Of a DNA stretch of 64,000 nt, positions 1-64,000 are shown one piece after another. The position numbers and the translations under genes were made by a program. The notes below the pieces were generated by a model. The model saw only the letters and a program-made list of their open reading frames with translations, did no database searches and was not told the DNA's origin. Origin of the DNA: an uncultured virus (IMG/VR IMGVR_UViG_3300042449_001682) (lineage: Duplodnaviria; Heunggongvirae; Uroviricota; Caudoviricetes); IMG/VR virus record IMGVR_UViG_3300042449_001682; one strand, given 5' to 3'. How positions within the stretch are numbered: the stretch's first letter is position 1; every line of letters begins with the position of its first letter.

Positions 1-1294
1 AGGAGGCAGTATGATCAGAACCGACATAAAACCTAATATTTTTTTCACCAGTACCACCCGATTTAGTTATTATGTTTAAATTATTGGCATCAAAACTTAA
101 TAAAATTGAGTCATCGGGACCACCTATTGTAGGGCTTGTAGTATATCCTGACCCCATTTGAATGAAAGAGAATGCACTTTTTTCGTTCAACGAAACAAAT
201 TGTTGTTGATTGGTAGTACCACCTGATATAGATAAAGAGTTAGAATTTATTGTGGGTCTCCAAATAAAATTACCATATGTTGTTTCTATATCTATATTCC
301 CTAAAATCGGCACTTTCCCAATACCTAATCTTTTATTAGTAACATCAAAATAAAAATTATTATTTGATCCAATGATAATATCACCCTCATCTAATGGGTT
401 AATCTCTAAAGGTGAGCAAGAATGTATTTTTGACACATATATATCACTAATACAAGTTGCAGATGTGTTTCCAGTAAAAGTTCCACCAGATAAAGATGAA
501 AGATTTATTGGGTTCGCAGAACCACCAGTATTCCAATTTAATAATAAACTAGTGCCAGATAAAGTACCACCAGTGACGTATGTGTTTGTATCAGCACTTG
601 AGTTTGGTAACCATTCACCTTCACCATTACTACCAGTTTGAGTTAATACATATCCAATAGTTGATGCAGATGCACCATTACTAATCGTTATCTTATTAGT
701 ATATAACCTACCATCTATAGTGGCATCCTCCACAGATTGTAAATAATCTAGCGGACCTTTATAATCTAATGTTCCTGCAGAAAAATTTTCCAGTGTTGCG
801 GTAGTAACTCCCGAAAAAGTTATATTTGGTAAAATTGACGATACACTATTGAATGAATACGTTATGGAGTATCCCGTATACTGGGTACCAATTATATAGT
901 CACCAGTGTATCCTGTTTGTGTTAAAGTCCAAAAAGGACCAACTATCTGTGTATCTGCACTTAATGTGGTTATCGGTAAAGTTAATCCAGATGTCCCACC
1001 ACTAAATAAAGGATTAGTCCATGTTGTCCCAGTATAACCACTAAAAACGGAACTGTAGTTCGGTGAGGATACGTTTGAAACATCAAAAAGTGTTGTTCCA
1101 GTATTACCACTAAAAATACAATCTTGAGATGATACAATACCTAAAGAAACTGTTGTTCCTGTATCTACTCCTGTTGGATAACCACTAAATGGTATACCAG
1201 CCTCAATTTTCCCATCAAATGTCGCAGTTTCACCAGTTATTATCTTTGCTTGTCTTGAAAGATCTAATAATGTTGTAAATTTATTTATAGACAT
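1..1294 (-). CDS. Ser/Thr/Gly-rich virion structural protein, tail-fibre-like (3' end outside window)
   Basis: Not in the ORF track because it runs off the window. My translation from ATG at 1294 gives MSINKFTTLLDLSRQAKIITGETATFDG...FSGYTGTT...GYVLTQTGSNGEGEW...FYFDVTNKRLGIG, open to base 1. GYVLT..G.G.W and D..N.RLGIG are fibre-like motifs. Late box at 1309-1316. Confidence 0.75.
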   Translation of the reverse strand, partial: MSINKFTTLLDLSRQAKIITGETATFDGKIEAGIPFSGYPTGVDTGTTVSLGIVSSQDCIFSGNTGTTLFDVSNVSSPNYSSVFSGYTGTTWTNPLFSGGTSGLTLPITTLSADTQIVGPFWTLTQTGYTGDYIIGTQYTGYSITYSFNSVSSILPNITFSGVTTATLENFSAGTLDYKGPLDYLQSVEDATIDGRLYTNKITISNGASASTIGYVLTQTGSNGEGEWLPNSSADTNTYVTGGTLSGTSLLLNWNTGGSANPINLSSLSGGTFTGNTSATCISDIYVSKIHSCSPLEINPLDEGDIIIGSNNNFYFDVTNKRLGIGKVPILGNIDIETTYGNFIWRPTINSNSLSISGGTTNQQQFVSLNEKSAFSFIQMGSGYTTSPTIGGPDDSILLSFDANNLNIITKSGGTGEKNIRFYVGSDHTAS

Positions 1295-1308
1295 GTCTTC
1301 ATTTTAAA

Positions 1309-1337
1309 ATAAATATTTAGATTTCTGTTATATTTAT
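1309..1337. promoter_or_regulatory. Back-to-back late promoter boxes (ATATTTAT on each sense strand)
   Basis: ATAAATAT at 1309-1316 serves the minus gene starting at 1294. ATATTTAT at 1330-1337 serves the plus gene starting at 1353. Confidence 0.65.
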
Positions 1338-1352
1338 ATAAAAAACTTTATT

Positions 1353-2198
1353 ATGAGAAAAACATTTAAGAAATCTGACATTATTAAATATTTCGATACT
1401 AAAAAAACAAAATTATCTGAAGAAAAGGTTAATGAATTCATTAATCCAAATGGTTCGTTAATTAGTCCCACAGATAATTATAAACAAAATAGGAATTTCG
1501 TAAAATCTAAAAAAACTACTGATGACTATGTTAGAAATTCTACACAAGGTCCTGAGGCTTATTTTATTTATGGTGGACCTTATTACGGTATTAATTACAC
1601 AAAAGTAGTTAGTGAGGATGAATCAATTTTAGATTTAGATAGTAACGATGATTTTTATGATGAATTAAATGTAGTCCCTACTAAGAAATATAGTAGAGAT
1701 GAAAACGAAAGAAAAAATAGAGAGGCTAAACAAATGGCTGATAAAGATATTAGTAGTCACTATTTTAAACAATCTGATCCTGTTTATGATCATTTACCTT
1801 CTGAAAAATGGAGAGGTTATAAATTACCGTATGATACATCATTTGATGTAGATGTTTTTGAGAGTGAGGAATCTATGAAATCTTTGGTTGATGAGATTGT
1901 TATGAAAAACAAAACTGTTAATAAGGGTATTGTAAAAAGAATGAAAGAAGTTGATTTAATGGTAGAACCATCATCAATACCTGATATTAGTGAATTAAAA
2001 ACTAACTATGAAAAACCTATGATAGTTAGAAAAATTAACAGTCTTTTAGATTTAATAAATAAAGAAAATATAAAAGGTACTGAATTAAGTATAGTTCTAA
2101 ATCACTTAATTAATAATTTAGATATTTATACTATAGATGAGGAACACAGACAATTAATTGGTGATAAAATCAAATATGGCGAAGAGAAAGGAAAATAA
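1353..2198 (+). CDS. Hypothetical late protein (possible head-internal protein)
   Basis: 281-aa ORF behind a late box; several hydrophobic-x-E sites (LSEE, VSED, VFES). Confidence 0.6.
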   Translation: MRKTFKKSDIIKYFDTKKTKLSEEKVNEFINPNGSLISPTDNYKQNRNFVKSKKTTDDYVRNSTQGPEAYFIYGGPYYGINYTKVVSEDESILDLDSNDDFYDELNVVPTKKYSRDENERKNREAKQMADKDISSHYFKQSDPVYDHLPSEKWRGYKLPYDTSFDVDVFESEESMKSLVDEIVMKNKTVNKGIVKRMKEVDLMVEPSSIPDISELKTNYEKPMIVRKINSLLDLINKENIKGTELSIVLNHLINNLDIYTIDEEHRQLIGDKIKYGEEKGK

Positions 2199-2724
2199 AG
2201 GTGGTAATAGTAAATTAAAAGGTAAGGAATGGAATTGTCCTGATTACGTTTTAAACGCTATTGGTAATGCAGTTAAAACTTATGAAACGTTAAAAAAAGA
2301 AGATATTAACCAAAACCAACAAACTGAAGGATATAAAAGGGCGAAAGGTATTTTAGAAAACAAAAAAATAAAATACGAACACATGAAAAAAATAAAGAGT
2401 TGGTTTGATAATTTTGATGGTAATCACAACGATATTGAGTATAGGTTAAATGGTGGTAAGACAATGCACAACTGGGTTGATGGTACTCTTAATAAAGAAA
2501 GAAGGGCAATTGAGGCACCTAAAAAAATAAAAAATGAAACTGGATTAACCAACCAATTTATAAAGGATCATGAAAAAGACGATACTAAGATAAATAAAAA
2601 TTCATTAAAAATAAGGATACCTCGACCAAATAAAGATATTTCTGGACAGATAATGAGAGGAAAACCTGTTTATGAAGAAATAGAAAGAATGAGAAATTTA
2701 ATAATATACGAATCTAAAATATAA
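2176..2724 (+). CDS. Hypothetical basic protein with C-terminal EEIERMRNLI motif
   Basis: Probable start is ATG 2176 (MAKRKENK). The C-terminus VYEEIERMRNLIIYESKI matches N-terminal motifs of the ORFs starting at 61206 and 63327. Confidence 0.65.
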   Translation: MAKRKENKGGNSKLKGKEWNCPDYVLNAIGNAVKTYETLKKEDINQNQQTEGYKRAKGILENKKIKYEHMKKIKSWFDNFDGNHNDIEYRLNGGKTMHNWVDGTLNKERRAIEAPKKIKNETGLTNQFIKDHEKDDTKINKNSLKIRIPRPNKDISGQIMRGKPVYEEIERMRNLIIYESKI

Positions 2725-2728
2725 AATT

Positions 2729-3091
2729 ATGGGAAAAACTAAATTAGAACAATTGGCGGATCAATTTAGAATTGATAATACTAAGGCTAACACATATTTA
2801 CCAGGTAGTGGTAAACAATATGATCAAGGACACCCTAACGCAATATCTGATGGAGATGGTAAGGGTAGAGGTACTAACAGTAATAGTGATTTATTGAATA
2901 CGACTAGTGGTGGTAACGATATTGATATTAACGGTAATCCATCTTATCCTGGAACAGGTAGAAATCAATTAATTGCTAGAAATGAATCAAAGTATGGATC
3001 TCAGTATGGTCCTAATGGTTACGGTCCAACTAAACCTTACTTCCCTAACTATATTTTAAATAACGTTAACTTAGATAACGTCAATATTTAA
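2729..3091 (+). CDS. Hypothetical Gly/Asn-rich protein
   Basis: 120-aa ORF tightly packed in the late operon. Confidence 0.6.
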   Translation: MGKTKLEQLADQFRIDNTKANTYLPGSGKQYDQGHPNAISDGDGKGRGTNSNSDLLNTTSGGNDIDINGNPSYPGTGRNQLIARNESKYGSQYGPNGYGPTKPYFPNYILNNVNLDNVNI

Positions 3092-3093
3092 TC

Positions 3094-3462
3094 ATGACTC
3101 TTTACAACTTAGCAGAAAGCCTTATACTTGAAGTTGCCAGTAGATCTACAATTATGGATTGTATGAATGGAAAACGTATTGCTGAATTGTATTACGATGA
3201 TGGTGAAGATCCTGGTGGAAAAGGTAGACGATGGATTGAAATATATACTTACGGTAAATCTAAAGCAGGAAATGACGTAATTAGAGTTTATCAGTTAGGT
3301 GGAGATACTAAAACTATACAACCTGGATGGAAAATGTTTAGAGTTGATAGAATGAATGGATTTAGAAAATTAGGAGGTAATTTCAATGAACCAAGAAAAT
3401 TATTCAACCCAAACGGAGATAAAGATATGATAGAAATTTATAATATAATAAAATTTGATTAA
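3094..3462 (+). CDS. Stand-alone WYL-domain protein
   Basis: ELYYDD...GRRWIEIYTYG...IRVYQ...GWKMFRVDRM follows the WYL pattern (Y..R.i.p..l..., w+.FR.DRI). Confidence 0.7.
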   Translation: MTLYNLAESLILEVASRSTIMDCMNGKRIAELYYDDGEDPGGKGRRWIEIYTYGKSKAGNDVIRVYQLGGDTKTIQPGWKMFRVDRMNGFRKLGGNFNEPRKLFNPNGDKDMIEIYNIIKFD

Positions 3463-3464
3463 AA

Positions 3465-4040
3465 ATGAGTGATGTAAATAAATTAAAAGATATTTTAAGT
3501 AGATCTAAAGCAATTATTCAGAAGACAGAACAAAATTACGGTACGACATCTAATAATGGACAATCATTAGGTGTTAGTGAGAGTGTTGAAAAAGAAATCC
3601 CAAATCTTACTGAAGACTACATAAGTAAAAATTATAATGGTAATACTAAAAGTGTTGCACCAACAAATGGTAGATATAGAAATTTAGAAAAATCTAAAAT
3701 GCCTAGTTTTATTAAAGAGGCTATGATTAATGAACCTATTGATATTCCAGAAACACCTTTCCATACATTTGAATTAGATGATGTTAATGATTTAATTTCT
3801 AATGGTGATTATGAAGAACAACCTAAACCAGTGAATAGAGTAAAAAAATCTGATAATATGTCTTTAAATTTAAATGAGACTGTAATTAAAAAAATTGTTA
3901 GAGAAGAAATGGAAGATGTTGTTAGAAGTGTTATTGAAGAATATTTAGATAAGTCATTAGTGACTGAAGATATTCAGATAAGGGTTGGTGGTACAACTTT
4001 CTCAGGTAAACTGAAACCACTACCACAAAAAAGAAGATAA
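3465..4040 (+). CDS. Hypothetical late protein
   Basis: 191-aa ORF; LNLNETVIKKIVREE and LVTED motifs; ends at a bidirectional terminator. Confidence 0.6.
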   Translation: MSDVNKLKDILSRSKAIIQKTEQNYGTTSNNGQSLGVSESVEKEIPNLTEDYISKNYNGNTKSVAPTNGRYRNLEKSKMPSFIKEAMINEPIDIPETPFHTFELDDVNDLISNGDYEEQPKPVNRVKKSDNMSLNLNETVIKKIVREEMEDVVRSVIEEYLDKSLVTEDIQIRVGGTTFSGKLKPLPQKRR

Positions 4041-4042
4041 AT

Positions 4043-4070
4043 AAAAAAACCCTCAGTAGAGGGTTTTTCT
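4043..4070. terminator. Bidirectional intrinsic terminator
   Basis: AAAAACCCTC-AGTA-GAGGGTTTTT hairpin flanked by A and T runs between convergent genes. Confidence 0.85.
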
Positions 4071-4072
4071 TT

Positions 4073-4642
4073 TTAAGACAATTGTGATTGTAATTCACCT
4101 AATCCCTCAACAATCTGAGACTTAGGAACCCAAAAGGTTAAATCACCAATCTCTTCAATTTTCATCTTAAGTAGTTTTTTAAATACTACTACATCCTCTT
4201 CTTTTTTAACATAAGGTATACCCAAATTTTTTGCACATACTGGACCGACACCAGTTGCCTGCGATTTCCAATCAGTCAAATCCAAACCACAACATCTACA
4301 AGAAGTAACATCAGAAGTGTTCATTCTACCAACAACCTCGTATGCCTTATTAGTACTTCTCAATACTTTTGTGATGGTAACTAAGAAAGGACGGAATTCT
4401 AATTTATTATCTTCCGCAATTCTTTTAGCGATAAATTTACTTACTTTAAGATTAACATTAATCTCTTTAGTTTCAGAAACTTGTGGTTTAGGTTGTTCGA
4501 ACTTACTAAAAAAACTATCCGCTGCAGAAAGTTGTTTAGGTGTAAGTGAACCGTATTTGTTAAGTCCACTTTGTAGAGAAAGGATAAAACCATTATTTCC
4601 TTTGTACTCTTTTACTTTTGATAAGATTGATGAATTTTCCAT
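4073..4642 (-). CDS. Zinc-finger protein, DUF6011-like
   Basis: CRCCGLDLTDWKSQATGVGPVCAK fits C..CG..LT...S...G.GP.C. Confidence 0.65.
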   Translation of the reverse strand: MENSSILSKVKEYKGNNGFILSLQSGLNKYGSLTPKQLSAADSFFSKFEQPKPQVSETKEINVNLKVSKFIAKRIAEDNKLEFRPFLVTITKVLRSTNKAYEVVGRMNTSDVTSCRCCGLDLTDWKSQATGVGPVCAKNLGIPYVKKEEDVVVFKKLLKMKIEEIGDLTFWVPKSQIVEGLGELQSQLS

Positions 4643-4662
4643 AGTTGTTTTGTTTTGTTAAG

Positions 4663-4694
4663 TAAAAGTAATACAAGTTTTCCAAACTTCCAAA
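4663..4694 (-). promoter_or_regulatory. Bacteroidota-type -33/-7 promoter (one mismatch)
   Basis: Minus strand reads TTTG-N20-TACTTTTA upstream of ATG 4642. Confidence 0.55.
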
Positions 4695-4762
4695 TTTTTT
4701 ACTAATTTTTTTTTACTATTTAAAAAAATATAGAAAATAGTATAATTCTAAAAAAAATTATT

Positions 4763-6019
4763 ATGAGTAAAATTAATATATTAGTAGTACCAAGTGACAG
4801 AACAGGAGTGAGTTATTATAGGTCAACAATCCCACACATTAAATTAGAAGAATACTTTCCTAATGACTTTAAGGTTGATATTGACTACGAACCAGATTTA
4901 AATAATGACTCATATCTTAAACAATATGATTTAATCCACTATCATCGTGCGTTAGGTGATTACGATAATTTACCTAAATTATTAGATAGATGTGATGAAT
5001 TGGGTATTGCCACTATAATGGATCTTGATGATCATTGGTCACCAGGACAAGATCACCCTGCGTGGGCAATTATACAACAACATCAGTTGGATAAAAAGAT
5101 ATTGAATAATATTAAAGTTTCTAGAAACGTAACAACTACAACACCTATTTTTGCAGATGAAATTAGAAGAGTTAATAAAAATGTTTATGTTATCCCTAAC
5201 GCCATTAATCCTGAAGAAAAACAATATAAAAGTAATCCTGAAAAAAGTGATAGGGTAAGAATTGGGTGGTTAGGTGGTTCTTCTCATATAAAAGACTTAG
5301 AAATATTAAAGGGTGTTGTTAGTAAATTTAAAAGTGATGGTTTAATTGATAAGGTACAATTTGTACTTTGTGGGTTTGATTTAAGAGGTAGTGTTACAAC
5401 TATCGATAAGGCAACTGGTCAACAACAACAAAGACCAATCAAACCTATGGAATCTGTTTGGTATCATTACGAAAAAATATTTACTGATGATTATAAAATT
5501 GTTAGTGATGATTATAAAAAATTCTTACACACATTTGAAAACAAAGAATATGAAAATGTAAAAAATGAACCATATAGAAGGGTGTGGACTAAACCTATCA
5601 CATCATACGCATCCAATTATAATCTTTTTGATGTATCTTTAGCACCACTAAAAGAGAGTACTTTTAATAAAGTTAAATCACAATTAAAGGTAATTGAGGC
5701 AGGTTTTCACAAAAAGGCTATAGTTGGACAAGACTTTGGACCTTATAAGATTGATATTGTAGATTCCTATGAAAAAGGTGGTACATATAGTGAAAACGGG
5801 AACGGATTATTAATACCAACAATTAAGAATCATAAATTATGGTATTCACATTTAAGACGATTGGTTGAGAATCCCCAAATTATTACGACTATGGGTGAAA
5901 ACCTTTATAATACCGTTAATGGTAGATATGATATGAAATCCGTTTGTACTCAGAGAAAGGAACTATATAGTAAATTAGTAGAGGAAAAAAAGAACTCTAA
6001 AGTTGATTTAGTCAAATAA
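4763..6019 (+). CDS. Glycosyltransferase, GT-B fold
   Basis: GVSYYRS, MDLDDHW, VIPNAI, RIGWLGGSSH.KDL, DVSLAPL...FNKVKSQLKVIEAG. Confidence 0.85.
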   Translation: MSKINILVVPSDRTGVSYYRSTIPHIKLEEYFPNDFKVDIDYEPDLNNDSYLKQYDLIHYHRALGDYDNLPKLLDRCDELGIATIMDLDDHWSPGQDHPAWAIIQQHQLDKKILNNIKVSRNVTTTTPIFADEIRRVNKNVYVIPNAINPEEKQYKSNPEKSDRVRIGWLGGSSHIKDLEILKGVVSKFKSDGLIDKVQFVLCGFDLRGSVTTIDKATGQQQQRPIKPMESVWYHYEKIFTDDYKIVSDDYKKFLHTFENKEYENVKNEPYRRVWTKPITSYASNYNLFDVSLAPLKESTFNKVKSQLKVIEAGFHKKAIVGQDFGPYKIDIVDSYEKGGTYSENGNGLLIPTIKNHKLWYSHLRRLVENPQIITTMGENLYNTVNGRYDMKSVCTQRKELYSKLVEEKKNSKVDLVK

Positions 6020-6031
6020 AATCCTTATTAT
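6003..6031 (+). promoter_or_regulatory. sigma70-like -35/-10 promoter
   Basis: TTGATT-N17-TATTAT upstream of ATG 6051. Confidence 0.45.
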
Positions 6032-6050
6032 TATAACAAAATATAGTAAT

Positions 6051-6614
6051 ATGGAACTAAAAGATAAAATCTTAAAAAATCGAGAAAAGTTTGAAAAAAC
6101 TAATGGGGTATATAATATCTTCACCGAACAATTGTTAAAGTTTTTAGGTGAGAATCTTTTTACTGCACCCGCATCAAATATGAAAAGTATGTATAATGCT
6201 TTTCCAGGTGGTTTAGTAGATCACATTCTCAAAGTAACTAAATATGCAATTAATATTAACGATACTTTACCTGAAGAATTAAGGGTTGACAAGGCATCAA
6301 TTATTAAAGTATGTTTCCTCCACCAAATAGGTAAGACATTCTTATTTAACTTTTGTGATTCGGAATGGCATAGAAATAATGTTGGTAAAATGTATGACTT
6401 CAACGAAGAATTGATTTCTATGAGAGTCGGTGAAAGATCTGCATTTTATTGTTTAAATAACGGTGTCGAGTTAAGTGAAGAAGAATATCAATCAATACTA
6501 AACTTTGATAAGTCTGATGAGGACAAACAATCTAAGTGGTATGGTAGTACACTGTCAACAGTTTTAAGGATTGCAAATGATTTATCAATAATAGAGTGTA
6601 AAGAAAATAATTAA
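6051..6614 (+). CDS. HD-superfamily (YhaM-like) protein with HQ in place of HD
   Basis: TAPAS...AFPGGLVDHILKV and CFLHQIGK. Confidence 0.7.
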   Translation: MELKDKILKNREKFEKTNGVYNIFTEQLLKFLGENLFTAPASNMKSMYNAFPGGLVDHILKVTKYAININDTLPEELRVDKASIIKVCFLHQIGKTFLFNFCDSEWHRNNVGKMYDFNEELISMRVGERSAFYCLNNGVELSEEEYQSILNFDKSDEDKQSKWYGSTLSTVLRIANDLSIIECKENN

Positions 6615-6615
6615 T

Positions 6616-7176
6616 ATGGACGGATTAGAAAAAGAATTAAGAGAATTAGAGGAACTAAAAAATATTGTTTCTCAAATAGAGGGAATGACTGAGTTAAATT
6701 TAGATAATTTTGAATTTATGACAGAATTTAAGGTGAAAACTAAATTTACTAATACCTCGAATAATCCTGATCCTGAATATGCGAAAGTTGGTGATAGTGG
6801 TTTTGATATTAGGGCTAATATTACTGAACCATTAACTCTTAAACCATTAGAAAGAGTTTTGGTACCTACGGGACTTAGATTTGAATTATCTAGCAACACT
6901 GAATTACAAGTTAGACCTAGAAGTGGTATGGCTTTAAAACACGGTATTAGTGTTTTAAATACACCTGGTACTGTTGATGAGGGATATAGAGGTGAAGTAA
7001 GTATTATTGCAATTAATCTAAGTAATGAAACCTATACCATTAATCCTGGTGAAAGAATTGCACAAGGTGTTATTATGAATGTAGTAGGTCAAGGTATTTC
7101 TGAATTAGTTAAAGTAAATGATTTATCATCTACTGAAAGAGGTAGTGATGGTTTTGGGTCAACAGGTAAGGAGTAA
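6616..7176 (+). CDS. dut: dUTPase (trimeric)
   Basis: SGFDIRA, QVRPRSG, NTPGTVDEGYRGE, ERIAQ, RGSDGFGSTG. Confidence 0.97.
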   Translation: MDGLEKELRELEELKNIVSQIEGMTELNLDNFEFMTEFKVKTKFTNTSNNPDPEYAKVGDSGFDIRANITEPLTLKPLERVLVPTGLRFELSSNTELQVRPRSGMALKHGISVLNTPGTVDEGYRGEVSIIAINLSNETYTINPGERIAQGVIMNVVGQGISELVKVNDLSSTERGSDGFGSTGKE

Positions 7177-7178
7177 TT

Positions 7179-7421
7179 ATGGAAAAAGAAAATTTTACAT
7201 ATCAAATCATAAAAAGTATGGTAAAAAATACCCCTAATGATTCTGAATTGGGTCAAAAAGTTAGAAATTTCTTTAAAGAAGAAGAACAATTAGATGGTGA
7301 TATTGATTTAAAAAAATATATTAAAATGGTTGAAGGTGAAATAGTTATGTCCAACTACAACGATGGTTGGTTGACTGCGTGGTTTAAAGAAAAATTAGAA
7401 AAATTAAGAGATAAAAAATGA
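7179..7421 (+). CDS. Hypothetical protein
   Basis: 80-aa ORF translationally coupled to its neighbours. Confidence 0.6.
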   Translation: MEKENFTYQIIKSMVKNTPNDSELGQKVRNFFKEEEQLDGDIDLKKYIKMVEGEIVMSNYNDGWLTAWFKEKLEKLRDKK

Positions 7422-8881
7422 TAACTATAGGGTATTCAACCAGAGAAAACAATGAAAAGTACATAGATTACTTAAAAAAAACTTGTGGGATAAAAAATGT
7501 TGAGGTTATACAAAAAGTTAATAATGGTGAAAAATCTTTATCACAAGTTTATAATGAAATATTAGATGAATCTACAAATGACATTATAATATTTTGTCAT
7601 GATGATTTAGAATTTGACACATCGAATTGGGGTAAAAGAATAATTAAACATTTTGAAAAATCTGACTTTGGTATTTTAGGTGTCGCAGGAACTACAGAAA
7701 TGCCCAAAAGTGGTATGTGGTGGGAAGACAAAAGAAAAATGGTTGGAATTGTTAACCATAAACATGAAGGTAAAAAATGGGAATCTAAATATTCTAAAAG
7801 TTGGGGTGATGATATAAGTGAATCTTGTATTGTTGATGGATTGTTTATTGCCATTGATAAAACTAAAATTAAGGAAAGGTTTGATGAAAGTGTTAGTGGA
7901 TTCCATTTTTACGATGTATATTTTTCCGTTAAAAATTTCTTAGGTGGTGTTAAAATTGGGGTTATCTTTAATGTTAGGTTAACACACCTATCAATAGGAC
8001 AAACAAATGAATCTTGGGAAGAAAAAAGACAGGTTTTTAGTACTGAATACGAAGATAAGTTACCGTTAAAATCTAACATCAATATAGATTATAACCTAAG
8101 AGAGTTTAAATTTTTAAAGAAATTTAAATTAAAGATTATTTTATCTGCCTCTGAAGACATTGAAAATACTAAAAAATCTATTGAGAAAATAGAATCATTT
8201 AATTTACCTAATTACGATATTAATTTAATATCTAATGACAGTAACTATGAAGAGATTAAGATTTTAGAAAATAAAAATTTAAAAGTTTATGAAGGTTCTT
8301 TTAATGAACAGTCTAAAAATCTTTCTATTTTAAAATGGGAAGATGATTTCATTAATGAAAGTTATGATTTAATTTTTTTCATAGATAAAAATGTTGAATT
8401 ATTAAATAATATTTTTTCATCTATTTGTGAAATATATCATAAAGAAAAAAATGTTTTTGGGTGTGCTTTTACCACATCGATTCAGAAGGATAAATCTATA
8501 TTTAGTTCTAAGTTTAATATAGTAAAAAACAAAGACAATCAGTTAAATCTGTTATTAGATTCAAATGGATCATTTTATAATGTCTTAAATGGATATTCTG
8601 AAAATAAAATGGGTAATTTGTCTGACGTTTTAGCAACTACATATTATAATATTATAAAAAATGATTGGTTTGATATTCAATATGATACCAACGTAGGTTA
8701 TATAGATTTTGCAATAAAATGTTCAAATAGGAAAATAAAATGTTTTTGTGATACAAATTCTGTTACCACACATAATTCATTTAATAATAGTGAATCATTC
8801 CAAAAAGATTTGAATAAATTATTACAGAGTATAGTTTCCAATGAAAATTCACAAAAGTTAATAAAAGAAATTGATGGTTAA
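7418..8881 (+). CDS. Two-domain GT-A (GT2-like) glycosyltransferase
   Basis: IIIFCHDDLEF, GILGVAG, VDGLFIA, FDE..GFHFYD; a second degenerate GT-A-like domain follows. Confidence 0.8.
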   Translation: MITIGYSTRENNEKYIDYLKKTCGIKNVEVIQKVNNGEKSLSQVYNEILDESTNDIIIFCHDDLEFDTSNWGKRIIKHFEKSDFGILGVAGTTEMPKSGMWWEDKRKMVGIVNHKHEGKKWESKYSKSWGDDISESCIVDGLFIAIDKTKIKERFDESVSGFHFYDVYFSVKNFLGGVKIGVIFNVRLTHLSIGQTNESWEEKRQVFSTEYEDKLPLKSNINIDYNLREFKFLKKFKLKIILSASEDIENTKKSIEKIESFNLPNYDINLISNDSNYEEIKILENKNLKVYEGSFNEQSKNLSILKWEDDFINESYDLIFFIDKNVELLNNIFSSICEIYHKEKNVFGCAFTTSIQKDKSIFSSKFNIVKNKDNQLNLLLDSNGSFYNVLNGYSENKMGNLSDVLATTYYNIIKNDWFDIQYDTNVGYIDFAIKCSNRKIKCFCDTNSVTTHNSFNNSESFQKDLNKLLQSIVSNENSQKLIKEIDG

Positions 8882-9659
8882 AATTGTTTCTGGATATACA
8901 GATAAAGGTGGGTCAACAACCGCATTTATTAATCTAACAAATTTTCTAAATGAAAATGGGATTGATTGTGTATTTTATGGTCCACACGAATGGCATTTAA
9001 ATAAATGTAAGTCTTCTCTTATGACAGATTTAGTATATGATGAAGATGATATTGTTATTACCCATTTTTTAGATTTAAAAGAAAGACCAAACGTAAAGAA
9101 GGTAATTTTATCTTGTCACGAAAAATGGTGGTTTCCTGTGGGTAAGATTAAACAACATTGGGATACGGTAGTATTTTTACACGATCAACACAGATCATTT
9201 CATAATGATTATAAGGGTGACTATACAATCATACCTAACCTAAAAGAAAATTTAAAAATTTCTGATAAAACAAATGTTAAAAATATTGCGGGTATTATTG
9301 GTACAATTGAAGATAGGAAACAAACTCATGTGTCTATACAGAGATCATTAAAAGATAAATGTGAAAAGATATATCTATTTGGTCATATCGGTGATGAAAA
9401 ATATTTTAATGATTATGTTAAACCGTTAATGATACCTAATAGGGTGATACAATTTGGTCATACAACTGATAAACAAGAGATGTATGATATGATTGGTAAA
9501 GTTTATCATTCATCTAAAGGTGAAGTTGCCTGTTTAGTAAAAGATGAATGTTATTTAACTAACACAGAATTTTATGGTAATGAGGAGACTGAAAACGAAG
9601 TCTCAAAACTAACTAACGAAGAAGTTTTAGTACTTTGGAAAAAATTATTTAATATATGA
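8874..9659 (+). CDS. Glycosyltransferase, GT-B-like
   Basis: KGGSTTAFINL, IIPNL, GIIGTIEDRK, YHSSKGEVACLVKDEC. Confidence 0.7.
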   Translation: MVKIVSGYTDKGGSTTAFINLTNFLNENGIDCVFYGPHEWHLNKCKSSLMTDLVYDEDDIVITHFLDLKERPNVKKVILSCHEKWWFPVGKIKQHWDTVVFLHDQHRSFHNDYKGDYTIIPNLKENLKISDKTNVKNIAGIIGTIEDRKQTHVSIQRSLKDKCEKIYLFGHIGDEKYFNDYVKPLMIPNRVIQFGHTTDKQEMYDMIGKVYHSSKGEVACLVKDECYLTNTEFYGNEETENEVSKLTNEEVLVLWKKLFNI

Positions 9660-10378
9660 AAATACACTCACACATTTTGGCGTGGAACGAAGAAAAAATT
9701 CTACCCTATACTTTAGATTATTATTCCACATTCTGTGAAAAAATATTCATTTATGATAATATGTCTGATGATAATTCAGATGAAATATATAAAAGATACC
9801 CAAAGGTAGAAGTCATTAAATGGGATAGTAATAATGAAATTAATGAAATAAACTATATAAAATTAAAAACTGAATCCTATAAAGAAAGAAGTAGAAACCA
9901 AAACGTAGATTGGGTAATAGTTTGTGATTGTGATGAATTTCTATATCACCCAAACCTTATTGACGTATTAGTTGATTATAAGAGTAAGGGTATTACAGTA
10001 CCTAAAGTATGTGGACACGATATGGTGTCTGAAATTTTTCCAGAATATGATGGAAAATTATTAGTTGATAAAGTTAAGGTTGGATCAGAAAGATACCAAC
10101 CGATGTGTAAAAACATCATATTTAATCCTGATTTAGATGTTAATTATGGTATTGGTGCACATTCATTTAATTGTGATAATGCCGTTTTTTCGGAAACAGA
10201 GGAGTTAAAATTATTACACTATAAATTTTTGGGTAAAGATTACGTTAAAAAATTATATATTGATAGGGCTAAAAGATTATCTAGTTTCAATAAAGAAAAT
10301 AAATTCGGTGAACACTATTTTAACCTTCCATTTAATTATATGAATGAAATGATAAAAAATAATTTTCAGGTGATATGA
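9656..10378 (+). CDS. Glycosyltransferase, GT2-like
   Basis: WNEEKIL, YDNMSDDNS, DWVIVCDCDEF (DxD), LLHYK. Confidence 0.85.
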   Translation: MKIHSHILAWNEEKILPYTLDYYSTFCEKIFIYDNMSDDNSDEIYKRYPKVEVIKWDSNNEINEINYIKLKTESYKERSRNQNVDWVIVCDCDEFLYHPNLIDVLVDYKSKGITVPKVCGHDMVSEIFPEYDGKLLVDKVKVGSERYQPMCKNIIFNPDLDVNYGIGAHSFNCDNAVFSETEELKLLHYKFLGKDYVKKLYIDRAKRLSSFNKENKFGEHYFNLPFNYMNEMIKNNFQVI

Positions 10379-11199
10379 GAAAAATATTAATATCTGATTT
10401 TACAATAAATGAGGTACCACACGGTGGTTCTGAGTGGGTTAATCAAGTTCTAATTGAAAAATTTGATTTAGATTTTGAATATTCAAATATGGTTAAGAAT
10501 TTTGATGTGAATAATTTCTACATTATTTCAAATATATCACAAATGAATCCTAATTTAATTAGACAGATACCTAATTTAAATTATATTATAGTAGAACACG
10601 ATTATAAAATATGTCATTCTAGACACCCTTGGAGATATGAAGATAGTATTGTACCAGTTCAAGAAAGGATAAATTATGATATCTACGAAAATGCGAAGGC
10701 GGTATTTGTTCAGACTACTGATCACCTAAATGTTTATTTAAAAAACGATGTAAAGGGCAACTTTATTAATTTGGGTAGTTCTATATGGTCAGAAAGTGAT
10801 TTAAATTTGTTAACTGAATTATTAGAAAAAAACAAAACAAAAAACGGTAAGTATTCGGTTTACTATACAACAAATTGGATTAAAAACACTCAAGGTAATT
10901 TAAAATATTGTAGTGAAAATAAACTATCCGTATCAATATTAAAAGAAAGTAAAAATAGAGTTGAGTTTTTAGAAAGTCTATCTAAGTCTGAAGGTATTGT
11001 TTTTTATCCTTTGGCGAGGGAAACTTTTTGTAGATTAGTTGTGGAAGCCAAATGTTTGGGGTTAAATGTAATAACATCTAAAAATTATGGTGCATCTTTA
11101 GAAGATTGGTTTGACAAATATAGTGGTAAAGATATGATAGATTTTTTAAGAAATAATACTGATAAAAATTTAGTGACTATATCTGAATTTTTAGATTAA
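10375..11199 (+). CDS. Glycosyltransferase, GT-B-like
   Basis: HGGSE N-terminus; ETFCRLVVEAKCLG (E-x7-E). Confidence 0.75.
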   Translation: MRKILISDFTINEVPHGGSEWVNQVLIEKFDLDFEYSNMVKNFDVNNFYIISNISQMNPNLIRQIPNLNYIIVEHDYKICHSRHPWRYEDSIVPVQERINYDIYENAKAVFVQTTDHLNVYLKNDVKGNFINLGSSIWSESDLNLLTELLEKNKTKNGKYSVYYTTNWIKNTQGNLKYCSENKLSVSILKESKNRVEFLESLSKSEGIVFYPLARETFCRLVVEAKCLGLNVITSKNYGASLEDWFDKYSGKDMIDFLRNNTDKNLVTISEFLD

Positions 11200-11209
11200 T
11201 AAATATAAA

Positions 11210-11938
11210 ATGAAATTAGTTGTAGGTGTAACACTTTATAATAGTGGAAATATAGTAGAGAAAACATTACAGTCTATAAAGGATCAAACATTTAAAAAAT
11301 TTGTTTGTTATATAACTGATGATTTATCTACCGATAATTCTGCAGAAGTAGTTAAGAATTTTATTAAAGGTGATGATAGATTTCACTTAATAAAAAATAC
11401 TGAGAAAAAATATCAAGGTGGTAATTATGATTTGATATGTAGGGATACAGAAGGCATTGATGATAATGACATTTTTGTGGAGGTTGATGGTGATGATTGG
11501 TTACCAGATAATAAAGTTTTTGAGAGGGTTATATTACATTATTCTGATAAAAACATATGGATTGCAAATGGTTCGTTTATGTATTCTGACGGCAGAAGTG
11601 GATTTTCTTCTAAAATTACTGATTTTGAAAGGTTAAGACATCTTACATTCACCGCCTCACATCTTAGAACTTGGAAAATATTTCTTTGGAGAGATATAAA
11701 AATTGAAGATTTAAAGGATGATAGTGGGAATTACTGGTCGACAACAGGTGATTTATCTTTTATGTTCCCTATGTTAGAAATGTCTGGTGAAAATCATTAT
11801 AAATTTATGAATGAAATAAATTATATATATAATGAACAAAATCCATTAAACGATCATAAAATTAATAGAGATAAAGTTAGTTTTTATGTTAATTACGCAA
11901 AAAACAAAAAAAGATATGAGAGGAAAAATGAATTATAG
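11210..11938 (+). CDS. Glycosyltransferase family 2
   Basis: LYNSG, DDLSTDNS, VDGDDWL, YIYN. Confidence 0.9.
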   Translation: MKLVVGVTLYNSGNIVEKTLQSIKDQTFKKFVCYITDDLSTDNSAEVVKNFIKGDDRFHLIKNTEKKYQGGNYDLICRDTEGIDDNDIFVEVDGDDWLPDNKVFERVILHYSDKNIWIANGSFMYSDGRSGFSSKITDFERLRHLTFTASHLRTWKIFLWRDIKIEDLKDDSGNYWSTTGDLSFMFPMLEMSGENHYKFMNEINYIYNEQNPLNDHKINRDKVSFYVNYAKNKKRYERKNEL

Positions 11939-11980
11939 TGTTGATAGAATATCTCCTAATAAAATATAGATAATTAACTA

Positions 11981-12009
11981 TTCAAATTTCTGACAATAAT
12001 AGTTATACT
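11981..12009 (+). promoter_or_regulatory. sigma70-like promoter heading the nucleotide-sugar block
   Basis: TTCAAA-N17-TATACT in the main intergenic gap of the cluster. Confidence 0.4.
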
Positions 12010-12030
12010 TAATGTTATAAAATAAAAAAA

Positions 12031-12981
12031 ATGGAAAGAAAAAAAATATTTATTACGGGAGGTGCTGGATACATTGGTACGTCTTTAATTCCCTTACTAC
12101 TAGAAAAAAATTATGAAGTTACTGTATACGATTCTTTAATTTTTAATAATGGGGATAAATTGATACCTTACTACGGAAATGAAAACTTTAAATTTATTTA
12201 TGGTGATATCAGAGATAAAAATAAACTTAAAGAATCTATTAACGGTTACGATATTGTAATCCATCTAGCTGCTTTAGTTGGGTTCCCTATTTGTAGAGAA
12301 AAAGGTGAATCTGAATCTTATGAAATTAACACTGTCGGTACTAAAAATGTTATAGAATGTTTAAATGAAACACAGTACCTATTATTTGGATCAACAGGGT
12401 CAAACTATGGTGAAGTAGATGGTGTATGTACTGAAGAAACGGAATTAAATCCATTATCAATTTATGGGAGGACTAAAACTTTAGCAGAAAAATTAGTTAT
12501 GGATAGAAATAATAGTACTGCATTTAGATTTGCAACCGCTTTTGGACTTTCACCTAGATTACGTTTAGATTTGTTGGTTAATGATTTAGCCTTTAAAGCA
12601 ATTAAAGAGGGGTATGCGGTTATATATGAATCACATTTTTTAAGAACATTTATTCATGTTAAAGATATCGCGAGAGCATTCATTTTTGCAATAGAAAATC
12701 AAGAAGAAATGAAAAATAATACATACAATGTTGGGTCAAATAAAATGAATTACTCTAAAAAAGAAATTTGTGAGTTAATTAAAAAAGAAATTCCGACAGT
12801 ATATTTTAATTACGCAGATATTGGTGAAGATGCAGATAAAAGAAACTACGTTGTAAGTTATGATAAAATAAACAAATTAGGTTTTGATGTCACAATTGAT
12901 GTTGAGAGTGGGATAAATGAACTTGCTAAATGTTTGCCACACATAAGACTTAATAACCCATACTTAAATATTGTAAAATGA
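12031..12981 (+). CDS. NAD-dependent nucleotide-sugar epimerase/dehydratase
   Basis: ITGGAGYIG, HLAA, YGRTK (YxxxK). Confidence 0.92.
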   Translation: MERKKIFITGGAGYIGTSLIPLLLEKNYEVTVYDSLIFNNGDKLIPYYGNENFKFIYGDIRDKNKLKESINGYDIVIHLAALVGFPICREKGESESYEINTVGTKNVIECLNETQYLLFGSTGSNYGEVDGVCTEETELNPLSIYGRTKTLAEKLVMDRNNSTAFRFATAFGLSPRLRLDLLVNDLAFKAIKEGYAVIYESHFLRTFIHVKDIARAFIFAIENQEEMKNNTYNVGSNKMNYSKKEICELIKKEIPTVYFNYADIGEDADKRNYVVSYDKINKLGFDVTIDVESGINELAKCLPHIRLNNPYLNIVK

Positions 12982-13799
12982 TTTCATGTAGATTTTTTGG
13001 TGGTATGGGTAACAACCTTTTCCAATTGGCTACAACATATGCAATTGCAAAGAGGAATAATTTTAATTTAATTTTATCTAAAGAATGTGATGTGAGACAC
13101 ACCTCAAAACATTATGGACAACCTGATTATTTGGAAATCCCCACTTTATTAGAAAATAATTTTAACTATAGGGAAAATGTAGATTTTAAAAACATTTATA
13201 AACATACCGACTATATTGGACAAAAATGGGAATATAGTGAAATAGATGAGTCTGATGAAACTTTATATTACGGATATTTTCAGTCTAATAAATATTTTGA
13301 GGATGTTGATATACCTAATGAATTAATATTAAATCAAAAAGTTATTGGGGAACTTAAAGATAGTTATTCTGAATTATTTAATAAGAGGACTATCGCATTA
13401 CATTATAGGTTGTCAGGTGATAGGGTTGAATCCCACATTCAAGAATACCATAAAACAGTGAGTAAAGAATATTATGAAAAGGCATTGGAGGTTATTGGAT
13501 ATGATGAAAGAAATGATAATGTTATAGTAATATCGGATAATATTGGGTTGTCTAAGAATTTATTACAAAATGATAATTTTATTTATATTGATAATCAAAA
13601 GGACATACTTAAAGACTTTATCTTAATGACTCTTTGTGATGATAATATAGTCGGTAACTCAACGTATAGTTGGTGGGGTGCCTATCTTAATAAAAATAAA
13701 AATAAAAAAGTTGTTGCAACTAAAACTGAGTGGTTTGGACCTGGTAATAGTCACCTTAACCTAGAATCGGCTTTCCCAAAAGAATGGATAACGTTATGA
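12978..13799 (+). CDS. GT11 alpha-1,2-fucosyltransferase-like
   Basis: GGMGNNLFQ, GYFQS, LHYRLSGD, VISDN, NSTYSWWGAYL. Confidence 0.9.
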   Translation: MISCRFFGGMGNNLFQLATTYAIAKRNNFNLILSKECDVRHTSKHYGQPDYLEIPTLLENNFNYRENVDFKNIYKHTDYIGQKWEYSEIDESDETLYYGYFQSNKYFEDVDIPNELILNQKVIGELKDSYSELFNKRTIALHYRLSGDRVESHIQEYHKTVSKEYYEKALEVIGYDERNDNVIVISDNIGLSKNLLQNDNFIYIDNQKDILKDFILMTLCDDNIVGNSTYSWWGAYLNKNKNKKVVATKTEWFGPGNSHLNLESAFPKEWITL

Positions 13800-14641
13800 T
13801 TAAGACTAAAATTAATATGATTGGTGGTGGTTTCCATCACGAAATATGTTCTTCGGCATTAAATGAACCTAAATATATTGAATGGGTTAAAAATGGTTCT
13901 GCAAATATATCAATTCATATAGATGATGCGATAATAGATACTGTTGATAATAATAAAATAAACTATGGGTGGGTTTGTGAGTCGTCAGACATTGTACCTA
14001 GAAGTGTACACTATATAAAGGACAATTTAGAAGAGTGTAAGAAAAAATTTAAATATATTTTTACACACGATAAGAATCTCCTTAATATAGATCCTAACTT
14101 TTTTAAATATACGTTAGGATCAACTAGACCTTGGATAATGAATAAAAAAATATACGATAAAACTAAATTATGTTCTTTTATTGTCTCTAATAAAAAAATG
14201 ACTAATGGTCATAATTATAGACTATCTGTTTTAGAAAAATATAAAGATAAAGTTGATTTTTTTGGTAGAGGTACTAACAAAGAATTACCGTGGACTATAG
14301 AAGTTAATGGTAATATCGAATCGGGTAAAATTATAGGTTTAAAAGATTATATGTTTTCATTTGTTTTTGAAAACACAAACTATGAAACTGCAATGTCTGA
14401 AAAAGTAACTGATTGTTTTGCAGTAGGAACGATACCAATATTTTGGGGGGCTCCCGATATTGGGGATTTTTATAATAGTGATGGTATTATAATGTATGAA
14501 AATAATTTCGATTTTTCTATTTTAACTAGTGAGTATTATTATTCTAAAATGGATAGTATTAAAGATAATTTAGATAGGGCAATAAACTCACTTTCTGCTG
14601 AGGATCATTTTTTTATTAATTATATAGATGGAAAATATTAA
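13796..14641 (+). CDS. GT10 alpha-1,3/4-fucosyltransferase-like
   Basis: CSFIVSN, YMFSFVFEN...SEKVTDCF.VGTIPIFWG. ATG 13796 overlaps the upstream TGA. Confidence 0.85.
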   Translation: MIKTKINMIGGGFHHEICSSALNEPKYIEWVKNGSANISIHIDDAIIDTVDNNKINYGWVCESSDIVPRSVHYIKDNLEECKKKFKYIFTHDKNLLNIDPNFFKYTLGSTRPWIMNKKIYDKTKLCSFIVSNKKMTNGHNYRLSVLEKYKDKVDFFGRGTNKELPWTIEVNGNIESGKIIGLKDYMFSFVFENTNYETAMSEKVTDCFAVGTIPIFWGAPDIGDFYNSDGIIMYENNFDFSILTSEYYYSKMDSIKDNLDRAINSLSAEDHFFINYIDGKY

Positions 14642-15725
14642 TTTCTTTTCAACAAACATATCAGAAAATGTTTATGATGAATTAAGTAAAGTTTTAAAAA
14701 GTGGATTTATATCAGCGGGTAAACAATCAGAGGTATTTGAATCAAAACTTTCTAATTTAGGGTTAGTTAACCCAATAACTGTTAATAGTGGTACAGTAAC
14801 TATGTTTTTAGCATTACTATCACATAATATTGGGAAAGATGATGAGGTTATTATTCCCGCACAAACATTTGTTGCAACAGGTCTAGTAGTTAAACAAGTC
14901 GGTGCTAACGTAGTGTTTGCAGATATAAATCCTAATACTGGTAATATCGATGTTGAATCAATCAAAGAAAAAATAACTAAAAAAACTAAGGCTATTATAC
15001 CTGTTCATTGGGGCGGTTACCCATGTGATATGGATGAAATTAATGAATTAGCAAAAAAACATAATCTAATTGTTATTGAAGATGCTGCACACGCTTTAGG
15101 GTCAACATATAATAACAAACCTATTGGTTCTTTATCAGATTTTACATCATTCTCATTCCAAGCAATTAAACAATTAACGACGGGTGATGGTGGTGCATTA
15201 TGTTGTTTAAATGAAGAAAAGTATAACTATATAAAAAATTTAAGATGGTTTGGTATAGATAGAGAAAATTCCATACCTACGATACTTGGAGAAAGAGAAT
15301 ATGATTTATCGTGTGTTGGTTATAAGGCACATATGAATGATATATCTGCCACAATAGGTATTGGTAACCTATCTGACTTTAAAAAAAATTTAGATAAGAA
15401 TCATTATATTGCTAAAAGATATAATGAAGAACTTTATGATGTTAAAGGTATAAAAACTTTAGATTATAAAAATGATAGACAATCATCATATTGGTTATAC
15501 CCATTGATTGTTGATAATAGAGAAGAATTTATAACTAAACTTAAAATTAAAAACATACCGACATCTGTAGTTCATTTAGGTATTGATAAAAATACAATTT
15601 TTGGTGGTAAGGACTATTCACTTAAAAACCAAAGATTTTTTGATGAACATCAAATACATTTACCTATAAATCCATCGTTAACAGAAGAACAAATAAATTA
15701 TATAATAAAAACAATAAAAGAATGA
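14628..15725 (+). CDS. DegT/DnrJ/EryC1/StrS PLP sugar aminotransferase
   Basis: VNSGT, PVHWGG, IEDAAHALG, SFQAIKQLTTGDGG with the catalytic Lys. Confidence 0.92.
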   Translation: MENINFFSTNISENVYDELSKVLKSGFISAGKQSEVFESKLSNLGLVNPITVNSGTVTMFLALLSHNIGKDDEVIIPAQTFVATGLVVKQVGANVVFADINPNTGNIDVESIKEKITKKTKAIIPVHWGGYPCDMDEINELAKKHNLIVIEDAAHALGSTYNNKPIGSLSDFTSFSFQAIKQLTTGDGGALCCLNEEKYNYIKNLRWFGIDRENSIPTILGEREYDLSCVGYKAHMNDISATIGIGNLSDFKKNLDKNHYIAKRYNEELYDVKGIKTLDYKNDRQSSYWLYPLIVDNREEFITKLKIKNIPTSVVHLGIDKNTIFGGKDYSLKNQRFFDEHQIHLPINPSLTEEQINYIIKTIKE

Positions 15726-16648
15726 AAAAAGTACTAATTTTAGGAGGATTTGGGTTTTTAGGTAAAAACATTAATGAAGTATTTAAAGATTCAAAATATG
15801 AATTATTTAATGAATCTAAACGTACAGGTTGCGATTTACTAAACTTTGAAAATTTAAAAAATAAAATAGAGTCTATAAATCCAGATTATATCATAAATGC
15901 TGCGGCACATGTTGGTAGTATGGATTATGTGGCAAAAAATTGTGCAGATGTTTGTCATGACAATTCATTAATGTACATTAATTTATATAGGGCAGTAAAA
16001 GAGGTAAATGATAACATAATAATAATTAATCCCATATCAAATTGTTCTTATCCAGGAATTATAGATATACAAAATGAAGAAAACTGGTGGGACGGTGTAA
16101 TACACCAATCTGTAGAGTCCTACGGTAATCCTAAAAAATTAGGGTTTATTCTTTCTGAGACATATAGAAAACAATACGGTATTAAAACTATTAATTTAAT
16201 ATTAGCAAATGCTTATGGACCTTTAGATTACACGGATGTTCATAAAACACACGCATTAAATGGTTTAATTATACGAATGATAGAATCGAAACGAAGAGGA
16301 GATAAAGAATTTGTGGTGTGGGGCACTGGTACACCAATTAGAGAATGGTTATATATGGAGGATGCCGCCAGACTTATTAAAGATATCATTGATAATGGTA
16401 AACACGATTTACCAAACCCACTTAATTTTGGTAAAGAAAATGGTGTGAGTATTATTGATAGTGTGAATACTATTAAAACAATAATGGGTTATGATGTGGA
16501 GATAGTTAATGATTTAACTAAACAAGATGGTGCACCAATTAAAATTTTAGGTAACAGTAAATTTAAACAAAGTTTTAGTGATTTTGTGTTTACAGATTAT
16601 ATAGAAGGAATAAAAAAAACAATCGAATATTATGAAAGAACAATCTAA
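15722..16648 (+). CDS. GDP-L-fucose-synthase-like epimerase/reductase (divergent paralog)
   Basis: GGFGFLG, AAAHVG, SNCSYP, YGNPKK, VWGTGTPIREWLY. Confidence 0.8.
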   Translation: MKKVLILGGFGFLGKNINEVFKDSKYELFNESKRTGCDLLNFENLKNKIESINPDYIINAAAHVGSMDYVAKNCADVCHDNSLMYINLYRAVKEVNDNIIIINPISNCSYPGIIDIQNEENWWDGVIHQSVESYGNPKKLGFILSETYRKQYGIKTINLILANAYGPLDYTDVHKTHALNGLIIRMIESKRRGDKEFVVWGTGTPIREWLYMEDAARLIKDIIDNGKHDLPNPLNFGKENGVSIIDSVNTIKTIMGYDVEIVNDLTKQDGAPIKILGNSKFKQSFSDFVFTDYIEGIKKTIEYYERTI

Positions 16649-17441
16649 ATATTATATTATTAATTATAGACATAGGGGTGCAGGTTATTTTGCATACCTT
16701 AATGCTGTTTTTGGGGGATTAAAATATTGTAGTGATAACAATTTAATACCTATTGTTGATTGGTCGAACCCGAAAGTGGAGTATTATGATAGTGAAATGG
16801 GTGAGAATCCTTTTGATTATTATTTTGATCAAGAACTAACGGTTGAGGAGGCGATTAAACATGAACATCAGTATTGTCCTATTGATTATGAAAACTATCC
16901 ACCTGGAGGACAAAAAATATTTAGAAACAAAGATGTTGTTATTAATATTAACAATTCAATAAATAAATATTTGAAAATAAAACCCGAAATTTTAAACTCA
17001 GTTAAAAAAGAAATAAGTGAATATAAAACATTGGGAGTTCATTGCCGAAGAAGTGATATGGGAACATATCACCCAGAATACTTATTTTCTAGAAACACCG
17101 AAGATTATTTTAAAAAAACAATGGAAATTTATGAAAAATATGGGTTTGAAAAAATTTATTTGGCAACTGAAGAAACAGAAATTTTTGAATATTTTAAAAG
17201 TAGAATTCCAGAAATTTTAATTTATCAGGAATGTTTTAGAATCGGAAGGAATGACGATCATCGAATAATAACTAATGAAAGAAAATACCATAGGTATTTA
17301 ATGGGTAAAGAAGTATTAATTGACTCTTTGAACCTTTCTAAATGTAATAGTCTTTTGTGTAGTATTTCTGGAGTATCATACGGCTCTATTTTTTTTAATG
17401 GAAATAAATATGATAATGTTTACTATTTTGACGAAATATAA
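16632..17441 (+). CDS. NodZ/GT23/O-fucosyltransferase-like protein
   Basis: LGVHCRRSD, KIYLATE, D...LSKC..L....S.VS are GDP-fucose-binding GT-B motifs. Confidence 0.75.
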   Translation: MKEQSKYYIINYRHRGAGYFAYLNAVFGGLKYCSDNNLIPIVDWSNPKVEYYDSEMGENPFDYYFDQELTVEEAIKHEHQYCPIDYENYPPGGQKIFRNKDVVININNSINKYLKIKPEILNSVKKEISEYKTLGVHCRRSDMGTYHPEYLFSRNTEDYFKKTMEIYEKYGFEKIYLATEETEIFEYFKSRIPEILIYQECFRIGRNDDHRIITNERKYHRYLMGKEVLIDSLNLSKCNSLLCSISGVSYGSIFFNGNKYDNVYYFDEI

Positions 17442-17453
17442 TATAATTTAAAT

Positions 17454-18101
17454 ATGAAAAAATCAATTTTATTTTTTGGAGGTACTGGTGGTTTAGGTAC
17501 ACAAGTAATTAAACATTTAGATAATTATGATATTAAAATTTTAGGTAGTAATGATGTTAATTTTTTAGATGAACTAAGTATAACATCTTTTTTTAATACC
17601 ATTGAAAATGTAGATGTTTTAGTACTATTCACAAACTATAACTTCAATAGTTTTCTACACAAATATAATGAGAGTAATTTCGATGAATTAACAAACCAAA
17701 TTGAAGTGAATATTCTTTCAGTTACTAAAATAATTTCTAAATGTTTAAGTAAAATGAGAGAACGTAATTTTGGCAGGATTATTTTATCATCTAGTATAAC
17801 GGTAGACAAAAATGTCATTGGAACCAGTGTATACGCCGCGTGTAAATCATACTATGAAAATATAGTTAAAACAATTTGTTTAGAGAATGCGAATAAAAAC
17901 ATTACTGCAAACTGTATCCAACTAGGGTATATGGATGGAGGATTAACCTATACGTTACCAGAAGAATTCATTAAAAAAACTATTGAGGGTATCCCAACAA
18001 AAAGATTAGGAAGACCAGATGAAATTGCTAAAACTATAGAATTTTTAATTGATAATGAATATATTAATGGAACAACAATAAAACTCACAGGCGGATTATG
18101 A
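17454..18101 (+). CDS. Short-chain dehydrogenase/reductase (FabG-like)
   Basis: GGTGGLG, GRIILSSS, YAACK, RLGRPDEIA, YING.TI..TGG. Confidence 0.88.
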   Translation: MKKSILFFGGTGGLGTQVIKHLDNYDIKILGSNDVNFLDELSITSFFNTIENVDVLVLFTNYNFNSFLHKYNESNFDELTNQIEVNILSVTKIISKCLSKMRERNFGRIILSSSITVDKNVIGTSVYAACKSYYENIVKTICLENANKNITANCIQLGYMDGGLTYTLPEEFIKKTIEGIPTKRLGRPDEIAKTIEFLIDNEYINGTTIKLTGGL

Positions 18102-18628
18102 TGGAATTTAAAAAAATAGGTGAAGATGTAAGAGTATCTAATTTATGTGTGATAACAAGACCACATTTAATTACTTTAGGTAATCATGTTGCAATCGACC
18201 AATTTGTTACTATAACAACAAATGCGGAAATAGGTGATTATGTCCATATTGCACCTAATTGTAGTATTATAGGTGGTGCGGAAAGTAAAGTTATAATGAG
18301 AGATCATAGTGGTATGGCTGCTGGTGCTAGAGTTATTGCGGGTGGGGCAGACTTTAATTCGGGAACATTAACCAACCCTCAAGTACCAAAAGAGTACAGA
18401 AAAGAAGTAATAGAAGATGTGATTTTTGAAGAATTTTCAATATTAGGTACAAATTCTGTTGTATTACCTGGTGTTACATTGTCAGAAGGTTCTGTAATAG
18501 GTGCAAATTCATTAGTTACTAAAACTACTGAACCGTGGACAATATATGTTGGTAATCCCGCTAAACCGATAAAAAAAAGAAATATGGGTGAAATAAAAAA
18601 ATATTATGAAGAACTAAAAAATAAATAA
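18098..18628 (+). CDS. Hexapeptide-repeat acyl/acetyltransferase
   Basis: LGTNSVVLPGVTLSEGSVIGANSLV...VGNPAKPI left-handed beta-helix. Confidence 0.9.
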   Translation: MMEFKKIGEDVRVSNLCVITRPHLITLGNHVAIDQFVTITTNAEIGDYVHIAPNCSIIGGAESKVIMRDHSGMAAGARVIAGGADFNSGTLTNPQVPKEYRKEVIEDVIFEEFSILGTNSVVLPGVTLSEGSVIGANSLVTKTTEPWTIYVGNPAKPIKKRNMGEIKKYYEELKNK

Positions 18629-18630
18629 AT

Positions 18631-19548
18631 ATGAAATCAAAATTTTATACGGATAAAAGTGCATTGAATATTCCTTGGGTAGAATCCCCATTTTTTTATG
18701 ATTTATTAGAAAACTCAAATGATTTAAGTGATGAACAAAAAAAAATATGTCAACAATATCACGAAGAAGGGTATGTTGTAATAGATTTAAATTTAACTGA
18801 TGACGTTATCGATAATGTGGTTAAGGATATGTATATTGCTTTGGAGAATGAAAAAACTGTTTTTCATCCTGAACATGTGACGTACACCCCATCTAAACGA
18901 ATTTTTGAGGAATGGAAAAATAGTAAGAATATTGCGGAGTTAACTGTCAATGAAAAACTTATTAATGTATTAAAATTATTATACGGTAAAGATCCTTTCC
19001 CATTCTCAACAATAAACTTTATTAAGGGATCAAATCAACCACTCCATAGTGATACGATTCATTTTCATAGTGTACCTCAGTTATGGATGTGTGGAGTTTG
19101 GGTTGCTTTAGAAGATGTTAATGAGGAAAATGGTACACTACAAATTGTCCCTGGCAGTCACAAATGGGAAATTTATGATTATGAAAGTTTAAAATTAACT
19201 CATCCTGATGATGTAGAAAATGGTGAGGCGGAAAATTACAGTTACTATGAGAATTTTTTAATTGATTTAATTAAATCAAAAAATGGTAAAACTAAACCAG
19301 TTTCATTAAAAAAGGGGCAAGCATTAATTTGGGCAGCAAATATGTTACATGGTGGTTGTAATGTAGAAGGGGTTACTGATTTAGAAAAAACTAGGTTGAC
19401 ACAAGCAAACCACTACTTTTTTTATGGGTGTGATGAATATTATTGCCCGATGTTTTCGGAAAAAAGTAAAGGTAAATACGCTAAAAAATGGTGTGATGAT
19501 GACAATAATATCAAAACTCATTTAGATAAAATAAATAAAATAAAATAA
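18631..19548 (+). CDS. PhyH-family Fe(II)/2-oxoglutarate dioxygenase
   Basis: QPLHSD (HxD), VWVALED..EENGTL.IVPGSH, MLHGG, R.T. Confidence 0.88.
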   Translation: MKSKFYTDKSALNIPWVESPFFYDLLENSNDLSDEQKKICQQYHEEGYVVIDLNLTDDVIDNVVKDMYIALENEKTVFHPEHVTYTPSKRIFEEWKNSKNIAELTVNEKLINVLKLLYGKDPFPFSTINFIKGSNQPLHSDTIHFHSVPQLWMCGVWVALEDVNEENGTLQIVPGSHKWEIYDYESLKLTHPDDVENGEAENYSYYENFLIDLIKSKNGKTKPVSLKKGQALIWAANMLHGGCNVEGVTDLEKTRLTQANHYFFYGCDEYYCPMFSEKSKGKYAKKWCDDDNNIKTHLDKINKIK

Positions 19549-19549
19549 A

Positions 19550-20167
19550 ATGAATTTAAATTTAATAAATCAAGAATCAAATGTAAAATGGTTTGCGGAT
19601 AATGGTAATTATACACATGCCATAAATTATAATATTAATGAAGACTCTATGGTAGTCGATGTAGGTGGGTACATAGGTTTATGGGCAGATTTAATTATTG
19701 AAAAATATAACCCATTCATTACTATAGTGGAACCCATAAAAGATTTTTATGATCAACTATGTGATAAGTTTAAGGATAACCCTAAAGTAACGGTGTTAAA
19801 TTATGGTATATCTACTACCAACAAGTCTGATGTCATATATCTAAATGGTGATGGGACATCAAAATATCTTACTAACGACAAACCTATTACAGTTAATTTT
19901 ATTACAATAGATGAATTGTTGGAAATTATAAAAAGAGATAATGTTGAATTAATGCAAATTAATATAGAAGGTGAAGAATTCCCATTATTAGAGAATATGA
20001 TAGACACTGGAAGCATTTTAAAATTTAACAACATACAAGTTCAGTTTCATACATTTATTGAAGATGCCCTTGAAAAAAGGAATAATATACAAAAGGGTTT
20101 AGAAAAAAATAATTTCAAAAAATTATATGATTACCCATTTGTGTTTGAGGCTTGGTCATTAAAATAA
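19550..20167 (+). CDS. FkbM-family SAM methyltransferase
   Basis: VDVGGYIG, VEP, INIEGEE, QVQFH. Confidence 0.85.
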   Translation: MNLNLINQESNVKWFADNGNYTHAINYNINEDSMVVDVGGYIGLWADLIIEKYNPFITIVEPIKDFYDQLCDKFKDNPKVTVLNYGISTTNKSDVIYLNGDGTSKYLTNDKPITVNFITIDELLEIIKRDNVELMQINIEGEEFPLLENMIDTGSILKFNNIQVQFHTFIEDALEKRNNIQKGLEKNNFKKLYDYPFVFEAWSLK

Positions 20168-20171
20168 TTTT

Positions 20172-21083
20172 ATGGGAAATATTGTAGTAACAGGTGGTTC
20201 TGGTTTGGTTGGTAAAAGTTTAAAAAAATACTTACCTAATGCAGTTTATTTATCGTCTAAAGATTTTGATTTAACGACAGAAAATGGTGTAAAAAATATG
20301 TATGAAACATATAAACCTAATGTCGTTATCCATTTAGCCGCTAAGGTTGGTGGTATTATTGATAATATTAATAAACCCGCAGAATATTTTACTGAAAATA
20401 TTTTAATGAATACACTATTGGTAGAATATGCAAAAAAATATGGTGTAAAAAGATTTGTTGGGATTTTAAGTACATGTATTTTTCCCGATGTTTCCAATGA
20501 ATACCCAATGAAAGAGGAATCATTACATTTAGGCCCACCAACTGAAACTAATTTTTCTTATGGTTATGCAAAAAGAAGTTTGGCAGTTCAAATAGATGCA
20601 TATAATAAACAATACGGAACTAAATATCAATACCTCACACCTTGTAATTTGTATGGATTAGACGATAAAGATGGTGAAAATAATAGTCATTTTATCACTG
20701 CATTGATTAAAAAAATATTCGACGCTAAACAAAAAAATGAGAATAAAATTACTTTGTACGGTGATGGATCACCACTTAGACAATTTATGTACTCTGATGA
20801 TTTTGCCAAAATTATCTATGATGTCATAGATAAAGAAATTTATGAAAGTTTTAATGTAGCCTCTTTCGAGAATTTATCAATTAAGGAAATGTCGGAAATT
20901 GCACTTAAATCTTGTGGGGGAGAACATTTAGAAATTATATGGGACAATACAAAACCTAATGGTCAATATAGAAAAGATGTCTCAATTGAAAAATTAAAAT
21001 CTTTATTACCAGAATTTAACCCAATACCATTATCTGATGGAATAAAATTAGTTTATAAAAATTATTATGATAAAGTTAGTTAG
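20172..21083 (+). CDS. fcl: GDP-L-fucose synthase / GDP-colitose synthase (Fcl/ColC-type)
   Basis: TGGSGLVG, HLAAKVGGI..N, STCIFP, GPP..TN..YGYAKR, SHFI, G.GSPLRQFMY. Confidence 0.88.
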   Translation: MGNIVVTGGSGLVGKSLKKYLPNAVYLSSKDFDLTTENGVKNMYETYKPNVVIHLAAKVGGIIDNINKPAEYFTENILMNTLLVEYAKKYGVKRFVGILSTCIFPDVSNEYPMKEESLHLGPPTETNFSYGYAKRSLAVQIDAYNKQYGTKYQYLTPCNLYGLDDKDGENNSHFITALIKKIFDAKQKNENKITLYGDGSPLRQFMYSDDFAKIIYDVIDKEIYESFNVASFENLSIKEMSEIALKSCGGEHLEIIWDNTKPNGQYRKDVSIEKLKSLLPEFNPIPLSDGIKLVYKNYYDKVS

Positions 21084-22218
21084 TGATACAATTAATAAAG
21101 AAATTATTAAATCTTTATGTGAGTGGTTATCACAAGATGAAATACCTAGATTAACCAAAGGGGATTTAACCGTAGAATTAGAAAATGAATGGGCAAAAAA
21201 AATAGGTACTAAGTATTCTGTTTTTGTTAACTCAGGATCATCCTCAATACTATTAACCTTAGCGGCACTAATACAATCTAAAAAATTAAAAAATAATAAG
21301 ATTATTGTTCCTGGATTAAGTTGGGCAACAGATGTTAGTACCCCTATGATACTTAATATGGAAACATTTATGTGTGACTGTAATTTAAGTGACTTATCTT
21401 GTGATTTAAATCATTTAGAAAAATTATTTATAGAACACAACCCCTCTGTTTTTATATTAGTCTCACCTTTAGGTTTAGTACCTGATATGGAAAAAATTGT
21501 TGACTTATGTGATAAATATGATGTTGTTTTACTTGAAGATGTATGTGAGAGTATGGGATCAAAATATGGTGATAAATATTTAGGCACGTTTGGTTTTGCC
21601 TCTTTCTTCTCTATGTATTTTGGGCATCATCTAAGTACCATTGAGGGAGGTTTCATCAATACAGACGATGAAGATTTTTATCATTTATTATTAATGATGA
21701 GAAGTCATGGTTGGGATAGAGATTTACCTAAATGGAAACAAACCGAACTTAGAGAAAAGTACTCAACAAACGATTTTGATTCCCTTTATAATTTTTATGT
21801 ACCAGGACTTAATTTAAGATCAACTGACCTTCAAGCATTTATTGGTATTAAATCAATTCAAAACTTAGACAACTATTCGGTAATAAGGAATGAAAATTTT
21901 AATGAATATATTAAAAATATTAATATAAATGAATTAAGTATAAAAAATGAACCCATTAATTTTATTTCAAACTTTGCCTTTCCTGTTGTATCAAAGTATA
22001 GGGATAAAATAGTGAAAGAATTAATAGAAAATAATATTGAAGTGAGACCTTTAATTGCTGGTGATATGTCTAAAAAACCTATGTGGTTTGAAAAATATGG
22101 GGTTAATAAATTACCTAACTGTGAATTTATTAACCAATATGGATTTTATGTACCGAATCATCAAAATTTAACTAAAGAAAATATTTTAAATATAACTAAA
22201 ATCATTAATAATGGGTAA
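21067..22218 (+). CDS. colD: ColD-like GDP-4-keto-6-deoxymannose 3-dehydratase (DegT family)
   Basis: VNSGSS, LEDVCESMG, SMYFGHHLSTIEGG (His in place of the Schiff-base Lys), RSHGWDR, G.NLR.TD, RPLIAG; sits between gmd and the reductase. Confidence 0.75.
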   Translation: MIKLVSDTINKEIIKSLCEWLSQDEIPRLTKGDLTVELENEWAKKIGTKYSVFVNSGSSSILLTLAALIQSKKLKNNKIIVPGLSWATDVSTPMILNMETFMCDCNLSDLSCDLNHLEKLFIEHNPSVFILVSPLGLVPDMEKIVDLCDKYDVVLLEDVCESMGSKYGDKYLGTFGFASFFSMYFGHHLSTIEGGFINTDDEDFYHLLLMMRSHGWDRDLPKWKQTELREKYSTNDFDSLYNFYVPGLNLRSTDLQAFIGIKSIQNLDNYSVIRNENFNEYIKNININELSIKNEPINFISNFAFPVVSKYRDKIVKELIENNIEVRPLIAGDMSKKPMWFEKYGVNKLPNCEFINQYGFYVPNHQNLTKENILNITKIINNG

Positions 22219-23194
22219 AAAAATTGCACTTATAACTGGAATAAATGGACAGGATGGTTCATATTTGGCAGAATTTCTTTTAGAAAAAGGTTATGTGGTT
22301 CACGGTATATTAAAAAGAAATTCTGTTGCAGAAAATCAAACTGCTAGGTTAGATAATGTGTATGATAAAGTAAAATTACATTATGGTGATTTAACGGATA
22401 TGTCATCATTAATTAGTGTTATACAGAAAGTAATGCCTGATGAAATATATAATTTGGCTGCACAATCACATGTTAGAATTTCATTTGATCAACCATTATA
22501 TACTTCTAATGTTACTGGATTAGGAACTTTAAATCTCCTTGAGTCGATTAAACTAATCAAACCCGACACTAAAATTTATCAAGCATCGTCATCAGAAATG
22601 TTCGGTAACTCAATCGATTCTGATGGGTACCAAAGAGAAACTACCCCTATGAATCCAGTTTCACCATACGGATGTGCTAAAGTATTTAGTTATAATATTT
22701 GTCGTAACTACAGAAACTCATATGGTATGTTTGTTTCTAATGGTATTTTATTTAATCACGAATCCCCAAGAAGGGGTACAAACTTCGTAACCAATAAAGT
22801 ATGTAAAGAAGCAGTTAAGATAAAATTAGGGTTGTCTAATGAATTAAAATTGGGTAATCTTGATGCTACAAGAGATTGGGGTCACGCTAAAGATTATGTT
22901 AAAGCGATGTGGGAGATTCTACAATTAAAAAATCCTGACGATTTCGTATGTTCAACGGGAACATCACATTCAGTTAGAGAGCTTGTCACATATGTTTTCA
23001 ATAGGTTAGGGTTAGATTGGGTTGACTATGTGAAACAAGATGAAAAATTCTTAAGACCTGAAGAATTACACGATTTAAAAGGTGATTCATCTAAATTAGT
23101 TAAAAACACAGGATGGTTACCCTATTATACATTCGAAACGATGTTAGATGAAATGATTGACTATTGGTTAATTTATTATAACATTCACAATTAA
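22211..23194 (+). CDS. gmd: GDP-mannose 4,6-dehydratase
   Basis: ITGINGQDGSYLAE, YNLAAQSHV..SF, QASSSEMFG, SPYGCAK, NGILFNHESPRRG, RDWGHA. Confidence 0.97.
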   Translation: MGKKIALITGINGQDGSYLAEFLLEKGYVVHGILKRNSVAENQTARLDNVYDKVKLHYGDLTDMSSLISVIQKVMPDEIYNLAAQSHVRISFDQPLYTSNVTGLGTLNLLESIKLIKPDTKIYQASSSEMFGNSIDSDGYQRETTPMNPVSPYGCAKVFSYNICRNYRNSYGMFVSNGILFNHESPRRGTNFVTNKVCKEAVKIKLGLSNELKLGNLDATRDWGHAKDYVKAMWEILQLKNPDDFVCSTGTSHSVRELVTYVFNRLGLDWVDYVKQDEKFLRPEELHDLKGDSSKLVKNTGWLPYYTFETMLDEMIDYWLIYYNIHN

Positions 23195-23218
23195 TAAAAA
23201 CAAACTTAAAATTAAATT

Positions 23219-23974
23219 ATGTCAAGAAGAAAAAATAGAAAACTTTCTGAAGAAGATCTTAGAGAAGTAGAAGAATTTATCTACAGAAAAAATGATGAAG
23301 AGGAAAAATTTCTATCATCAATGTTCGTTAACGTTAAATGTAAAAACGAAAACCAAAAAAAATTAGTTGACTCTATAAAAAATAATCAAATAACTATTGT
23401 ATCTGGTTTACCTGGAACAGGTAAGACTTTTATAGCGTGTGCCGAAGCACTTAAAATTGTTAAGTCTAGAACCAAATATAAGAAGATTCTATTAGTTAAA
23501 TCTGTCACACAATTACCAGGAGAAGAATTAGGTTTTCTACCAGGTGATTTAAAAGAAAAATTAGAACCATATATGATTTCATTTATAGATAACTTTGAAA
23601 AAATTATTGGTGAAACAATGACTAGGAAATTAAGGGAATTAGGTATCATTAGTATACAACCATTAGCGTTTGTTAGAGGTAGAAGTATTGATAATACAAT
23701 TATCATTGTTGATGAGGCACAAAATATATCACTCTCAAATATGAGAACTCTAATGACTAGAATTGGTAATGATTCGAAAATGGTAATTTTAGGTGATGTT
23801 AAACAAAGAGATATTAAAAAGAAAAGTGATAGTTCTTTAGAAATAATAATAAATAGATTTGAAGATAAAGAAGATTTTGGTACAGTTACTTTGAGAGATG
23901 AAGGTGATATTGTTAGGAACCCACTTATTAAAACTATTGAGGATATTTTCGATCAAATAGAAGAAAATAAATAA
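23219..23974 (+). CDS. phoH: PhoH-family ATPase
   Basis: GLPGTGKT, LGFLPGDL.EK..PY, RGRS, DEAQN, TRIG, GD..Q.D, VRNPL. Confidence 0.95.
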   Translation: MSRRKNRKLSEEDLREVEEFIYRKNDEEEKFLSSMFVNVKCKNENQKKLVDSIKNNQITIVSGLPGTGKTFIACAEALKIVKSRTKYKKILLVKSVTQLPGEELGFLPGDLKEKLEPYMISFIDNFEKIIGETMTRKLRELGIISIQPLAFVRGRSIDNTIIIVDEAQNISLSNMRTLMTRIGNDSKMVILGDVKQRDIKKKSDSSLEIIINRFEDKEDFGTVTLRDEGDIVRNPLIKTIEDIFDQIEENK

Positions 23975-23977
23975 AAA

Positions 23978-24127
23978 ATGAAAAAATTTTTTTTGAAAAC
24001 TAAAAAAGGTGAGGTGATTAATTACACAACACAAGAAAATGAAATTTTAGCAATAAAATATTTTTCTAAAATGAAGGGGTTGAGTAAAGAAGATTTATTA
24101 AAAATTTTTAATATAGAAAAAGAATGA
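23978..24127 (+). CDS. Small hypothetical protein (49 aa, below the ORF-track cut-off)
   Basis: MKKFFLKTKKGEVINYTT...IFNIEKE fills the gap; its TGA overlaps the next ATG (ATGA). Confidence 0.65.
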   Translation: MKKFFLKTKKGEVINYTTQENEILAIKYFSKMKGLSKEDLLKIFNIEKE

Positions 24128-24756
24128 TAGTAGGTATAACAATCGATGGTGTAGTTAGAGACTTCATCTCAAAATTTGAATCTGTATATGATAAATATTA
24201 CCCTAACGAAGAGGATACTGAAAACGATGGCGTTGAAGTTGAATTAGGAAGAAGAGTTATAGATACATTAGATTTATTAGAACATTTTGATTTTAAAGGT
24301 GGTGAGGAAGAATTAAATAAATTCTTATATGTGGATTCATCTTTAGAAATTTTTGGTCATGCAGGTGAGGTAAAATTAAATTCTGTGGAACATTTAAATC
24401 AACTACATAATATCATAGAAGATATGGGACATACTCCAGTGGTAATAAGTAAGGAATTAAATAATAGTAAACCCGCAACTTTATTCTTTTTATCTAAATT
24501 ATCAGCAAAAGTTAATAATATTATTTTTGTAAGAGATTATGATAAGAAATGGGATCATGTTGATGTATTAATCACTGCAAACCCATCCGCTTTGAATTGT
24601 AAACCAAATGATAAGATTTCCATAAAAGTAATAAATCATTACAATAAAAATTGTAACTCTGATTATACAATTATTGATCTTAAAGAAATAATTGATGATA
24701 AAAAACTTTTAGGTAAAATTTTAAACACAGAAACAGTAGATTTTGAAGATGTTTAA
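24124..24756 (+). CDS. HAD-fold 5'(3')-nucleotidase-like protein with degenerate motif I
   Basis: IVGITIDGVVRDF resembles I.IDxDGV..DF; also VVISKE and DVLITANP. Confidence 0.6.
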   Translation: MIVGITIDGVVRDFISKFESVYDKYYPNEEDTENDGVEVELGRRVIDTLDLLEHFDFKGGEEELNKFLYVDSSLEIFGHAGEVKLNSVEHLNQLHNIIEDMGHTPVVISKELNNSKPATLFFLSKLSAKVNNIIFVRDYDKKWDHVDVLITANPSALNCKPNDKISIKVINHYNKNCNSDYTIIDLKEIIDDKKLLGKILNTETVDFEDV

Positions 24757-24801
24757 CATTTACTTATTAATATAAAATATTAAATTAATAAAAAATAAAA
24801 T

Positions 24802-25131
24802 ATGGAAAACTTATTATTAGAAATTGGGGGTAAAGAATTATATATTGATGTTGAAAGATTATCAGAGATAGTTAGAATTGAGCCGAGTGAAAAAATTGTT
24901 AAGAATTTAGAAACTGAAGAAGAAACTGAAGAAGAAAACTTATTAGACGATTCAGTAGTTCAAATAGACGTAACAAAATATGAACTATATAGAGAGATGG
25001 TGGGAACACTTTTATCGTATAATGAGGAAATAGATAATAGAATGGGTAAAGTAGCCTTAAATGCAACGTCAGTCCCATTTAAACTAGCGTACAACACTCT
25101 TTTAATGAAGGGTATAATAAGAGAATTATAA
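24802..25131 (+). CDS. Hypothetical acidic protein
   Basis: 109-aa ORF with an A-rich leader. Confidence 0.65.
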   Translation: MENLLLEIGGKELYIDVERLSEIVRIEPSEKIVKNLETEEETEEENLLDDSVVQIDVTKYELYREMVGTLLSYNEEIDNRMGKVALNATSVPFKLAYNTLLMKGIIREL

Positions 25132-25152
25132 ATAATAATAAAATAAAATGCT

Positions 25153-26283
25153 ATGAGTGAACAATTAGAAAAAATTAAAGAATCAATTGGAAAAATAGAG
25201 AATAAAGATTTCGGTATTTATTTCTTTACAATTGACACCAAAGGTAATCCTACTGCAGGTGTCGCAACAATTTACGAACACGTAAAAAAACTTAGAGAAT
25301 TGGGATATAATGCCAATATTCTTCATGATAAGAATGATTATAAACTAAGAGAAGATGAAGAAGGTATGGGTATTGCTGAATGGTTAGGTGAAGAATACGC
25401 TAACTTACCACACGTATCTATCGAATCACAAAAATTACAGGTTGGACCTTACGATTTTGTAGTAATACCTGAAGCATTTGCTAGTATTATTAAACAAACA
25501 GTTAATTTCCCTTGTAAGAGAATTGTATTCTTACAGTCTTATGAGTACATTTTTGAAATGTTAGAAATCGGTGAAGGTTGGGAACAATTTGGAATTAGTG
25601 ATGTAATTACTACAAACGAAAATTTGAGTAATTATGTTAATTCTACATTTAGAAATTTAAGAACAGATATTATCCCAATAGGTATTCCCGAATATTTTAA
25701 GAATTCTAACGAACCGAAAATACCAACTATTGCTATGTCCGCTAGAGATAAAAGAGAGTTATTGAAAATTGTGAAAATTTTCTATCAGAAATATCCACAC
25801 TATAGATTTGTAACATTTAGAGATATGTCAGGTTTACCTAGAGAAATGTTTGCAAAAGAATTGTCAAAATCTTTTGTTAGTGTTTGGATTGATGAACTAT
25901 CTAGTTTTGGTACGTTCCCATTAGAGTCTATGAGAACTAAAACACCTGTTATTGGTAAAATACCGAGAATGGTGCCAGAATGGATGGGATCTATTGATGA
26001 GAATGGTAACCTTAATCTTAATGATAATGGTATTTGGACACCTAACCTTAATTCTATTCCCGATATTATTGCAACTATGGTTGGGTTATATTTAGAGGAT
26101 GCTATTCCTGAAAACATAATGAATGGTATGAGTGAATGGGAAAACAAATATAGTACAGAAGAATCAGATAAAATTTTATCTGAAGTTTATAAAGGAATTT
26201 TTGATAGGAGGATTGTTGAGTTACAACACACTTACGATCAACTAAAACAAAAAGAAGAAACACTAACAGTAGAAAACAATTAA
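25153..26283 (+). CDS. Glycosyltransferase, GT-B-like
   Basis: AGVATIYEHV..L.ELGY, DFVVIPE, SSFGTFPLESM...PVIG. Confidence 0.75.
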   Translation: MSEQLEKIKESIGKIENKDFGIYFFTIDTKGNPTAGVATIYEHVKKLRELGYNANILHDKNDYKLREDEEGMGIAEWLGEEYANLPHVSIESQKLQVGPYDFVVIPEAFASIIKQTVNFPCKRIVFLQSYEYIFEMLEIGEGWEQFGISDVITTNENLSNYVNSTFRNLRTDIIPIGIPEYFKNSNEPKIPTIAMSARDKRELLKIVKIFYQKYPHYRFVTFRDMSGLPREMFAKELSKSFVSVWIDELSSFGTFPLESMRTKTPVIGKIPRMVPEWMGSIDENGNLNLNDNGIWTPNLNSIPDIIATMVGLYLEDAIPENIMNGMSEWENKYSTEESDKILSEVYKGIFDRRIVELQHTYDQLKQKEETLTVENN

Positions 26284-26287
26284 AATT

Positions 26288-27064
26288 ATGACAAAAATAA
26301 CAGTATTAGTACCAGTTCATAAGTTAGAAGGAGAATATCTAACTAGATGTATTGAAAGTATTAAAAATCAAAAAGTTAAACCACATGAGGTTTTATTTAT
26401 CACATCAAATGATAAGGATGTAAATAAATTTTTAACAGAATATGATTACGGTGATTTAAAAGAAATCACTAAAGTAATTGAAAACGAAACTGGTGAGTAT
26501 GATTTCCAGTCACAGATTAATTTTGGTGTAGAAAAATCTAGTGGAGATTATTTCACTTTTGTGGAATACGATGACGAACTTTCACCAATATGGATTAAAA
26601 ATGGAATTCAATATTCTGAATCTTATCCTGAGGTTGGTATATTTTTACCAATAGTTTATGAAACTGACGAAAATGGTAGATTTATTTCCTTCACTAATGA
26701 GAGTGTGTGGGCAAAAGATTTCACTGAACAATCAGGATATTTAGATAATAATACATTACAAAGAGTTCAGAACTTTAATTTTGATGGTATGGTTGTTAAC
26801 AAAGAACTTTTCTTAGAACACGGTGGGTTAAAGAAAAATATTAAATTAACTTTTACCTATGAGTTTTTATTGAGAATGTCATATTTATCGATTCCTATTA
26901 TGGTAATTCCTAAATTGGGGTATAAACACACAAACAATAGAGAAGGTTCTTTATTTGTAGAATATAAGAACACTATCGATGTTTTAGAAAGTAAATTTTG
27001 GGTTAACAAAGCTAAAAAAGAATATTTTTTCACTGAAGATAGGGAAATAACATATGAACCATAA
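26288..27064 (+). CDS. Glycosyltransferase family 2
   Basis: TVLVPVH, CIESIKNQ, INFGV...GDYFTFVEYDD, EFLLR. Confidence 0.85.
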   Translation: MTKITVLVPVHKLEGEYLTRCIESIKNQKVKPHEVLFITSNDKDVNKFLTEYDYGDLKEITKVIENETGEYDFQSQINFGVEKSSGDYFTFVEYDDELSPIWIKNGIQYSESYPEVGIFLPIVYETDENGRFISFTNESVWAKDFTEQSGYLDNNTLQRVQNFNFDGMVVNKELFLEHGGLKKNIKLTFTYEFLLRMSYLSIPIMVIPKLGYKHTNNREGSLFVEYKNTIDVLESKFWVNKAKKEYFFTEDREITYEP

Positions 27065-27073
27065 ACATTCGTT

Positions 27074-27808
27074 ATGTCTGAAGAACCTAAAAAAAGGGGT
27101 CGGAAGAGAACGAATAACCTATATTTTGGTCCTGAACAGGAAGAAGCAGTAGTTAAATTTTTAACAAGTGAATCGTATAGCGAAAGAAATAGAATTTATG
27201 TTGAATATCTAAAAGACCCTATTAACAAGATGGTTGAATCCATCATTAGAAGATACAAGTTATATAGAAAAGAGTATGATTATGAGGATGTACATTCTGA
27301 TACTCTTTCTTTTTTAATAACAAAAATGCATAACTTCAAACCCGATAAGAATAAAAAGGCTTATTCTTATTTTGGTACGATATGTAAACATTATCTTTTA
27401 GGACAATTAATAAAAGATGATAAAAAATTAAAATCTGATGTATCATATGATGATGTATATAAAACTGTCGAAACGATGGATGATTTTATATACCATATTG
27501 ATGATCAAAAATTACAATTAGATGAGTTTATTGAAGAAATCTCTGCGAGTATTAAAGCGGATATGAAGTTTGGTAAATTATCTGAAAATGAAATAAAGGT
27601 TGGTGACGCATTAACTAGAATTTTAGATAATTGGGAATCTATTTTTGAACAAATAGAAAGTGGTAATAAATACAATAAAAATCTTATACTTTCATATATA
27701 AGAGAAATATCCGATTTATCAACTAAAGATATAAGAGTTGGTATGAGGAGGTTTAAAAAAATGTATTTATTACTTAAGACAGATAAAATTGATGATGATG
27801 AAATTTAA
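27074..27808 (+). CDS. Phage sigma factor, T4 gp55-like (late transcription)
   Basis: N-terminal LYF...E, then HNFKPDKNKKAYSYFGTICKHY, resembling the gp55 F.P....N.FAYFT.I segment (sigma region 2); lies just before late genes. Confidence 0.65.
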   Translation: MSEEPKKRGRKRTNNLYFGPEQEEAVVKFLTSESYSERNRIYVEYLKDPINKMVESIIRRYKLYRKEYDYEDVHSDTLSFLITKMHNFKPDKNKKAYSYFGTICKHYLLGQLIKDDKKLKSDVSYDDVYKTVETMDDFIYHIDDQKLQLDEFIEEISASIKADMKFGKLSENEIKVGDALTRILDNWESIFEQIESGNKYNKNLILSYIREISDLSTKDIRVGMRRFKKMYLLLKTDKIDDDEI

Positions 27809-27822
27809 AATTTTAAAATTAG

Positions 27823-27830
27823 ATATTTAT
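27823..27830 (+). promoter_or_regulatory. Late promoter box
   Basis: ATATTTAT 16 nt before ATG 27847. Confidence 0.65.
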
Positions 27831-27846
27831 AGGAAAATACATTAAT

Positions 27847-28227
27847 ATGTCTAGACCAAAAAAAACTAAAATCAATATAGATAAAAACAGTCTTCAAGAA
27901 CTGATGCAGGAAATTTATAACGATTGTAGTAACGTTATGAATAATGCAAGAAGAGAATTGACTGAACGTAAAGTACGTGTTGACATACAGGACATAAACG
28001 ATGAGTATCAAATAGGTAAAGTTAATAATGAGACATTAAAAATCATTGAAACTACCATAGATAAAAAAATCGCCTTAGCAAAATTACAATCTCAAATTTT
28101 AGGAGGTAAGTCTGAAGATGAAACCCAATCAAATGGGTCGGGTATCACTGAAGATGATAAGAACTTACTAAGAGAATTGTTTAAGGAAAAGTCAAACAAT
28201 AAAAATACTGAATACGATATTGATTAA
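27847..28227 (+). CDS. Coiled-coil late protein (terminase small subunit is one possibility)
   Basis: 126 aa, helical; size and late position are compatible, but there is no diagnostic motif. Confidence 0.4.
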   Translation: MSRPKKTKINIDKNSLQELMQEIYNDCSNVMNNARRELTERKVRVDIQDINDEYQIGKVNNETLKIIETTIDKKIALAKLQSQILGGKSEDETQSNGSGITEDDKNLLRELFKEKSNNKNTEYDID

Positions 28228-28233
28228 TACATT

Positions 28234-29943
28234 ATGAGTGAAAAATTTAGAAATGTAGTTTGTGAACCTAAAGATATAATTGCCGATATCAAACGACAGA
28301 TATTGGAGTTAATTTCTTTGAATAAAACTACTTGTAATAATTTACCTGATTTATCTATACCTAACGTATTACCTGATTTGTCAGATTTAAATCCTAGTCA
28401 AAAGGTAATTGATTTCTTAAACGACATTTTGGCGTTAGTAACAGGTATTAATTTTGATGAAATGAGGATGCAGTTAATTAGTTGGTTAGTCGAACAATTA
28501 ACTCCTCTATCAGAAAACCTATCAGTAAATTTAATTAATTCTATTAAAAGTTGTTTCGCTTGTAAAATTGATCCAAAAATACCTGGATGGTTATTTGTTA
28601 CTGACCCAACTACAATAGTTTTTGACGCAAACGGTACTCCATTACCAAACTCAGGTAGTCCTGGTATTGGGATGAATATTGAGTTAAATAAATTAGACTT
28701 GACTTGTTTATTTGCGGTTGACCCTAATAGTGAAGTAGGGCAACTATTTTATGATGGTGACGAGACTAATGACTTAAACGCATTTTTGTGGAAAGTAATA
28801 CAAGAGAATGGTAATCCTTTAATTTGGGCGGATCCAATAAATGGAAAACAAATTGTTGAGGTTAGGTATTTTGAAAACTCCCCAACTGCATTTATCGAAT
28901 CGGATGGTACTGTGGAGTATCAAAATATTGAAGCAAGACCTAGAGTTTTTAATGTTAGATTAATAAATCAAACTTATCAAAGTAAAACACTTATATCTTT
29001 TTTAAATGATTATTTTAATAGTCAAAATCCATTATTTAATGTGGATAAAGTTGTACCCGATATTATAAATTTAATTTATGGTACGTTAACTAATAAGATA
29101 GATTTACCTGATGAATGTTTACTACGGACAGTAGAAACGGAACAAGCCATCAGTGATTATATTGATAATGGTATTGATAATCCTGAGATTAGTTTAGATG
29201 ATAGTTTTTATGAATTTAATTCAAAACAAATTACTAACATAAAACAAATAGCAAAACAGAAAAAATTAGGCGTTAAACAATACGCTAAATGTTGTGGTAA
29301 ACAAACTAGTTCTATTTCATACGAAACGGTAAAATCTATAAATGATGAATTAACTGCATCATCTACACTACAAGAAAAAATTAATACATATACAAGATCT
29401 TTAGATGCACTAATAAGTGAGTCTACTGAAGGTGTTAAAAATTTAGATAAAAATTCTGCATCTGCAGAATTCTTAGCGAATTTCATTAGTTCCTTACAAA
29501 TTGCATTAACTAAAATAGTACTAACACCCAAAAATTTGATGATGTTAAATTTATTCTATTATTTAGTTAATTCATCGCCAGTTAAAGAAGTCTCCGTAAA
29601 AAAGATTTTAAAAGAATATGAATGTATTATACGATGTATAATTGCGGAAATTTTAAGAAAATTAATTTATGACTTTTTATTACCTTTGGTTATAAAGTCA
29701 CTTAAAAATTTAATACTTTGTGTTATAACAAAAAAAATAAAAGAACAAAGTATAAATTATTTTAAATCCAAATTAAGTTTATTACCTGGATTTGTTAATG
29801 AAAATTTAGAAAAAATAAATGAAATATTTGGTAAGGGTGAAGATTTAGTTGATTTGGCTCGTGGTTTTACAGATAAAATAAACTTAAATTCTTTAAATAA
29901 TACTAATTTATCTTTTAATAAAAAAGGTAGATTTTGTGATTAA
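28234..29943 (+). CDS. Hypothetical Cys-containing late protein, probably baseplate-associated
   Basis: 569 aa in an operon with the spike gene; multiple Cys (CFAC, KCCG, C.IRC, RFCD). Confidence 0.55.
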   Translation: MSEKFRNVVCEPKDIIADIKRQILELISLNKTTCNNLPDLSIPNVLPDLSDLNPSQKVIDFLNDILALVTGINFDEMRMQLISWLVEQLTPLSENLSVNLINSIKSCFACKIDPKIPGWLFVTDPTTIVFDANGTPLPNSGSPGIGMNIELNKLDLTCLFAVDPNSEVGQLFYDGDETNDLNAFLWKVIQENGNPLIWADPINGKQIVEVRYFENSPTAFIESDGTVEYQNIEARPRVFNVRLINQTYQSKTLISFLNDYFNSQNPLFNVDKVVPDIINLIYGTLTNKIDLPDECLLRTVETEQAISDYIDNGIDNPEISLDDSFYEFNSKQITNIKQIAKQKKLGVKQYAKCCGKQTSSISYETVKSINDELTASSTLQEKINTYTRSLDALISESTEGVKNLDKNSASAEFLANFISSLQIALTKIVLTPKNLMMLNLFYYLVNSSPVKEVSVKKILKEYECIIRCIIAEILRKLIYDFLLPLVIKSLKNLILCVITKKIKEQSINYFKSKLSLLPGFVNENLEKINEIFGKGEDLVDLARGFTDKINLNSLNNTNLSFNKKGRFCD

Positions 29944-29954
29944 AATTTTATAAA

Positions 29955-30401
29955 ATGGCAACAGAATCATGTGGTGGTAGTAACAATGAATTAGCGAAAG
30001 CCGCTGGTATTGCAGGTACTTTAGTTGCGATTGCAGCAATCTTAAAAAGGGCGTTTAAAGTACAAAAAAAATTAACACCTCTTAATAAAGAAGAAATATT
30101 ATTAGGTGTTCAGTTTAGAGAAGGACTAAGTGCGATTGACGTTGCTTCAAAAATAATTGAGAGAAAAAAAGAAATTGGTGTTGGAATTGGTCCGTTACCT
30201 AGTGGTGCGGAAAACATAGATTTACAAATGGAAGTAATAAGGATTGAAGAAATTATTAATGCAATTAAAACAAAAATGAAAGTTGAAGCTGCATTCCCAC
30301 CTGGAGTACCAATAACTGCGACTGGTGGTAACGCTGGTGGACCAATAGTAGTACAAGGTGCTACGACTCAATCAGTAAAAGTAGAAGGTGTTGCACAATA
30401 A
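29955..30401 (+). CDS. Hypothetical baseplate/spike-associated protein
   Basis: C-terminal PPGVPITATGGNAGGPIVVQG beta-rich segment; upstream of the spike gene. Confidence 0.5.
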   Translation: MATESCGGSNNELAKAAGIAGTLVAIAAILKRAFKVQKKLTPLNKEEILLGVQFREGLSAIDVASKIIERKKEIGVGIGPLPSGAENIDLQMEVIRIEEIINAIKTKMKVEAAFPPGVPITATGGNAGGPIVVQGATTQSVKVEGVAQ

Positions 30402-30404
30402 ATT

Positions 30405-30593
30405 ATGGATAAGAAAATAGATTGGGAAAATTTAAGTAATTCATCTATTAAGATGAACTTAGAGAGTTTATTACATGAACAAATATCTCTTAGAGATAGG
30501 ATTTTAAAACTATCAGAAAAACTAGAAGATATTGAAAAAGAATACTATTTTGGTAATAAAATTTTGGTAAAAAGATATAAAGGGGAAGATTAA
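30405..30593 (+). CDS. Small coiled-coil protein
   Basis: 62-aa ORF coupled to the next gene (TAATG). Confidence 0.6.
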   Translation: MDKKIDWENLSNSSIKMNLESLLHEQISLRDRILKLSEKLEDIEKEYYFGNKILVKRYKGED

Positions 30594-31897
30594 TGAATAA
30601 TTATTATAAGGATAGTACTAATACTAACGTCATACCCATTATTAGGGTTGGTGAGGTTGCATCAGTGATTGATACAACTAAATCTGGTAGGATACAAGTT
30701 AGGATAACAGGTGTAGATGATACTGAGAGTGATACGTCATTAATAGAATGTGTACCACTTCTACCGAAATACTTAATTACCTTACCTAAAGTTGGTGAGT
30801 GTGTTTTCGTTTTCCAATATGAACACAACGATTCATCACCTACTGCATCGTTTAAAAATAAGCGTTTTTGGATTGGTCCGTTAATTACTCAACCAACTAA
30901 ACTTGAGGGGGAGGGATATAATTCTGCAATGTCTATCCTACCTGATGGATACACCAAACTAAAAGATCCAAATCTAGATATTGGTGCGTATGGTAACGAT
31001 GAGGATATTATATTACAAGGTAGATTTAATACTGATATAATACAGAAAGATAACCAAATGTGGTTAAGGGTTGGTAAGACTATTGAAGGTCAACCAAACA
31101 AATTTAACGATAAAAATTTAGGTTATGTACAGTTAAAATATGGTGGTGAGAAGTTAAAAAGAGAGGTTGAGGAAAAAGAAGTTGTAACATATGTAACACC
31201 TTCTCCAGATACGTTAATAACTGTAACAATGAATACCGTTACTAACTCAAATATTATTTTATCGGGAGATTTACCACAAAGTAGGTATACACAAAATGAC
31301 ATTAATAGAACTGAATTATTTATAACAGTTACTGATGCGAACACAGGTAATTTAAAAACTTCTTTCGAAAATGAAAACAGTTTTATTGGTTCCACATCTA
31401 GAGATCAAGCCTTATCGGCAGCAAAAATATTTATAGACCTTAATAAAGGTGCAAGATGGAAAATTAAAACTAAGGCAGACGATTTAATTAAGATTTATAA
31501 GGGTAGTGATGGTATCGCAATGTTTGACGCAGTACCTGTAGAAGTAAAGAAAAAAATTAAAGAGTTAAAAGTTGTAAAAAATAAGAGTGAAAAAAGTAGT
31601 GTTATAAATATTGTCGCTAACAAAATTAATTTAATTAGTCATGACGGTGAACATACATTTGAATTGGCAAACCCAAAAGAATTAATAACTGACGATGAAC
31701 AACAAAAAATAAATAATGAGGCACATCCATTAGTATATGGGGATATTTTATTAGAGTTTTTAGAGTTAGTAAAAAAATATGTCCAACTACACGTACACCC
31801 TTATCACGGTTTAAGTGCTGACCCTAGTACTATTACTACAGATGTTTTAAGATTTGATTTAAATAAGATTTTAAATAAGAATATTAATAGTAATTAA
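30593..31897 (+). CDS. Baseplate central spike protein (gp5/gpV-like OB fold, HxH tip)
   Basis: GEVASVID..KSGRIQVRI...LPKVGECVFV...FWIG OB-fold; C-terminal PLVYGD...HVHPYHG. Confidence 0.75.
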   Translation: MNNYYKDSTNTNVIPIIRVGEVASVIDTTKSGRIQVRITGVDDTESDTSLIECVPLLPKYLITLPKVGECVFVFQYEHNDSSPTASFKNKRFWIGPLITQPTKLEGEGYNSAMSILPDGYTKLKDPNLDIGAYGNDEDIILQGRFNTDIIQKDNQMWLRVGKTIEGQPNKFNDKNLGYVQLKYGGEKLKREVEEKEVVTYVTPSPDTLITVTMNTVTNSNIILSGDLPQSRYTQNDINRTELFITVTDANTGNLKTSFENENSFIGSTSRDQALSAAKIFIDLNKGARWKIKTKADDLIKIYKGSDGIAMFDAVPVEVKKKIKELKVVKNKSEKSSVINIVANKINLISHDGEHTFELANPKELITDDEQQKINNEAHPLVYGDILLEFLELVKKYVQLHVHPYHGLSADPSTITTDVLRFDLNKILNKNINSN

Positions 31898-31919
31898 GAT
31901 ATTTATTTATAAAAGAGAA

Positions 31920-33332
31920 ATGGTTTATAGAACTTATATAGATAAAGATAATACAATTGTTTATAACACATTAATAAACACTGGTAAAAACCCAATTGCG
32001 GAATTATATTATGGTGGTAAAGAAAACCAACCAGACTACACCAGACATTTAATATATTTCGATGTTTCGGATTTACAAACAAAATATAGTAATGGTGAAT
32101 TAGGTGATTTATCTAATGTAACCCATACTCTTAGAATGACTAATAGTTCCTTTTTTGATAGGGACTTACAGGCACAAAGAGCCTTAGACAATAAAGTAAG
32201 AACATCATCTTTTAATTTAATTCTTTTTAGGATTGATGAATTTTGGGATGAAGGTTGTGGGTACGATTACCAACAATACGAAGGTATACAACCGCATGAT
32301 AATATAACTTTTGTGGAATCTGCAAGTAACTGGTTATATTCTAGTGGGGCGACACAATGGACTGAACCTGGTGTTTATTCAGGATCACCATCTGCGATTA
32401 CAATAACTATACAACATTTTGATCAGGGTAGTGAAAATATTGAGATGGATATCACTGATGAGGTAAATACTTTAATTACTGGTGGTACTGGTACCACTAA
32501 TTACGGTTATGGTATTGCATTTGAGAGAGATTTAGAGATAATAGAGGTAATACCTTCAAGGTATGTAGGTTTCTTCACTAGACACACACAAACGTATTAT
32601 GAACCATTCGTAGAAACAGTTTATGATAGTGTAATTAGAGACGACAGGAAGAATTTTTATAGAGGTAAATTAAATAGATTATATTTCTACACAAATTTAG
32701 GTGGAGAACCCGTTAATTTAGACAGTAACCCTACTGTAGAAGTAAAAGATGGGTCAGGTGTACTATTTTCTTCATACACATCTAATGATGTCGTTAGACA
32801 AACAAAAGGTGTATATTATATTGAACTATTTGTACCTATTACGGAATCAGATTGTACTATATTTACTGACACATGGTCAGATATAGAAATTGGTGGTATA
32901 AATAGACCAGACGTAACATTACAATTTGAAATAAAAGATGATACTGAATACTATCGTTTCGGTGATGATGAGTCTTTACCTATAGAATATGGAATGAATC
33001 TATCGGGTATTAGGAGAGATGAAAAAATCAAAAGAGGTGATTTAAGAAAAGTATTTGTAAATGTAAGAGAACCATATACTATTAATCAATCGTCAGTGAT
33101 AGATGGATTACAATATAGAGTTTGGATAAGAGAAGGAAACACCGAAGTTAATGTTATTGATTGGATGGATGTAAATAGAACTTATCTTAAAAATTACTTT
33201 ATTTTAGATACATCTTGGATGATACCTAATGAATACTATATAGATATTAAATTGACTTCTAATTTATTAGTAAAAACATATACTAATACAATGAAATTTA
33301 ATATAGTTAACCAAGTTGACTACCTACACTAA
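31920..33332 (+). CDS. Virion structural protein (beta-rich)
   Basis: Late box at 31899-31906; NTG.N...EL, R.LIYFD, WDEG.G.D, MDITD.V, NYGYGI motifs typical of structural proteins; SGAT/TGGT/TGTT motifs. Confidence 0.6.
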   Translation: MVYRTYIDKDNTIVYNTLINTGKNPIAELYYGGKENQPDYTRHLIYFDVSDLQTKYSNGELGDLSNVTHTLRMTNSSFFDRDLQAQRALDNKVRTSSFNLILFRIDEFWDEGCGYDYQQYEGIQPHDNITFVESASNWLYSSGATQWTEPGVYSGSPSAITITIQHFDQGSENIEMDITDEVNTLITGGTGTTNYGYGIAFERDLEIIEVIPSRYVGFFTRHTQTYYEPFVETVYDSVIRDDRKNFYRGKLNRLYFYTNLGGEPVNLDSNPTVEVKDGSGVLFSSYTSNDVVRQTKGVYYIELFVPITESDCTIFTDTWSDIEIGGINRPDVTLQFEIKDDTEYYRFGDDESLPIEYGMNLSGIRRDEKIKRGDLRKVFVNVREPYTINQSSVIDGLQYRVWIREGNTEVNVIDWMDVNRTYLKNYFILDTSWMIPNEYYIDIKLTSNLLVKTYTNTMKFNIVNQVDYLH

Positions 33333-34152
33333 CTACTATAGGTTCTACACCTGAAGGTAATTGAAAAGTTGTAGATTTAATTTTTTGAATAACGTCTTCT
33401 AATATGTTTTTTAATATTTGAGTTGCCGAAGTCACATTTAATGGTTTTGGGTAAGGTGCATTAAAACTCATTAGTTTTTGGGGTGTTTCATCACCACTTT
33501 TACCTGACCTATATCCCACCTCAATTAAGAATTCATCTAAATTAATTTTACCATTTTCATAGTCATCGGTTCTCCAAATATTATGTTCAAGTTTATTTCC
33601 TTGACTATCTAATTGAAAAAACTGAATATCTACTCTTAATGTTCTAGCGTCCCTATCATCCATATCAATATAAATTCTTCTATAATCATCTACAATATGA
33701 AAGAAATTAAAAGGTATATAAAGTGACATTGAGTTGTATCCTGACCACAATCTAACGTCTCTGACATCATTAAAACCTTCATCACCATTAAAATGGACTT
33801 CTATTTGCCCATATGTCTCATCATTATATGATTTAACTAAATTACCAGTAAAATCGTGAATTTTAGAAAAAAACAATTCTGCCATAGGCCATTTTTTTCT
33901 TAATGGTTCGTAAACACTAAATAATTTAGAGTTCTCCCAATAATATGATTTAGATAATTCAAAAGCAGTCTCATAATCTAAATTAAAATCTTCGATTAAC
34001 CATGCGGCAACATCAAAAACACTATAATTGTATTTGTCGTCTTTGTGTTTTTTATGTATTAATTTTAGTATTCTTTTTTCGTTATCATTAAATTCATTAG
34101 TAACGTCAATTAATAGTGACTCTAATAGAACATATTTTTTCTTTACCCTCAT
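33307..34152 (-). CDS. Hypothetical late protein
   Basis: Probable start ATG 34152 (MRVKKKYVLLES); late box at 34172-34179. Confidence 0.6.
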   Translation of the reverse strand: MRVKKKYVLLESLLIDVTNEFNDNEKRILKLIHKKHKDDKYNYSVFDVAAWLIEDFNLDYETAFELSKSYYWENSKLFSVYEPLRKKWPMAELFFSKIHDFTGNLVKSYNDETYGQIEVHFNGDEGFNDVRDVRLWSGYNSMSLYIPFNFFHIVDDYRRIYIDMDDRDARTLRVDIQFFQLDSQGNKLEHNIWRTDDYENGKINLDEFLIEVGYRSGKSGDETPQKLMSFNAPYPKPLNVTSATQILKNILEDVIQKIKSTTFQLPSGVEPIVVSVGSQLG

Positions 34153-34189
34153 AGTGATTACAAATATAATAATAAATATTCTATAAAAC

Positions 34190-34218
34190 AAAAAAGGGTA
34201 GAAAACTCTACCCTTTTT
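34190..34218 (-). terminator. Intrinsic terminator after the major capsid gene
   Basis: AAAAAGGGTAGA-AAAC-TCTACCCTTTTT, a 12-bp stem. Confidence 0.9.
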
Positions 34219-34238
34219 ATTGTTGATATTTTAATTGA

Positions 34239-36035
34239 TTATCTCAATTCGTTGATATCGAATGTTACAACACCGTCAACTGTTACTACACCATAGAAAC
34301 GGTTATTAACCATTTTCTTAGCGTATCTAGTCATAATCCCCTTCGTTGGTGCGAAGTTGAATGGGTTTTGTAATGTTGGAGTCAATTGTAATGGTACATA
34401 CGGAGCGTAAATGTATCCAGTATCTAACAATGACTTACCTTTGTGTCCAATGATGATTGAGTTCGCTGGTGCGTAAGGATCACGATATACAGTATATCTT
34501 CCACCTAATGAACCGATTTTCTCAATACCCATATTGTACTGATCTTGCTCTGGAGAAGCGTTAGATACGTGGAAGTATTCTAAGTCATCAAAAATTGCTG
34601 ATACCTCAGAAGATACTACTACGAAGTTAGCGCCACCTCTCAAAGTTGATTTGTGAATTTGTGCAGAAACTTGATTGATTTTAGTAATCAATGTTTGATT
34701 CCACTCTTTTTGTGTGTATGCGTTGAAACCACCGCCAGAGTTAGCTCTCTTCCATCCGTTATAGTCCCATCTCAATTGCCATGCTGCACCTCTTCTTAAG
34801 TCTCTTAAGATCTCTCTATCGATCTCAGCAGCAACCTGCTCAGATAATAGTGCCGTAAGTTCAGCTTCAGCATCGATGTTATGGAATGCACTAACGTCTT
34901 GTGCTAATTCAGGAGACCAAGTTGCTCTTAGTTTTCTTTCAGTTACAGATACAACTACCTCATCCAATTCAAAAGAAACCTCACCCATTTCTGTAGAGTA
35001 TTCTAAAGAAGCGTATTGTACCCAACTTACGTCAAATGTAATCCCTGAATAAGTAGCATTAGTACTTCTAGTTAAACCAGAATTTGCACCAATGTATCCA
35101 TCAAGTGTTGCATCTGAACATGACACACATGTTGGGTGTGTTAAATCTACTTCTAAAAGTAATGAACCATCTGCAGTACAGATATTACTATAATCTACGA
35201 TACCTTTACCGTATTTTTGAGTAATAAGTCTAAAAGGTACTTCTCCACCACTCGCAATAATAAGATTACCGTTATTATCTTTAATGTCTCCACCTCTAAC
35301 AACAACTTTAAGTGATGCTAAAAATGATTCAGTATCCATCTCATTTCCGTCTGGTCCTGTTAATCTACCAGCGTTTTGGTTGTTAAATCCTTTTACACCT
35401 AATTTAAGGTATCTAACTGAATTATCACCCGCTAACGCTTTTTGTGCTCCAGCAGCATATTCATCATCAACAGAAAGTCCTGAAAGGATTAATACGTTAC
35501 CAGTGTTATTAACGTTACCAACCTCAACGTTAAGAGTAGGCTTACCTTTAGATGCATCATACAAACCATCGTTGTAATATAAATCGTAAAGACTTTTTGC
35601 GTAGAATGTTGTTGCAGATACATCTGTACAATCTCCGATTACACATTCTGGTAATGCACCGTTAGTAGTACCATTATCACCATTCAATGGAAACTGTCCA
35701 TCAGATGTTTTAGGTACAAAGAAGAATAATTTACCGATTGGCATGTTCATCGCTTGTACTGATACGATATCGTTAGCCAATAATTTAGAGAATACTCTTC
35801 TCACAATTGGGAAAACTACAGTTTCGAAAGAACCTGATGAGTCTGCAGAAGTTGATTCATTCAACAAAGCAGATGCTTGGTTTTCATACAATTGAGCGAT
35901 GTTCTCTTTTACGTGACCTTTTAAACCTTCTAAGAAACCTAATTTGTTCCATTTAGAGATAGTTTTAGATCTAATTTGCTTTAGGTGTTCTAGTCCGATA
36001 TTTCCGACTTCACCTGAGTTTAACAAATGTCCCAT
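34239..36035 (-). CDS. Major capsid protein, T4 gp23-like
   Basis: FPIVRRVF, VSVQAMN.P.G..F, RKLRATWSPELAQD..A.H.IDAEAEL..LLSEQ.AAEIDREI, G..YAPYVPL, P.KG.MTRY. Confidence 0.97.
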   Translation of the reverse strand: MGHLLNSGEVGNIGLEHLKQIRSKTISKWNKLGFLEGLKGHVKENIAQLYENQASALLNESTSADSSGSFETVVFPIVRRVFSKLLANDIVSVQAMNMPIGKLFFFVPKTSDGQFPLNGDNGTTNGALPECVIGDCTDVSATTFYAKSLYDLYYNDGLYDASKGKPTLNVEVGNVNNTGNVLILSGLSVDDEYAAGAQKALAGDNSVRYLKLGVKGFNNQNAGRLTGPDGNEMDTESFLASLKVVVRGGDIKDNNGNLIIASGGEVPFRLITQKYGKGIVDYSNICTADGSLLLEVDLTHPTCVSCSDATLDGYIGANSGLTRSTNATYSGITFDVSWVQYASLEYSTEMGEVSFELDEVVVSVTERKLRATWSPELAQDVSAFHNIDAEAELTALLSEQVAAEIDREILRDLRRGAAWQLRWDYNGWKRANSGGGFNAYTQKEWNQTLITKINQVSAQIHKSTLRGGANFVVVSSEVSAIFDDLEYFHVSNASPEQDQYNMGIEKIGSLGGRYTVYRDPYAPANSIIIGHKGKSLLDTGYIYAPYVPLQLTPTLQNPFNFAPTKGIMTRYAKKMVNNRFYGVVTVDGVVTFDINELR

Positions 36036-36072
36036 TTTAATTTTTATTTTTTATTTTGTTATTTTATTATTT

Positions 36073-37569
36073 TTATGAGATTCTTCTCATTAAATCTTTA
36101 ATTGCCGTAATTTGTGGATCTACATAAGCAGTAGACTCATTCAAATTAGTGGACTTAGAAGATTGGATTGTTTTATTAACTTTATTTTCTACAGATTCAT
36201 TCATAGGGGATTTATTATCTAATTCCGTTTTGATAGTTTTGTAGATGTTTTTAGATTCTTTAATAGTCTCAGCATTATCAAATCTCTTAAGAATATCCAT
36301 TTTTTCTTTCTTAGTAGTTGAATGCTCAGTAAATAATCTATTAACATAAGCCAAGTTAGTGTTAAACAACGCAACTTCGTTTAGTTTTTCTTTGAATACA
36401 TTAAGTGCTTTTTTATACTCTTCGTTTTTAGTTTTCAACTCTTTGTATTCTCTCATTATTTTGGATTCGGAAACTGTGTTTTTTGTTGGTTCTCTACGAA
36501 CTATAGGTTTACTTGTTGTTCTAGATTCTCTAGCCGCTAATCTAGCACCATGATATCTTTGTTTACCACTAGTTCTAGAGTGTCTTTGCAACTTATCCTC
36601 TTCAATGTATGCACCTTCTTCAAAACTTTCAAGATCTTCAAAATCTTCAATCGGTCTACTTCCAGCATGTCTTCCTTCTGGAGTATCTCTTAACCATCTT
36701 GAAGCATCATCTGAATTGTTTATTTTAAAATTCATAGTTGCATCTGAAACTTTTCCTCCTGGTACATAATCTCCAGGTACATAATCTTCCGATGGTTCAT
36801 TCATTTCAATTTCGTAGACGATTTCATCTTTTTCTTCATACATACCTGAACCACATTCAGAACAGTATTTACCTTCTTCGTCTTCGTACATTGCGCCTGA
36901 ACCACATTCAGAACATTGTTCACCTTCTTCGTGCATAGAACCCCATCCTTCTTCCATAGATTCCTTAATATAATACTCTGCACCCGTTCCGTTATCTTTT
37001 AGATGAATACCTCCTTCGTCTTTAACTACCTCTACTTCGTCATTATCAGAAAGTTTTTTAAATACTTTAACTACTTCTTCATCAGAAGCACCTGTTAAAT
37101 CTAAAATTTCTTCACTTTCATCATCTGAACCCATCATAGGTAATTCTAAACCTAAACCAATTTCATCGTCATCATCTTCTACACCTTCACCAGCATCTAA
37201 GTCTAGGTCAGTGTCTAAGTCTAAGTCAATTTTATTTGGTTCCTCATCTTCATCATCTTCATCATCACCAAACTGTAATGAATCATCTTCATCAGATTCT
37301 TCTTCATCGTCAAGATCTAACTTAACGTCTTCTTCATCATCGGACCCTTTAGTTTCTACATCGTCAACACTAATCTCATCATCTTCTTCTTCTGAGATTG
37401 GTTCTTCTTTCTTTTCACCTTTATTTTTTAAAGATGACTCAACGATGCTTTCAATTTCTTTCGACATATGTGCCGCAAGTATTTCTTTCGTGTTGGCTTT
37501 TAAGGCATCCTCTAAAGACTTTGCTTCTAGTAAAGCCTCTTCGATGATTGATTTCTTTTTTTCAGCCAT
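36073..37569 (-). CDS. Prohead scaffold/core protein (gp22-like position)
   Basis: Lies between protease and capsid genes; very acidic; coiled-coil C-terminus; many LxE sites; two CSECGSG repeats; late box at 37633-37640. Confidence 0.8.
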   Translation of the reverse strand: MAEKKKSIIEEALLEAKSLEDALKANTKEILAAHMSKEIESIVESSLKNKGEKKEEPISEEEDDEISVDDVETKGSDDEEDVKLDLDDEEESDEDDSLQFGDDEDDEDEEPNKIDLDLDTDLDLDAGEGVEDDDDEIGLGLELPMMGSDDESEEILDLTGASDEEVVKVFKKLSDNDEVEVVKDEGGIHLKDNGTGAEYYIKESMEEGWGSMHEEGEQCSECGSGAMYEDEEGKYCSECGSGMYEEKDEIVYEIEMNEPSEDYVPGDYVPGGKVSDATMNFKINNSDDASRWLRDTPEGRHAGSRPIEDFEDLESFEEGAYIEEDKLQRHSRTSGKQRYHGARLAARESRTTSKPIVRREPTKNTVSESKIMREYKELKTKNEEYKKALNVFKEKLNEVALFNTNLAYVNRLFTEHSTTKKEKMDILKRFDNAETIKESKNIYKTIKTELDNKSPMNESVENKVNKTIQSSKSTNLNESTAYVDPQITAIKDLMRRIS

Positions 37570-37670
37570 TTTTTTCTTTTTTTATTTTTTTTTATTTATT
37601 ATTAAATAACGCAAAATATTTCGCATTTCTTAATAAATATGCAATACTTTTAAAAAGTGTTATTTTTTTA

Positions 37671-38360
37671 TTAATCCAGTAAAAAATTATTTAAAGAGTC
37701 TTTTAAAAGATTATCTTCATTTTTAATTTTAGATTCTGACATTTGTTGTTCTCTAGAAGGTTCTTCACTATAAATCCAAGAACCTGGTGTTGATGGTGAT
37801 GTGACAATATCCCAACAAATCAATTCGAAGTCATCTTGTACAATATTTTTACCACCTTCTTTTTCTAAAGAACCTACACCTCTTGACGATACACCAATCT
37901 TTAAACCTTTTCTAATGTAATTAGCAACTCTATCACCCTCACAAGAAATTATTCCTTGATTAACAAATCCTGGTGACATAATAATTTCTAATTTACCCAT
38001 CAATACATTACCTTCCCACCACAAGTCAACTACGTTGTGAGAAATTCTACTTACTGCAACTATTGAAGATTCTGGGTGATCTGCCTCACCTAACGCTCTT
38101 TTTTCTTTGATTAATTTTAAATAGTTTTCTGCCTCTCTCCTTAAGATGGCTTCAGGGTATATCCTACCATTTCTATTTTCTACACCATACTTTTGCATTA
38201 CGGCATAAACAACCAAAGGTTCTTCTATAATAGGTTGACCTTTGGTTAAGTTTGACATCTCATTCACAAAATGTCTATTATCTTTTGGGGAAATGTATCC
38301 TGCGTCGTATTCAACAAGGATACCTTTTATATTTATTTCGTTTTTTTTAAGAATTTCCAT
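37671..38360 (-). CDS. Prohead protease, T4 gp21-like
   Basis: NRNGRIYP, ALGEADHP, SH, IGVSSRGVGS, WDIV..PSTPG. Confidence 0.95.
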   Translation of the reverse strand: MEILKKNEINIKGILVEYDAGYISPKDNRHFVNEMSNLTKGQPIIEEPLVVYAVMQKYGVENRNGRIYPEAILRREAENYLKLIKEKRALGEADHPESSIVAVSRISHNVVDLWWEGNVLMGKLEIIMSPGFVNQGIISCEGDRVANYIRKGLKIGVSSRGVGSLEKEGGKNIVQDDFELICWDIVTSPSTPGSWIYSEEPSREQQMSESKIKNEDNLLKDSLNNFLLD

Positions 38361-38405
38361 AACAGTGATATACTTTTATTATAAATATACCACTGTAGTA
38401 AAAAA

Positions 38406-38843
38406 TTACTTTTTAGATTTATGGAAAGTAAAAACTGAATTGTTTTCTAAACACTCGTTTACCACATCATAGATTATTCTCTTACTATTTTCTATGATAT
38501 TAATTTTATTAATTGGTAAATGTTTTTTTTGATATAATGTTATTTCACATGACATAAAACTTCTTTTGTTTACATTTAACCCTGAAGTCCTCATATCTAA
38601 ATCAACAATGTATTTATTATCGTGAAATAATTCTTTATTGATATTGTTACTTATTTTTTGTTTTATTTTTTTTCTTATATTACTTAAGAAAAATTCGTAG
38701 TTAAAATTTTCGTAATTTTCTTTTAACTCACCCCATGCACACAAGTTTAAATATAAACTTTTTGATTCTTTATTATTTACGGTACCGATTTTTGTTTTAT
38801 AGTTTTCTAATAAATCTAACTTGATTTCTTTTCCTAATTTCAT
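38406..38843 (-). CDS. Hypothetical basic protein
   Basis: 145-aa ORF with its own -35/-10 promoter. Confidence 0.65.
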   Translation of the reverse strand: MKLGKEIKLDLLENYKTKIGTVNNKESKSLYLNLCAWGELKENYENFNYEFFLSNIRKKIKQKISNNINKELFHDNKYIVDLDMRTSGLNVNKRSFMSCEITLYQKKHLPINKINIIENSKRIIYDVVNECLENNSVFTFHKSKK

Positions 38844-38884
38844 TCATAAAATTTTTCATATATTGTTATTTTAAAGTTTATGTA

Positions 38885-38913
38885 ATTATACTATTAAAAT
38901 AGTTAGTAGTCAA
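38885..38913 (-). promoter_or_regulatory. sigma70-like promoter
   Basis: Minus strand TTGACT-N17-TATAAT. Confidence 0.7.
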
Positions 38914-38924
38914 ATTATGGAAAT

Positions 38925-38950
38925 AAAAAACCCCTCTTTCGGAGGGGTTT
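38925..38950 (-). terminator. Intrinsic terminator
   Basis: Minus strand AAACCCCTC-CGAAA-GAGGGGTTTTTT. Confidence 0.88.
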
Positions 38951-38954
38951 GTAT

Positions 38955-39719
38955 TTAATCTATCGATTCTTTTAAATTGTAAATTTTACTTATCTGTGAG
39001 TTGAAATTTTCATAATCAAAATTAGTGTTTAATAACTTATCTTTTACTTTTAATAATTTATCTTTTATCTCAACATCTGATGATTCATTTACTTTATTAT
39101 CTATATTTTTTATACACTCTCTTTTTACTGTTTCGAATAAAGATTTTTTATCTTCTTTATTACCATTTAAAACCGTTTTAATTATTTCTTTTTCAGTTTC
39201 ATTTATTTCAGAGTATTTTGTATTGAATTTCGTAACTAAAATATTTGCCAACATACTAGGTGGTAAATCTATGGATTCAGTAACTACAGTTTCTTCCTCC
39301 TTCTCCAACATCCTATTAGTTATATTATTAATTGATTCTTGAATTTTATTGATATTAGATGCGTTTTTATTCGTATTCACTAAAAAATTAATATCATTGT
39401 AAAAAGATTCGTTTTCCTTAACCAACGATACACCTTTAAGTAATTTGGTGAAATATTCATTTCCACTATCAATATGTTTTTTATTTAATGATTTTAATAA
39501 ATCAATATTCTCTTTTATATATTCTTTTGCCTCAGTGGAATCATCAAACTTAGTATTCTGTAAATTACTATAGATTAAATACTGTTCCTTTAAAGTATCA
39601 TTATTACCAATAGTTTTTAAGAATTTATTAAACAATTTTTTACCCTTATCATCTTTATTAATGATAGACTCAATCATTAACTGTTTAAAAGTATCTTTTA
39701 TATTACCAAAATTTTTCAT
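38955..39719 (-). CDS. Hypothetical head-module protein
   Basis: 254 aa directly after portal; late box at 39736-39743. Confidence 0.65.
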   Translation of the reverse strand: MKNFGNIKDTFKQLMIESIINKDDKGKKLFNKFLKTIGNNDTLKEQYLIYSNLQNTKFDDSTEAKEYIKENIDLLKSLNKKHIDSGNEYFTKLLKGVSLVKENESFYNDINFLVNTNKNASNINKIQESINNITNRMLEKEEETVVTESIDLPPSMLANILVTKFNTKYSEINETEKEIIKTVLNGNKEDKKSLFETVKRECIKNIDNKVNESSDVEIKDKLLKVKDKLLNTNFDYENFNSQISKIYNLKESID

Positions 39720-39762
39720 GTGTTAGTTTTTTATAATAAATATTAAACTTTTATAAAAAAAC

Positions 39763-41658
39763 TTATTTAGTTAGTTTATCTATTTCTCTAGTCATTTCAC
39801 TAATTTTAGAATTTAACACATCAGTACCTTTTTCAAAAGAATCTAAATTGTAAATATGATCATTTTTTTCTAAACTTTCAGTTAATCGTCTTAAATATAT
39901 TCCCTGATATCTTTTAGTTTTTTCTTCATATATTCTTCTTTTTTCTTCTGTTAAAAGGTTACCGTCTTTTCTAAAAGATTCAGTAGTTGCTGGTTCTGCG
40001 GCTGGTTCTGCGGCTGGTTCTGCACCTGCACCCATATCTCCACCTGCACCCATATCTGCACCACCTGCGTCACCACCAGCACCTGCTTCGGCTTCACCAG
40101 CACCCGATAATAATGCGTCAAAGTCACCATAAAGTTTATCCACTCTATCAAATATACCTGTCTTCTTAATAACTTCTGCAGTTTGTTCCATTTCCGCTGC
40201 TGCCGCCTTTTCTAATCTTTGTTGTTCTAAATCATTTCTGATTTCTTCATCAGACATACCTAATATTTCTTTTTTGGCTCTAGTCATAGACATTGCACCA
40301 AAACCATTACCTGCGTCTGCAACAGAATCTTTATAAAGAGTTACCTTAAGTTGAGTTTGCTCAACCTTCAACATCTCAGCCTGAGTAGATGGGTTATTAA
40401 GTGAAAGTGTAAAATTTTCTAATTCATCCTCTAAACCTAAAATATAGAGATGGATAATTGCAATCTTATTAAGTTCTTGCAACATTGATTGTTGTATTCT
40501 ATTAATAGTTCTAGCAAATCTAATATCTTGTAACGCCAAATTTTTACCATCACCATTTGCTTCTTCGAAACCTAAGAAAGGTTTGGGTACTCTAAGTGCA
40601 GTGAATAACTTTTTTTGAAGGTATTGTATATCTGCAATTTCAGAAAGGTTAGTCGCACCCGCCAATGTATCAATAGGGCTCGGTGCATTTGGATCTCTAA
40701 CAGGTATAAAATAATCCTGATCCTGTGCCATTTGATTATATCTAGTATCTATCTGTCCAGTTTGTTGATCAATAACTGGACTTCTTTTAAAGTTATCTGC
40801 AATTTTATTCACATATGCAGGTACATCTTTTTCGTCTATATTACCTACATATATTTTGAATATTCTTCTTTCAGGTGCTCTCGTTACTCTATATATTAAC
40901 ATCGCATCCTCAGATAATAATAATTGTTTCCATATCCTTCTAGCCTTCTCCAACATAGATGTACCATAAGGTAATCTTCTATCATCCCCTAATAATCTAA
41001 AATGAGCAATTTGCCACGCATTAAATTCTATGTTCCTCTGACCCCAAACAAATGTGACAGGGTTAAATTTATCACTATCAGGAATAGTAGAATTCTCACC
41101 AAAACCCTCATTCTCTTTTCTACTTATTTCAATATTAGGTAATTGTTTAACACCTGTGATACCTTCATCACTATTAATACTTAAGAATAAAAAATTATCT
41201 CCGTATTTACATGTGTTTCTTGTCCACATAGGTAGTGAAGTGTGTATATCTAATCTATTGAAAAATAAATCTTCTAATATTCTTCTAACTCTTCTACTTT
41301 CAGAAAAAATATTTAAAACTTTATTTTCTGAATTTAAAGTTGTAGATTCCTCCATCATTATATCTAATGCTGCTGCGATTTCGGGAAAAAATTCCATACC
41401 CTCAAAATCTGCGTAAGAGGCTAACCTAGTTGTTTCATAATATATGGAGTGTTGATATATCTCATTATCTACTTTCTGCCACATATTCGACAAATAGGCG
41501 TCTTGTTGTCTTTTAAGTTTTTCGTATTCAAAATCCTCCTTAGATTTAGTTTTAAGGAGTTCCTTATCGTTTATAGAATATCTAGATTTATTTTGTGCCC
41601 TTTTTACCTCAGGACCAAACAAATCATTTAATTGTTGAAATATCGTTCTTTTAGCCAT
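39763..41658 (-). CDS. Portal protein, T4 gp20-like
   Basis: PEIAAALDI, IAHFRL, EDAMLIYRVTRAPERRIFKI.VG, DYFIPVR, I.TL.G, YLQKKLF.ALRVP, DIRF...I.R.Q. Confidence 0.96.
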   Translation of the reverse strand: MAKRTIFQQLNDLFGPEVKRAQNKSRYSINDKELLKTKSKEDFEYEKLKRQQDAYLSNMWQKVDNEIYQHSIYYETTRLASYADFEGMEFFPEIAAALDIMMEESTTLNSENKVLNIFSESRRVRRILEDLFFNRLDIHTSLPMWTRNTCKYGDNFLFLSINSDEGITGVKQLPNIEISRKENEGFGENSTIPDSDKFNPVTFVWGQRNIEFNAWQIAHFRLLGDDRRLPYGTSMLEKARRIWKQLLLSEDAMLIYRVTRAPERRIFKIYVGNIDEKDVPAYVNKIADNFKRSPVIDQQTGQIDTRYNQMAQDQDYFIPVRDPNAPSPIDTLAGATNLSEIADIQYLQKKLFTALRVPKPFLGFEEANGDGKNLALQDIRFARTINRIQQSMLQELNKIAIIHLYILGLEDELENFTLSLNNPSTQAEMLKVEQTQLKVTLYKDSVADAGNGFGAMSMTRAKKEILGMSDEEIRNDLEQQRLEKAAAAEMEQTAEVIKKTGIFDRVDKLYGDFDALLSGAGEAEAGAGGDAGGADMGAGGDMGAGAEPAAEPAAEPATTESFRKDGNLLTEEKRRIYEEKTKRYQGIYLRRLTESLEKNDHIYNLDSFEKGTDVLNSKISEMTREIDKLTK

Positions 41659-41711
41659 TTTTATCTTTATACTTTATTACTATTATAATAAATATCAAAA
41701 AAAAATAAATA

Positions 41712-43508
41712 CTATCTTATCCCAAACAACCAATTGTATTCACCATTATCATTATTACCATTATTCCCTTGTTTTGGGTGGTAAGTTGGTGTATTAGTGT
41801 AGAATGGGTTAGTATATTTTTGATTAGACAATAGAGGTTCAACTGACTTTTTTGAAACATTTACCCAACTTTCTAACATAGCCTTAGTTTGTTTCTCTAC
41901 CATCTCTAATTTTTTGAATGATGTTTGTACAATAAATATACACATAGCGTATGCCATTATTATATCATCATGATAACCTTCCATATGATCAGGTCTACCG
42001 TTTTTATAAACAAAAGTTCTCAATTCCGAAATTAAACGATGTGATCGTATTATAGTTTTATTCTCTCTAATATGTTCCTCAAATTCGGAAACTAATTGTA
42101 ATCTAGTGTTACCCACATTAAATCCAGGTACTTTATCCCCTTCACTATATTTAGTTTTAGCGTATTTTTCAGACAATTTTCTACTTTTAGGGTCATCGTA
42201 GTGTAAGAAGTTATATTCCATCTCTAACAGTTTTAATACTGTTGCAACACCCATTCCACCTGTGATGTCTACTATCGTATAGGCACTATACATATTACCA
42301 TATTTATAAACCACTTCTGCCAACATATCTGGTGGTAGTTTATATTTAAATTCCGCAACTTGTTCTAAATTATCAAAATCTAAAATAACTATTGTGGAAC
42401 TATCTTTACCGTCACCCCTACTAACGTCTACCCCCATAATGTATTTATGCCCAACCTCAGGTTTCTTCCATATCCACATAGCCTTTTCTAATTCTGCGGA
42501 GAATTCAGGATCTTTGACAAAATTTTCTTCGTGATATGAAATAAATTCGTCATCTATAACGTTACCTCCTGAACCAATAAATGATACATCAAGTTCTTGT
42601 GCAATCTTTTTTGGGTCACCCATATCTGCCGCCATCTCTTCGTACCAAGGGGATAAAGGTTTCCACCCTTCTTTTACCATAACCTCGTAATATTCTATGG
42701 TTGATTCATCGGTTTCATAAATTTTATCTAAATATTCCCATCTCAATTTAGTCCTACTTAAAGTTTTACACTCTATCTTTTCATCTTCACCCCTAACCCA
42801 AAATAATCCTCTGTTGTATCTAACATCCTGATACCACTTCATTTCAACTACGTTGAAATTGTTTTCTTTATTTTTGGCACCATCATAAGTTTTATAATAT
42901 AGTGGATCCATACCATTTGGTGTAGATATCAGTGCAATCTTACCACCTGTACCTAAAGACGCCAATGCTGCCCCAAACACATCTGCACCATTATCGATAA
43001 AGGCTGCCTCATCCATTACTAAGAATGTTGGTGTAAAACCCCTCAAAGCATCTTTCGATGTTGCTAACGCTCTAATTTCACAACCATTAGATTTTAATTT
43101 TAAATGTCCTTTAGAATTTATTTCTAAATAATCGGTACCCTCATCTAACCCCCATACCCAATAAGGTATTTGATCTAGAAATTCCTTTATTTTTTTTAAG
43201 AACTCTTGTGCCAATGTTTGTTTGTTGGCTAATATTAGTACCTTATGTGGGTTTTCTGGATCACCAAATGCAGTTTTAACTGCAATATAGGCTGCGGTAG
43301 TAGTTGACACACCTGCCTGTCTGGGTTTAGTTACTAAATTACGATTATATTTTTCGTAAGATTTTATTATTTCTTTTTGTTTATGGAACAATTTAAAAGG
43401 TACCATACCTTCTTGAGTTAAATCGAATGTCTTTAAAAAAGTTTCGATTGCATAAATTGGTTCACCTAAACAACGTGCAAATATTTTTAGTTGTTCTCCT
43501 CTATCCAT
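41712..43508 (-). CDS. Terminase large subunit, T4 gp17-like
   Basis: KPRQAGVSTT, VMDEAAF, ISTPNG, QELD.SF.GSG, GVDVSRGDG.D.S, HDDIIMA. Confidence 0.96.
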   Translation of the reverse strand: MDRGEQLKIFARCLGEPIYAIETFLKTFDLTQEGMVPFKLFHKQKEIIKSYEKYNRNLVTKPRQAGVSTTTAAYIAVKTAFGDPENPHKVLILANKQTLAQEFLKKIKEFLDQIPYWVWGLDEGTDYLEINSKGHLKLKSNGCEIRALATSKDALRGFTPTFLVMDEAAFIDNGADVFGAALASLGTGGKIALISTPNGMDPLYYKTYDGAKNKENNFNVVEMKWYQDVRYNRGLFWVRGEDEKIECKTLSRTKLRWEYLDKIYETDESTIEYYEVMVKEGWKPLSPWYEEMAADMGDPKKIAQELDVSFIGSGGNVIDDEFISYHEENFVKDPEFSAELEKAMWIWKKPEVGHKYIMGVDVSRGDGKDSSTIVILDFDNLEQVAEFKYKLPPDMLAEVVYKYGNMYSAYTIVDITGGMGVATVLKLLEMEYNFLHYDDPKSRKLSEKYAKTKYSEGDKVPGFNVGNTRLQLVSEFEEHIRENKTIIRSHRLISELRTFVYKNGRPDHMEGYHDDIIMAYAMCIFIVQTSFKKLEMVEKQTKAMLESWVNVSKKSVEPLLSNQKYTNPFYTNTPTYHPKQGNNGNNDNGEYNWLFGIR

Positions 43509-43518
43509 ATATTTTAAT

Positions 43519-44361
43519 TTAAAACGCTACTACTTTACCTTGTTCCCAGTCTTTGAAGTTTGGACCTAATTCATATGTAATATTATTACCACCCCCTACT
43601 TTTTGTATGATACCTGATTGATTGGCTGCACTCCAAAAAGTAGAAAGTTGTCCACCACTTTCAGTTTGTCCTATATGATTTAAAAAACCTCTTTTAGTTT
43701 TTTTAGGTGAAATTGATACATCTTTAATATAATTTATTAAATCCCTAATCCTTGATTCATCACCTTTTTGGAATGTAATCCCCTTATGTTTTGGTATTAG
43801 TGTAATACCGTTTTTATTGGCAAAATCTTTAACTATTGGTACAATACTTTCTATTCTACCACCTATTTTATCTTTTATTATTGATAGTTGTGTTATTGCC
43901 TCAATGGGAGTTTTATTATTAAAAAGATATTCTACTACATCATATAATATTACACCTACCGCATCGTTTAAAATAACATTTTCATATTTCCACGGAAAAG
44001 TTTTTTCTAACCTAATTAACTGTTTTATTTTTTCTAATGGGTTATTATTACTATTTAAAATTTTTTTAGATTCTCTTTCACTGATTAAATCAAATATCTC
44101 TTCAATCTTACCCCCATATTTCATAGAACTATTACTATAATAATCAAAATTTTTCCTAAAAAAATCTAAAAATATGTTATAAAATGTTTCATTATTTAAT
44201 AAAATTTCTTTATCTAAACCAAACGTACTAAAAAAATTATTTAACCACTCTTCAATATTTTTATTATTGGTATTATCCTTAAAATACTGAATAAATCTAT
44301 CCCACCTTTGGTTATTTTCAACCAAAAGTAAATGTTGTCTATTATTAATTATTACTTTCAT
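43519..44361 (-). CDS. Hypothetical protein with N-terminal MKVIIN..Q..LLVE tag
   Basis: 280-aa ORF coupled to its neighbours. Confidence 0.65.
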   Translation of the reverse strand: MKVIINNRQHLLLVENNQRWDRFIQYFKDNTNNKNIEEWLNNFFSTFGLDKEILLNNETFYNIFLDFFRKNFDYYSNSSMKYGGKIEEIFDLISERESKKILNSNNNPLEKIKQLIRLEKTFPWKYENVILNDAVGVILYDVVEYLFNNKTPIEAITQLSIIKDKIGGRIESIVPIVKDFANKNGITLIPKHKGITFQKGDESRIRDLINYIKDVSISPKKTKRGFLNHIGQTESGGQLSTFWSAANQSGIIQKVGGGNNITYELGPNFKDWEQGKVVAF

Positions 44362-45377
44362 TATAAATTAGAAATTACGTGTTCCGTCATGTCCTCTTCT
44401 ACCCTTCTACTGTCAGGATAAAAATTATCAATATTCGGTCCTCTCAATTCATCATCTTGTTCAATTAAAACCTCATCTAAAACTTCTAAAAAATAGTTAG
44501 CGTTATCACCAGGAAATTTACCAGTGGACTCAACATACAGTTTTAAATATTGGTAAAATATATTCGTAACATCAAACTTTAATATGTGATTGATTTTATC
44601 ACCTTTTTTAATCTCATCCCAATCACCCTCTGAACCTAAAAATGTAGTTATTGTTTCTTTTATACCATTAAACAGTTCACCTTCAGAGGCACTATTATAA
44701 GACCATCTATACATATTTTTTAATTCCCATTTTAAGTCATTAAACATTTGTTCTTCGTCTATTAAGTGAAAAAGTGTGTATTTATCTTCTAATAATTCTT
44801 CAGTTAAAATATCCCCATACTCATCATCTAACGTATAAATCTCTTTACCGATAAAATCATTTTCTTTGATGTATTCTCTAATATGGTTAATTGCCTTATC
44901 ACTTAACACTTCAGTTACATCATTTTCGAAACTAATATCAAAATCACCGAATATTTCTGACCAATCAGGATCCAATATATCCTCAACTAAAGTTTTATCG
45001 TCTACATCAAATAAATCTGCCAAATCCTTCCATTCACTACAAAACATATATATCCTATCACCCGATTTAATTATATCCCCAAAATCTGAATAGAAAGCCT
45101 CATTATCTGTAAGGTATTTGTCAAACCAACCAATATTTGTTAGTATTGAAAACATATCATCGTTACCCACATAATAATCCAATTCTATATCAACCTCATC
45201 AAAAGGGTTTTCACCTTTATTCATTAGATAAGTAAATACACCCTCAATTACATCACTATAACTTAATTCTAATAACCCTTTTATATAGTCAATTACCTCA
45301 ATATAATCTTCAAGTTCACCGTATTTTTTTTCAATAATCTTATTTATTGCGTTTTGTACCCTTTGATTTATCATCAC
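44361..45377 (-). CDS. Hypothetical acidic protein
   Basis: 338-aa ORF; late box at 45390-45397. Confidence 0.65.
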   Translation of the reverse strand: MMINQRVQNAINKIIEKKYGELEDYIEVIDYIKGLLELSYSDVIEGVFTYLMNKGENPFDEVDIELDYYVGNDDMFSILTNIGWFDKYLTDNEAFYSDFGDIIKSGDRIYMFCSEWKDLADLFDVDDKTLVEDILDPDWSEIFGDFDISFENDVTEVLSDKAINHIREYIKENDFIGKEIYTLDDEYGDILTEELLEDKYTLFHLIDEEQMFNDLKWELKNMYRWSYNSASEGELFNGIKETITTFLGSEGDWDEIKKGDKINHILKFDVTNIFYQYLKLYVESTGKFPGDNANYFLEVLDEVLIEQDDELRGPNIDNFYPDSRRVEEDMTEHVISNL

Positions 45378-45406
45378 TTTATTTTATTAATAAATATTGG
45401 TAATAA

Positions 45407-45433
45407 ATAAAAAATCCCACTTTTGGTGGGATT
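45407..45433 (-). terminator. Intrinsic terminator
   Basis: AATCCCAC-TTTTG-GTGGGATT with an A-run that becomes the U-tail on the minus strand. Confidence 0.8.
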
Positions 45434-45456
45434 CTATTATTTTATAATCTTTTTAA

Positions 45457-46884
45457 TTAAACGTATTTGTGAAGTTCTTCTACCTTTTTAAAATCACCTT
45501 TGTCCAATGCATCATCAATTAATTTCATTATTTCATTTTTAGACATTCTACTATAATCTACTTCGTCTGTTTCTATGTTTTCCACATCATCTTCCTTAGG
45601 TTCTACACCTAAATTATCTATAATATCTTCCATATCATCATAACCTGTGTCATTAAACATATCTTCTATAGTATCACCCTTATCTTGATTATGTAAGTCT
45701 TTAAGTGTGTCTACAACCTCTTTACATCTTTGACTACCACTAAGTATTTCTTTCATAAATTCGTGAAATTGTGATGCAGGTAACTTAGTTAATTCTCTAA
45801 ATAACCATTGTTTGATGTCGTAGTTTTCAGAATCAATACATTCTAAGAATTTCTCCCACATACCAGGACCTAATCTCATTCCCCATATCTCACCTTCAGG
45901 TGTATCTGCCTTTTCAATAACCTCTTTTTGTTCTTCAAAATCTAAATGATCGTCAGCCCAGTTAATTGCGGATAATTCTAATGTACCTTTAATTAATTCG
46001 TGTACTAATAGTGGGAAAATCCAAGCCTTAGCGACTACAACTGGAATATCATCACCCTCTTCAATATCGATTCTTTCCATATCATTTTCTTCATCTTTGT
46101 CTTCAGGTTTTTCAGCCTTTCTCCATTCGATTTTTTCTACACCACCGACTTGTCCACCCATAACACTGTCAGGGATAATCCAATATTGGAAATCTGCCAA
46201 TGACATAAGTTTACCGTATAGTCCCATTAATCTAGGATCCAAAGCGTCTAATTCATCTGCAACCATATGGAAAATGTAGTGACCTTTTTTGGCTGCACCT
46301 TGCATAAGTGCATTGATAACTCTCCTTTTATCAACCTCCATTTCCAACTCTTCCATACGTTGAGCACTTTTAGGTTTTTTAGGTAATTCATAACCCTCAC
46401 CTTCATCTTCGTCCTCATCTTCGTCTGGTTCAATACTTAATTCTGAACCTGGAGGTGTTAACGTTGCCTCTAACATTTGATCAGGAATATCGAATTCTTC
46501 AGATACTATATCAATAGCCAATTGTTCCAATGCTTCTTTGTGTCTAGTTTCGATTTGACTAATCTCACCCATTATTTGAAACATCATTTGCATCATATTA
46601 GGTGTAATATTTCTAACACCGTGATATCTTTTAACTTTATTAACAATTTCTTTGAATCTTTGTCCCGCAATTTTTTCAGAATAATTTTGTGACTCAGAAC
46701 CAACTGGAATTGATTTACTCTTTCCGAATAAGTGTTCCCCACTTCTAAGTCTACCCTCTAAATCTGGATTCATCCTTTCTGGATGCTCAGGATCATATTC
46801 AATAGCCTCAACTAATTTGTTAAGTCGATATTTTTCTTTAATAACTCTATTAGTTACTTCGTTAATGATATTTTTTCTTCTCAT
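45457..46884 (-). CDS. Hypothetical late protein with C-terminal IDEAL/UVR-like helix pair
   Basis: Probable start ATG 46884; KRR.INAL.QGAA, FPLLVHELIKG; ends LIDDALDKGDFKKVEEL. Confidence 0.65.
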   Translation of the reverse strand: MRRKNIINEVTNRVIKEKYRLNKLVEAIEYDPEHPERMNPDLEGRLRSGEHLFGKSKSIPVGSESQNYSEKIAGQRFKEIVNKVKRYHGVRNITPNMMQMMFQIMGEISQIETRHKEALEQLAIDIVSEEFDIPDQMLEATLTPPGSELSIEPDEDEDEDEGEGYELPKKPKSAQRMEELEMEVDKRRVINALMQGAAKKGHYIFHMVADELDALDPRLMGLYGKLMSLADFQYWIIPDSVMGGQVGGVEKIEWRKAEKPEDKDEENDMERIDIEEGDDIPVVVAKAWIFPLLVHELIKGTLELSAINWADDHLDFEEQKEVIEKADTPEGEIWGMRLGPGMWEKFLECIDSENYDIKQWLFRELTKLPASQFHEFMKEILSGSQRCKEVVDTLKDLHNQDKGDTIEDMFNDTGYDDMEDIIDNLGVEPKEDDVENIETDEVDYSRMSKNEIMKLIDDALDKGDFKKVEELHKYV

Positions 46885-46895
46885 ATTTTTTGTTT

Positions 46896-47633
46896 TTATT
46901 GTCCATATACCGTACTTACCCACATTTTAAATGAGTCACCAGCCATCTTTTCAAATACCCTTTGTACGTTTCTTAATTCAGTATTACCGTCACCATTTTC
47001 TATTCTAGCCAATGCTGCCCTTACTAAAATGTCTCTAATCTCTTGTTTATTATCTAAAAGATAGTTAATATGATTTAATTGTTCTTCCAATGAGTCTCTA
47101 TCACCATCTGAATAACCCTCATCTTCATCCTCATCATAACTGTCTAAGTTTTCAATTTCTTCCTCTAAACTTTCAGGATCCTTACCCATTCCATATAACC
47201 ATCTATGTAAATCATCTTTAGTCCAATTTAATAATGGTGATGCACCATACATATTAATTAAACCACTTTGTCTAAGGTTCTCTAAAAATTTAAATACTTT
47301 AACTTTGTCTGCGGAAGGCATTTCTCTAATTACAAAATATTGTCTACCACCACCATTATCTGGTGTTTCGTTAATCCTAACTTTAGAATTAATATATTCT
47401 ACTAAATCTTTTTTCTTCATTTTAGGATTTATCGATTCGTCTTTTTTTCTATGTGATTTTTTTACTGAACCTTTGTAACCTATAGAATCAGTACAAACTG
47501 CGTATGGGTTATAATCAGTACCATTATCTTTATTTTTTTTCTCTACGTCTTTAACACATCTATCCCACTTTTTAGTGTGAACAGTATCATCTTTTTTTTC
47601 TTCTTTAGACTTTTCAAAAATATTAATTCTCAT
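46896..47633 (-). CDS. Hypothetical protein
   Basis: KWDRCVKDV...NPYAVCT and FLENLRQSGLINMYGASP modules separated by an INE site. Confidence 0.65.
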   Translation of the reverse strand: MRINIFEKSKEEKKDDTVHTKKWDRCVKDVEKKNKDNGTDYNPYAVCTDSIGYKGSVKKSHRKKDESINPKMKKKDLVEYINSKVRINETPDNGGGRQYFVIREMPSADKVKVFKFLENLRQSGLINMYGASPLLNWTKDDLHRWLYGMGKDPESLEEEIENLDSYDEDEDEGYSDGDRDSLEEQLNHINYLLDNKQEIRDILVRAALARIENGDGNTELRNVQRVFEKMAGDSFKMWVSTVYGQ

Positions 47634-47654
47634 AGTACTCACTATTATAATTTT

Positions 47655-47963
47655 TTATTTTAAGTTTTTAGAATTTTTTTCACCCTTCCCTACACGTGTA
47701 GCCCTTCTTAAATACTTAGACTTACCCATAGAGTCTTTTTCCAATTCATCCTCCTCATTTACGGTTACTGAACGTATCTTACCCTCTTTATCTTTTACAC
47801 CATAAGTACCTTTATCTAATTTATCAAAAGAACTATCAAATTCATCTTGATTGTAAACTGTCATCTCTTCTGCCTCGTCAACTGAATCAATATATTTTTC
47901 CATTAGTTTTCTTCTAGTGGCTCTTTTTATTTCAGATTCATAAATTCTAATTTTGTTACCCAT
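47655..47963 (-). CDS. Hypothetical protein with IRIYESEI tag
   Basis: 102-aa ORF in the late operon. Confidence 0.65.
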   Translation of the reverse strand: MGNKIRIYESEIKRATRRKLMEKYIDSVDEAEEMTVYNQDEFDSSFDKLDKGTYGVKDKEGKIRSVTVNEEDELEKDSMGKSKYLRRATRVGKGEKNSKNLK

Positions 47964-47967
47964 AATT

Positions 47968-48366
47968 TTAAGTATTTATCATTTCTTTTTCATATTTTAT
48001 TACCATATCCTTTTCGTATAACTTATCTTCTACCGAAGATAATGTCTCACCGAAAGAAAAGAATAATCTTTTTTCTGGGTAATCATCATACCCCTCCATA
48101 TTTTCCCAAGCCAACGCAATTATACCGTCAACTGCGTCCCACATTGCAAAAGATTCAGAATCTTTAACTAAATCTAATTTTAATGTGGTAGTTAAAGAAC
48201 CACTTTTTTTGATGTATTTATCTTCTGGTGGTTCAGGATTTCCCAACGAAGGGTATGAGTCCCAACCATCACCATCTATATCTTCTAAAATATCAGAAAA
48301 GAGGAACTCGTAAACGTAGTTCCCCTTCCAGTTCTGTCCAATTCTATTGATATATACTAAATTCAT
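47968..48366 (-). CDS. Hypothetical acidic protein
   Basis: 132-aa ORF coupled to the upstream gene. Confidence 0.65.
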   Translation of the reverse strand: MNLVYINRIGQNWKGNYVYEFLFSDILEDIDGDGWDSYPSLGNPEPPEDKYIKKSGSLTTTLKLDLVKDSESFAMWDAVDGIIALAWENMEGYDDYPEKRLFFSFGETLSSVEDKLYEKDMVIKYEKEMINT

Positions 48367-49997
48367 TATCTAAACATTCCTCTTCTTCTGTACGATGGTC
48401 TGATTCTTTCTTCATCACCCATAGCCTTTGGTTTCGGATCAGCCTTAGGTCTCTTTATTTTGTCCCAATCTGTACCAGTTCCTGGTTTAGTTGTAGGTGT
48501 CTTAATTCCTGGTTCTTTAACTGGTGCGTTAGATCTTAAAAAGTTGATGTCTAATTCGATGAAGTCATCGTCAAAAGAATTATCAGAATTCATTGAGAAG
48601 TCTAAATTACCATCACTGTTATTATCTAAATCCAATCTATTTGGTATACCGTCATAATCTCTATCTAAATCACCTGTTGCGGAAAGATATCCTTGTCCTG
48701 TTTGTAATGCATCCATCACATCCATTTCATCCTCATCGATATGTCTTTTTCTTTTCATACTTCTTACTTTTCTTAAGTCGTCCGCATTTATTGTACCGTA
48801 TGGTTTTGCCAAATCAATTCTTTTTCTACCATCTTTAAATCCATCGTATTCTTCTTCGTTCATTGGGCCACATTCACACATCATACCCTCAACAAGGTTT
48901 CCACCTTTATATCCACCACACTCATTACAAATTTCTTTCCTTTCCTTTAAAACTTTTTTAATAGAATTTTTTGTACTTCTATTTAAAAAAGATTCTAAAA
49001 GTTGTTTTTTAGAAAATACTCTACCTCTACTTTCCGATAATTCTTCAGTACCTTCTTCAGGTGCTTCAGGACTTTCTTCTGGTGTTTCAGTTTCTTCCGT
49101 ATCCTCTTCACTATCTAAAGTATCTAAATCTGAGTCGCTACCAAATGAATCTTCTTCATCTTCACCTTCAAATTTAGATATGATATCCTCCTTATCACTT
49201 TCATCCATTTCATCTAAGTGTAATGCTGAAATAATAGAGTTGATGACATATTTTTCTAATTTAGGATCAACCTCTTCAGAGTCTCTCAACATCTGACCGA
49301 TTTTACCTGTCATTTTTTGTATTTTTTTAGTGATTTCATCATCACCTAAATCTTCAGTTCCTTCTTCACCAGTTGATTCAGTATCTTCTACATCAGTTTC
49401 AGACTCATCCTCAAATGAATCCTCTTCTGTATCTGTTTCATTAGATGTATCAGAAAAACCAAATTCGTCATCTGACACTTCATCCTCAACAGGTGCTGCG
49501 GGAGTTGCCGATGCGGGTGCGTCTACTTTAAGTACCTTTTTTTGTTCTTTAATATCGTCATCTAAAATGATTTCTTCTTCTTTTTCTATTACAAAACCAT
49601 ATCCCGTACTACCTGCAACTGCATTACCGTCAGATTCAAAAATATTTGTATTATACTCAATACCATAAGATTCGTTTAACATATCAAATTTAATATTTAA
49701 ATGTTTTAACGCTTCTGCGTAAGAATGATATTTTTCAGTACCCTTATTTTGTAAACCACCAACGTATTGGAAATCCTCAGATAAAAATTTACCGTAAGGT
49801 TTATTTGATGTTTTTATAAAGTAATCGTGATTTTCTCTAACAATACCATAAACAATACCGTTAGGTCCCTTTTTTATTAACTCCAATTCAGAAAATGACT
49901 TACTTTCATTAAGTGTTGCCATTTTACCCATAAGGTCTAACATTCTATTTACCTTGTCTTGACCTTTTAATGTTTTAGGATTTACTATTTTTCTCAT
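48366..49997 (-). CDS. Acidic prohead-core-like protein
   Basis: Very acidic; many LxE sites (LNES twice, LSES, LLES, LVEG); CNECG/CECG; DRDYDGIPNRLDLD Ca-binding-like repeat. Confidence 0.6.
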   Translation of the reverse strand: MRKIVNPKTLKGQDKVNRMLDLMGKMATLNESKSFSELELIKKGPNGIVYGIVRENHDYFIKTSNKPYGKFLSEDFQYVGGLQNKGTEKYHSYAEALKHLNIKFDMLNESYGIEYNTNIFESDGNAVAGSTGYGFVIEKEEEIILDDDIKEQKKVLKVDAPASATPAAPVEDEVSDDEFGFSDTSNETDTEEDSFEDESETDVEDTESTGEEGTEDLGDDEITKKIQKMTGKIGQMLRDSEEVDPKLEKYVINSIISALHLDEMDESDKEDIISKFEGEDEEDSFGSDSDLDTLDSEEDTEETETPEESPEAPEEGTEELSESRGRVFSKKQLLESFLNRSTKNSIKKVLKERKEICNECGGYKGGNLVEGMMCECGPMNEEEYDGFKDGRKRIDLAKPYGTINADDLRKVRSMKRKRHIDEDEMDVMDALQTGQGYLSATGDLDRDYDGIPNRLDLDNNSDGNLDFSMNSDNSFDDDFIELDINFLRSNAPVKEPGIKTPTTKPGTGTDWDKIKRPKADPKPKAMGDEERIRPSYRRRGMFR

Positions 49998-50016
49998 TTT
50001 TTATATTTTTTTATTT

Positions 50017-50340
50017 TTATCCGTTAGTTGGTAATCCAGTTCTAATGTCAACAAATCTATATTCTTCTGTACCACCAGTTGTTGTTGATATTAATCCTGT
50101 TTGAAATAATCCTATAGGTTTAGGATTACCTAATAATGCGAACCCGTTATTTAATGTAGTACCGCTCTGTTGAATTAATAAGTCTATTGTTTTACCTGCA
50201 ACACCTGTTATTGAAGATCCGTTTATTGTATATGTACCGTTTGTGTTAAAATAAACTGCACTGTAAACGTAACTATCAAAATTAGTATTACCAGTGTTGT
50301 GTATTACTGTAAAAGTACCAGTTAAATAAGTTGAAGCCAT
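50017..50340 (-). CDS. Small Thr/Gly-rich virion-surface-like protein
   Basis: 107 aa, beta-rich, TGTF/TGNT/SGTT/TGGT; late box at 50356-50363. Confidence 0.55.
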   Translation of the reverse strand: MASTYLTGTFTVIHNTGNTNFDSYVYSAVYFNTNGTYTINGSSITGVAGKTIDLLIQQSGTTLNNGFALLGNPKPIGLFQTGLISTTTGGTEEYRFVDIRTGLPTNG

Positions 50341-50395
50341 AATTATATTTATTAAATAAATATTGCAGTTTTAATAAAAAAACAAAATTAGATTT

Positions 50396-51190
50396 TTATA
50401 AATTTTTAATTCTTATTAATGATTCGTCTAGTGTTAAAGATTTATCATATGCCTTAGTTTCTATTTCACTTAATTTATCTAAATACATAGTTCTCCTTAA
50501 TACTTTGAACGCTATATTCTCAAAAGAATACTCCCCTTCTCTATCTAATCCAGTTTGTCTCATCTTTTTGATTTTTTCTTTAAGATTGGTTATCTTCCTA
50601 ATTGTTTTGTCATATTCACCTGACTTATACATAAAAAATATTTCATCTATTGAATCTATAATACCGTTAACTTTTTGTTCTACCTTTTTTGCGTCAATAT
50701 CTTTTTTAGTTGAGTCTGGTTTAACTACCCATCCATCCCATAAAATAGAATATACCCCACTAGAAACGTGAGGTTCCTCTGTGTCTTGCATATATAACTC
50801 TACGTCATAACCTTTTATTGTTATGTCGTGTTTATCGTTCCATAAATTTTTCTTTGAGTTGAAGTATTCCTTTACTAATTCTTCGTTTTCATCTACCTCT
50901 TCAAAATCCACTAATATATGTAAATCTACATCCGAAAATTTAGACCAGTTAAAATTGGCTAAACTACCTGTTAATATAATATCGTCTATGTCTACCCAAT
51001 CAACACTAAGGGTTTCAAAAAAATCATCTGCAATCATAAGAAGTCTTCTTCTTATTTCTTCATACATGTGTTGATCTTTATCGAAAATTTTTGGGTTTAA
51101 AGTACTTCTAACTTCAAAAGAGGATAAATCTATATTTTCTTTGTTAATGATATCATTAACTTCCTGTTCTGTAATTTTTTTAATATCCAT
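50396..51190 (-). CDS. Pol-beta-superfamily nucleotidyltransferase
   Basis: IILTGSLANFNWSKFSDVDLHI (GS...DxD) plus DVELY; two late boxes at 51204-51211 and 51223-51230. Confidence 0.8.
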   Translation of the reverse strand: MDIKKITEQEVNDIINKENIDLSSFEVRSTLNPKIFDKDQHMYEEIRRRLLMIADDFFETLSVDWVDIDDIILTGSLANFNWSKFSDVDLHILVDFEEVDENEELVKEYFNSKKNLWNDKHDITIKGYDVELYMQDTEEPHVSSGVYSILWDGWVVKPDSTKKDIDAKKVEQKVNGIIDSIDEIFFMYKSGEYDKTIRKITNLKEKIKKMRQTGLDREGEYSFENIAFKVLRRTMYLDKLSEIETKAYDKSLTLDESLIRIKNL

Positions 51191-51236
51191 AAACTATTTT
51201 TAAATAAATATAATCTTTATGGATAAATATCTCTTA

Positions 51237-51724
51237 AAATAAGAAACGGGCGTAATCTTATTTATTAGTCAGTTAATAATTCTTTATCTTTATTAAGACA
51301 AAATTTTGGGTTATTAACTAATTTATCTATTCTAGAATCAGTGTATCTAAGACATTCATCATTGGTTCTACCAATTCTTTCGTTTAAAAATTCTATATCT
51401 CTACGAATAGCCTCTGTTTCTTCTTTTATTCTAATATAAACACCATCAGTTCTAACATTTATAGTGTCATGTATATCTTTTATTTCATCTGAATAGTGAT
51501 GTTCCAGATTTTCAAATCTACGATCAATATTTTGATCTAAATTGTTAATTGTAATTAATAAATCACGATTTTCTTTAATTAAATTTTTAACCTTAAGCGT
51601 AACCCATACAGTAACTGTACCCAAAAGCACAACTAATACAGAAGCCACACCTAAAGCGAATGAAATTGTTTCCATAATTTTTATTTTTTATTTTATTTGT
51701 TATTTTGAACGCCCGTTCCTATTT
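51237..51724. repeat. GC-rich inverted repeat pair bracketing one gene
   Basis: AAATAAGAAACGGGCGT (51237-51253) and ACGCCCGTTCCTATTT (51709-51724); exact 9-bp core AACGGGCGT/ACGCCCGTT. Confidence 0.7.
51265..51675 (-). CDS. Membrane-anchored coiled-coil protein
   Basis: N-terminal hydrophobic helix ISFALGVASVLVVLLGTVTVWV followed by heptads ending YTDSRIDKL. Confidence 0.75.
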   Translation of the reverse strand: METISFALGVASVLVVLLGTVTVWVTLKVKNLIKENRDLLITINNLDQNIDRRFENLEHHYSDEIKDIHDTINVRTDGVYIRIKEETEAIRRDIEFLNERIGRTNDECLRYTDSRIDKLVNNPKFCLNKDKELLTD

Positions 51725-51913
51725 ATTATTTAATATTTGTACTATTTCATATTTCCACCCACTATCAGTGTTTGTATTCAATAGTTCACATATCTTCATC
51801 GCCTCACCGAAACAATTAGTTTCGAAAACCTCACCTTGTGAGTTAAGTAGTATAACGTGTTGTAGTTTACCCTTTAACAACATTATTTTTTTAATCTGAT
51901 AATTTTTTTCCAT
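51719..51913 (-). CDS. Small hypothetical protein
   Basis: 64-aa ORF in a contiguous minus-strand run. Confidence 0.6.
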   Translation of the reverse strand: MEKNYQIKKIMLLKGKLQHVILLNSQGEVFETNCFGEAMKICELLNTNTDSGWKYEIVQILNNK

Positions 51914-51919
51914 AGTTTT

Positions 51920-52192
51920 TTATTTCGCATCTTTCCAAACCCAACCTAACAATAATTTAGTGAAAAATCTATGAACAAAATTAGGTTTTTTTTGTAAATA
52001 AATATAGTAATTATTCCCTATCTTATACGAACCAATCATTTTTATTCCTTTGATAAGTAAAAAGTCATTTTTTACCCTATTATTATTCTCACCATTTTCT
52101 ACTTTGCTTTTAGGTTTTCTATTTTTAGAATACTTTTTATAATTTCTAGTGTCACCACTAATAACTGTTTCCTTTAATATAACTTTTTCCAT
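51920..52192 (-). CDS. Hypothetical protein
   Basis: 90 aa; C-terminal KKPNFVHRFF..LLLGW.W. Confidence 0.6.
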   Translation of the reverse strand: MEKVILKETVISGDTRNYKKYSKNRKPKSKVENGENNNRVKNDFLLIKGIKMIGSYKIGNNYYIYLQKKPNFVHRFFTKLLLGWVWKDAK

Positions 52193-52200
52193 TTCTTTTT

Positions 52201-52401
52201 TTATTTTTTTAATTCATTTTTATAATCTACCCATCCTATATAAAATCCTACACCTACTACTATATTCATCCCTAAAGACATCAATATTTCATGAATATCT
52301 TGATACACTGTAGTCATAAGATGAATATGACCCACAGTCCAAAAAGGGATTGATAAATTTTGGGATACCCAGAGTAATGTATATTTTATAAACGACATCA
52401 T
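52201..52401 (-). CDS. Small membrane protein
   Basis: Probable start at 52401; two hydrophobic segments. Confidence 0.55.
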   Translation of the reverse strand: MMSFIKYTLLWVSQNLSIPFWTVGHIHLMTTVYQDIHEILMSLGMNIVVGVGFYIGWVDYKNELKK

Positions 52402-52730
52402 TCTATTTTCTTTTCTACATATGTACACATTTCACCCGCATCGAAACCTTTTTCTAATAATAAAGGTAATGATGCTGGTTTACACCATGCGTACGCTAAC
52501 CACCCACTATATTTATCTGCCACATAATTCCATCTAGCCTCCCATAACATTCTAAAAATACCTTTACGTCTATGATCCTCATGTACCCAAGCGTCTAAGA
52601 ATTTTATTTTTAACCCATCTTCTCTTTCCATATAAATGTGACCGACAATCTCACCATTAATCATTGCAATCCATGTCTCTAATTTTTGTGCATTACTCTT
52701 TAAGTGTACTATCTTTGCCTCTCCTACCAT
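52398..52730 (-). CDS. GNAT-family N-acetyltransferase
   Basis: WVHEDHRRKGIF acetyl-CoA motif; SLPLLLEKGF. Confidence 0.85.
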   Translation of the reverse strand: MVGEAKIVHLKSNAQKLETWIAMINGEIVGHIYMEREDGLKIKFLDAWVHEDHRRKGIFRMLWEARWNYVADKYSGWLAYAWCKPASLPLLLEKGFDAGEMCTYVEKKIE

Positions 52731-52741
52731 ACAATTTTAAT

Positions 52742-52999
52742 TTATTTATTTTTTATAATCCATTCAACAACTTCTTTTCTAGTTAAACCAACTAACTTAT
52801 CTTTATATTCTTCGTGAAATTTATCATTAAGATATAAAGGCATTTCGTGGTGTCTCCAAGTACACCCATCTATGTCTGGTTCACAAAAATATACTCTACA
52901 ATAACCTTCTGTTGGCGGTGTAAGTTTTTCAAAGTCCCTGCCCGTTTTAAAAAAATGTTTAATTCTAACAATCCAGAATTTTATTATTAATCTAATCAC
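52742..52999 (-). CDS. Hypothetical protein
   Basis: Probable GTG start just after the thyA stop. Confidence 0.5.
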   Translation of the reverse strand: MIRLIIKFWIVRIKHFFKTGRDFEKLTPPTEGYCRVYFCEPDIDGCTWRHHEMPLYLNDKFHEEYKDKLVGLTRKEVVEWIIKNK

Positions 53000-53003
53000 A
53001 ATC

Positions 53004-54053
53004 TTAATTTGATAAAGGGGCTTTAATCGTTGGGTGTGATTGATAATTTTCAACAACAAAATCCGTATTTTTTAAATGAAAAAATAAAGACGTATCTTCA
53101 GATAGTGATTTATAAAATTCATCTGTTTTCATATGAACCAATTTCGGTAGTTGGAGCGGTTCTCTTCTCAGTTGTTCAGTAGATTGTGATAGATGATTCT
53201 CATATAAATGAACATCACCTAAATTACCCACTAACTCATCAGGTACCATATTTACTATACTACCTAAAATGTGTAATAGTAAACCATAACTGGCGATATT
53301 GAAAGGTAACCCTAAAAATAAATCTGCGGATCTTTGATTCCACATTAAAGAGATTGATCTGGTTGGTGTTGGTACATAATACGGATCATCAAAATTAGGC
53401 ATTATTTCTTCACAATATTCCATACCACCCTCATAATTATTTGTAAACCAAATATGATATCTTTCTTTATATGATAATTCCTTTGTATACACTTGAAATC
53501 CATAATGACAAGGTGGGAGAACCATTGAATCTAATTCCCCAACATTCCAAGCATTAACCATTAATCGTCTAGAGTCAGGATTTGTTTTAAGGTCGTTGAT
53601 TAGATTTTTGATTTGGTCTGTGTTGGAATTTAATCCTTCCCAACTTCTCCATTGCTTACCGTAAATTGGACCTAAATCACCCCAATGTTTTGCAAACTTT
53701 TCATCGTTCTTTATTTTATCAATAAAATCAGTCATTGATAAAATCTTATCAGGCTCGTTACCAATCATTAACAATTGATAGTTCTTATAAGCATCACCAT
53801 CCCAAATATGACACCCATTATCTACAAGAAACTTAATATTAGTATCACCACGTAGGAACCATAATAGTTCTGTTGTAATTGTTTTGAATGGCATTTTCTT
53901 CGTTGTTAGTAAAGGGAAACCTTCTATCATCTTATGACGAATTTGTTTACCGAATAAAGATCTAGTACCTGTACCAGTTCTATCACTTTTTTTCACACCT
54001 TTTTCTAAAACCTCAAAGAGTAAATCTTTATATTGTTTATCTAAACTATTCAT
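53004..54053 (-). CDS. thyA: Thymidylate synthase
   Basis: DRTGTGT, FPLLTTKK, ELLWFLRG, GPIYG.QWR, SRRL, LPPCH, QRSAD.FLGLPFNIASY, HLYENH. Confidence 0.98.
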   Translation of the reverse strand: MNSLDKQYKDLLFEVLEKGVKKSDRTGTGTRSLFGKQIRHKMIEGFPLLTTKKMPFKTITTELLWFLRGDTNIKFLVDNGCHIWDGDAYKNYQLLMIGNEPDKILSMTDFIDKIKNDEKFAKHWGDLGPIYGKQWRSWEGLNSNTDQIKNLINDLKTNPDSRRLMVNAWNVGELDSMVLPPCHYGFQVYTKELSYKERYHIWFTNNYEGGMEYCEEIMPNFDDPYYVPTPTRSISLMWNQRSADLFLGLPFNIASYGLLLHILGSIVNMVPDELVGNLGDVHLYENHLSQSTEQLRREPLQLPKLVHMKTDEFYKSLSEDTSLFFHLKNTDFVVENYQSHPTIKAPLSN

Positions 54054-54054
54054 T

Positions 54055-54351
54055 TTAAAGATTTTTCTTTATCTCATTAATTTGTTCTAATAATGGTGTA
54101 ACATCTAATGTATCTTTAGATTGTGTATATGGGTATTTTTTAAGGATACTATGTAGAGTCTTACCCTGACTTTCAGATGATTCGAATTTCTTATAATCTT
54201 CATATTTGACACCTTCATAAACATATTGTCTACCAGAACCAAAAATTATTGCCAACTTTTTATCTGTCATAATATATTTTGAACCCAAAATATTTGATGA
54301 ATCGTATAGACATTCTATTGATCCATTTTCTTCGTACTTATTTAAAACCAT
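54055..54351 (-). CDS. KTSC-domain protein
   Basis: DSSNI....Y......L.I.F.SG..Y.Y.GV....Y..F....S.GK. Confidence 0.85.
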   Translation of the reverse strand: MVLNKYEENGSIECLYDSSNILGSKYIMTDKKLAIIFGSGRQYVYEGVKYEDYKKFESSESQGKTLHSILKKYPYTQSKDTLDVTPLLEQINEIKKNL

Positions 54352-54354
54352 ATT

Positions 54355-54579
54355 TTAATCTTTATATATTTTATATGAATGGATGTCTTCCATTTGATAA
54401 ATCCTTCCGTCTATTGTAGATGGTTCATCGATAGAAACTTCTTTTTCTTCAGTAATGATTACATAATTTCCTGTTATTATCATTGCCGAATCTAAATATT
54501 CTATCCTATCTGATGGTTTACCCTCTATATCTTTTAAAAGTAAAACTATCTTCCTAAATTTTGGTGCACTAGGTATCAT
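54355..54579 (-). CDS. Hypothetical protein (possibly on a leaderless mRNA)
   Basis: 74 aa; ATG lies 6 nt downstream of the -10 hexamer. Confidence 0.6.
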   Translation of the reverse strand: MIPSAPKFRKIVLLLKDIEGKPSDRIEYLDSAMIITGNYVIITEEKEVSIDEPSTIDGRIYQMEDIHSYKIYKD

Positions 54580-54585
54580 TTTATA

Positions 54586-54614
54586 AGTATAATTAAATAA
54601 TGTTATTTTGTCAA
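54586..54614 (-). promoter_or_regulatory. sigma70-like promoter for the KTSC-thyA-GNAT run
   Basis: Minus strand TTGACA-N17-TATACT. Confidence 0.75.
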
Positions 54615-54680
54615 ATCTAAATATAGATAAAACCTAAGATAAGTAAAGATAAAAAGTATTTCTTAAAGTGTGACACTTTG

Positions 54681-55604
54681 TCACGGGTTGTTAATATGTT
54701 TACCTTTAATTTTATAGTAATTGGCATCAATACCCTTATCCTCTAAAAGATTTTTAGGTATATATTCATCTCCAGTCTCTATAAAGTGATTTAACCGTTT
54801 AGTCCCAAACTCAACGTTGAATGGTACCAAATCTACGCCAATAAACTTTCTATTGTTTTTAAGTGCCGCAATACCTGTGGTAGATGATCCTGCAAATGGA
54901 TCCATAATTACGTCACCTTCGTCACTACCAATTCTTACAAACCAATCAACTAACTCCACAGAAAATGGTGCAGGGTGTAGAACACTAGGGTTTGTTTCTG
55001 AAGCCGCAATTACTACATTATGTGGTAATGAACCTTTTTCGTTTAATTCCCTCATTTGTGAGTCATACACACCATCCCTCGATCCGATAGTTGTCACTGG
55101 TTTAAGAAATCTTTTTTTAGTAACTTCTGAATGTTCAGTTCTACAATTATCTGCCCTAAATTTAGGTTTATTAGAGTTGGAGAAATGGAAAACATACTCA
55201 TATCTATCAATCGCCCTATATTTACAGTTTGTTGGGATTGCGTTCTTTTTAAACCATATATATGGTTTCGCAACCAAATACCAACCCTGTTTACGCATTT
55301 TATATTTTAACTCATCTAAAACTGGGTGAATCACCCCATCGTCTATTTTATCGTTGATATTTAAGAAAAAACTACCATTAGGTTTTAAAACTTTAAGAAA
55401 TAAATCAGTAAATTCTAAAAACCAATCCGCATAATCGTCAACGTGTATCGAACCAACCTCACCATCATTATTACCGCTATAGTTCTTTCTCATAGAATAA
55501 TATGGGGGTGATGTAAAAATCATATCAACCTTTTCATTCGACTCAATCATTTCTTTTAACACATTTTTAGTGTCACCCAAAATAACTTCATATTGACTTT
55601 TCAT
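54681..55604 (-). CDS. Orphan DNA methyltransferase, beta class (N4-C/N6-A)
   Basis: FTSPPY catalytic motif precedes HPAPF and MDPFAGSSTT; no adjacent endonuclease. Confidence 0.92.
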   Translation of the reverse strand: MKSQYEVILGDTKNVLKEMIESNEKVDMIFTSPPYYSMRKNYSGNNDGEVGSIHVDDYADWFLEFTDLFLKVLKPNGSFFLNINDKIDDGVIHPVLDELKYKMRKQGWYLVAKPYIWFKKNAIPTNCKYRAIDRYEYVFHFSNSNKPKFRADNCRTEHSEVTKKRFLKPVTTIGSRDGVYDSQMRELNEKGSLPHNVVIAASETNPSVLHPAPFSVELVDWFVRIGSDEGDVIMDPFAGSSTTGIAALKNNRKFIGVDLVPFNVEFGTKRLNHFIETGDEYIPKNLLEDKGIDANYYKIKGKHINNP

Positions 55605-55627
55605 ATTTTATTTATTAAATTTGAATA

Positions 55628-55659
55628 CAAAGATAAGGATATTTATAATAAAAAACAAA
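55628..55659 (-). promoter_or_regulatory. Bacteroidota-type promoter for the methyltransferase, with a late box for clpC nested inside on the opposite strand
   Basis: Minus strand TTTG-N20-TATCTTTG; plus strand ATATTTAT at 55639-55646. Confidence 0.7.
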
Positions 55660-55665
55660 TCGTAT

Positions 55666-58131
55666 ATGAAAAAGATTTTGCCTAAGGTGAAGAAAATCAT
55701 AAATATGTCCATCAAACAGGCTAAATTTTATGGGGACAATGAAGTAAAGATTGAACATATAATCATCTCATTGATAAATGATTATAATAATAATGCGGTT
55801 AAGGCGTTAATAAGTATGGGTGTTGATGTAGATAAACTACATAAGAGTATTGAGAAGAAATTACATAAGGATAGGGACGATTTTAACACTATGTTGGTAA
55901 ATAAAAAAGAGTTCCCTTTGGAAATTGTAACTGAAAATATTTTGAAGGGTGCAGAAAAAGAATGTGATTTGATGAATAATGAATATTTGGATACGGAACA
56001 TATTTTGTTGGCAACATTAAAAGTAAAAAATGACATAAGTAGTATATTAAAAGGGATGAAAATAAATTATAACAGTTACAAAACTTCTATCGAAAACTCT
56101 ATTGAGCCAGTAAGTGGAGATGGTGAAGACAATTTCAGTAAAATACCCAAACCAAAAGGTAGTACTAAATCCAACGACACCCCTATTTTAAATAATTTTT
56201 CTGTGGATGTAACTAAAAGGGCGTCTGAAGGTAAAATTGATCCTGTAATTGGTAGGGATGAGTCCATACAAAGAGTTGCACAGATTTTGGCTAGGAAGAA
56301 AAAAAATAATCCAGTCTTAATTGGTGACCCTGGTGTTGGTAAAACTACAATTATTGAGGGTTTAGCGTTAAAAATTGCACAGGGTGATGCACCTAGAACT
56401 TTATTAGATAAGAGAGTTGTGTCATTAGATTTAACGTCTTTAGTTGCAGGTACTAAGTATAGAGGTCAGTTTGAGGAAAGAATAAAAGGTGTGGTGGATG
56501 AATTAATGGAAGTCGATAATGTAATCTTATTTATTGACGAATTACATACTATGGTAGGTGCGGGTAACTCATCAGGTTCTATGGACGCTGCGAATGTATT
56601 AAAACCTGCGTTGGCTAGGGGTGATATACAGTTGATTGGTGCAACTACTTTAGATGAATATAGAGAACATATCGAAAAAGATGGTGCATTAGCGAGAAGA
56701 TTCCAACAAGTTCTAATTGAACCACCTACAATAGAGGAAACAATTCAAATATTAGATAAAATTAAATCTTCATATGAAACTTACCATAAAGTAACTTACC
56801 CATTAGTAACTATTGAACATTGTGTTAAAATGGCTGACAGATATATTACAGATAGGGAATTTCCTGATAAGGCAATTGATATTATGGATGAAATAGGTTC
56901 AAAAAGTCAACTATCTATCAAACCACCATCATCTATAAGTAAATTGGAGGAGAAGATTGTTGAAATTAAGAACAGAAAAAGTGAGGTTGTTAAGAAACAA
57001 AAATACGAAGAGGCTGCAAAGTTAAGAGATGAGGAAAGGGAGGTTAATGAAAAATTAGTTTTAGAAAAAGAAAAATGGTTAACAAATTTGAATAACGAAA
57101 GAACTGTTGTAACCATTGAGGATGTTAATGAAGTGGTGTCCTCAATGACTGGAATACCATTAAAAAGAATTAGTGGGGATCAAGGTAAAAGGATGTTAGA
57201 GATTGAAGGTGAGTTAAAAAAATCAATTATAGGTCAAGAAATTGCGTTGGAAAAGATTGCCAAATCTATTAGAAGAAATAGAGTTGGTATTCGAAACCCT
57301 AAAAAACCAATTGGTACTTTTATGTTTTTAGGTCCTACAGGTGTGGGTAAAACTCATATTGCGAAAAGATTGGCAGAATACCTTTTTGGTGATGAGGACT
57401 CATTAATTAGATTAGATATGTCTGAATTTCAAGAGAAACACTCAATATCTAGACTTATTGGATCTCCTCCAGGATATGTTGGTCATGGTGATGGTGGACA
57501 ACTAACTGAAAAAGTGAGAAGAAGACCATATTCAATAGTACTATTTGATGAAATAGAGAAAGCAAATAAAGAAATCTATAATACACTATTACAATTATTG
57601 GATGACGGTCAACTTACTGATAGTTCTGGTAGAAAAGTTAACTTTAAAAATTGTATGGTTATTATGACATCTAATGTAGGTGTTAAAAAATTACAAGATT
57701 TTGGTACAGGTGTCGGATTTGGTACTAAGTCAAAATTAGAGAGAGAAGACTCTATTAAAGAAAGTCTATTAACTGATGAATTAAAAAAACAATTCCCACC
57801 AGAATTCCTTAATAGGTTAGATGATGTAATCATATTTAAATCTTTAACTAAAGAAGAAATTGGGAAAATTGTTGATTTGGAATTAGTAAAACTTAAGAAG
57901 AGAGTTGGTGAAATAGGTTATAACTTAATTATCAACAAAACGGTTAGGGATTATTTAATTGATGATGGGTATAGTGAAGATTATGGGGCTAGACCTCTAA
58001 ATAGGGCAATACAAAAACATATCGAAGATCCTATATCTGAAGAAATTTTAAGTGGTAATGTAAAGGATAATGGTACCATAAAAATAAGTTATTCTAAGGC
58101 AAAAGATGAAATTATCATAAAAAGTGAATAA
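55666..58131 (+). CDS. clpC: ClpC-type AAA+ unfoldase
   Basis: Two Clp-N repeats (EHII, TEHILLA), GDPGVGKT, FIDELH, UVR-like M domain (QKYEEAAKLRDEE), GPTGVGKT, GVGFG ClpP-docking loop, GARPL. Probable start ATG 55666. Confidence 0.93.
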   Translation: MKKILPKVKKIINMSIKQAKFYGDNEVKIEHIIISLINDYNNNAVKALISMGVDVDKLHKSIEKKLHKDRDDFNTMLVNKKEFPLEIVTENILKGAEKECDLMNNEYLDTEHILLATLKVKNDISSILKGMKINYNSYKTSIENSIEPVSGDGEDNFSKIPKPKGSTKSNDTPILNNFSVDVTKRASEGKIDPVIGRDESIQRVAQILARKKKNNPVLIGDPGVGKTTIIEGLALKIAQGDAPRTLLDKRVVSLDLTSLVAGTKYRGQFEERIKGVVDELMEVDNVILFIDELHTMVGAGNSSGSMDAANVLKPALARGDIQLIGATTLDEYREHIEKDGALARRFQQVLIEPPTIEETIQILDKIKSSYETYHKVTYPLVTIEHCVKMADRYITDREFPDKAIDIMDEIGSKSQLSIKPPSSISKLEEKIVEIKNRKSEVVKKQKYEEAAKLRDEEREVNEKLVLEKEKWLTNLNNERTVVTIEDVNEVVSSMTGIPLKRISGDQGKRMLEIEGELKKSIIGQEIALEKIAKSIRRNRVGIRNPKKPIGTFMFLGPTGVGKTHIAKRLAEYLFGDEDSLIRLDMSEFQEKHSISRLIGSPPGYVGHGDGGQLTEKVRRRPYSIVLFDEIEKANKEIYNTLLQLLDDGQLTDSSGRKVNFKNCMVIMTSNVGVKKLQDFGTGVGFGTKSKLEREDSIKESLLTDELKKQFPPEFLNRLDDVIIFKSLTKEEIGKIVDLELVKLKKRVGEIGYNLIINKTVRDYLIDDGYSEDYGARPLNRAIQKHIEDPISEEILSGNVKDNGTIKISYSKAKDEIIIKSE

Positions 58132-58135
58132 AATA

Positions 58136-58167
58136 TTTGGCAGATTAAATAATTCTTATTACATTTG
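58136..58167 (+). promoter_or_regulatory. Bacteroidota-type -33/-7 promoter
   Basis: TTTG-N20-TACATTTG. Confidence 0.75.
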
Positions 58168-58188
58168 TTCTTATAAAACTATAACGAT

Positions 58189-58689
58189 ATGAAAAATTTA
58201 GTGATTTTATTCAGTCTTCTTTTGGGTGTAGAGGCTTATTCCCAAAAAGATATGGTTTCTTATTCCATTGAAAATAATAAGAAAGTAGTTTCTCAGATGA
58301 ATATTGATTCTTTGGAAACTGTTTTGGTTGGTATGATAAACTCTTTTAGAGTGAGTAACGGATTAAGTATTCTCACTAAAGATGTATCATTATCAACCTA
58401 CGCAGATGAGTGGTCAGTGAATATGTTGAATAAAAATAAAATCTACCACTCCGACATTCAAAGTAATAGTATTGTCGCAGAAAACGTATATTTCAGTAAA
58501 TCATTTGGTGTTTTCCCTATGACTAAGGAATATGTGTCTGAAGTAACTAATAGAATTTACAATAGTTGGTTGACTTCTGAAAAACATAAGAAAAATATGT
58601 TAACTGAAGATATTAATAAAATCGGAGTATCTATTGTACTATTACCTAACGGTATGGTAGATGAATCCTCAACAATGGTGGTTAATTAA
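58189..58689 (+). CDS. Secreted CAP/SCP-domain protein
   Basis: Signal peptide MKNLVILFSLLLGVEAYS-Q; INSFR..NGL, YHS, AENV, WLTSEKH.KNML, IGVSI. Confidence 0.88.
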   Translation: MKNLVILFSLLLGVEAYSQKDMVSYSIENNKKVVSQMNIDSLETVLVGMINSFRVSNGLSILTKDVSLSTYADEWSVNMLNKNKIYHSDIQSNSIVAENVYFSKSFGVFPMTKEYVSEVTNRIYNSWLTSEKHKKNMLTEDINKIGVSIVLLPNGMVDESSTMVVN

Positions 58690-58700
58690 CCACCATTGTT
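58671..58700. terminator. Perfect 30-bp palindrome over the CAP stop codon (likely terminator)
   Basis: AACAATGGTGGTTAA|TTAACCACCATTGTT between convergent genes. Confidence 0.7.
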
Positions 58701-58703
58701 TTA

Positions 58704-59228
58704 TTAGAATTGTGTATTATAAAGACATTTAGTAATCTGTACTAAATTCGCAATATCTGTAGTAAAATCATATTTACTTACCCATTCATCTACAGATTCA
58801 CCTGTTTGTGGTGTAAAATCGTCTTTAATATGTTTTCTTTTTGATTTACTATCATTAGACTTAAGATCCTTAATCACTTCGTCTATATGTCTTCTACAAA
58901 AATTAACTGTTTTTTCTACTGCCTTTTCTCTTAAAGTGACATCAGTTATTTTTGATAGGATACCAGCGTTAATTTCATCATTCTTTAACCCTTCACATCC
59001 AGTAACTGAAAATGTTACACCAGTTTTCATTTTCTTTAATAAAGTATTATCTGAAGAAGCGTTAGTACCTGCATTACCTGCATCCGTACTGTCGGATCTT
59101 AACCATTCAGGATATGTCTTAAAACAAAACTTAAATGATATTTTTTCTTCTTTTAAAAGATATTTTTTAATTGATGCGATATCACTTTCTGTAAGTGTAA
59201 CTACAACATTATTTTTTTTAATTTTCAT
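58704..59228 (-). CDS. Hypothetical protein with VTLTESDI tag
   Basis: Probable start ATG 59228 (MKIKKNNVVVTLTESDIASIKKYLLKEE); four Cys. Confidence 0.65.
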   Translation of the reverse strand: MKIKKNNVVVTLTESDIASIKKYLLKEEKISFKFCFKTYPEWLRSDSTDAGNAGTNASSDNTLLKKMKTGVTFSVTGCEGLKNDEINAGILSKITDVTLREKAVEKTVNFCRRHIDEVIKDLKSNDSKSKRKHIKDDFTPQTGESVDEWVSKYDFTTDIANLVQITKCLYNTQF

Positions 59229-59247
59229 AATATATATTTTTAAATTA

Positions 59248-61206
59248 TTAACCCCATTTAGGACAACAAGTCTGACAAACTTTTGAGAAATCGGGTGCTT
59301 TACCAAAAAACCTACGTTTAGGTTTAAGATTTCTTAAAGACTTCTTTATTTTTCTTTTTAATTTTTTAATACCTCTCTTAAAATTTTTCCAAGAATCTTT
59401 AAAACTAAATTCTCCATTTGACTGTAGCTCTATTCCCATTCCTGGTACTGCAATAACAAAATAATCCTCACCGACCTCTGATTTAGTTACTATAGTTGGT
59501 TTTTTTAATGTAACGCTAATACCAGCCAAATTCATTCTAAATGGTCCGTATATATCGTTATATTCTTGAGATAATTCTTGTTGTGCAACTTCTCTACCTA
59601 ATTTTTCTGACGCTTTCTTTGCCCAAGCAGTACCTCTATTACCATAAAATAACTGTGGTTTTAGTTCATTGTCTTTTTTGTATGCCTCTTGGAACATTGC
59701 ACCATATGCGGTTATAGGTACGTCTGAACCATCAGCATATTTACCATCTATTTTCTCCCAACCTGGACCGATATTAGGTTTTTCTATTCTAGAGGCTAAG
59801 ATTATATTATAACCATCTAACTTATATTGTTTCAAAATACCTCTAACTGAGTTTTCTATAACATTACTTCTATCTTCCGCTAATTTTATATTATTATCTT
59901 CACTAAAACTTTTATCTTTACTTTTATATGATGTTCTTACTTTACTGGTTGAGGAATAAATAAATATGTTTATTGATGACACATCTAATTTAAATTCTTC
60001 ACCTAAATCATTTTCAGTTCTTTGTGCTTCAACCTCTGAATCTTGAGTGTCTATAAACTTTCTTAATAATCTCACTTGTTCTCTAATACCATCAATTGCC
60101 TCTGAAGACATAGACGTACCATCATCTGGAAAGAAATTATTACTTAAATTATTTCTTTCACCTTCAGGTGTATTTTCTGGTGGGTACTGGAATATATCAG
60201 AATCTCCTTCTTCCATAATAGGTACACCTTTACCCGCCTCATCCTCAACTTTAAACTGTTTAAGTTCTGTAGGTTTATCAGTAATTGTTATATTAGTAAT
60301 TTTCTTAAGTAATTTTCTATATGTATCCTCACCAACAGACTCAATTTCAGCAGATAATTTTTTCATTACACTATTTTTAATACCAATTCTTTGATCTGTA
60401 TTTACATCTATTTTGACATTCTCATCATCTACATCTAAACCAATTTCTTTTTTATCTTTTAAATTAAATCCTATCAGATAACTTACAACATCTTTCAAAG
60501 ATTCCATAGAATTAGGATCAGTCTTAGGATTTTTACTAAAATCTATTAAAACATTAAGATTAGTTTTTAATGGTTCTAATATTTCCTTTTTTAGAAAAAC
60601 TTTACCATTATTAATTGCAATTAATTCCTTATTTAATTTTTCTAATGTTCTGGACGATACTAAAGTATCAACTGATTTTTTTAAGTTTTTATCGGTAACA
60701 TTAAATGTTTTAAGATCAATTTTTGATGCGTTGTCTAATATAGTTGTTACTTCTGACTGAAGATTTTTATCGTACTGATCAGGTGCAACCACATTTTTCT
60801 TAGTTTGTTTTACATCCTCAGATTTTTTAATCCCATAATATATGTCACCAAACATCCACTCCTTTAATGAATTCCTTACACTTTCACTATCATTGCCTTC
60901 AAACCAATCCATCATTGTTGTGTACGATGGATTATTTAAAAAAGAACCACCAAAATACTCGTCAACTTCTCTAATATATTCAATAATATCTTTTAATTTC
61001 GCATTTTCCCAATTAAACTTACCACCCTTAGACCAATCAGAAAATACTGGAACTTCCTCTTCCTGTTCCTTTATTAGGTATTTTTTTACCAATTTTTCTT
61101 CTAAAAGTCTATCGAATGAAGTGACATTTTCTCTATATTCATTTGAGTCATGTCCCATTAATTTTCTCATTCTATATATTTCTTCTGTTAACGTATTTTT
61201 TCTCAT
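59248..61206 (-). CDS. Late protein with divergent OmpA-C-like peptidoglycan-binding domain
   Basis: N-tag TLTEEIYRMRKLMG; FFPDDGTSMS...INIFIYSSTS...NNIKLAEDRSNVI; C-terminal CQTCCPKW; late box at 61224-61231. Confidence 0.6.
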   Translation of the reverse strand: MRKNTLTEEIYRMRKLMGHDSNEYRENVTSFDRLLEEKLVKKYLIKEQEEEVPVFSDWSKGGKFNWENAKLKDIIEYIREVDEYFGGSFLNNPSYTTMMDWFEGNDSESVRNSLKEWMFGDIYYGIKKSEDVKQTKKNVVAPDQYDKNLQSEVTTILDNASKIDLKTFNVTDKNLKKSVDTLVSSRTLEKLNKELIAINNGKVFLKKEILEPLKTNLNVLIDFSKNPKTDPNSMESLKDVVSYLIGFNLKDKKEIGLDVDDENVKIDVNTDQRIGIKNSVMKKLSAEIESVGEDTYRKLLKKITNITITDKPTELKQFKVEDEAGKGVPIMEEGDSDIFQYPPENTPEGERNNLSNNFFPDDGTSMSSEAIDGIREQVRLLRKFIDTQDSEVEAQRTENDLGEEFKLDVSSINIFIYSSTSKVRTSYKSKDKSFSEDNNIKLAEDRSNVIENSVRGILKQYKLDGYNIILASRIEKPNIGPGWEKIDGKYADGSDVPITAYGAMFQEAYKKDNELKPQLFYGNRGTAWAKKASEKLGREVAQQELSQEYNDIYGPFRMNLAGISVTLKKPTIVTKSEVGEDYFVIAVPGMGIELQSNGEFSFKDSWKNFKRGIKKLKRKIKKSLRNLKPKRRFFGKAPDFSKVCQTCCPKWG

Positions 61207-61250
61207 AATAAATTATTTTATTTATAAATATAAAAAAAACGGTAAAAAAA

Positions 61251-61281
61251 TTTGTATAATAAAAAAAATGGTGTATATTTG
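61251..61281 (+). promoter_or_regulatory. Bacteroidota-type -33/-7 promoter
   Basis: TTTG-N19-TATATTTG; shares ATTTGTTCTTATAAA with 58163-58177. Confidence 0.75.
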
Positions 61282-61301
61282 TTCTTATAAACGTAACAAC
61301 T

Positions 61302-61907
61302 ATGAAAAACTTAATTTTGATTTTGATGTTTATCCTACCATCAGTAGTTTTTTCTCAGAGAGATGGTTCGAAAGTAATGGACGTAAACAATATCGATTAC
61401 CGACTTTTGGATAGTCTGATTATTGTTGAGATTAATGTGGTAAGAGATTCATTAGGTAATAACAATATGCATTACTCACGATTGGTGAGTGACAATGTTT
61501 CAAAAATAAGATGTCAAAAATTACACAGTGAAGAAAAAGTATATCATCCAGATGGTAGGTTGGAACTATATAGTGAAAAATTAAAGTCCTCAATTATGGG
61601 AGAATCTTATTCTACATATAAATTTAAAGGTGGTGTTAATGTAGTAGACGGTTTTGAAATTTGTTTATTTAAGACAAAAAATTACAAACTATTAACGTAT
61701 GGTGATATAGCAAAATCAATTGTAGATTATTGGGAGACATCTCCTGATCACTGTTTTGTGATTAGAGATGTATTTAATCAACAAATTACTGATAATGGAA
61801 AAGAAGTATTCTTAATGAGCGGTGTTTCTACAAAATACGGTACCTACAAAGGTAAAAACGGATTTTACGCAGTACTAAACCTTACAGTTGTTTATAAGCG
61901 TCAGTAG
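61302..61907 (+). CDS. Secreted divergent CAP/SCP-domain protein
   Basis: Signal peptide MKNLILILMFILPSVVFS-Q; EINVVRDSLG, YHP, FEIC, VDYWETSPDH, SGVS. Confidence 0.75.
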   Translation: MKNLILILMFILPSVVFSQRDGSKVMDVNNIDYRLLDSLIIVEINVVRDSLGNNNMHYSRLVSDNVSKIRCQKLHSEEKVYHPDGRLELYSEKLKSSIMGESYSTYKFKGGVNVVDGFEICLFKTKNYKLLTYGDIAKSIVDYWETSPDHCFVIRDVFNQQITDNGKEVFLMSGVSTKYGTYKGKNGFYAVLNLTVVYKRQ

Positions 61908-61911
61908 GTAG

Positions 61912-63327
61912 TTATTCCTCTTTACGGTAAGCAGGGAATTTAATCTCAAAACGTCTATCTGGTCTAGTTTCTTCATTACTGTAAGGACTTTTAACATTCT
62001 GTGGTACACCGTCTTTTATTTTTGTCTCAGGTTGATTCCAAACTAACCCACTCCATTGGTTTGTTTCACCTTTACCTACTGCAACAAAATTCACATCTTT
62101 AAATGCACCATTCGCAATTGTTTTTAGGTATTCTACTACTGCTTTTGCTCTAGCCTCACTTAAACATTGATTGTATTTTACTCTCGGACCTTTACCCAAA
62201 CCGTATTTAGAACAACCCGCGTAACGACCACCATCAGGGAAATTGGATAACGCATCTATAGAAGCATATGCATTAACTACAATAGTTTTATCTTCTAAAA
62301 ATTCTAAATACTCTTCTTTTCTATATTGTGGGATAGGATTCCATATTTTAACAATGTTCTCATCAATTATATCTTTCGCTTCTTGAGTTAATACTGCCTC
62401 ATCAATTGGAAAGTTTTTAATCGCTTCTACTGCAAAATCAAAAACAATTTCACCATCTTTACATCTTTCTGGTAACGGGCTACCGCACTCATATGTAATC
62501 TGTTCACCTGTTTCTACATCATTACAAAAACATTTTGTTGGTTCTGGATCAGTTTTATTTGGATCGGGCTCACCCCAACTTTTAGGTATATCTGCACCGT
62601 TTATTTGAATTTTAGTAAGTTTAACCTTAAAAGATGATTCTATCTCACCATAAAGATTATCATTTAGTTTAATGAAAAACCTTCTATTAAATGATAGTAA
62701 TGTAATATCCTCCAGTTTAACTAATTTGGCACCATTAACACTTTGTTTAATAGTCCTTTTTAAGTCCCTCTTATTACCAATCACCATCATTTTGAATGAT
62801 ATTGGCGTAGAACCTTCAGGTATTAATCTCATTTTTATAGTTTCATTATCTATTTGATTTTTAATCGAATCATATCTATCATATAATAATCTAAAACATC
62901 TATCCTTTAAAAGTTCTTCCCTAACTAAAGATACTGAAATATCGGTTGAGAATGGGATATATCTATCAGTTACTTTAAACATATATACACCCTTACTAGT
63001 TTTTGATAATGGTAACTCAACGTCACCTATTTTGAAAAATATATTTTCTGGTCCAGTTGCAACTACCTTAACTTTTATCTGAGGTTCTATAACATTTAAT
63101 TGTTTTTCTAATAAATCATTTAACTGATTACTCATTTGGAATGACACCTCAGGTGGTCCACCATATACTCTATCACACTCTCCCTCTTCAGGATCAGTAT
63201 TTTTTCCTTCAGTACTCTTATTAAAATTTTCTTCAGATAGTGAATCATGAGAATTTTCATTAATGTTAAATGACATTAATTTTCTCATTTTTTGTATTTC
63301 TTCGTTAAGGGTTTGAACTTTTTTCAT
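61912..63327 (-). CDS. Late protein with C-terminal OmpA-C-like domain
   Basis: N-tag TLNEEIQKMRKLMS; NFPIDEAVLT, VNAYASID, YNQCLSEARAKAVVEYL, GKGET, DRRFEI; no signal peptide or beta-barrel. Confidence 0.8.
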   Translation of the reverse strand: MKKVQTLNEEIQKMRKLMSFNINENSHDSLSEENFNKSTEGKNTDPEEGECDRVYGGPPEVSFQMSNQLNDLLEKQLNVIEPQIKVKVVATGPENIFFKIGDVELPLSKTSKGVYMFKVTDRYIPFSTDISVSLVREELLKDRCFRLLYDRYDSIKNQIDNETIKMRLIPEGSTPISFKMMVIGNKRDLKRTIKQSVNGAKLVKLEDITLLSFNRRFFIKLNDNLYGEIESSFKVKLTKIQINGADIPKSWGEPDPNKTDPEPTKCFCNDVETGEQITYECGSPLPERCKDGEIVFDFAVEAIKNFPIDEAVLTQEAKDIIDENIVKIWNPIPQYRKEEYLEFLEDKTIVVNAYASIDALSNFPDGGRYAGCSKYGLGKGPRVKYNQCLSEARAKAVVEYLKTIANGAFKDVNFVAVGKGETNQWSGLVWNQPETKIKDGVPQNVKSPYSNEETRPDRRFEIKFPAYRKEE

Positions 63328-63335
63328 AAAATAAA

Positions 63336-63500
63336 TTATCTTCTTCTATTTCTATTTTCTGACAATCTTTTAGATTCTCTTTGTCTTAAAGATTCAGTAA
63401 CTTGCGCTCTTTTTTCTCTTTTTACTTCATTAACAATTCTTTCTACTAAGTTAATCATTTCTGATTCAGTCAATCTAATCACTTTTTTTTCTCTTCTCAT
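63336..63500 (-). CDS. 54-aa Arg-rich late peptide (not in ORF track)
   Basis: MRREKKVIRLTESEMINLVERIVNEVKREKRAQVTESLRQRESKRLSENRNRRR; late box at 63534-63541. Confidence 0.75.
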   Translation of the reverse strand: MRREKKVIRLTESEMINLVERIVNEVKREKRAQVTESLRQRESKRLSENRNRRR

Positions 63501-63561
63501 TTTTTTAAGTTTTTTATTCTTTTTATTCTTATTATAAATATATTAAATTTTATAAAAATTT

Positions 63562-64000
63562 TTATCTAAATGTAATTGTTCCACCTACTTCATCCACTAA
63601 ACTTTGGAATTCTTTTGCATTATCAGGTGATAAGTTATTTACCACATCAGAGTTCACACCAAAACGAATAAATGTTTCGTCCTCTATCATTTTTGTTAAT
63701 ACAGGTACATTAATTTCTTTTATAGGATTGTTTAATAATGTGATCATGAAACATTCTTTTAATGTTTCATAACCATCTAAAGGTGCCTTAGTAATTTGGT
63801 TGTCATTGAAACTAAGTACGTTAATCATTCTACCACCATCAGGTAAGATATTCACAGATGGTAACTCAGTTAAATTACAATTATTTGCAGTAATTCTATC
63901 TACCTTGTGGAATTTAGACATATTTGGCAATTTACCTAAATTCATATTAGAAAAGTCTAAAGATTCTGTAACCTCAGGATCTAAATAATCCAATATCTCC
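63562..64000 (-). CDS. Leucine-rich-repeat protein, C-terminal part (start probably outside window)
   Basis: LDFSNMNLGKLP, ITANNCNLTELP, LSFNDNQIT, ITLLNNPI are LxxxxNxLxxLP repeats. Confidence 0.8.
   Translation of the reverse strand, partial: EILDYLDPEVTESLDFSNMNLGKLPNMSKFHKVDRITANNCNLTELPSVNILPDGGRMINVLSFNDNQITKAPLDGYETLKECFMITLLNNPIKEINVPVLTKMIEDETFIRFGVNSDVVNNLSPDNAKEFQSLVDEVGGTITFR

Follow-up and report, generated by a model that had tools for sequence, protein, structure and literature searches.

A variable cluster of sugar-making and sugar-attaching genes in a common lineage of uncultured aquatic jumbo phages

Gene clusters comparable to the one described here are already known from large cyanophages, giant viruses and mycobacteriophages. 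The clusters of the large, aquatic cyanomyoviruses P-SSM2, S-SCSM1 and S-SCSM2R, which have a T4-like head, are reported to encode Gmd, GDP-fucose synthase and glycosyltransferases (GTs) of families GT10, GT11, GT25 and GT2; according to the same source S-SCSM2R has 13 GTs and carries pgaA, and the clusters are named ‘LPS / cell-wall’ and read as modifying the host surface (PMC12801897). For PBCV-1 and Mimivirus, viral GMD/GMER acting on host GDP-mannose, soluble cytoplasmic viral GTs and clade-specific sugar sets determined by gene clusters are described (PMC9614988). In mycobacteriophages, phage GTs are reported to modify particle proteins without export machinery, with O-glycans at the C-terminal ends of the capsid and tail-tube subunits (Freeman et al. 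2023, as cited in PMC12619734). Moraphages, freshwater Bacteroidota jumbo phages of 200–307 kb with PhoH, a ClpA-type ATPase, DnaJ and a T4-like head and baseplate, have four putative GT orthogroups among the conserved orthogroups examined; the account of these orthogroups goes no further than listing the GTs and mentions neither a variable cassette nor sugar pathways nor missing export genes (PMC12619734). Finally, in the Actinobacillus NGT/Agt system ApAgt extends protein-linked glucose in the cytoplasm, and its paralog AmGGT is reported to be 51% identical to it (PMC12159676).

The window analyzed here, a stretch of 64,000 nucleotides from an uncultured member of the Caudoviricetes (IMGVR_UViG_3300042449_001682), belongs to a very common lineage of uncultured aquatic jumbo phages with a T4-like head. 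Its capsid protein has its best GenBank matches at 42–43% identity, and these are not P-SSM2, S-SCSM1 or S-SCSM2R. The likeness to Moraphages is one of description and consists of PhoH, a ClpA/B-like ATPase, four conserved GT genes and, in a 254-kb relative (G002), DnaJ. The locus comprises about 22 kb of genes for soluble sugar-making and sugar-attaching enzymes, a few of which are fixed in the lineage while the rest are swapped among relatives. The 27 long ORFs of 4763-27064 are all encoded on the plus strand; their shared orientation had been noted in an initial annotation of the sequence. Non-glycan genes (dUTPase, 6616; PhoH, 23219; an NT5C-like lead, 24124) and the unknown ORFs 6051, 7179 and 24802 also reside in this block (Table 1).

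Table 1. Features of the glycan locus and its borders (window positions; start only, with the block in brackets, where so given).
Feature	Position	Strand	Basis
GT-B (GT4-like), left flank, conserved	4763-6019	+	PHROG 7162 ‘glycosyltransferase’ 2.8e-39; weak Pfam GT-B signal
Conserved unknown	6051-6614	+	Homologs in 7 loci, 63-79%
dUTPase, left anchor of slot	6616-7176	+	PF00692 8.6e-26; in 10 loci, 45-76%
80-aa ORF, left edge of slot	7179-7421	+	No Pfam, PHROG or NCBIfam match
Island-head GT	7418-8881	+	Glyco_tranf_2_5 PF13712 5.8e-26, plus ~270 aa without family match
GT-B-like, lead only	8871-9659	+	Atlas neighbours carry Glycos_transf_1
GT2-type (GT2_4)	9656-10378	+	Pfam 1.6e-16
Weak GT1/GT-B signal	10375-11199	+	Pfam
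GT2	11210-11938	+	Pfam 1.5e-17
NAD-dependent sugar epimerase/dehydratase	12031 (12031-14641)	+	PF01370 3.3e-36; GalE model 7.1e-33, below cut-off
GT11 fucosyltransferase-family	12978-13799	+	PF01531 5.5e-18
GT10 fucosyltransferase-family	13784-14641	+	PF00852 1.6e-8
Sugar aminotransferase, DegT family, perosamine-synthase-like	14628 (14628-16648)	+	DegT 7.7e-96
Fcl-like GDP-fucose synthase	15722 (14628-16648)	+	GDP-L-fucose synthase 3e-30; NCBIfam Fcl 8.6e-43, below cut-off
FUT8/NodZ-like (GT23-like) candidate fucosyltransferase	16632-17441	+	PF19745 3.6e-5, 23.2 bits vs cut-off 27.6; weak
FabG-like SDR	17454 (17454-20167)	+	Pfam; intact, with GGTGGLG
Hexapeptide N-acyltransferase	18098	+	Pfam; best PDB match 3vbi-3vbp set, 1.2e-27
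PhyH dioxygenase	18631	+	Pfam
FkbM methyltransferase	19550 (17454-20167)	+	Pfam
Fcl-like reductase, ColC candidate	20172 (20172-23194)	+	Pfam/NCBIfam
ColD-type 3-dehydratase, DegT family	21067	+	ColD/WbdK 7.4e-58
Gmd, GDP-mannose 4,6-dehydratase	22211 (20172-23194)	+	PF16363 9.7e-118; TIGR01472 397 bits vs cut-off 415
PhoH, right anchor of slot	23219 (23219-25131)	+	PhoH 1.3e-60
NT5C-like protein, lead	24124	+	Atlas
Unknown core protein	24802 (23219-25131)	+	Lineage core
Lineage-core GT-B (GT4-like)	25153-26283	+	No Pfam match; GT-B by profile and fold
Lineage-core GT2	26288-27064	+	PF00535 6.8e-15
Sigma-like protein, closes co-oriented block	27074-27808	+	Sigma70_r2 1.9e-4, below cut-off

The dUTPase–PhoH anatomy was derived from a comparison with 39 related loci, two of which (L004 and L005) are near-identical contigs; a 36-locus set was built with 25153 as query, and the presence of this gene in all 36 is by construction. 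The lineage keeps three or four GTs constant: 4763, 25153 and 26288 and, as regards its type, the island-head GT at 7418. Identity between core proteins falls to 37–51%. An adjacent homolog of 26288 occurs in 36 of 36 loci (41–100% identity), homologs of 4763 were found in L010, L011, L039 and L041 (48–80%), and the metagenomic homologs number 3,106 for 25153 and at least 7,994 for 4763. A GT with the N-terminal domain of 7418 follows the dUTPase in each of the nine distinct loci that show this flank, with a GT4 or GT2 domain as the usual fusion partner (485–811 aa), and 7418 itself found no match in the PDB or among GenBank phages.

Between dUTPase and PhoH sits a variable slot. Relatives exchange the genes in it, and about 18 differing versions occur among the related loci. 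The comparison confirms the proposed design of a conserved core and a swappable cassette, but moves the slot from 12031-23194 to 7179-23194: nucleotide homology with L010 and L012 stops at 7172-7177, ORF 7179 has no homolog in the 39 loci, and L007 is collinear (85.9% nucleotide identity) from 23178 rightward and unrelated leftward except for Gmd at 74%. The slot itself is a mosaic. L039 has its sub-block 7418-11199 as well, with 72–81% identity for 8871, 9656 and 10375; the flank genes of L039 reach only 47–51%, and the rest of the slot differs. The tailoring set 17454-20167 was found only in L004 and L005 among the related loci, and the trio 20172, 21067 and 22211 is 63–74% identical in L009. 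Gmd is 62–75% identical in 17 further loci, 100% in L004 and L005, and 50–53% identical to that of several of the cyanomyoviruses, which differ from the present phage in belonging to another lineage; here the genes occupy one fixed slot between lineage-core GTs. This pattern of swapping resembles a bacterial serotype locus, and the layout with semi-conserved ends and a swappable middle recalls O-antigen loci.

The initial annotation had counted about 11 GTs, nine of which are supported by Pfam, PHROG or fold; the signals of the other two (8871 and 10375) are weak. AF2 models of 4763 (pLDDT 79.6) and 25153 (pLDDT 84.7) have generic GT4 folds, with the retaining GT4 enzymes GlgM (6.7e-12), MMP mannosyltransferase and BshA as top Foldseek matches of the former and AmGGT (8xsg; 1.8e-15), MMP mannosyltransferase and GtfA for the latter. 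AmGGT was also the sole PDB match (8.2e-14) of a profile of 13 homologs of 25153, at approximately 20% identity. The best PDB match of 26288 is GalT1 (9.7e-8). Homology of the GTs to those of PBCV-1 and Mimivirus was limited to generic GT-B matches.

Every nucleotide-sugar and tailoring enzyme proposed initially was recovered in Pfam or NCBIfam searches. Perosamine synthetase (2.1e-42) is one among many sugar aminotransferases matched by 14628 in the PDB, and 21067 was identified as ColD by its E-value and an active-site His aligned to ColD His188, where aminotransferases have Lys. Together with Gmd, the Fcl-like reductase and the fucosyltransferase-family GTs, these enzymes match the inventory of O-antigen loci for colitose or perosamine (E. 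coli O55 WbdK/ColD). Judged by homology at the family level, Gmd would convert host GDP-mannose to GDP-4-keto-6-deoxymannose and thereby feed three branches: Fcl (15722) would yield GDP-L-fucose, ColD and the second Fcl-like reductase (20172) GDP-L-colitose, and the joint action of aminotransferase 14628 and N-acyltransferase 18098, aided by SDR, PhyH and FkbM, an N-acylated perosamine-like sugar that may be hydroxylated or methylated. Given these three predicted donors, whose 6-deoxy sugars would be transferred by the GT10, GT11 and GT23-like enzymes, the GTs and donor pathways would be enough to make a whole oligosaccharide de novo.

In contrast to O-antigen loci, this phage-carried cluster lacks an initiating transferase, Wzx, Wzy, Wzz and an ABC transporter. 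The absence of export, polymerase, initiating and multi-pass membrane genes, first noted for the cluster, extends to the whole window and to the related loci. None of the 71 window ORFs has two separate membrane-segment candidates in a hydropathy scan. Nor does any of the 193 ORFs from the islands and flanks of 19 related loci have two or more such candidates, and none of them is a gene for export, polymerization or initiation. Among the 309 ORFs of G002 (approximately 78% complete; Pfam scan of 200 of the 223 ORFs of at least 110 aa and of none shorter) the maximum is three membrane candidates per ORF, with no match to an export family. Bac_transf and Wzx models were absent from five records each, six records altogether. 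All enzymes of the locus look soluble from their sequences, and the best explanation is a self-contained cytoplasmic glycan-assembly system.

A promoter-like motif, ATATTTAT, precedes the virion genes; the glycan genes lack it and are thus not co-regulated with them. The first plus-strand gene with this motif within 27074-33332 is 27847. The sigma-like gene 27074 is indeed adjacent and present in 36 of 36 loci, but its designation as a late sigma factor rests on a sub-threshold match. A separate promoter postulated for 12031 was not recovered: only a 92-bp gap precedes the gene, and a sigma-70 scan was uninformative (142 sites vs 141.8 expected). Production of the glycan enzymes appears to precede expression of the late virion genes.

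We tentatively favor, at somewhat less than an even chance, a conserved and probably virion-associated phage protein as acceptor. That the GTs are fixed while core proteins diverge to such an extent suggests a conserved first acceptor. By analogy, the glycosylation of PBCV-1 and Mimivirus is the closest functional parallel, although it sets a glycan predicted from phage genes beside eukaryotic giant viruses in which glycans on capsid protein or fibrils were solved chemically. The link of 25153 through AmGGT, its only solved sequence relative, to the protein-glucan extender ApAgt may also speak for a protein, but, unlike in the Actinobacillus system, no NGT/HMW1C-like initiating enzyme was found in any Pfam scan. 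The sequons initially invoked in support of virion proteins are not enriched: N-X-S/T occurs six times in the capsid protein vs 5.9 expected, and among other virion proteins the highest z is 2.0 (scaffold-like 36073-37569). Unlike in the mycobacteriophages, with which the likeness is one of description, the C-terminus of the capsid protein has no Ser/Thr-rich tail. The mycobacteriophage systems reportedly comprise few GTs and no large nucleotide-sugar pathways. Against a protein we also count the generic GT4 folds, the absence of ATATTTAT ahead of the glycan genes, and the GT10, GT11, GT25 and WbqC-type families, which are typical of lipid-linked O-antigen/LPS synthesis, where peripheral GTs are likewise soluble. 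A further point against it is that AmGGT is reported not to use glycopeptides (PMC12159676).

The main rival, which we consider rather unlikely, is remodeling of the host envelope, in which the phage GTs would act at the cytoplasmic face on undecaprenyl-linked intermediates and the host, by means of its own initiating transferase and ligase and of a flippase or ABC exporter, would display an altered LPS, capsule or O-glycan during infection. This could block superinfection, prevent adsorption of progeny to debris or change recognition by grazers. It would agree with the O-antigen and capsule families of the window and its relatives (GT10, GT11, GT25, WbqC, sulfo-, pyruvyl- and methyltransferases), with cassette exchange that mimics a serotype locus, with a unit devoid of the virion-gene motif, as might be expected of early or middle genes, and with the usual reading of the homologous P-SSM2, S-SCSM1 and S-SCSM2R clusters (PMC12801897). 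However, neither the 193 ORFs of the 19 loci nor G002 yielded any gene for a lipid carrier, flippase, polymerase or ligase, a complete de novo glycan would depend on the specificity of host Wzx/Wzy, the gain for a lytic phage is not evident, and the fixation of three or four GTs would be easier to reconcile with a conserved acceptor of the phage than with host glycans, which vary.

It is improbable that the acceptor is another soluble molecule, be it a small molecule, a protein of the host, a phage protein outside the virion or a free cytoplasmic oligo- or polysaccharide comparable to the methylmannose polysaccharide of mycobacteria. Structural neighbors of both modeled GT-Bs include the methylmannose-polysaccharide mannosyltransferase and the small-molecule GTs BshA, MshA, GlgM and TreT, methyltransferases are common in the islands, and AmGGT is reported to elongate free oligosaccharides (PMC12159676). 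These fold neighbors are generic GT4, however, no aglycone pathway was seen, and the hypervariability of the slot among close relatives suggests an exposed, recognized product and not an internal metabolite.

Glycosylation of the phage DNA, also suggested initially, which would take place on a modified pyrimidine to evade restriction, is very improbable, although LPS-enzyme-related phage GTs are reported to add mono- to trisaccharides to 5hmC (bioRxiv 10.1101/2023.12.21.572611), thymidylate-synthase homologs can reportedly supply 5-hydroxy-dCMP for arabinosylation (PMC13326640), and the island adjoins the dUTPase, with a ThyA homolog at 53004-54053: this ThyA is canonical (E 2e-77 to solved thymidylate synthases), retaining the residues aligned to L143, C146, D169 and N177 (VLPPCH, QRSAD, PFNIASY) and lacking the diagnostic changes N177D, L143D/E and D169N given in PMC13326640, neither TET/JBP nor a C5-methyltransferase was found in the window or the scanned G002 ORFs, where N6/N4 methylases were the only ones found, ten or eleven GTs of fucosyl-type specificity are far more than known DNA glycans would call for, and, as a weak point, assemblies of the lineage are readily obtained from thousands of metagenomes.

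With a phage protein as the favored acceptor, the fixed GTs would lay down a conserved inner glycan on this protein, itself conserved and encoded by the phage; a part of the virion, for instance a capsid, fiber or decoration protein, would be the likeliest. The cassette would then add a variable outer glycan, giving rise to different glycan ‘serotypes’ among related phages.

A search of IMG/VR with the core GT-B gene 25153 (open reading frames are named by their start in the window) retrieved 36 related loci with 47-100% identity, and one with the island-head gene 7418 added three more; their gene content was read by tblastn of all window proteins. All 36 loci of the first search have the GT2 gene 26288, the sigma-like gene 27074 and the genes downstream of it; 24124 and 24802 occur in every locus that reaches them and PhoH in most, and on the left side the glycosyltransferase (GT) 4763, ORF 6051 and the dUTPase are kept in every locus extending there. 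The content between dUTPase and PhoH varies among loci. This slot measures 16.0 kb in the window and 5.0-7.7 kb in six other distinct versions with both flanks seen; in many loci with the left flank outside the fetched DNA it exceeds 8 kb. At its left end a GT with a Glyco_tranf_2_5 domain follows the dUTPase in all nine distinct loci with this flank seen, Gmd, usually together with Fcl, occupies the right end in about half of the loci, and the middle occurs in about 18 differing versions. Across loci, these middle parts encode transferases (GT10, GT11, GT25, GT61, GT92, GT-D, GT32-like), methyltransferases (FkbM, TylF and others), sulfotransferases, a pyruvyl transferase, hexapeptide and GNAT acyltransferases, PIG-L deacetylase, WbqC, GFO/IDH oxidoreductases, UDP-GlcNAc 2-epimerases, C5-epimerase and nucleotidyltransferases.

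In DNA alignments the slot has sharp edges. The DNA of one relative (L007) is collinear with the window at 85.9% over 23178-36308, and leftward only Gmd is common to both, at 74% and elsewhere placed; in L010 and L012, DNA homology stops at 7172-7177, apart from weak similarity (65-68%) over a stretch that encodes the N-terminal domain of the island's first GT. The slot is also modular. Locus L039 shares 7418-11199 with the window at 72-81%, whereas its flank genes reach just 47-51%, and it differs beyond; L009 has the trio of ColC candidate, ColD-like enzyme and Gmd in common at 63-74%. The conserved core with a swappable cassette proposed in the initial annotation is borne out by these relatives, but the boundaries are 7179-23194 instead of the 12031-23194 suggested there. 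The island does not differ from its flanks in GC content. Two oddities were found within islands. Firstly, the Gmd of one locus (L029:4942-7107) has 721 aa, with the dehydratase in two matched stretches around a LAGLIDADG-like insert that looks like an intein or a homing-endonuclease insertion. Secondly, half-size proteins of 197-226 aa (L010:4838-5482, L035:2585-3238, L039:18030-18629, L040:8044-8724) match the 360-position DegT profile only at about positions 24-100; because they are recurrent, they probably form a distinct short family and are not fragments.

The carrier of the island is a tailed phage of low GC (0.24-0.36 in the 64-kb window) whose T4-type head module is encoded by minus-strand genes, and other window genes encode PhoH, dUTPase, thymidylate synthase, an N6/N4 DNA methylase and a ClpA/B-type ATPase. 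The closest GenBank matches of its capsid protein, which are only 42-43% identical, belong to an uncultured 484-kb phage, Microcystis phage Mel-JY01 and Flavobacterium phage immuto; searches for close and for distant DNA matches among GenBank phages gave nothing for the window, and neither did tblastn searches of these phages with 25153 and 7418. The largest related record, G002, comprises 253,879 bp at a CheckV completeness of 78%, and the lineage is therefore jumbo-sized. For two GTs of the lineage, public metagenomes contain at least 3,106 and at least 7,994 homologs, the longest contigs reaching 287 kb. By traits alone, the lineage can be likened to the "moraphages", in that it has PhoH, a ClpA-type ATPase, DnaJ (seen in G002) and four conserved GTs and comes from aquatic samples; the GTs of moraphages are listed as four orthogroups without further description (PMC12619734).

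Selected features of the window
Feature	Coordinates	Strand	Match or context
Island-head GT	7418-8881	+	
Fcl-like reductase	20172-21083	+	Fcl model 1.9e-59, below cut-off
ColD-like enzyme	21067-22218	+	best PDB matches ColD/WbdK, 7.4e-58
Core GT-B	25153-26283	+	
Capsid protein	34239-36035	-	Gp23, 2.5e-72
Scaffold-like protein	36073-37569	-	
Prohead protease	37671-38360	-	head module
Portal	39763-41658	-	9.2e-77
Large terminase	41712-43508	-	head module
Thymidylate synthase (ThyA)	53004-54053	-	
CAP-domain protein	58189-58689	+	cysteine-rich secretory family, 4.2e-11

Further observations concern the phage itself. The CAP-domain protein is small, has an apparent N-terminal signal peptide and is unusual cargo for a phage, and the highly acidic scaffold-like protein beside the capsid gene contains two copies of a C-S-E-C-G-S-G motif that might bind metal. 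Among further genes of G002 are two for sigma factors, one for a SET-domain protein, placed between those for PhoH and the NT5C-like protein, and genes for a histidine kinase and a response regulator (L044:2494-3021, L048:11314-12111, L054:10241-10621, L042:18121-19776). Two related contigs of 152-198 kb (G003 and G004, with loci L025 and L035) are labelled "provirus" in IMG/VR though the lineage looks lytic, possibly an erroneous label prompted by the bacterial look of the glycan island.

Every long ORF between 4763 and 27808 lies on the plus strand. Pfam, NCBIfam and PHROGs confirmed all enzyme classes that had been listed for this stretch at first reading; of the approximately 11 GTs counted there, nine are supported and two others (10375, 8871) are weak. 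The firm assignments are 7418, 9656, 11210, 12978 (GT11), 13784 (GT10), 26288 and 4763, whereas 16632 (FUT8/NodZ-like) and 10375 (GT1) have sub-threshold matches and 8871 is an Atlas lead only. The span also contains dUTPase, PhoH, an NT5C-like protein (Atlas lead) and three proteins of unknown function as non-glycan genes. The assignment of 4763 derives from PHROG 7162 (2.8e-39) and a predicted GT4-like fold; single-sequence searches of the PDB with 7418 and 4763 gave no match, and the profile A2 of 4763 only four weak GT1/PglA matches (E 0.011-0.14). For the core GT-B 25153, which is without a Pfam match, a profile of 13 homologs matched one solved protein, the GT4 glucosyltransferase AmGGT (8.2e-14), which was also the top structural match (1.8e-15) of its AF2 model (pLDDT 84.7). 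Fold searches of both GT-B models returned generic GT4 neighbours only and singled out no DNA-, protein- or lipid-linked acceptor.

The sugar donors can be predicted in part. Gmd is full length (PF16363, 9.7e-118; TIGR01472, 397 bits vs a cut-off of 415). The ColD-like enzyme 21067 keeps a His at the position of the Schiff-base Lys of aminotransferases: its GHH aligns with SHH, the first His of which we take to be His188 of ColD, and the position mutated in PDB 3b8x (SNH) aligns with the first His of GHH. The Fcl-like 20172 adjoins it and is kept together with it in L009. With Gmd and a PLP/PMP 3-dehydratase with His for Lys, the window resembles the GDP-L-colitose pathway; 20172 may be either a ColC or an Fcl, and as a ColC it would lead, jointly with 21067, to GDP-L-colitose. 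A second reductase, 15722, resembles GDP-fucose synthases (3e-30), and the three GTs of fucosyltransferase families fit 6-deoxy-L-sugar donors, as far as family membership predicts. The sugar aminotransferase 14628 matches perosamine synthetase (2.1e-42), one among many others, and the closest relatives of the acyltransferase 18098 form the 3vbi-3vbp set (1.2e-27), presumably AntD, an N-acyltransferase of a 4-amino-4,6-dideoxy sugar. Together with the intact FabG-like SDR, PhyH and FkbM, these two enzymes suggest an N-acylated, further tailored perosamine-like sugar. The window encodes neither ManB nor ManC, and GDP-mannose must therefore be supplied by the host. The locus is also a predicted source of soluble fucosyl-, colitosyl- and perosaminyl-type transferases.

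In its clustered nucleotide-sugar pathways and several GTs the window resembles a Wzx/Wzy- or ABC-dependent O-antigen or capsule locus, but the initiating transferase and the flippase, polymerase or ABC-2 permease of such loci were not found in the window or in the relatives searched. A hydropathy scan of the whole window yielded no ORF with two separate membrane-segment candidates, nor do two or more occur in any of the 193 non-redundant ORFs taken from the islands of 19 loci and their surroundings. Among the 309 ORFs of G002 the maximum is three candidates per ORF; 14 have two or three, and the nine of these scanned with Pfam gave just an SPFH/Band 7 protein and no export family. In this relative, a genome separate from that of the window and complete to about 78%, Pfam scans of 200 of the 223 ORFs of at least 110 aa found no flippase, polymerase, ABC exporter or initiating transferase. 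Matches to Bac_transf or Glycos_transf_4, the families of polyprenyl-phosphate initiating transferases of the WbaP/WecA type, are absent from the window. Searches with single models covered five related records each and six in all: PF02397 (Bac_transf) was absent from its five, with the control positive in 10 of 14 genomes, and the Wzx model PF01943 was absent from its five, with the control genomes positive.

Regarding the acceptor of the glycan, we tentatively favour a conserved phage protein, probably virion-associated. Three or four GTs (4763, 25153, 26288 and the type of 7418) are fixed in the lineage though its core proteins diverge to 37-51% identity, the GTs and donors suffice for a whole glycan de novo, and the only solved relative of the core GT-B, AmGGT, stems from a family that extends protein-linked glucose in the cytoplasm, all of which argue for such an acceptor; AmGGT itself does not use glycopeptides (PMC12159676). 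The main alternative is that the island enzymes remodel the host envelope, which is favoured by their O-antigen-like families. Big cyanomyoviruses are known to carry large clusters of GT and nucleotide-sugar genes as well, and for these the same putative function has been published (PMC12801897), which also favours this alternative.

DNA is an unlikely acceptor, because ThyA is canonical and no TET/JBP or C5 methylase was found among the window and G002 ORFs scanned. According to PMC13326640, enzymes making hydroxymethyl- or hydroxy-dCMP carry N177D, L143D/E or D169N; all three exchanges are absent from the window ThyA, in which the residues aligned to L143, C146, D169 and N177 are kept (VLPPCH, QRSAD, PFNIASY). 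Pfam detected neither a TET/JBP (5mYOX-type) dioxygenase nor a C5-methyltransferase in the window or the 200 of 223 G002 ORFs scanned, and PhyH (18631) belongs to a dioxygenase family different from TET/5mYOX. Compared with solved enzymes, ThyA has an insertion of about 40 residues (about 192-234), and its active site is canonical. Cytoplasmic N-glycosylation of the NGT/Agt type at sequons is not supported: no Pfam scan found an NGT/HMW1C-like enzyme, and N-X-S/T counts equal shuffled expectation in the capsid protein (6 vs 5.9) and nearly all ORFs. On these counts, the sequon argument made for virion glycosylation in the initial annotation is rejected.

If a conserved phage protein is glycosylated, several parallels have to be considered. 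Mycobacteriophage-type O-glycosylation, reported for particles as cited in PMC12619734, modifies capsid or tail-tube subunits at C-terminal extensions; the C-terminus of the capsid protein encoded here has no Ser/Thr-rich tail, and no tail-tube gene was identified in the window. A capsid "insertion" considered as acceptor proved to be just the middle region of a gp23-type protein, which is divergent and shows no signal in its composition. The ORF 2-1294 (minus strand), which runs off the window start and has 27% Ser/Thr, is probably the N-terminus of a long tail fibre and by composition only an acceptor candidate; at the corresponding position G002 encodes a fibre (L053:8292-13436) of 1,714 aa with a Peptidase_G2 intramolecular-chaperone domain at its end. 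It is established that chloroviruses and mimiviruses glycosylate their particles with enzymes of their own (PMC9614988). With such autonomous systems of giant viruses, in which the glycan has been demonstrated on a virion protein, the window lineage shares virus-encoded donor pathways and predicted soluble GTs in lineage-specific clusters.

Expression of the island appears to be separate from that of the virion genes. The motif ATATTTAT occurs at 37 sites in the window vs 24.6 +/- 4.5 expected, a number that none of 100 shuffles reached. Fourteen sites lie 20-71 nt, mostly 20-28 nt, upstream of a same-strand start (ATATTTAT(A) at 1309-1337, 2122, 27823, 31899, 37633, 38381, 39736, 41688, 45390, 50356, 51204, 51223 and 61224), preceding virion genes, the fibre gene, 27847, 31920 and other genes, and no glycan gene of the window has the motif in promoter position. 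Upstream of the 27847 homolog it is kept in 17 of 20 relatives, with a one-base difference in the other three, and the surrounding spacer diverges. We regard it as a candidate late promoter, the core of which, TATTTATA, we take to be the reverse complement of the T4 late-promoter octamer. The glycan genes therefore lie outside the virion-gene regulon, and the sigma-like gene at their end suggests that they are expressed ahead of late genes, which fits a phage acceptor and the host envelope alike. A sigma-70 promoter scan (142 sites vs 141.8 expected) singled out no promoter for 12031. A strong bidirectional terminator-like hairpin of 10-12 pairs lies at 4043-4070, between the convergent genes 3465-4040 (plus) and 4073-4642 (minus); 4763-23194 contains no comparable terminator.

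A further possibility, which we consider a long shot, is that the island encodes a glycan "serotype" of the particle surface, whose fucosylated, methylated, sulfated or pyruvylated sugars would mimic algal or environmental polysaccharides caught by surface glycan-binding proteins of the presumed Bacteroidota hosts; the glycan would then be a bait for adsorption, and cassette swaps would retarget or diversify host binding. If so, the lineage would provide a bacteriophage counterpart of the glycan coats of giant viruses, and about 10 GTs with three donor pathways would represent a scale not yet shown for any phage particle.

Our literature search found no paper on a swappable cassette in a fixed slot, a colitose branch or the absence of export genes in this lineage. 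These phages, which abound in public metagenomes, devote 5-16 kb or more to a glycan locus whose evolution resembles that of a bacterial serotype locus, but which has no export route for its product among the genes found. The interest of the locus lies mainly in the abundance of the lineage, which makes a long-standing question testable: the identity of the acceptor would settle whether the "LPS genes" of large aquatic phages serve a particle coat or the remodelling of the host surface. If the virion is the acceptor, complex autonomous glycosylation would reach abundant environmental phages; to date, chemical evidence has established it for giant eukaryotic viruses and, in a simple form, for mycobacteriophages.
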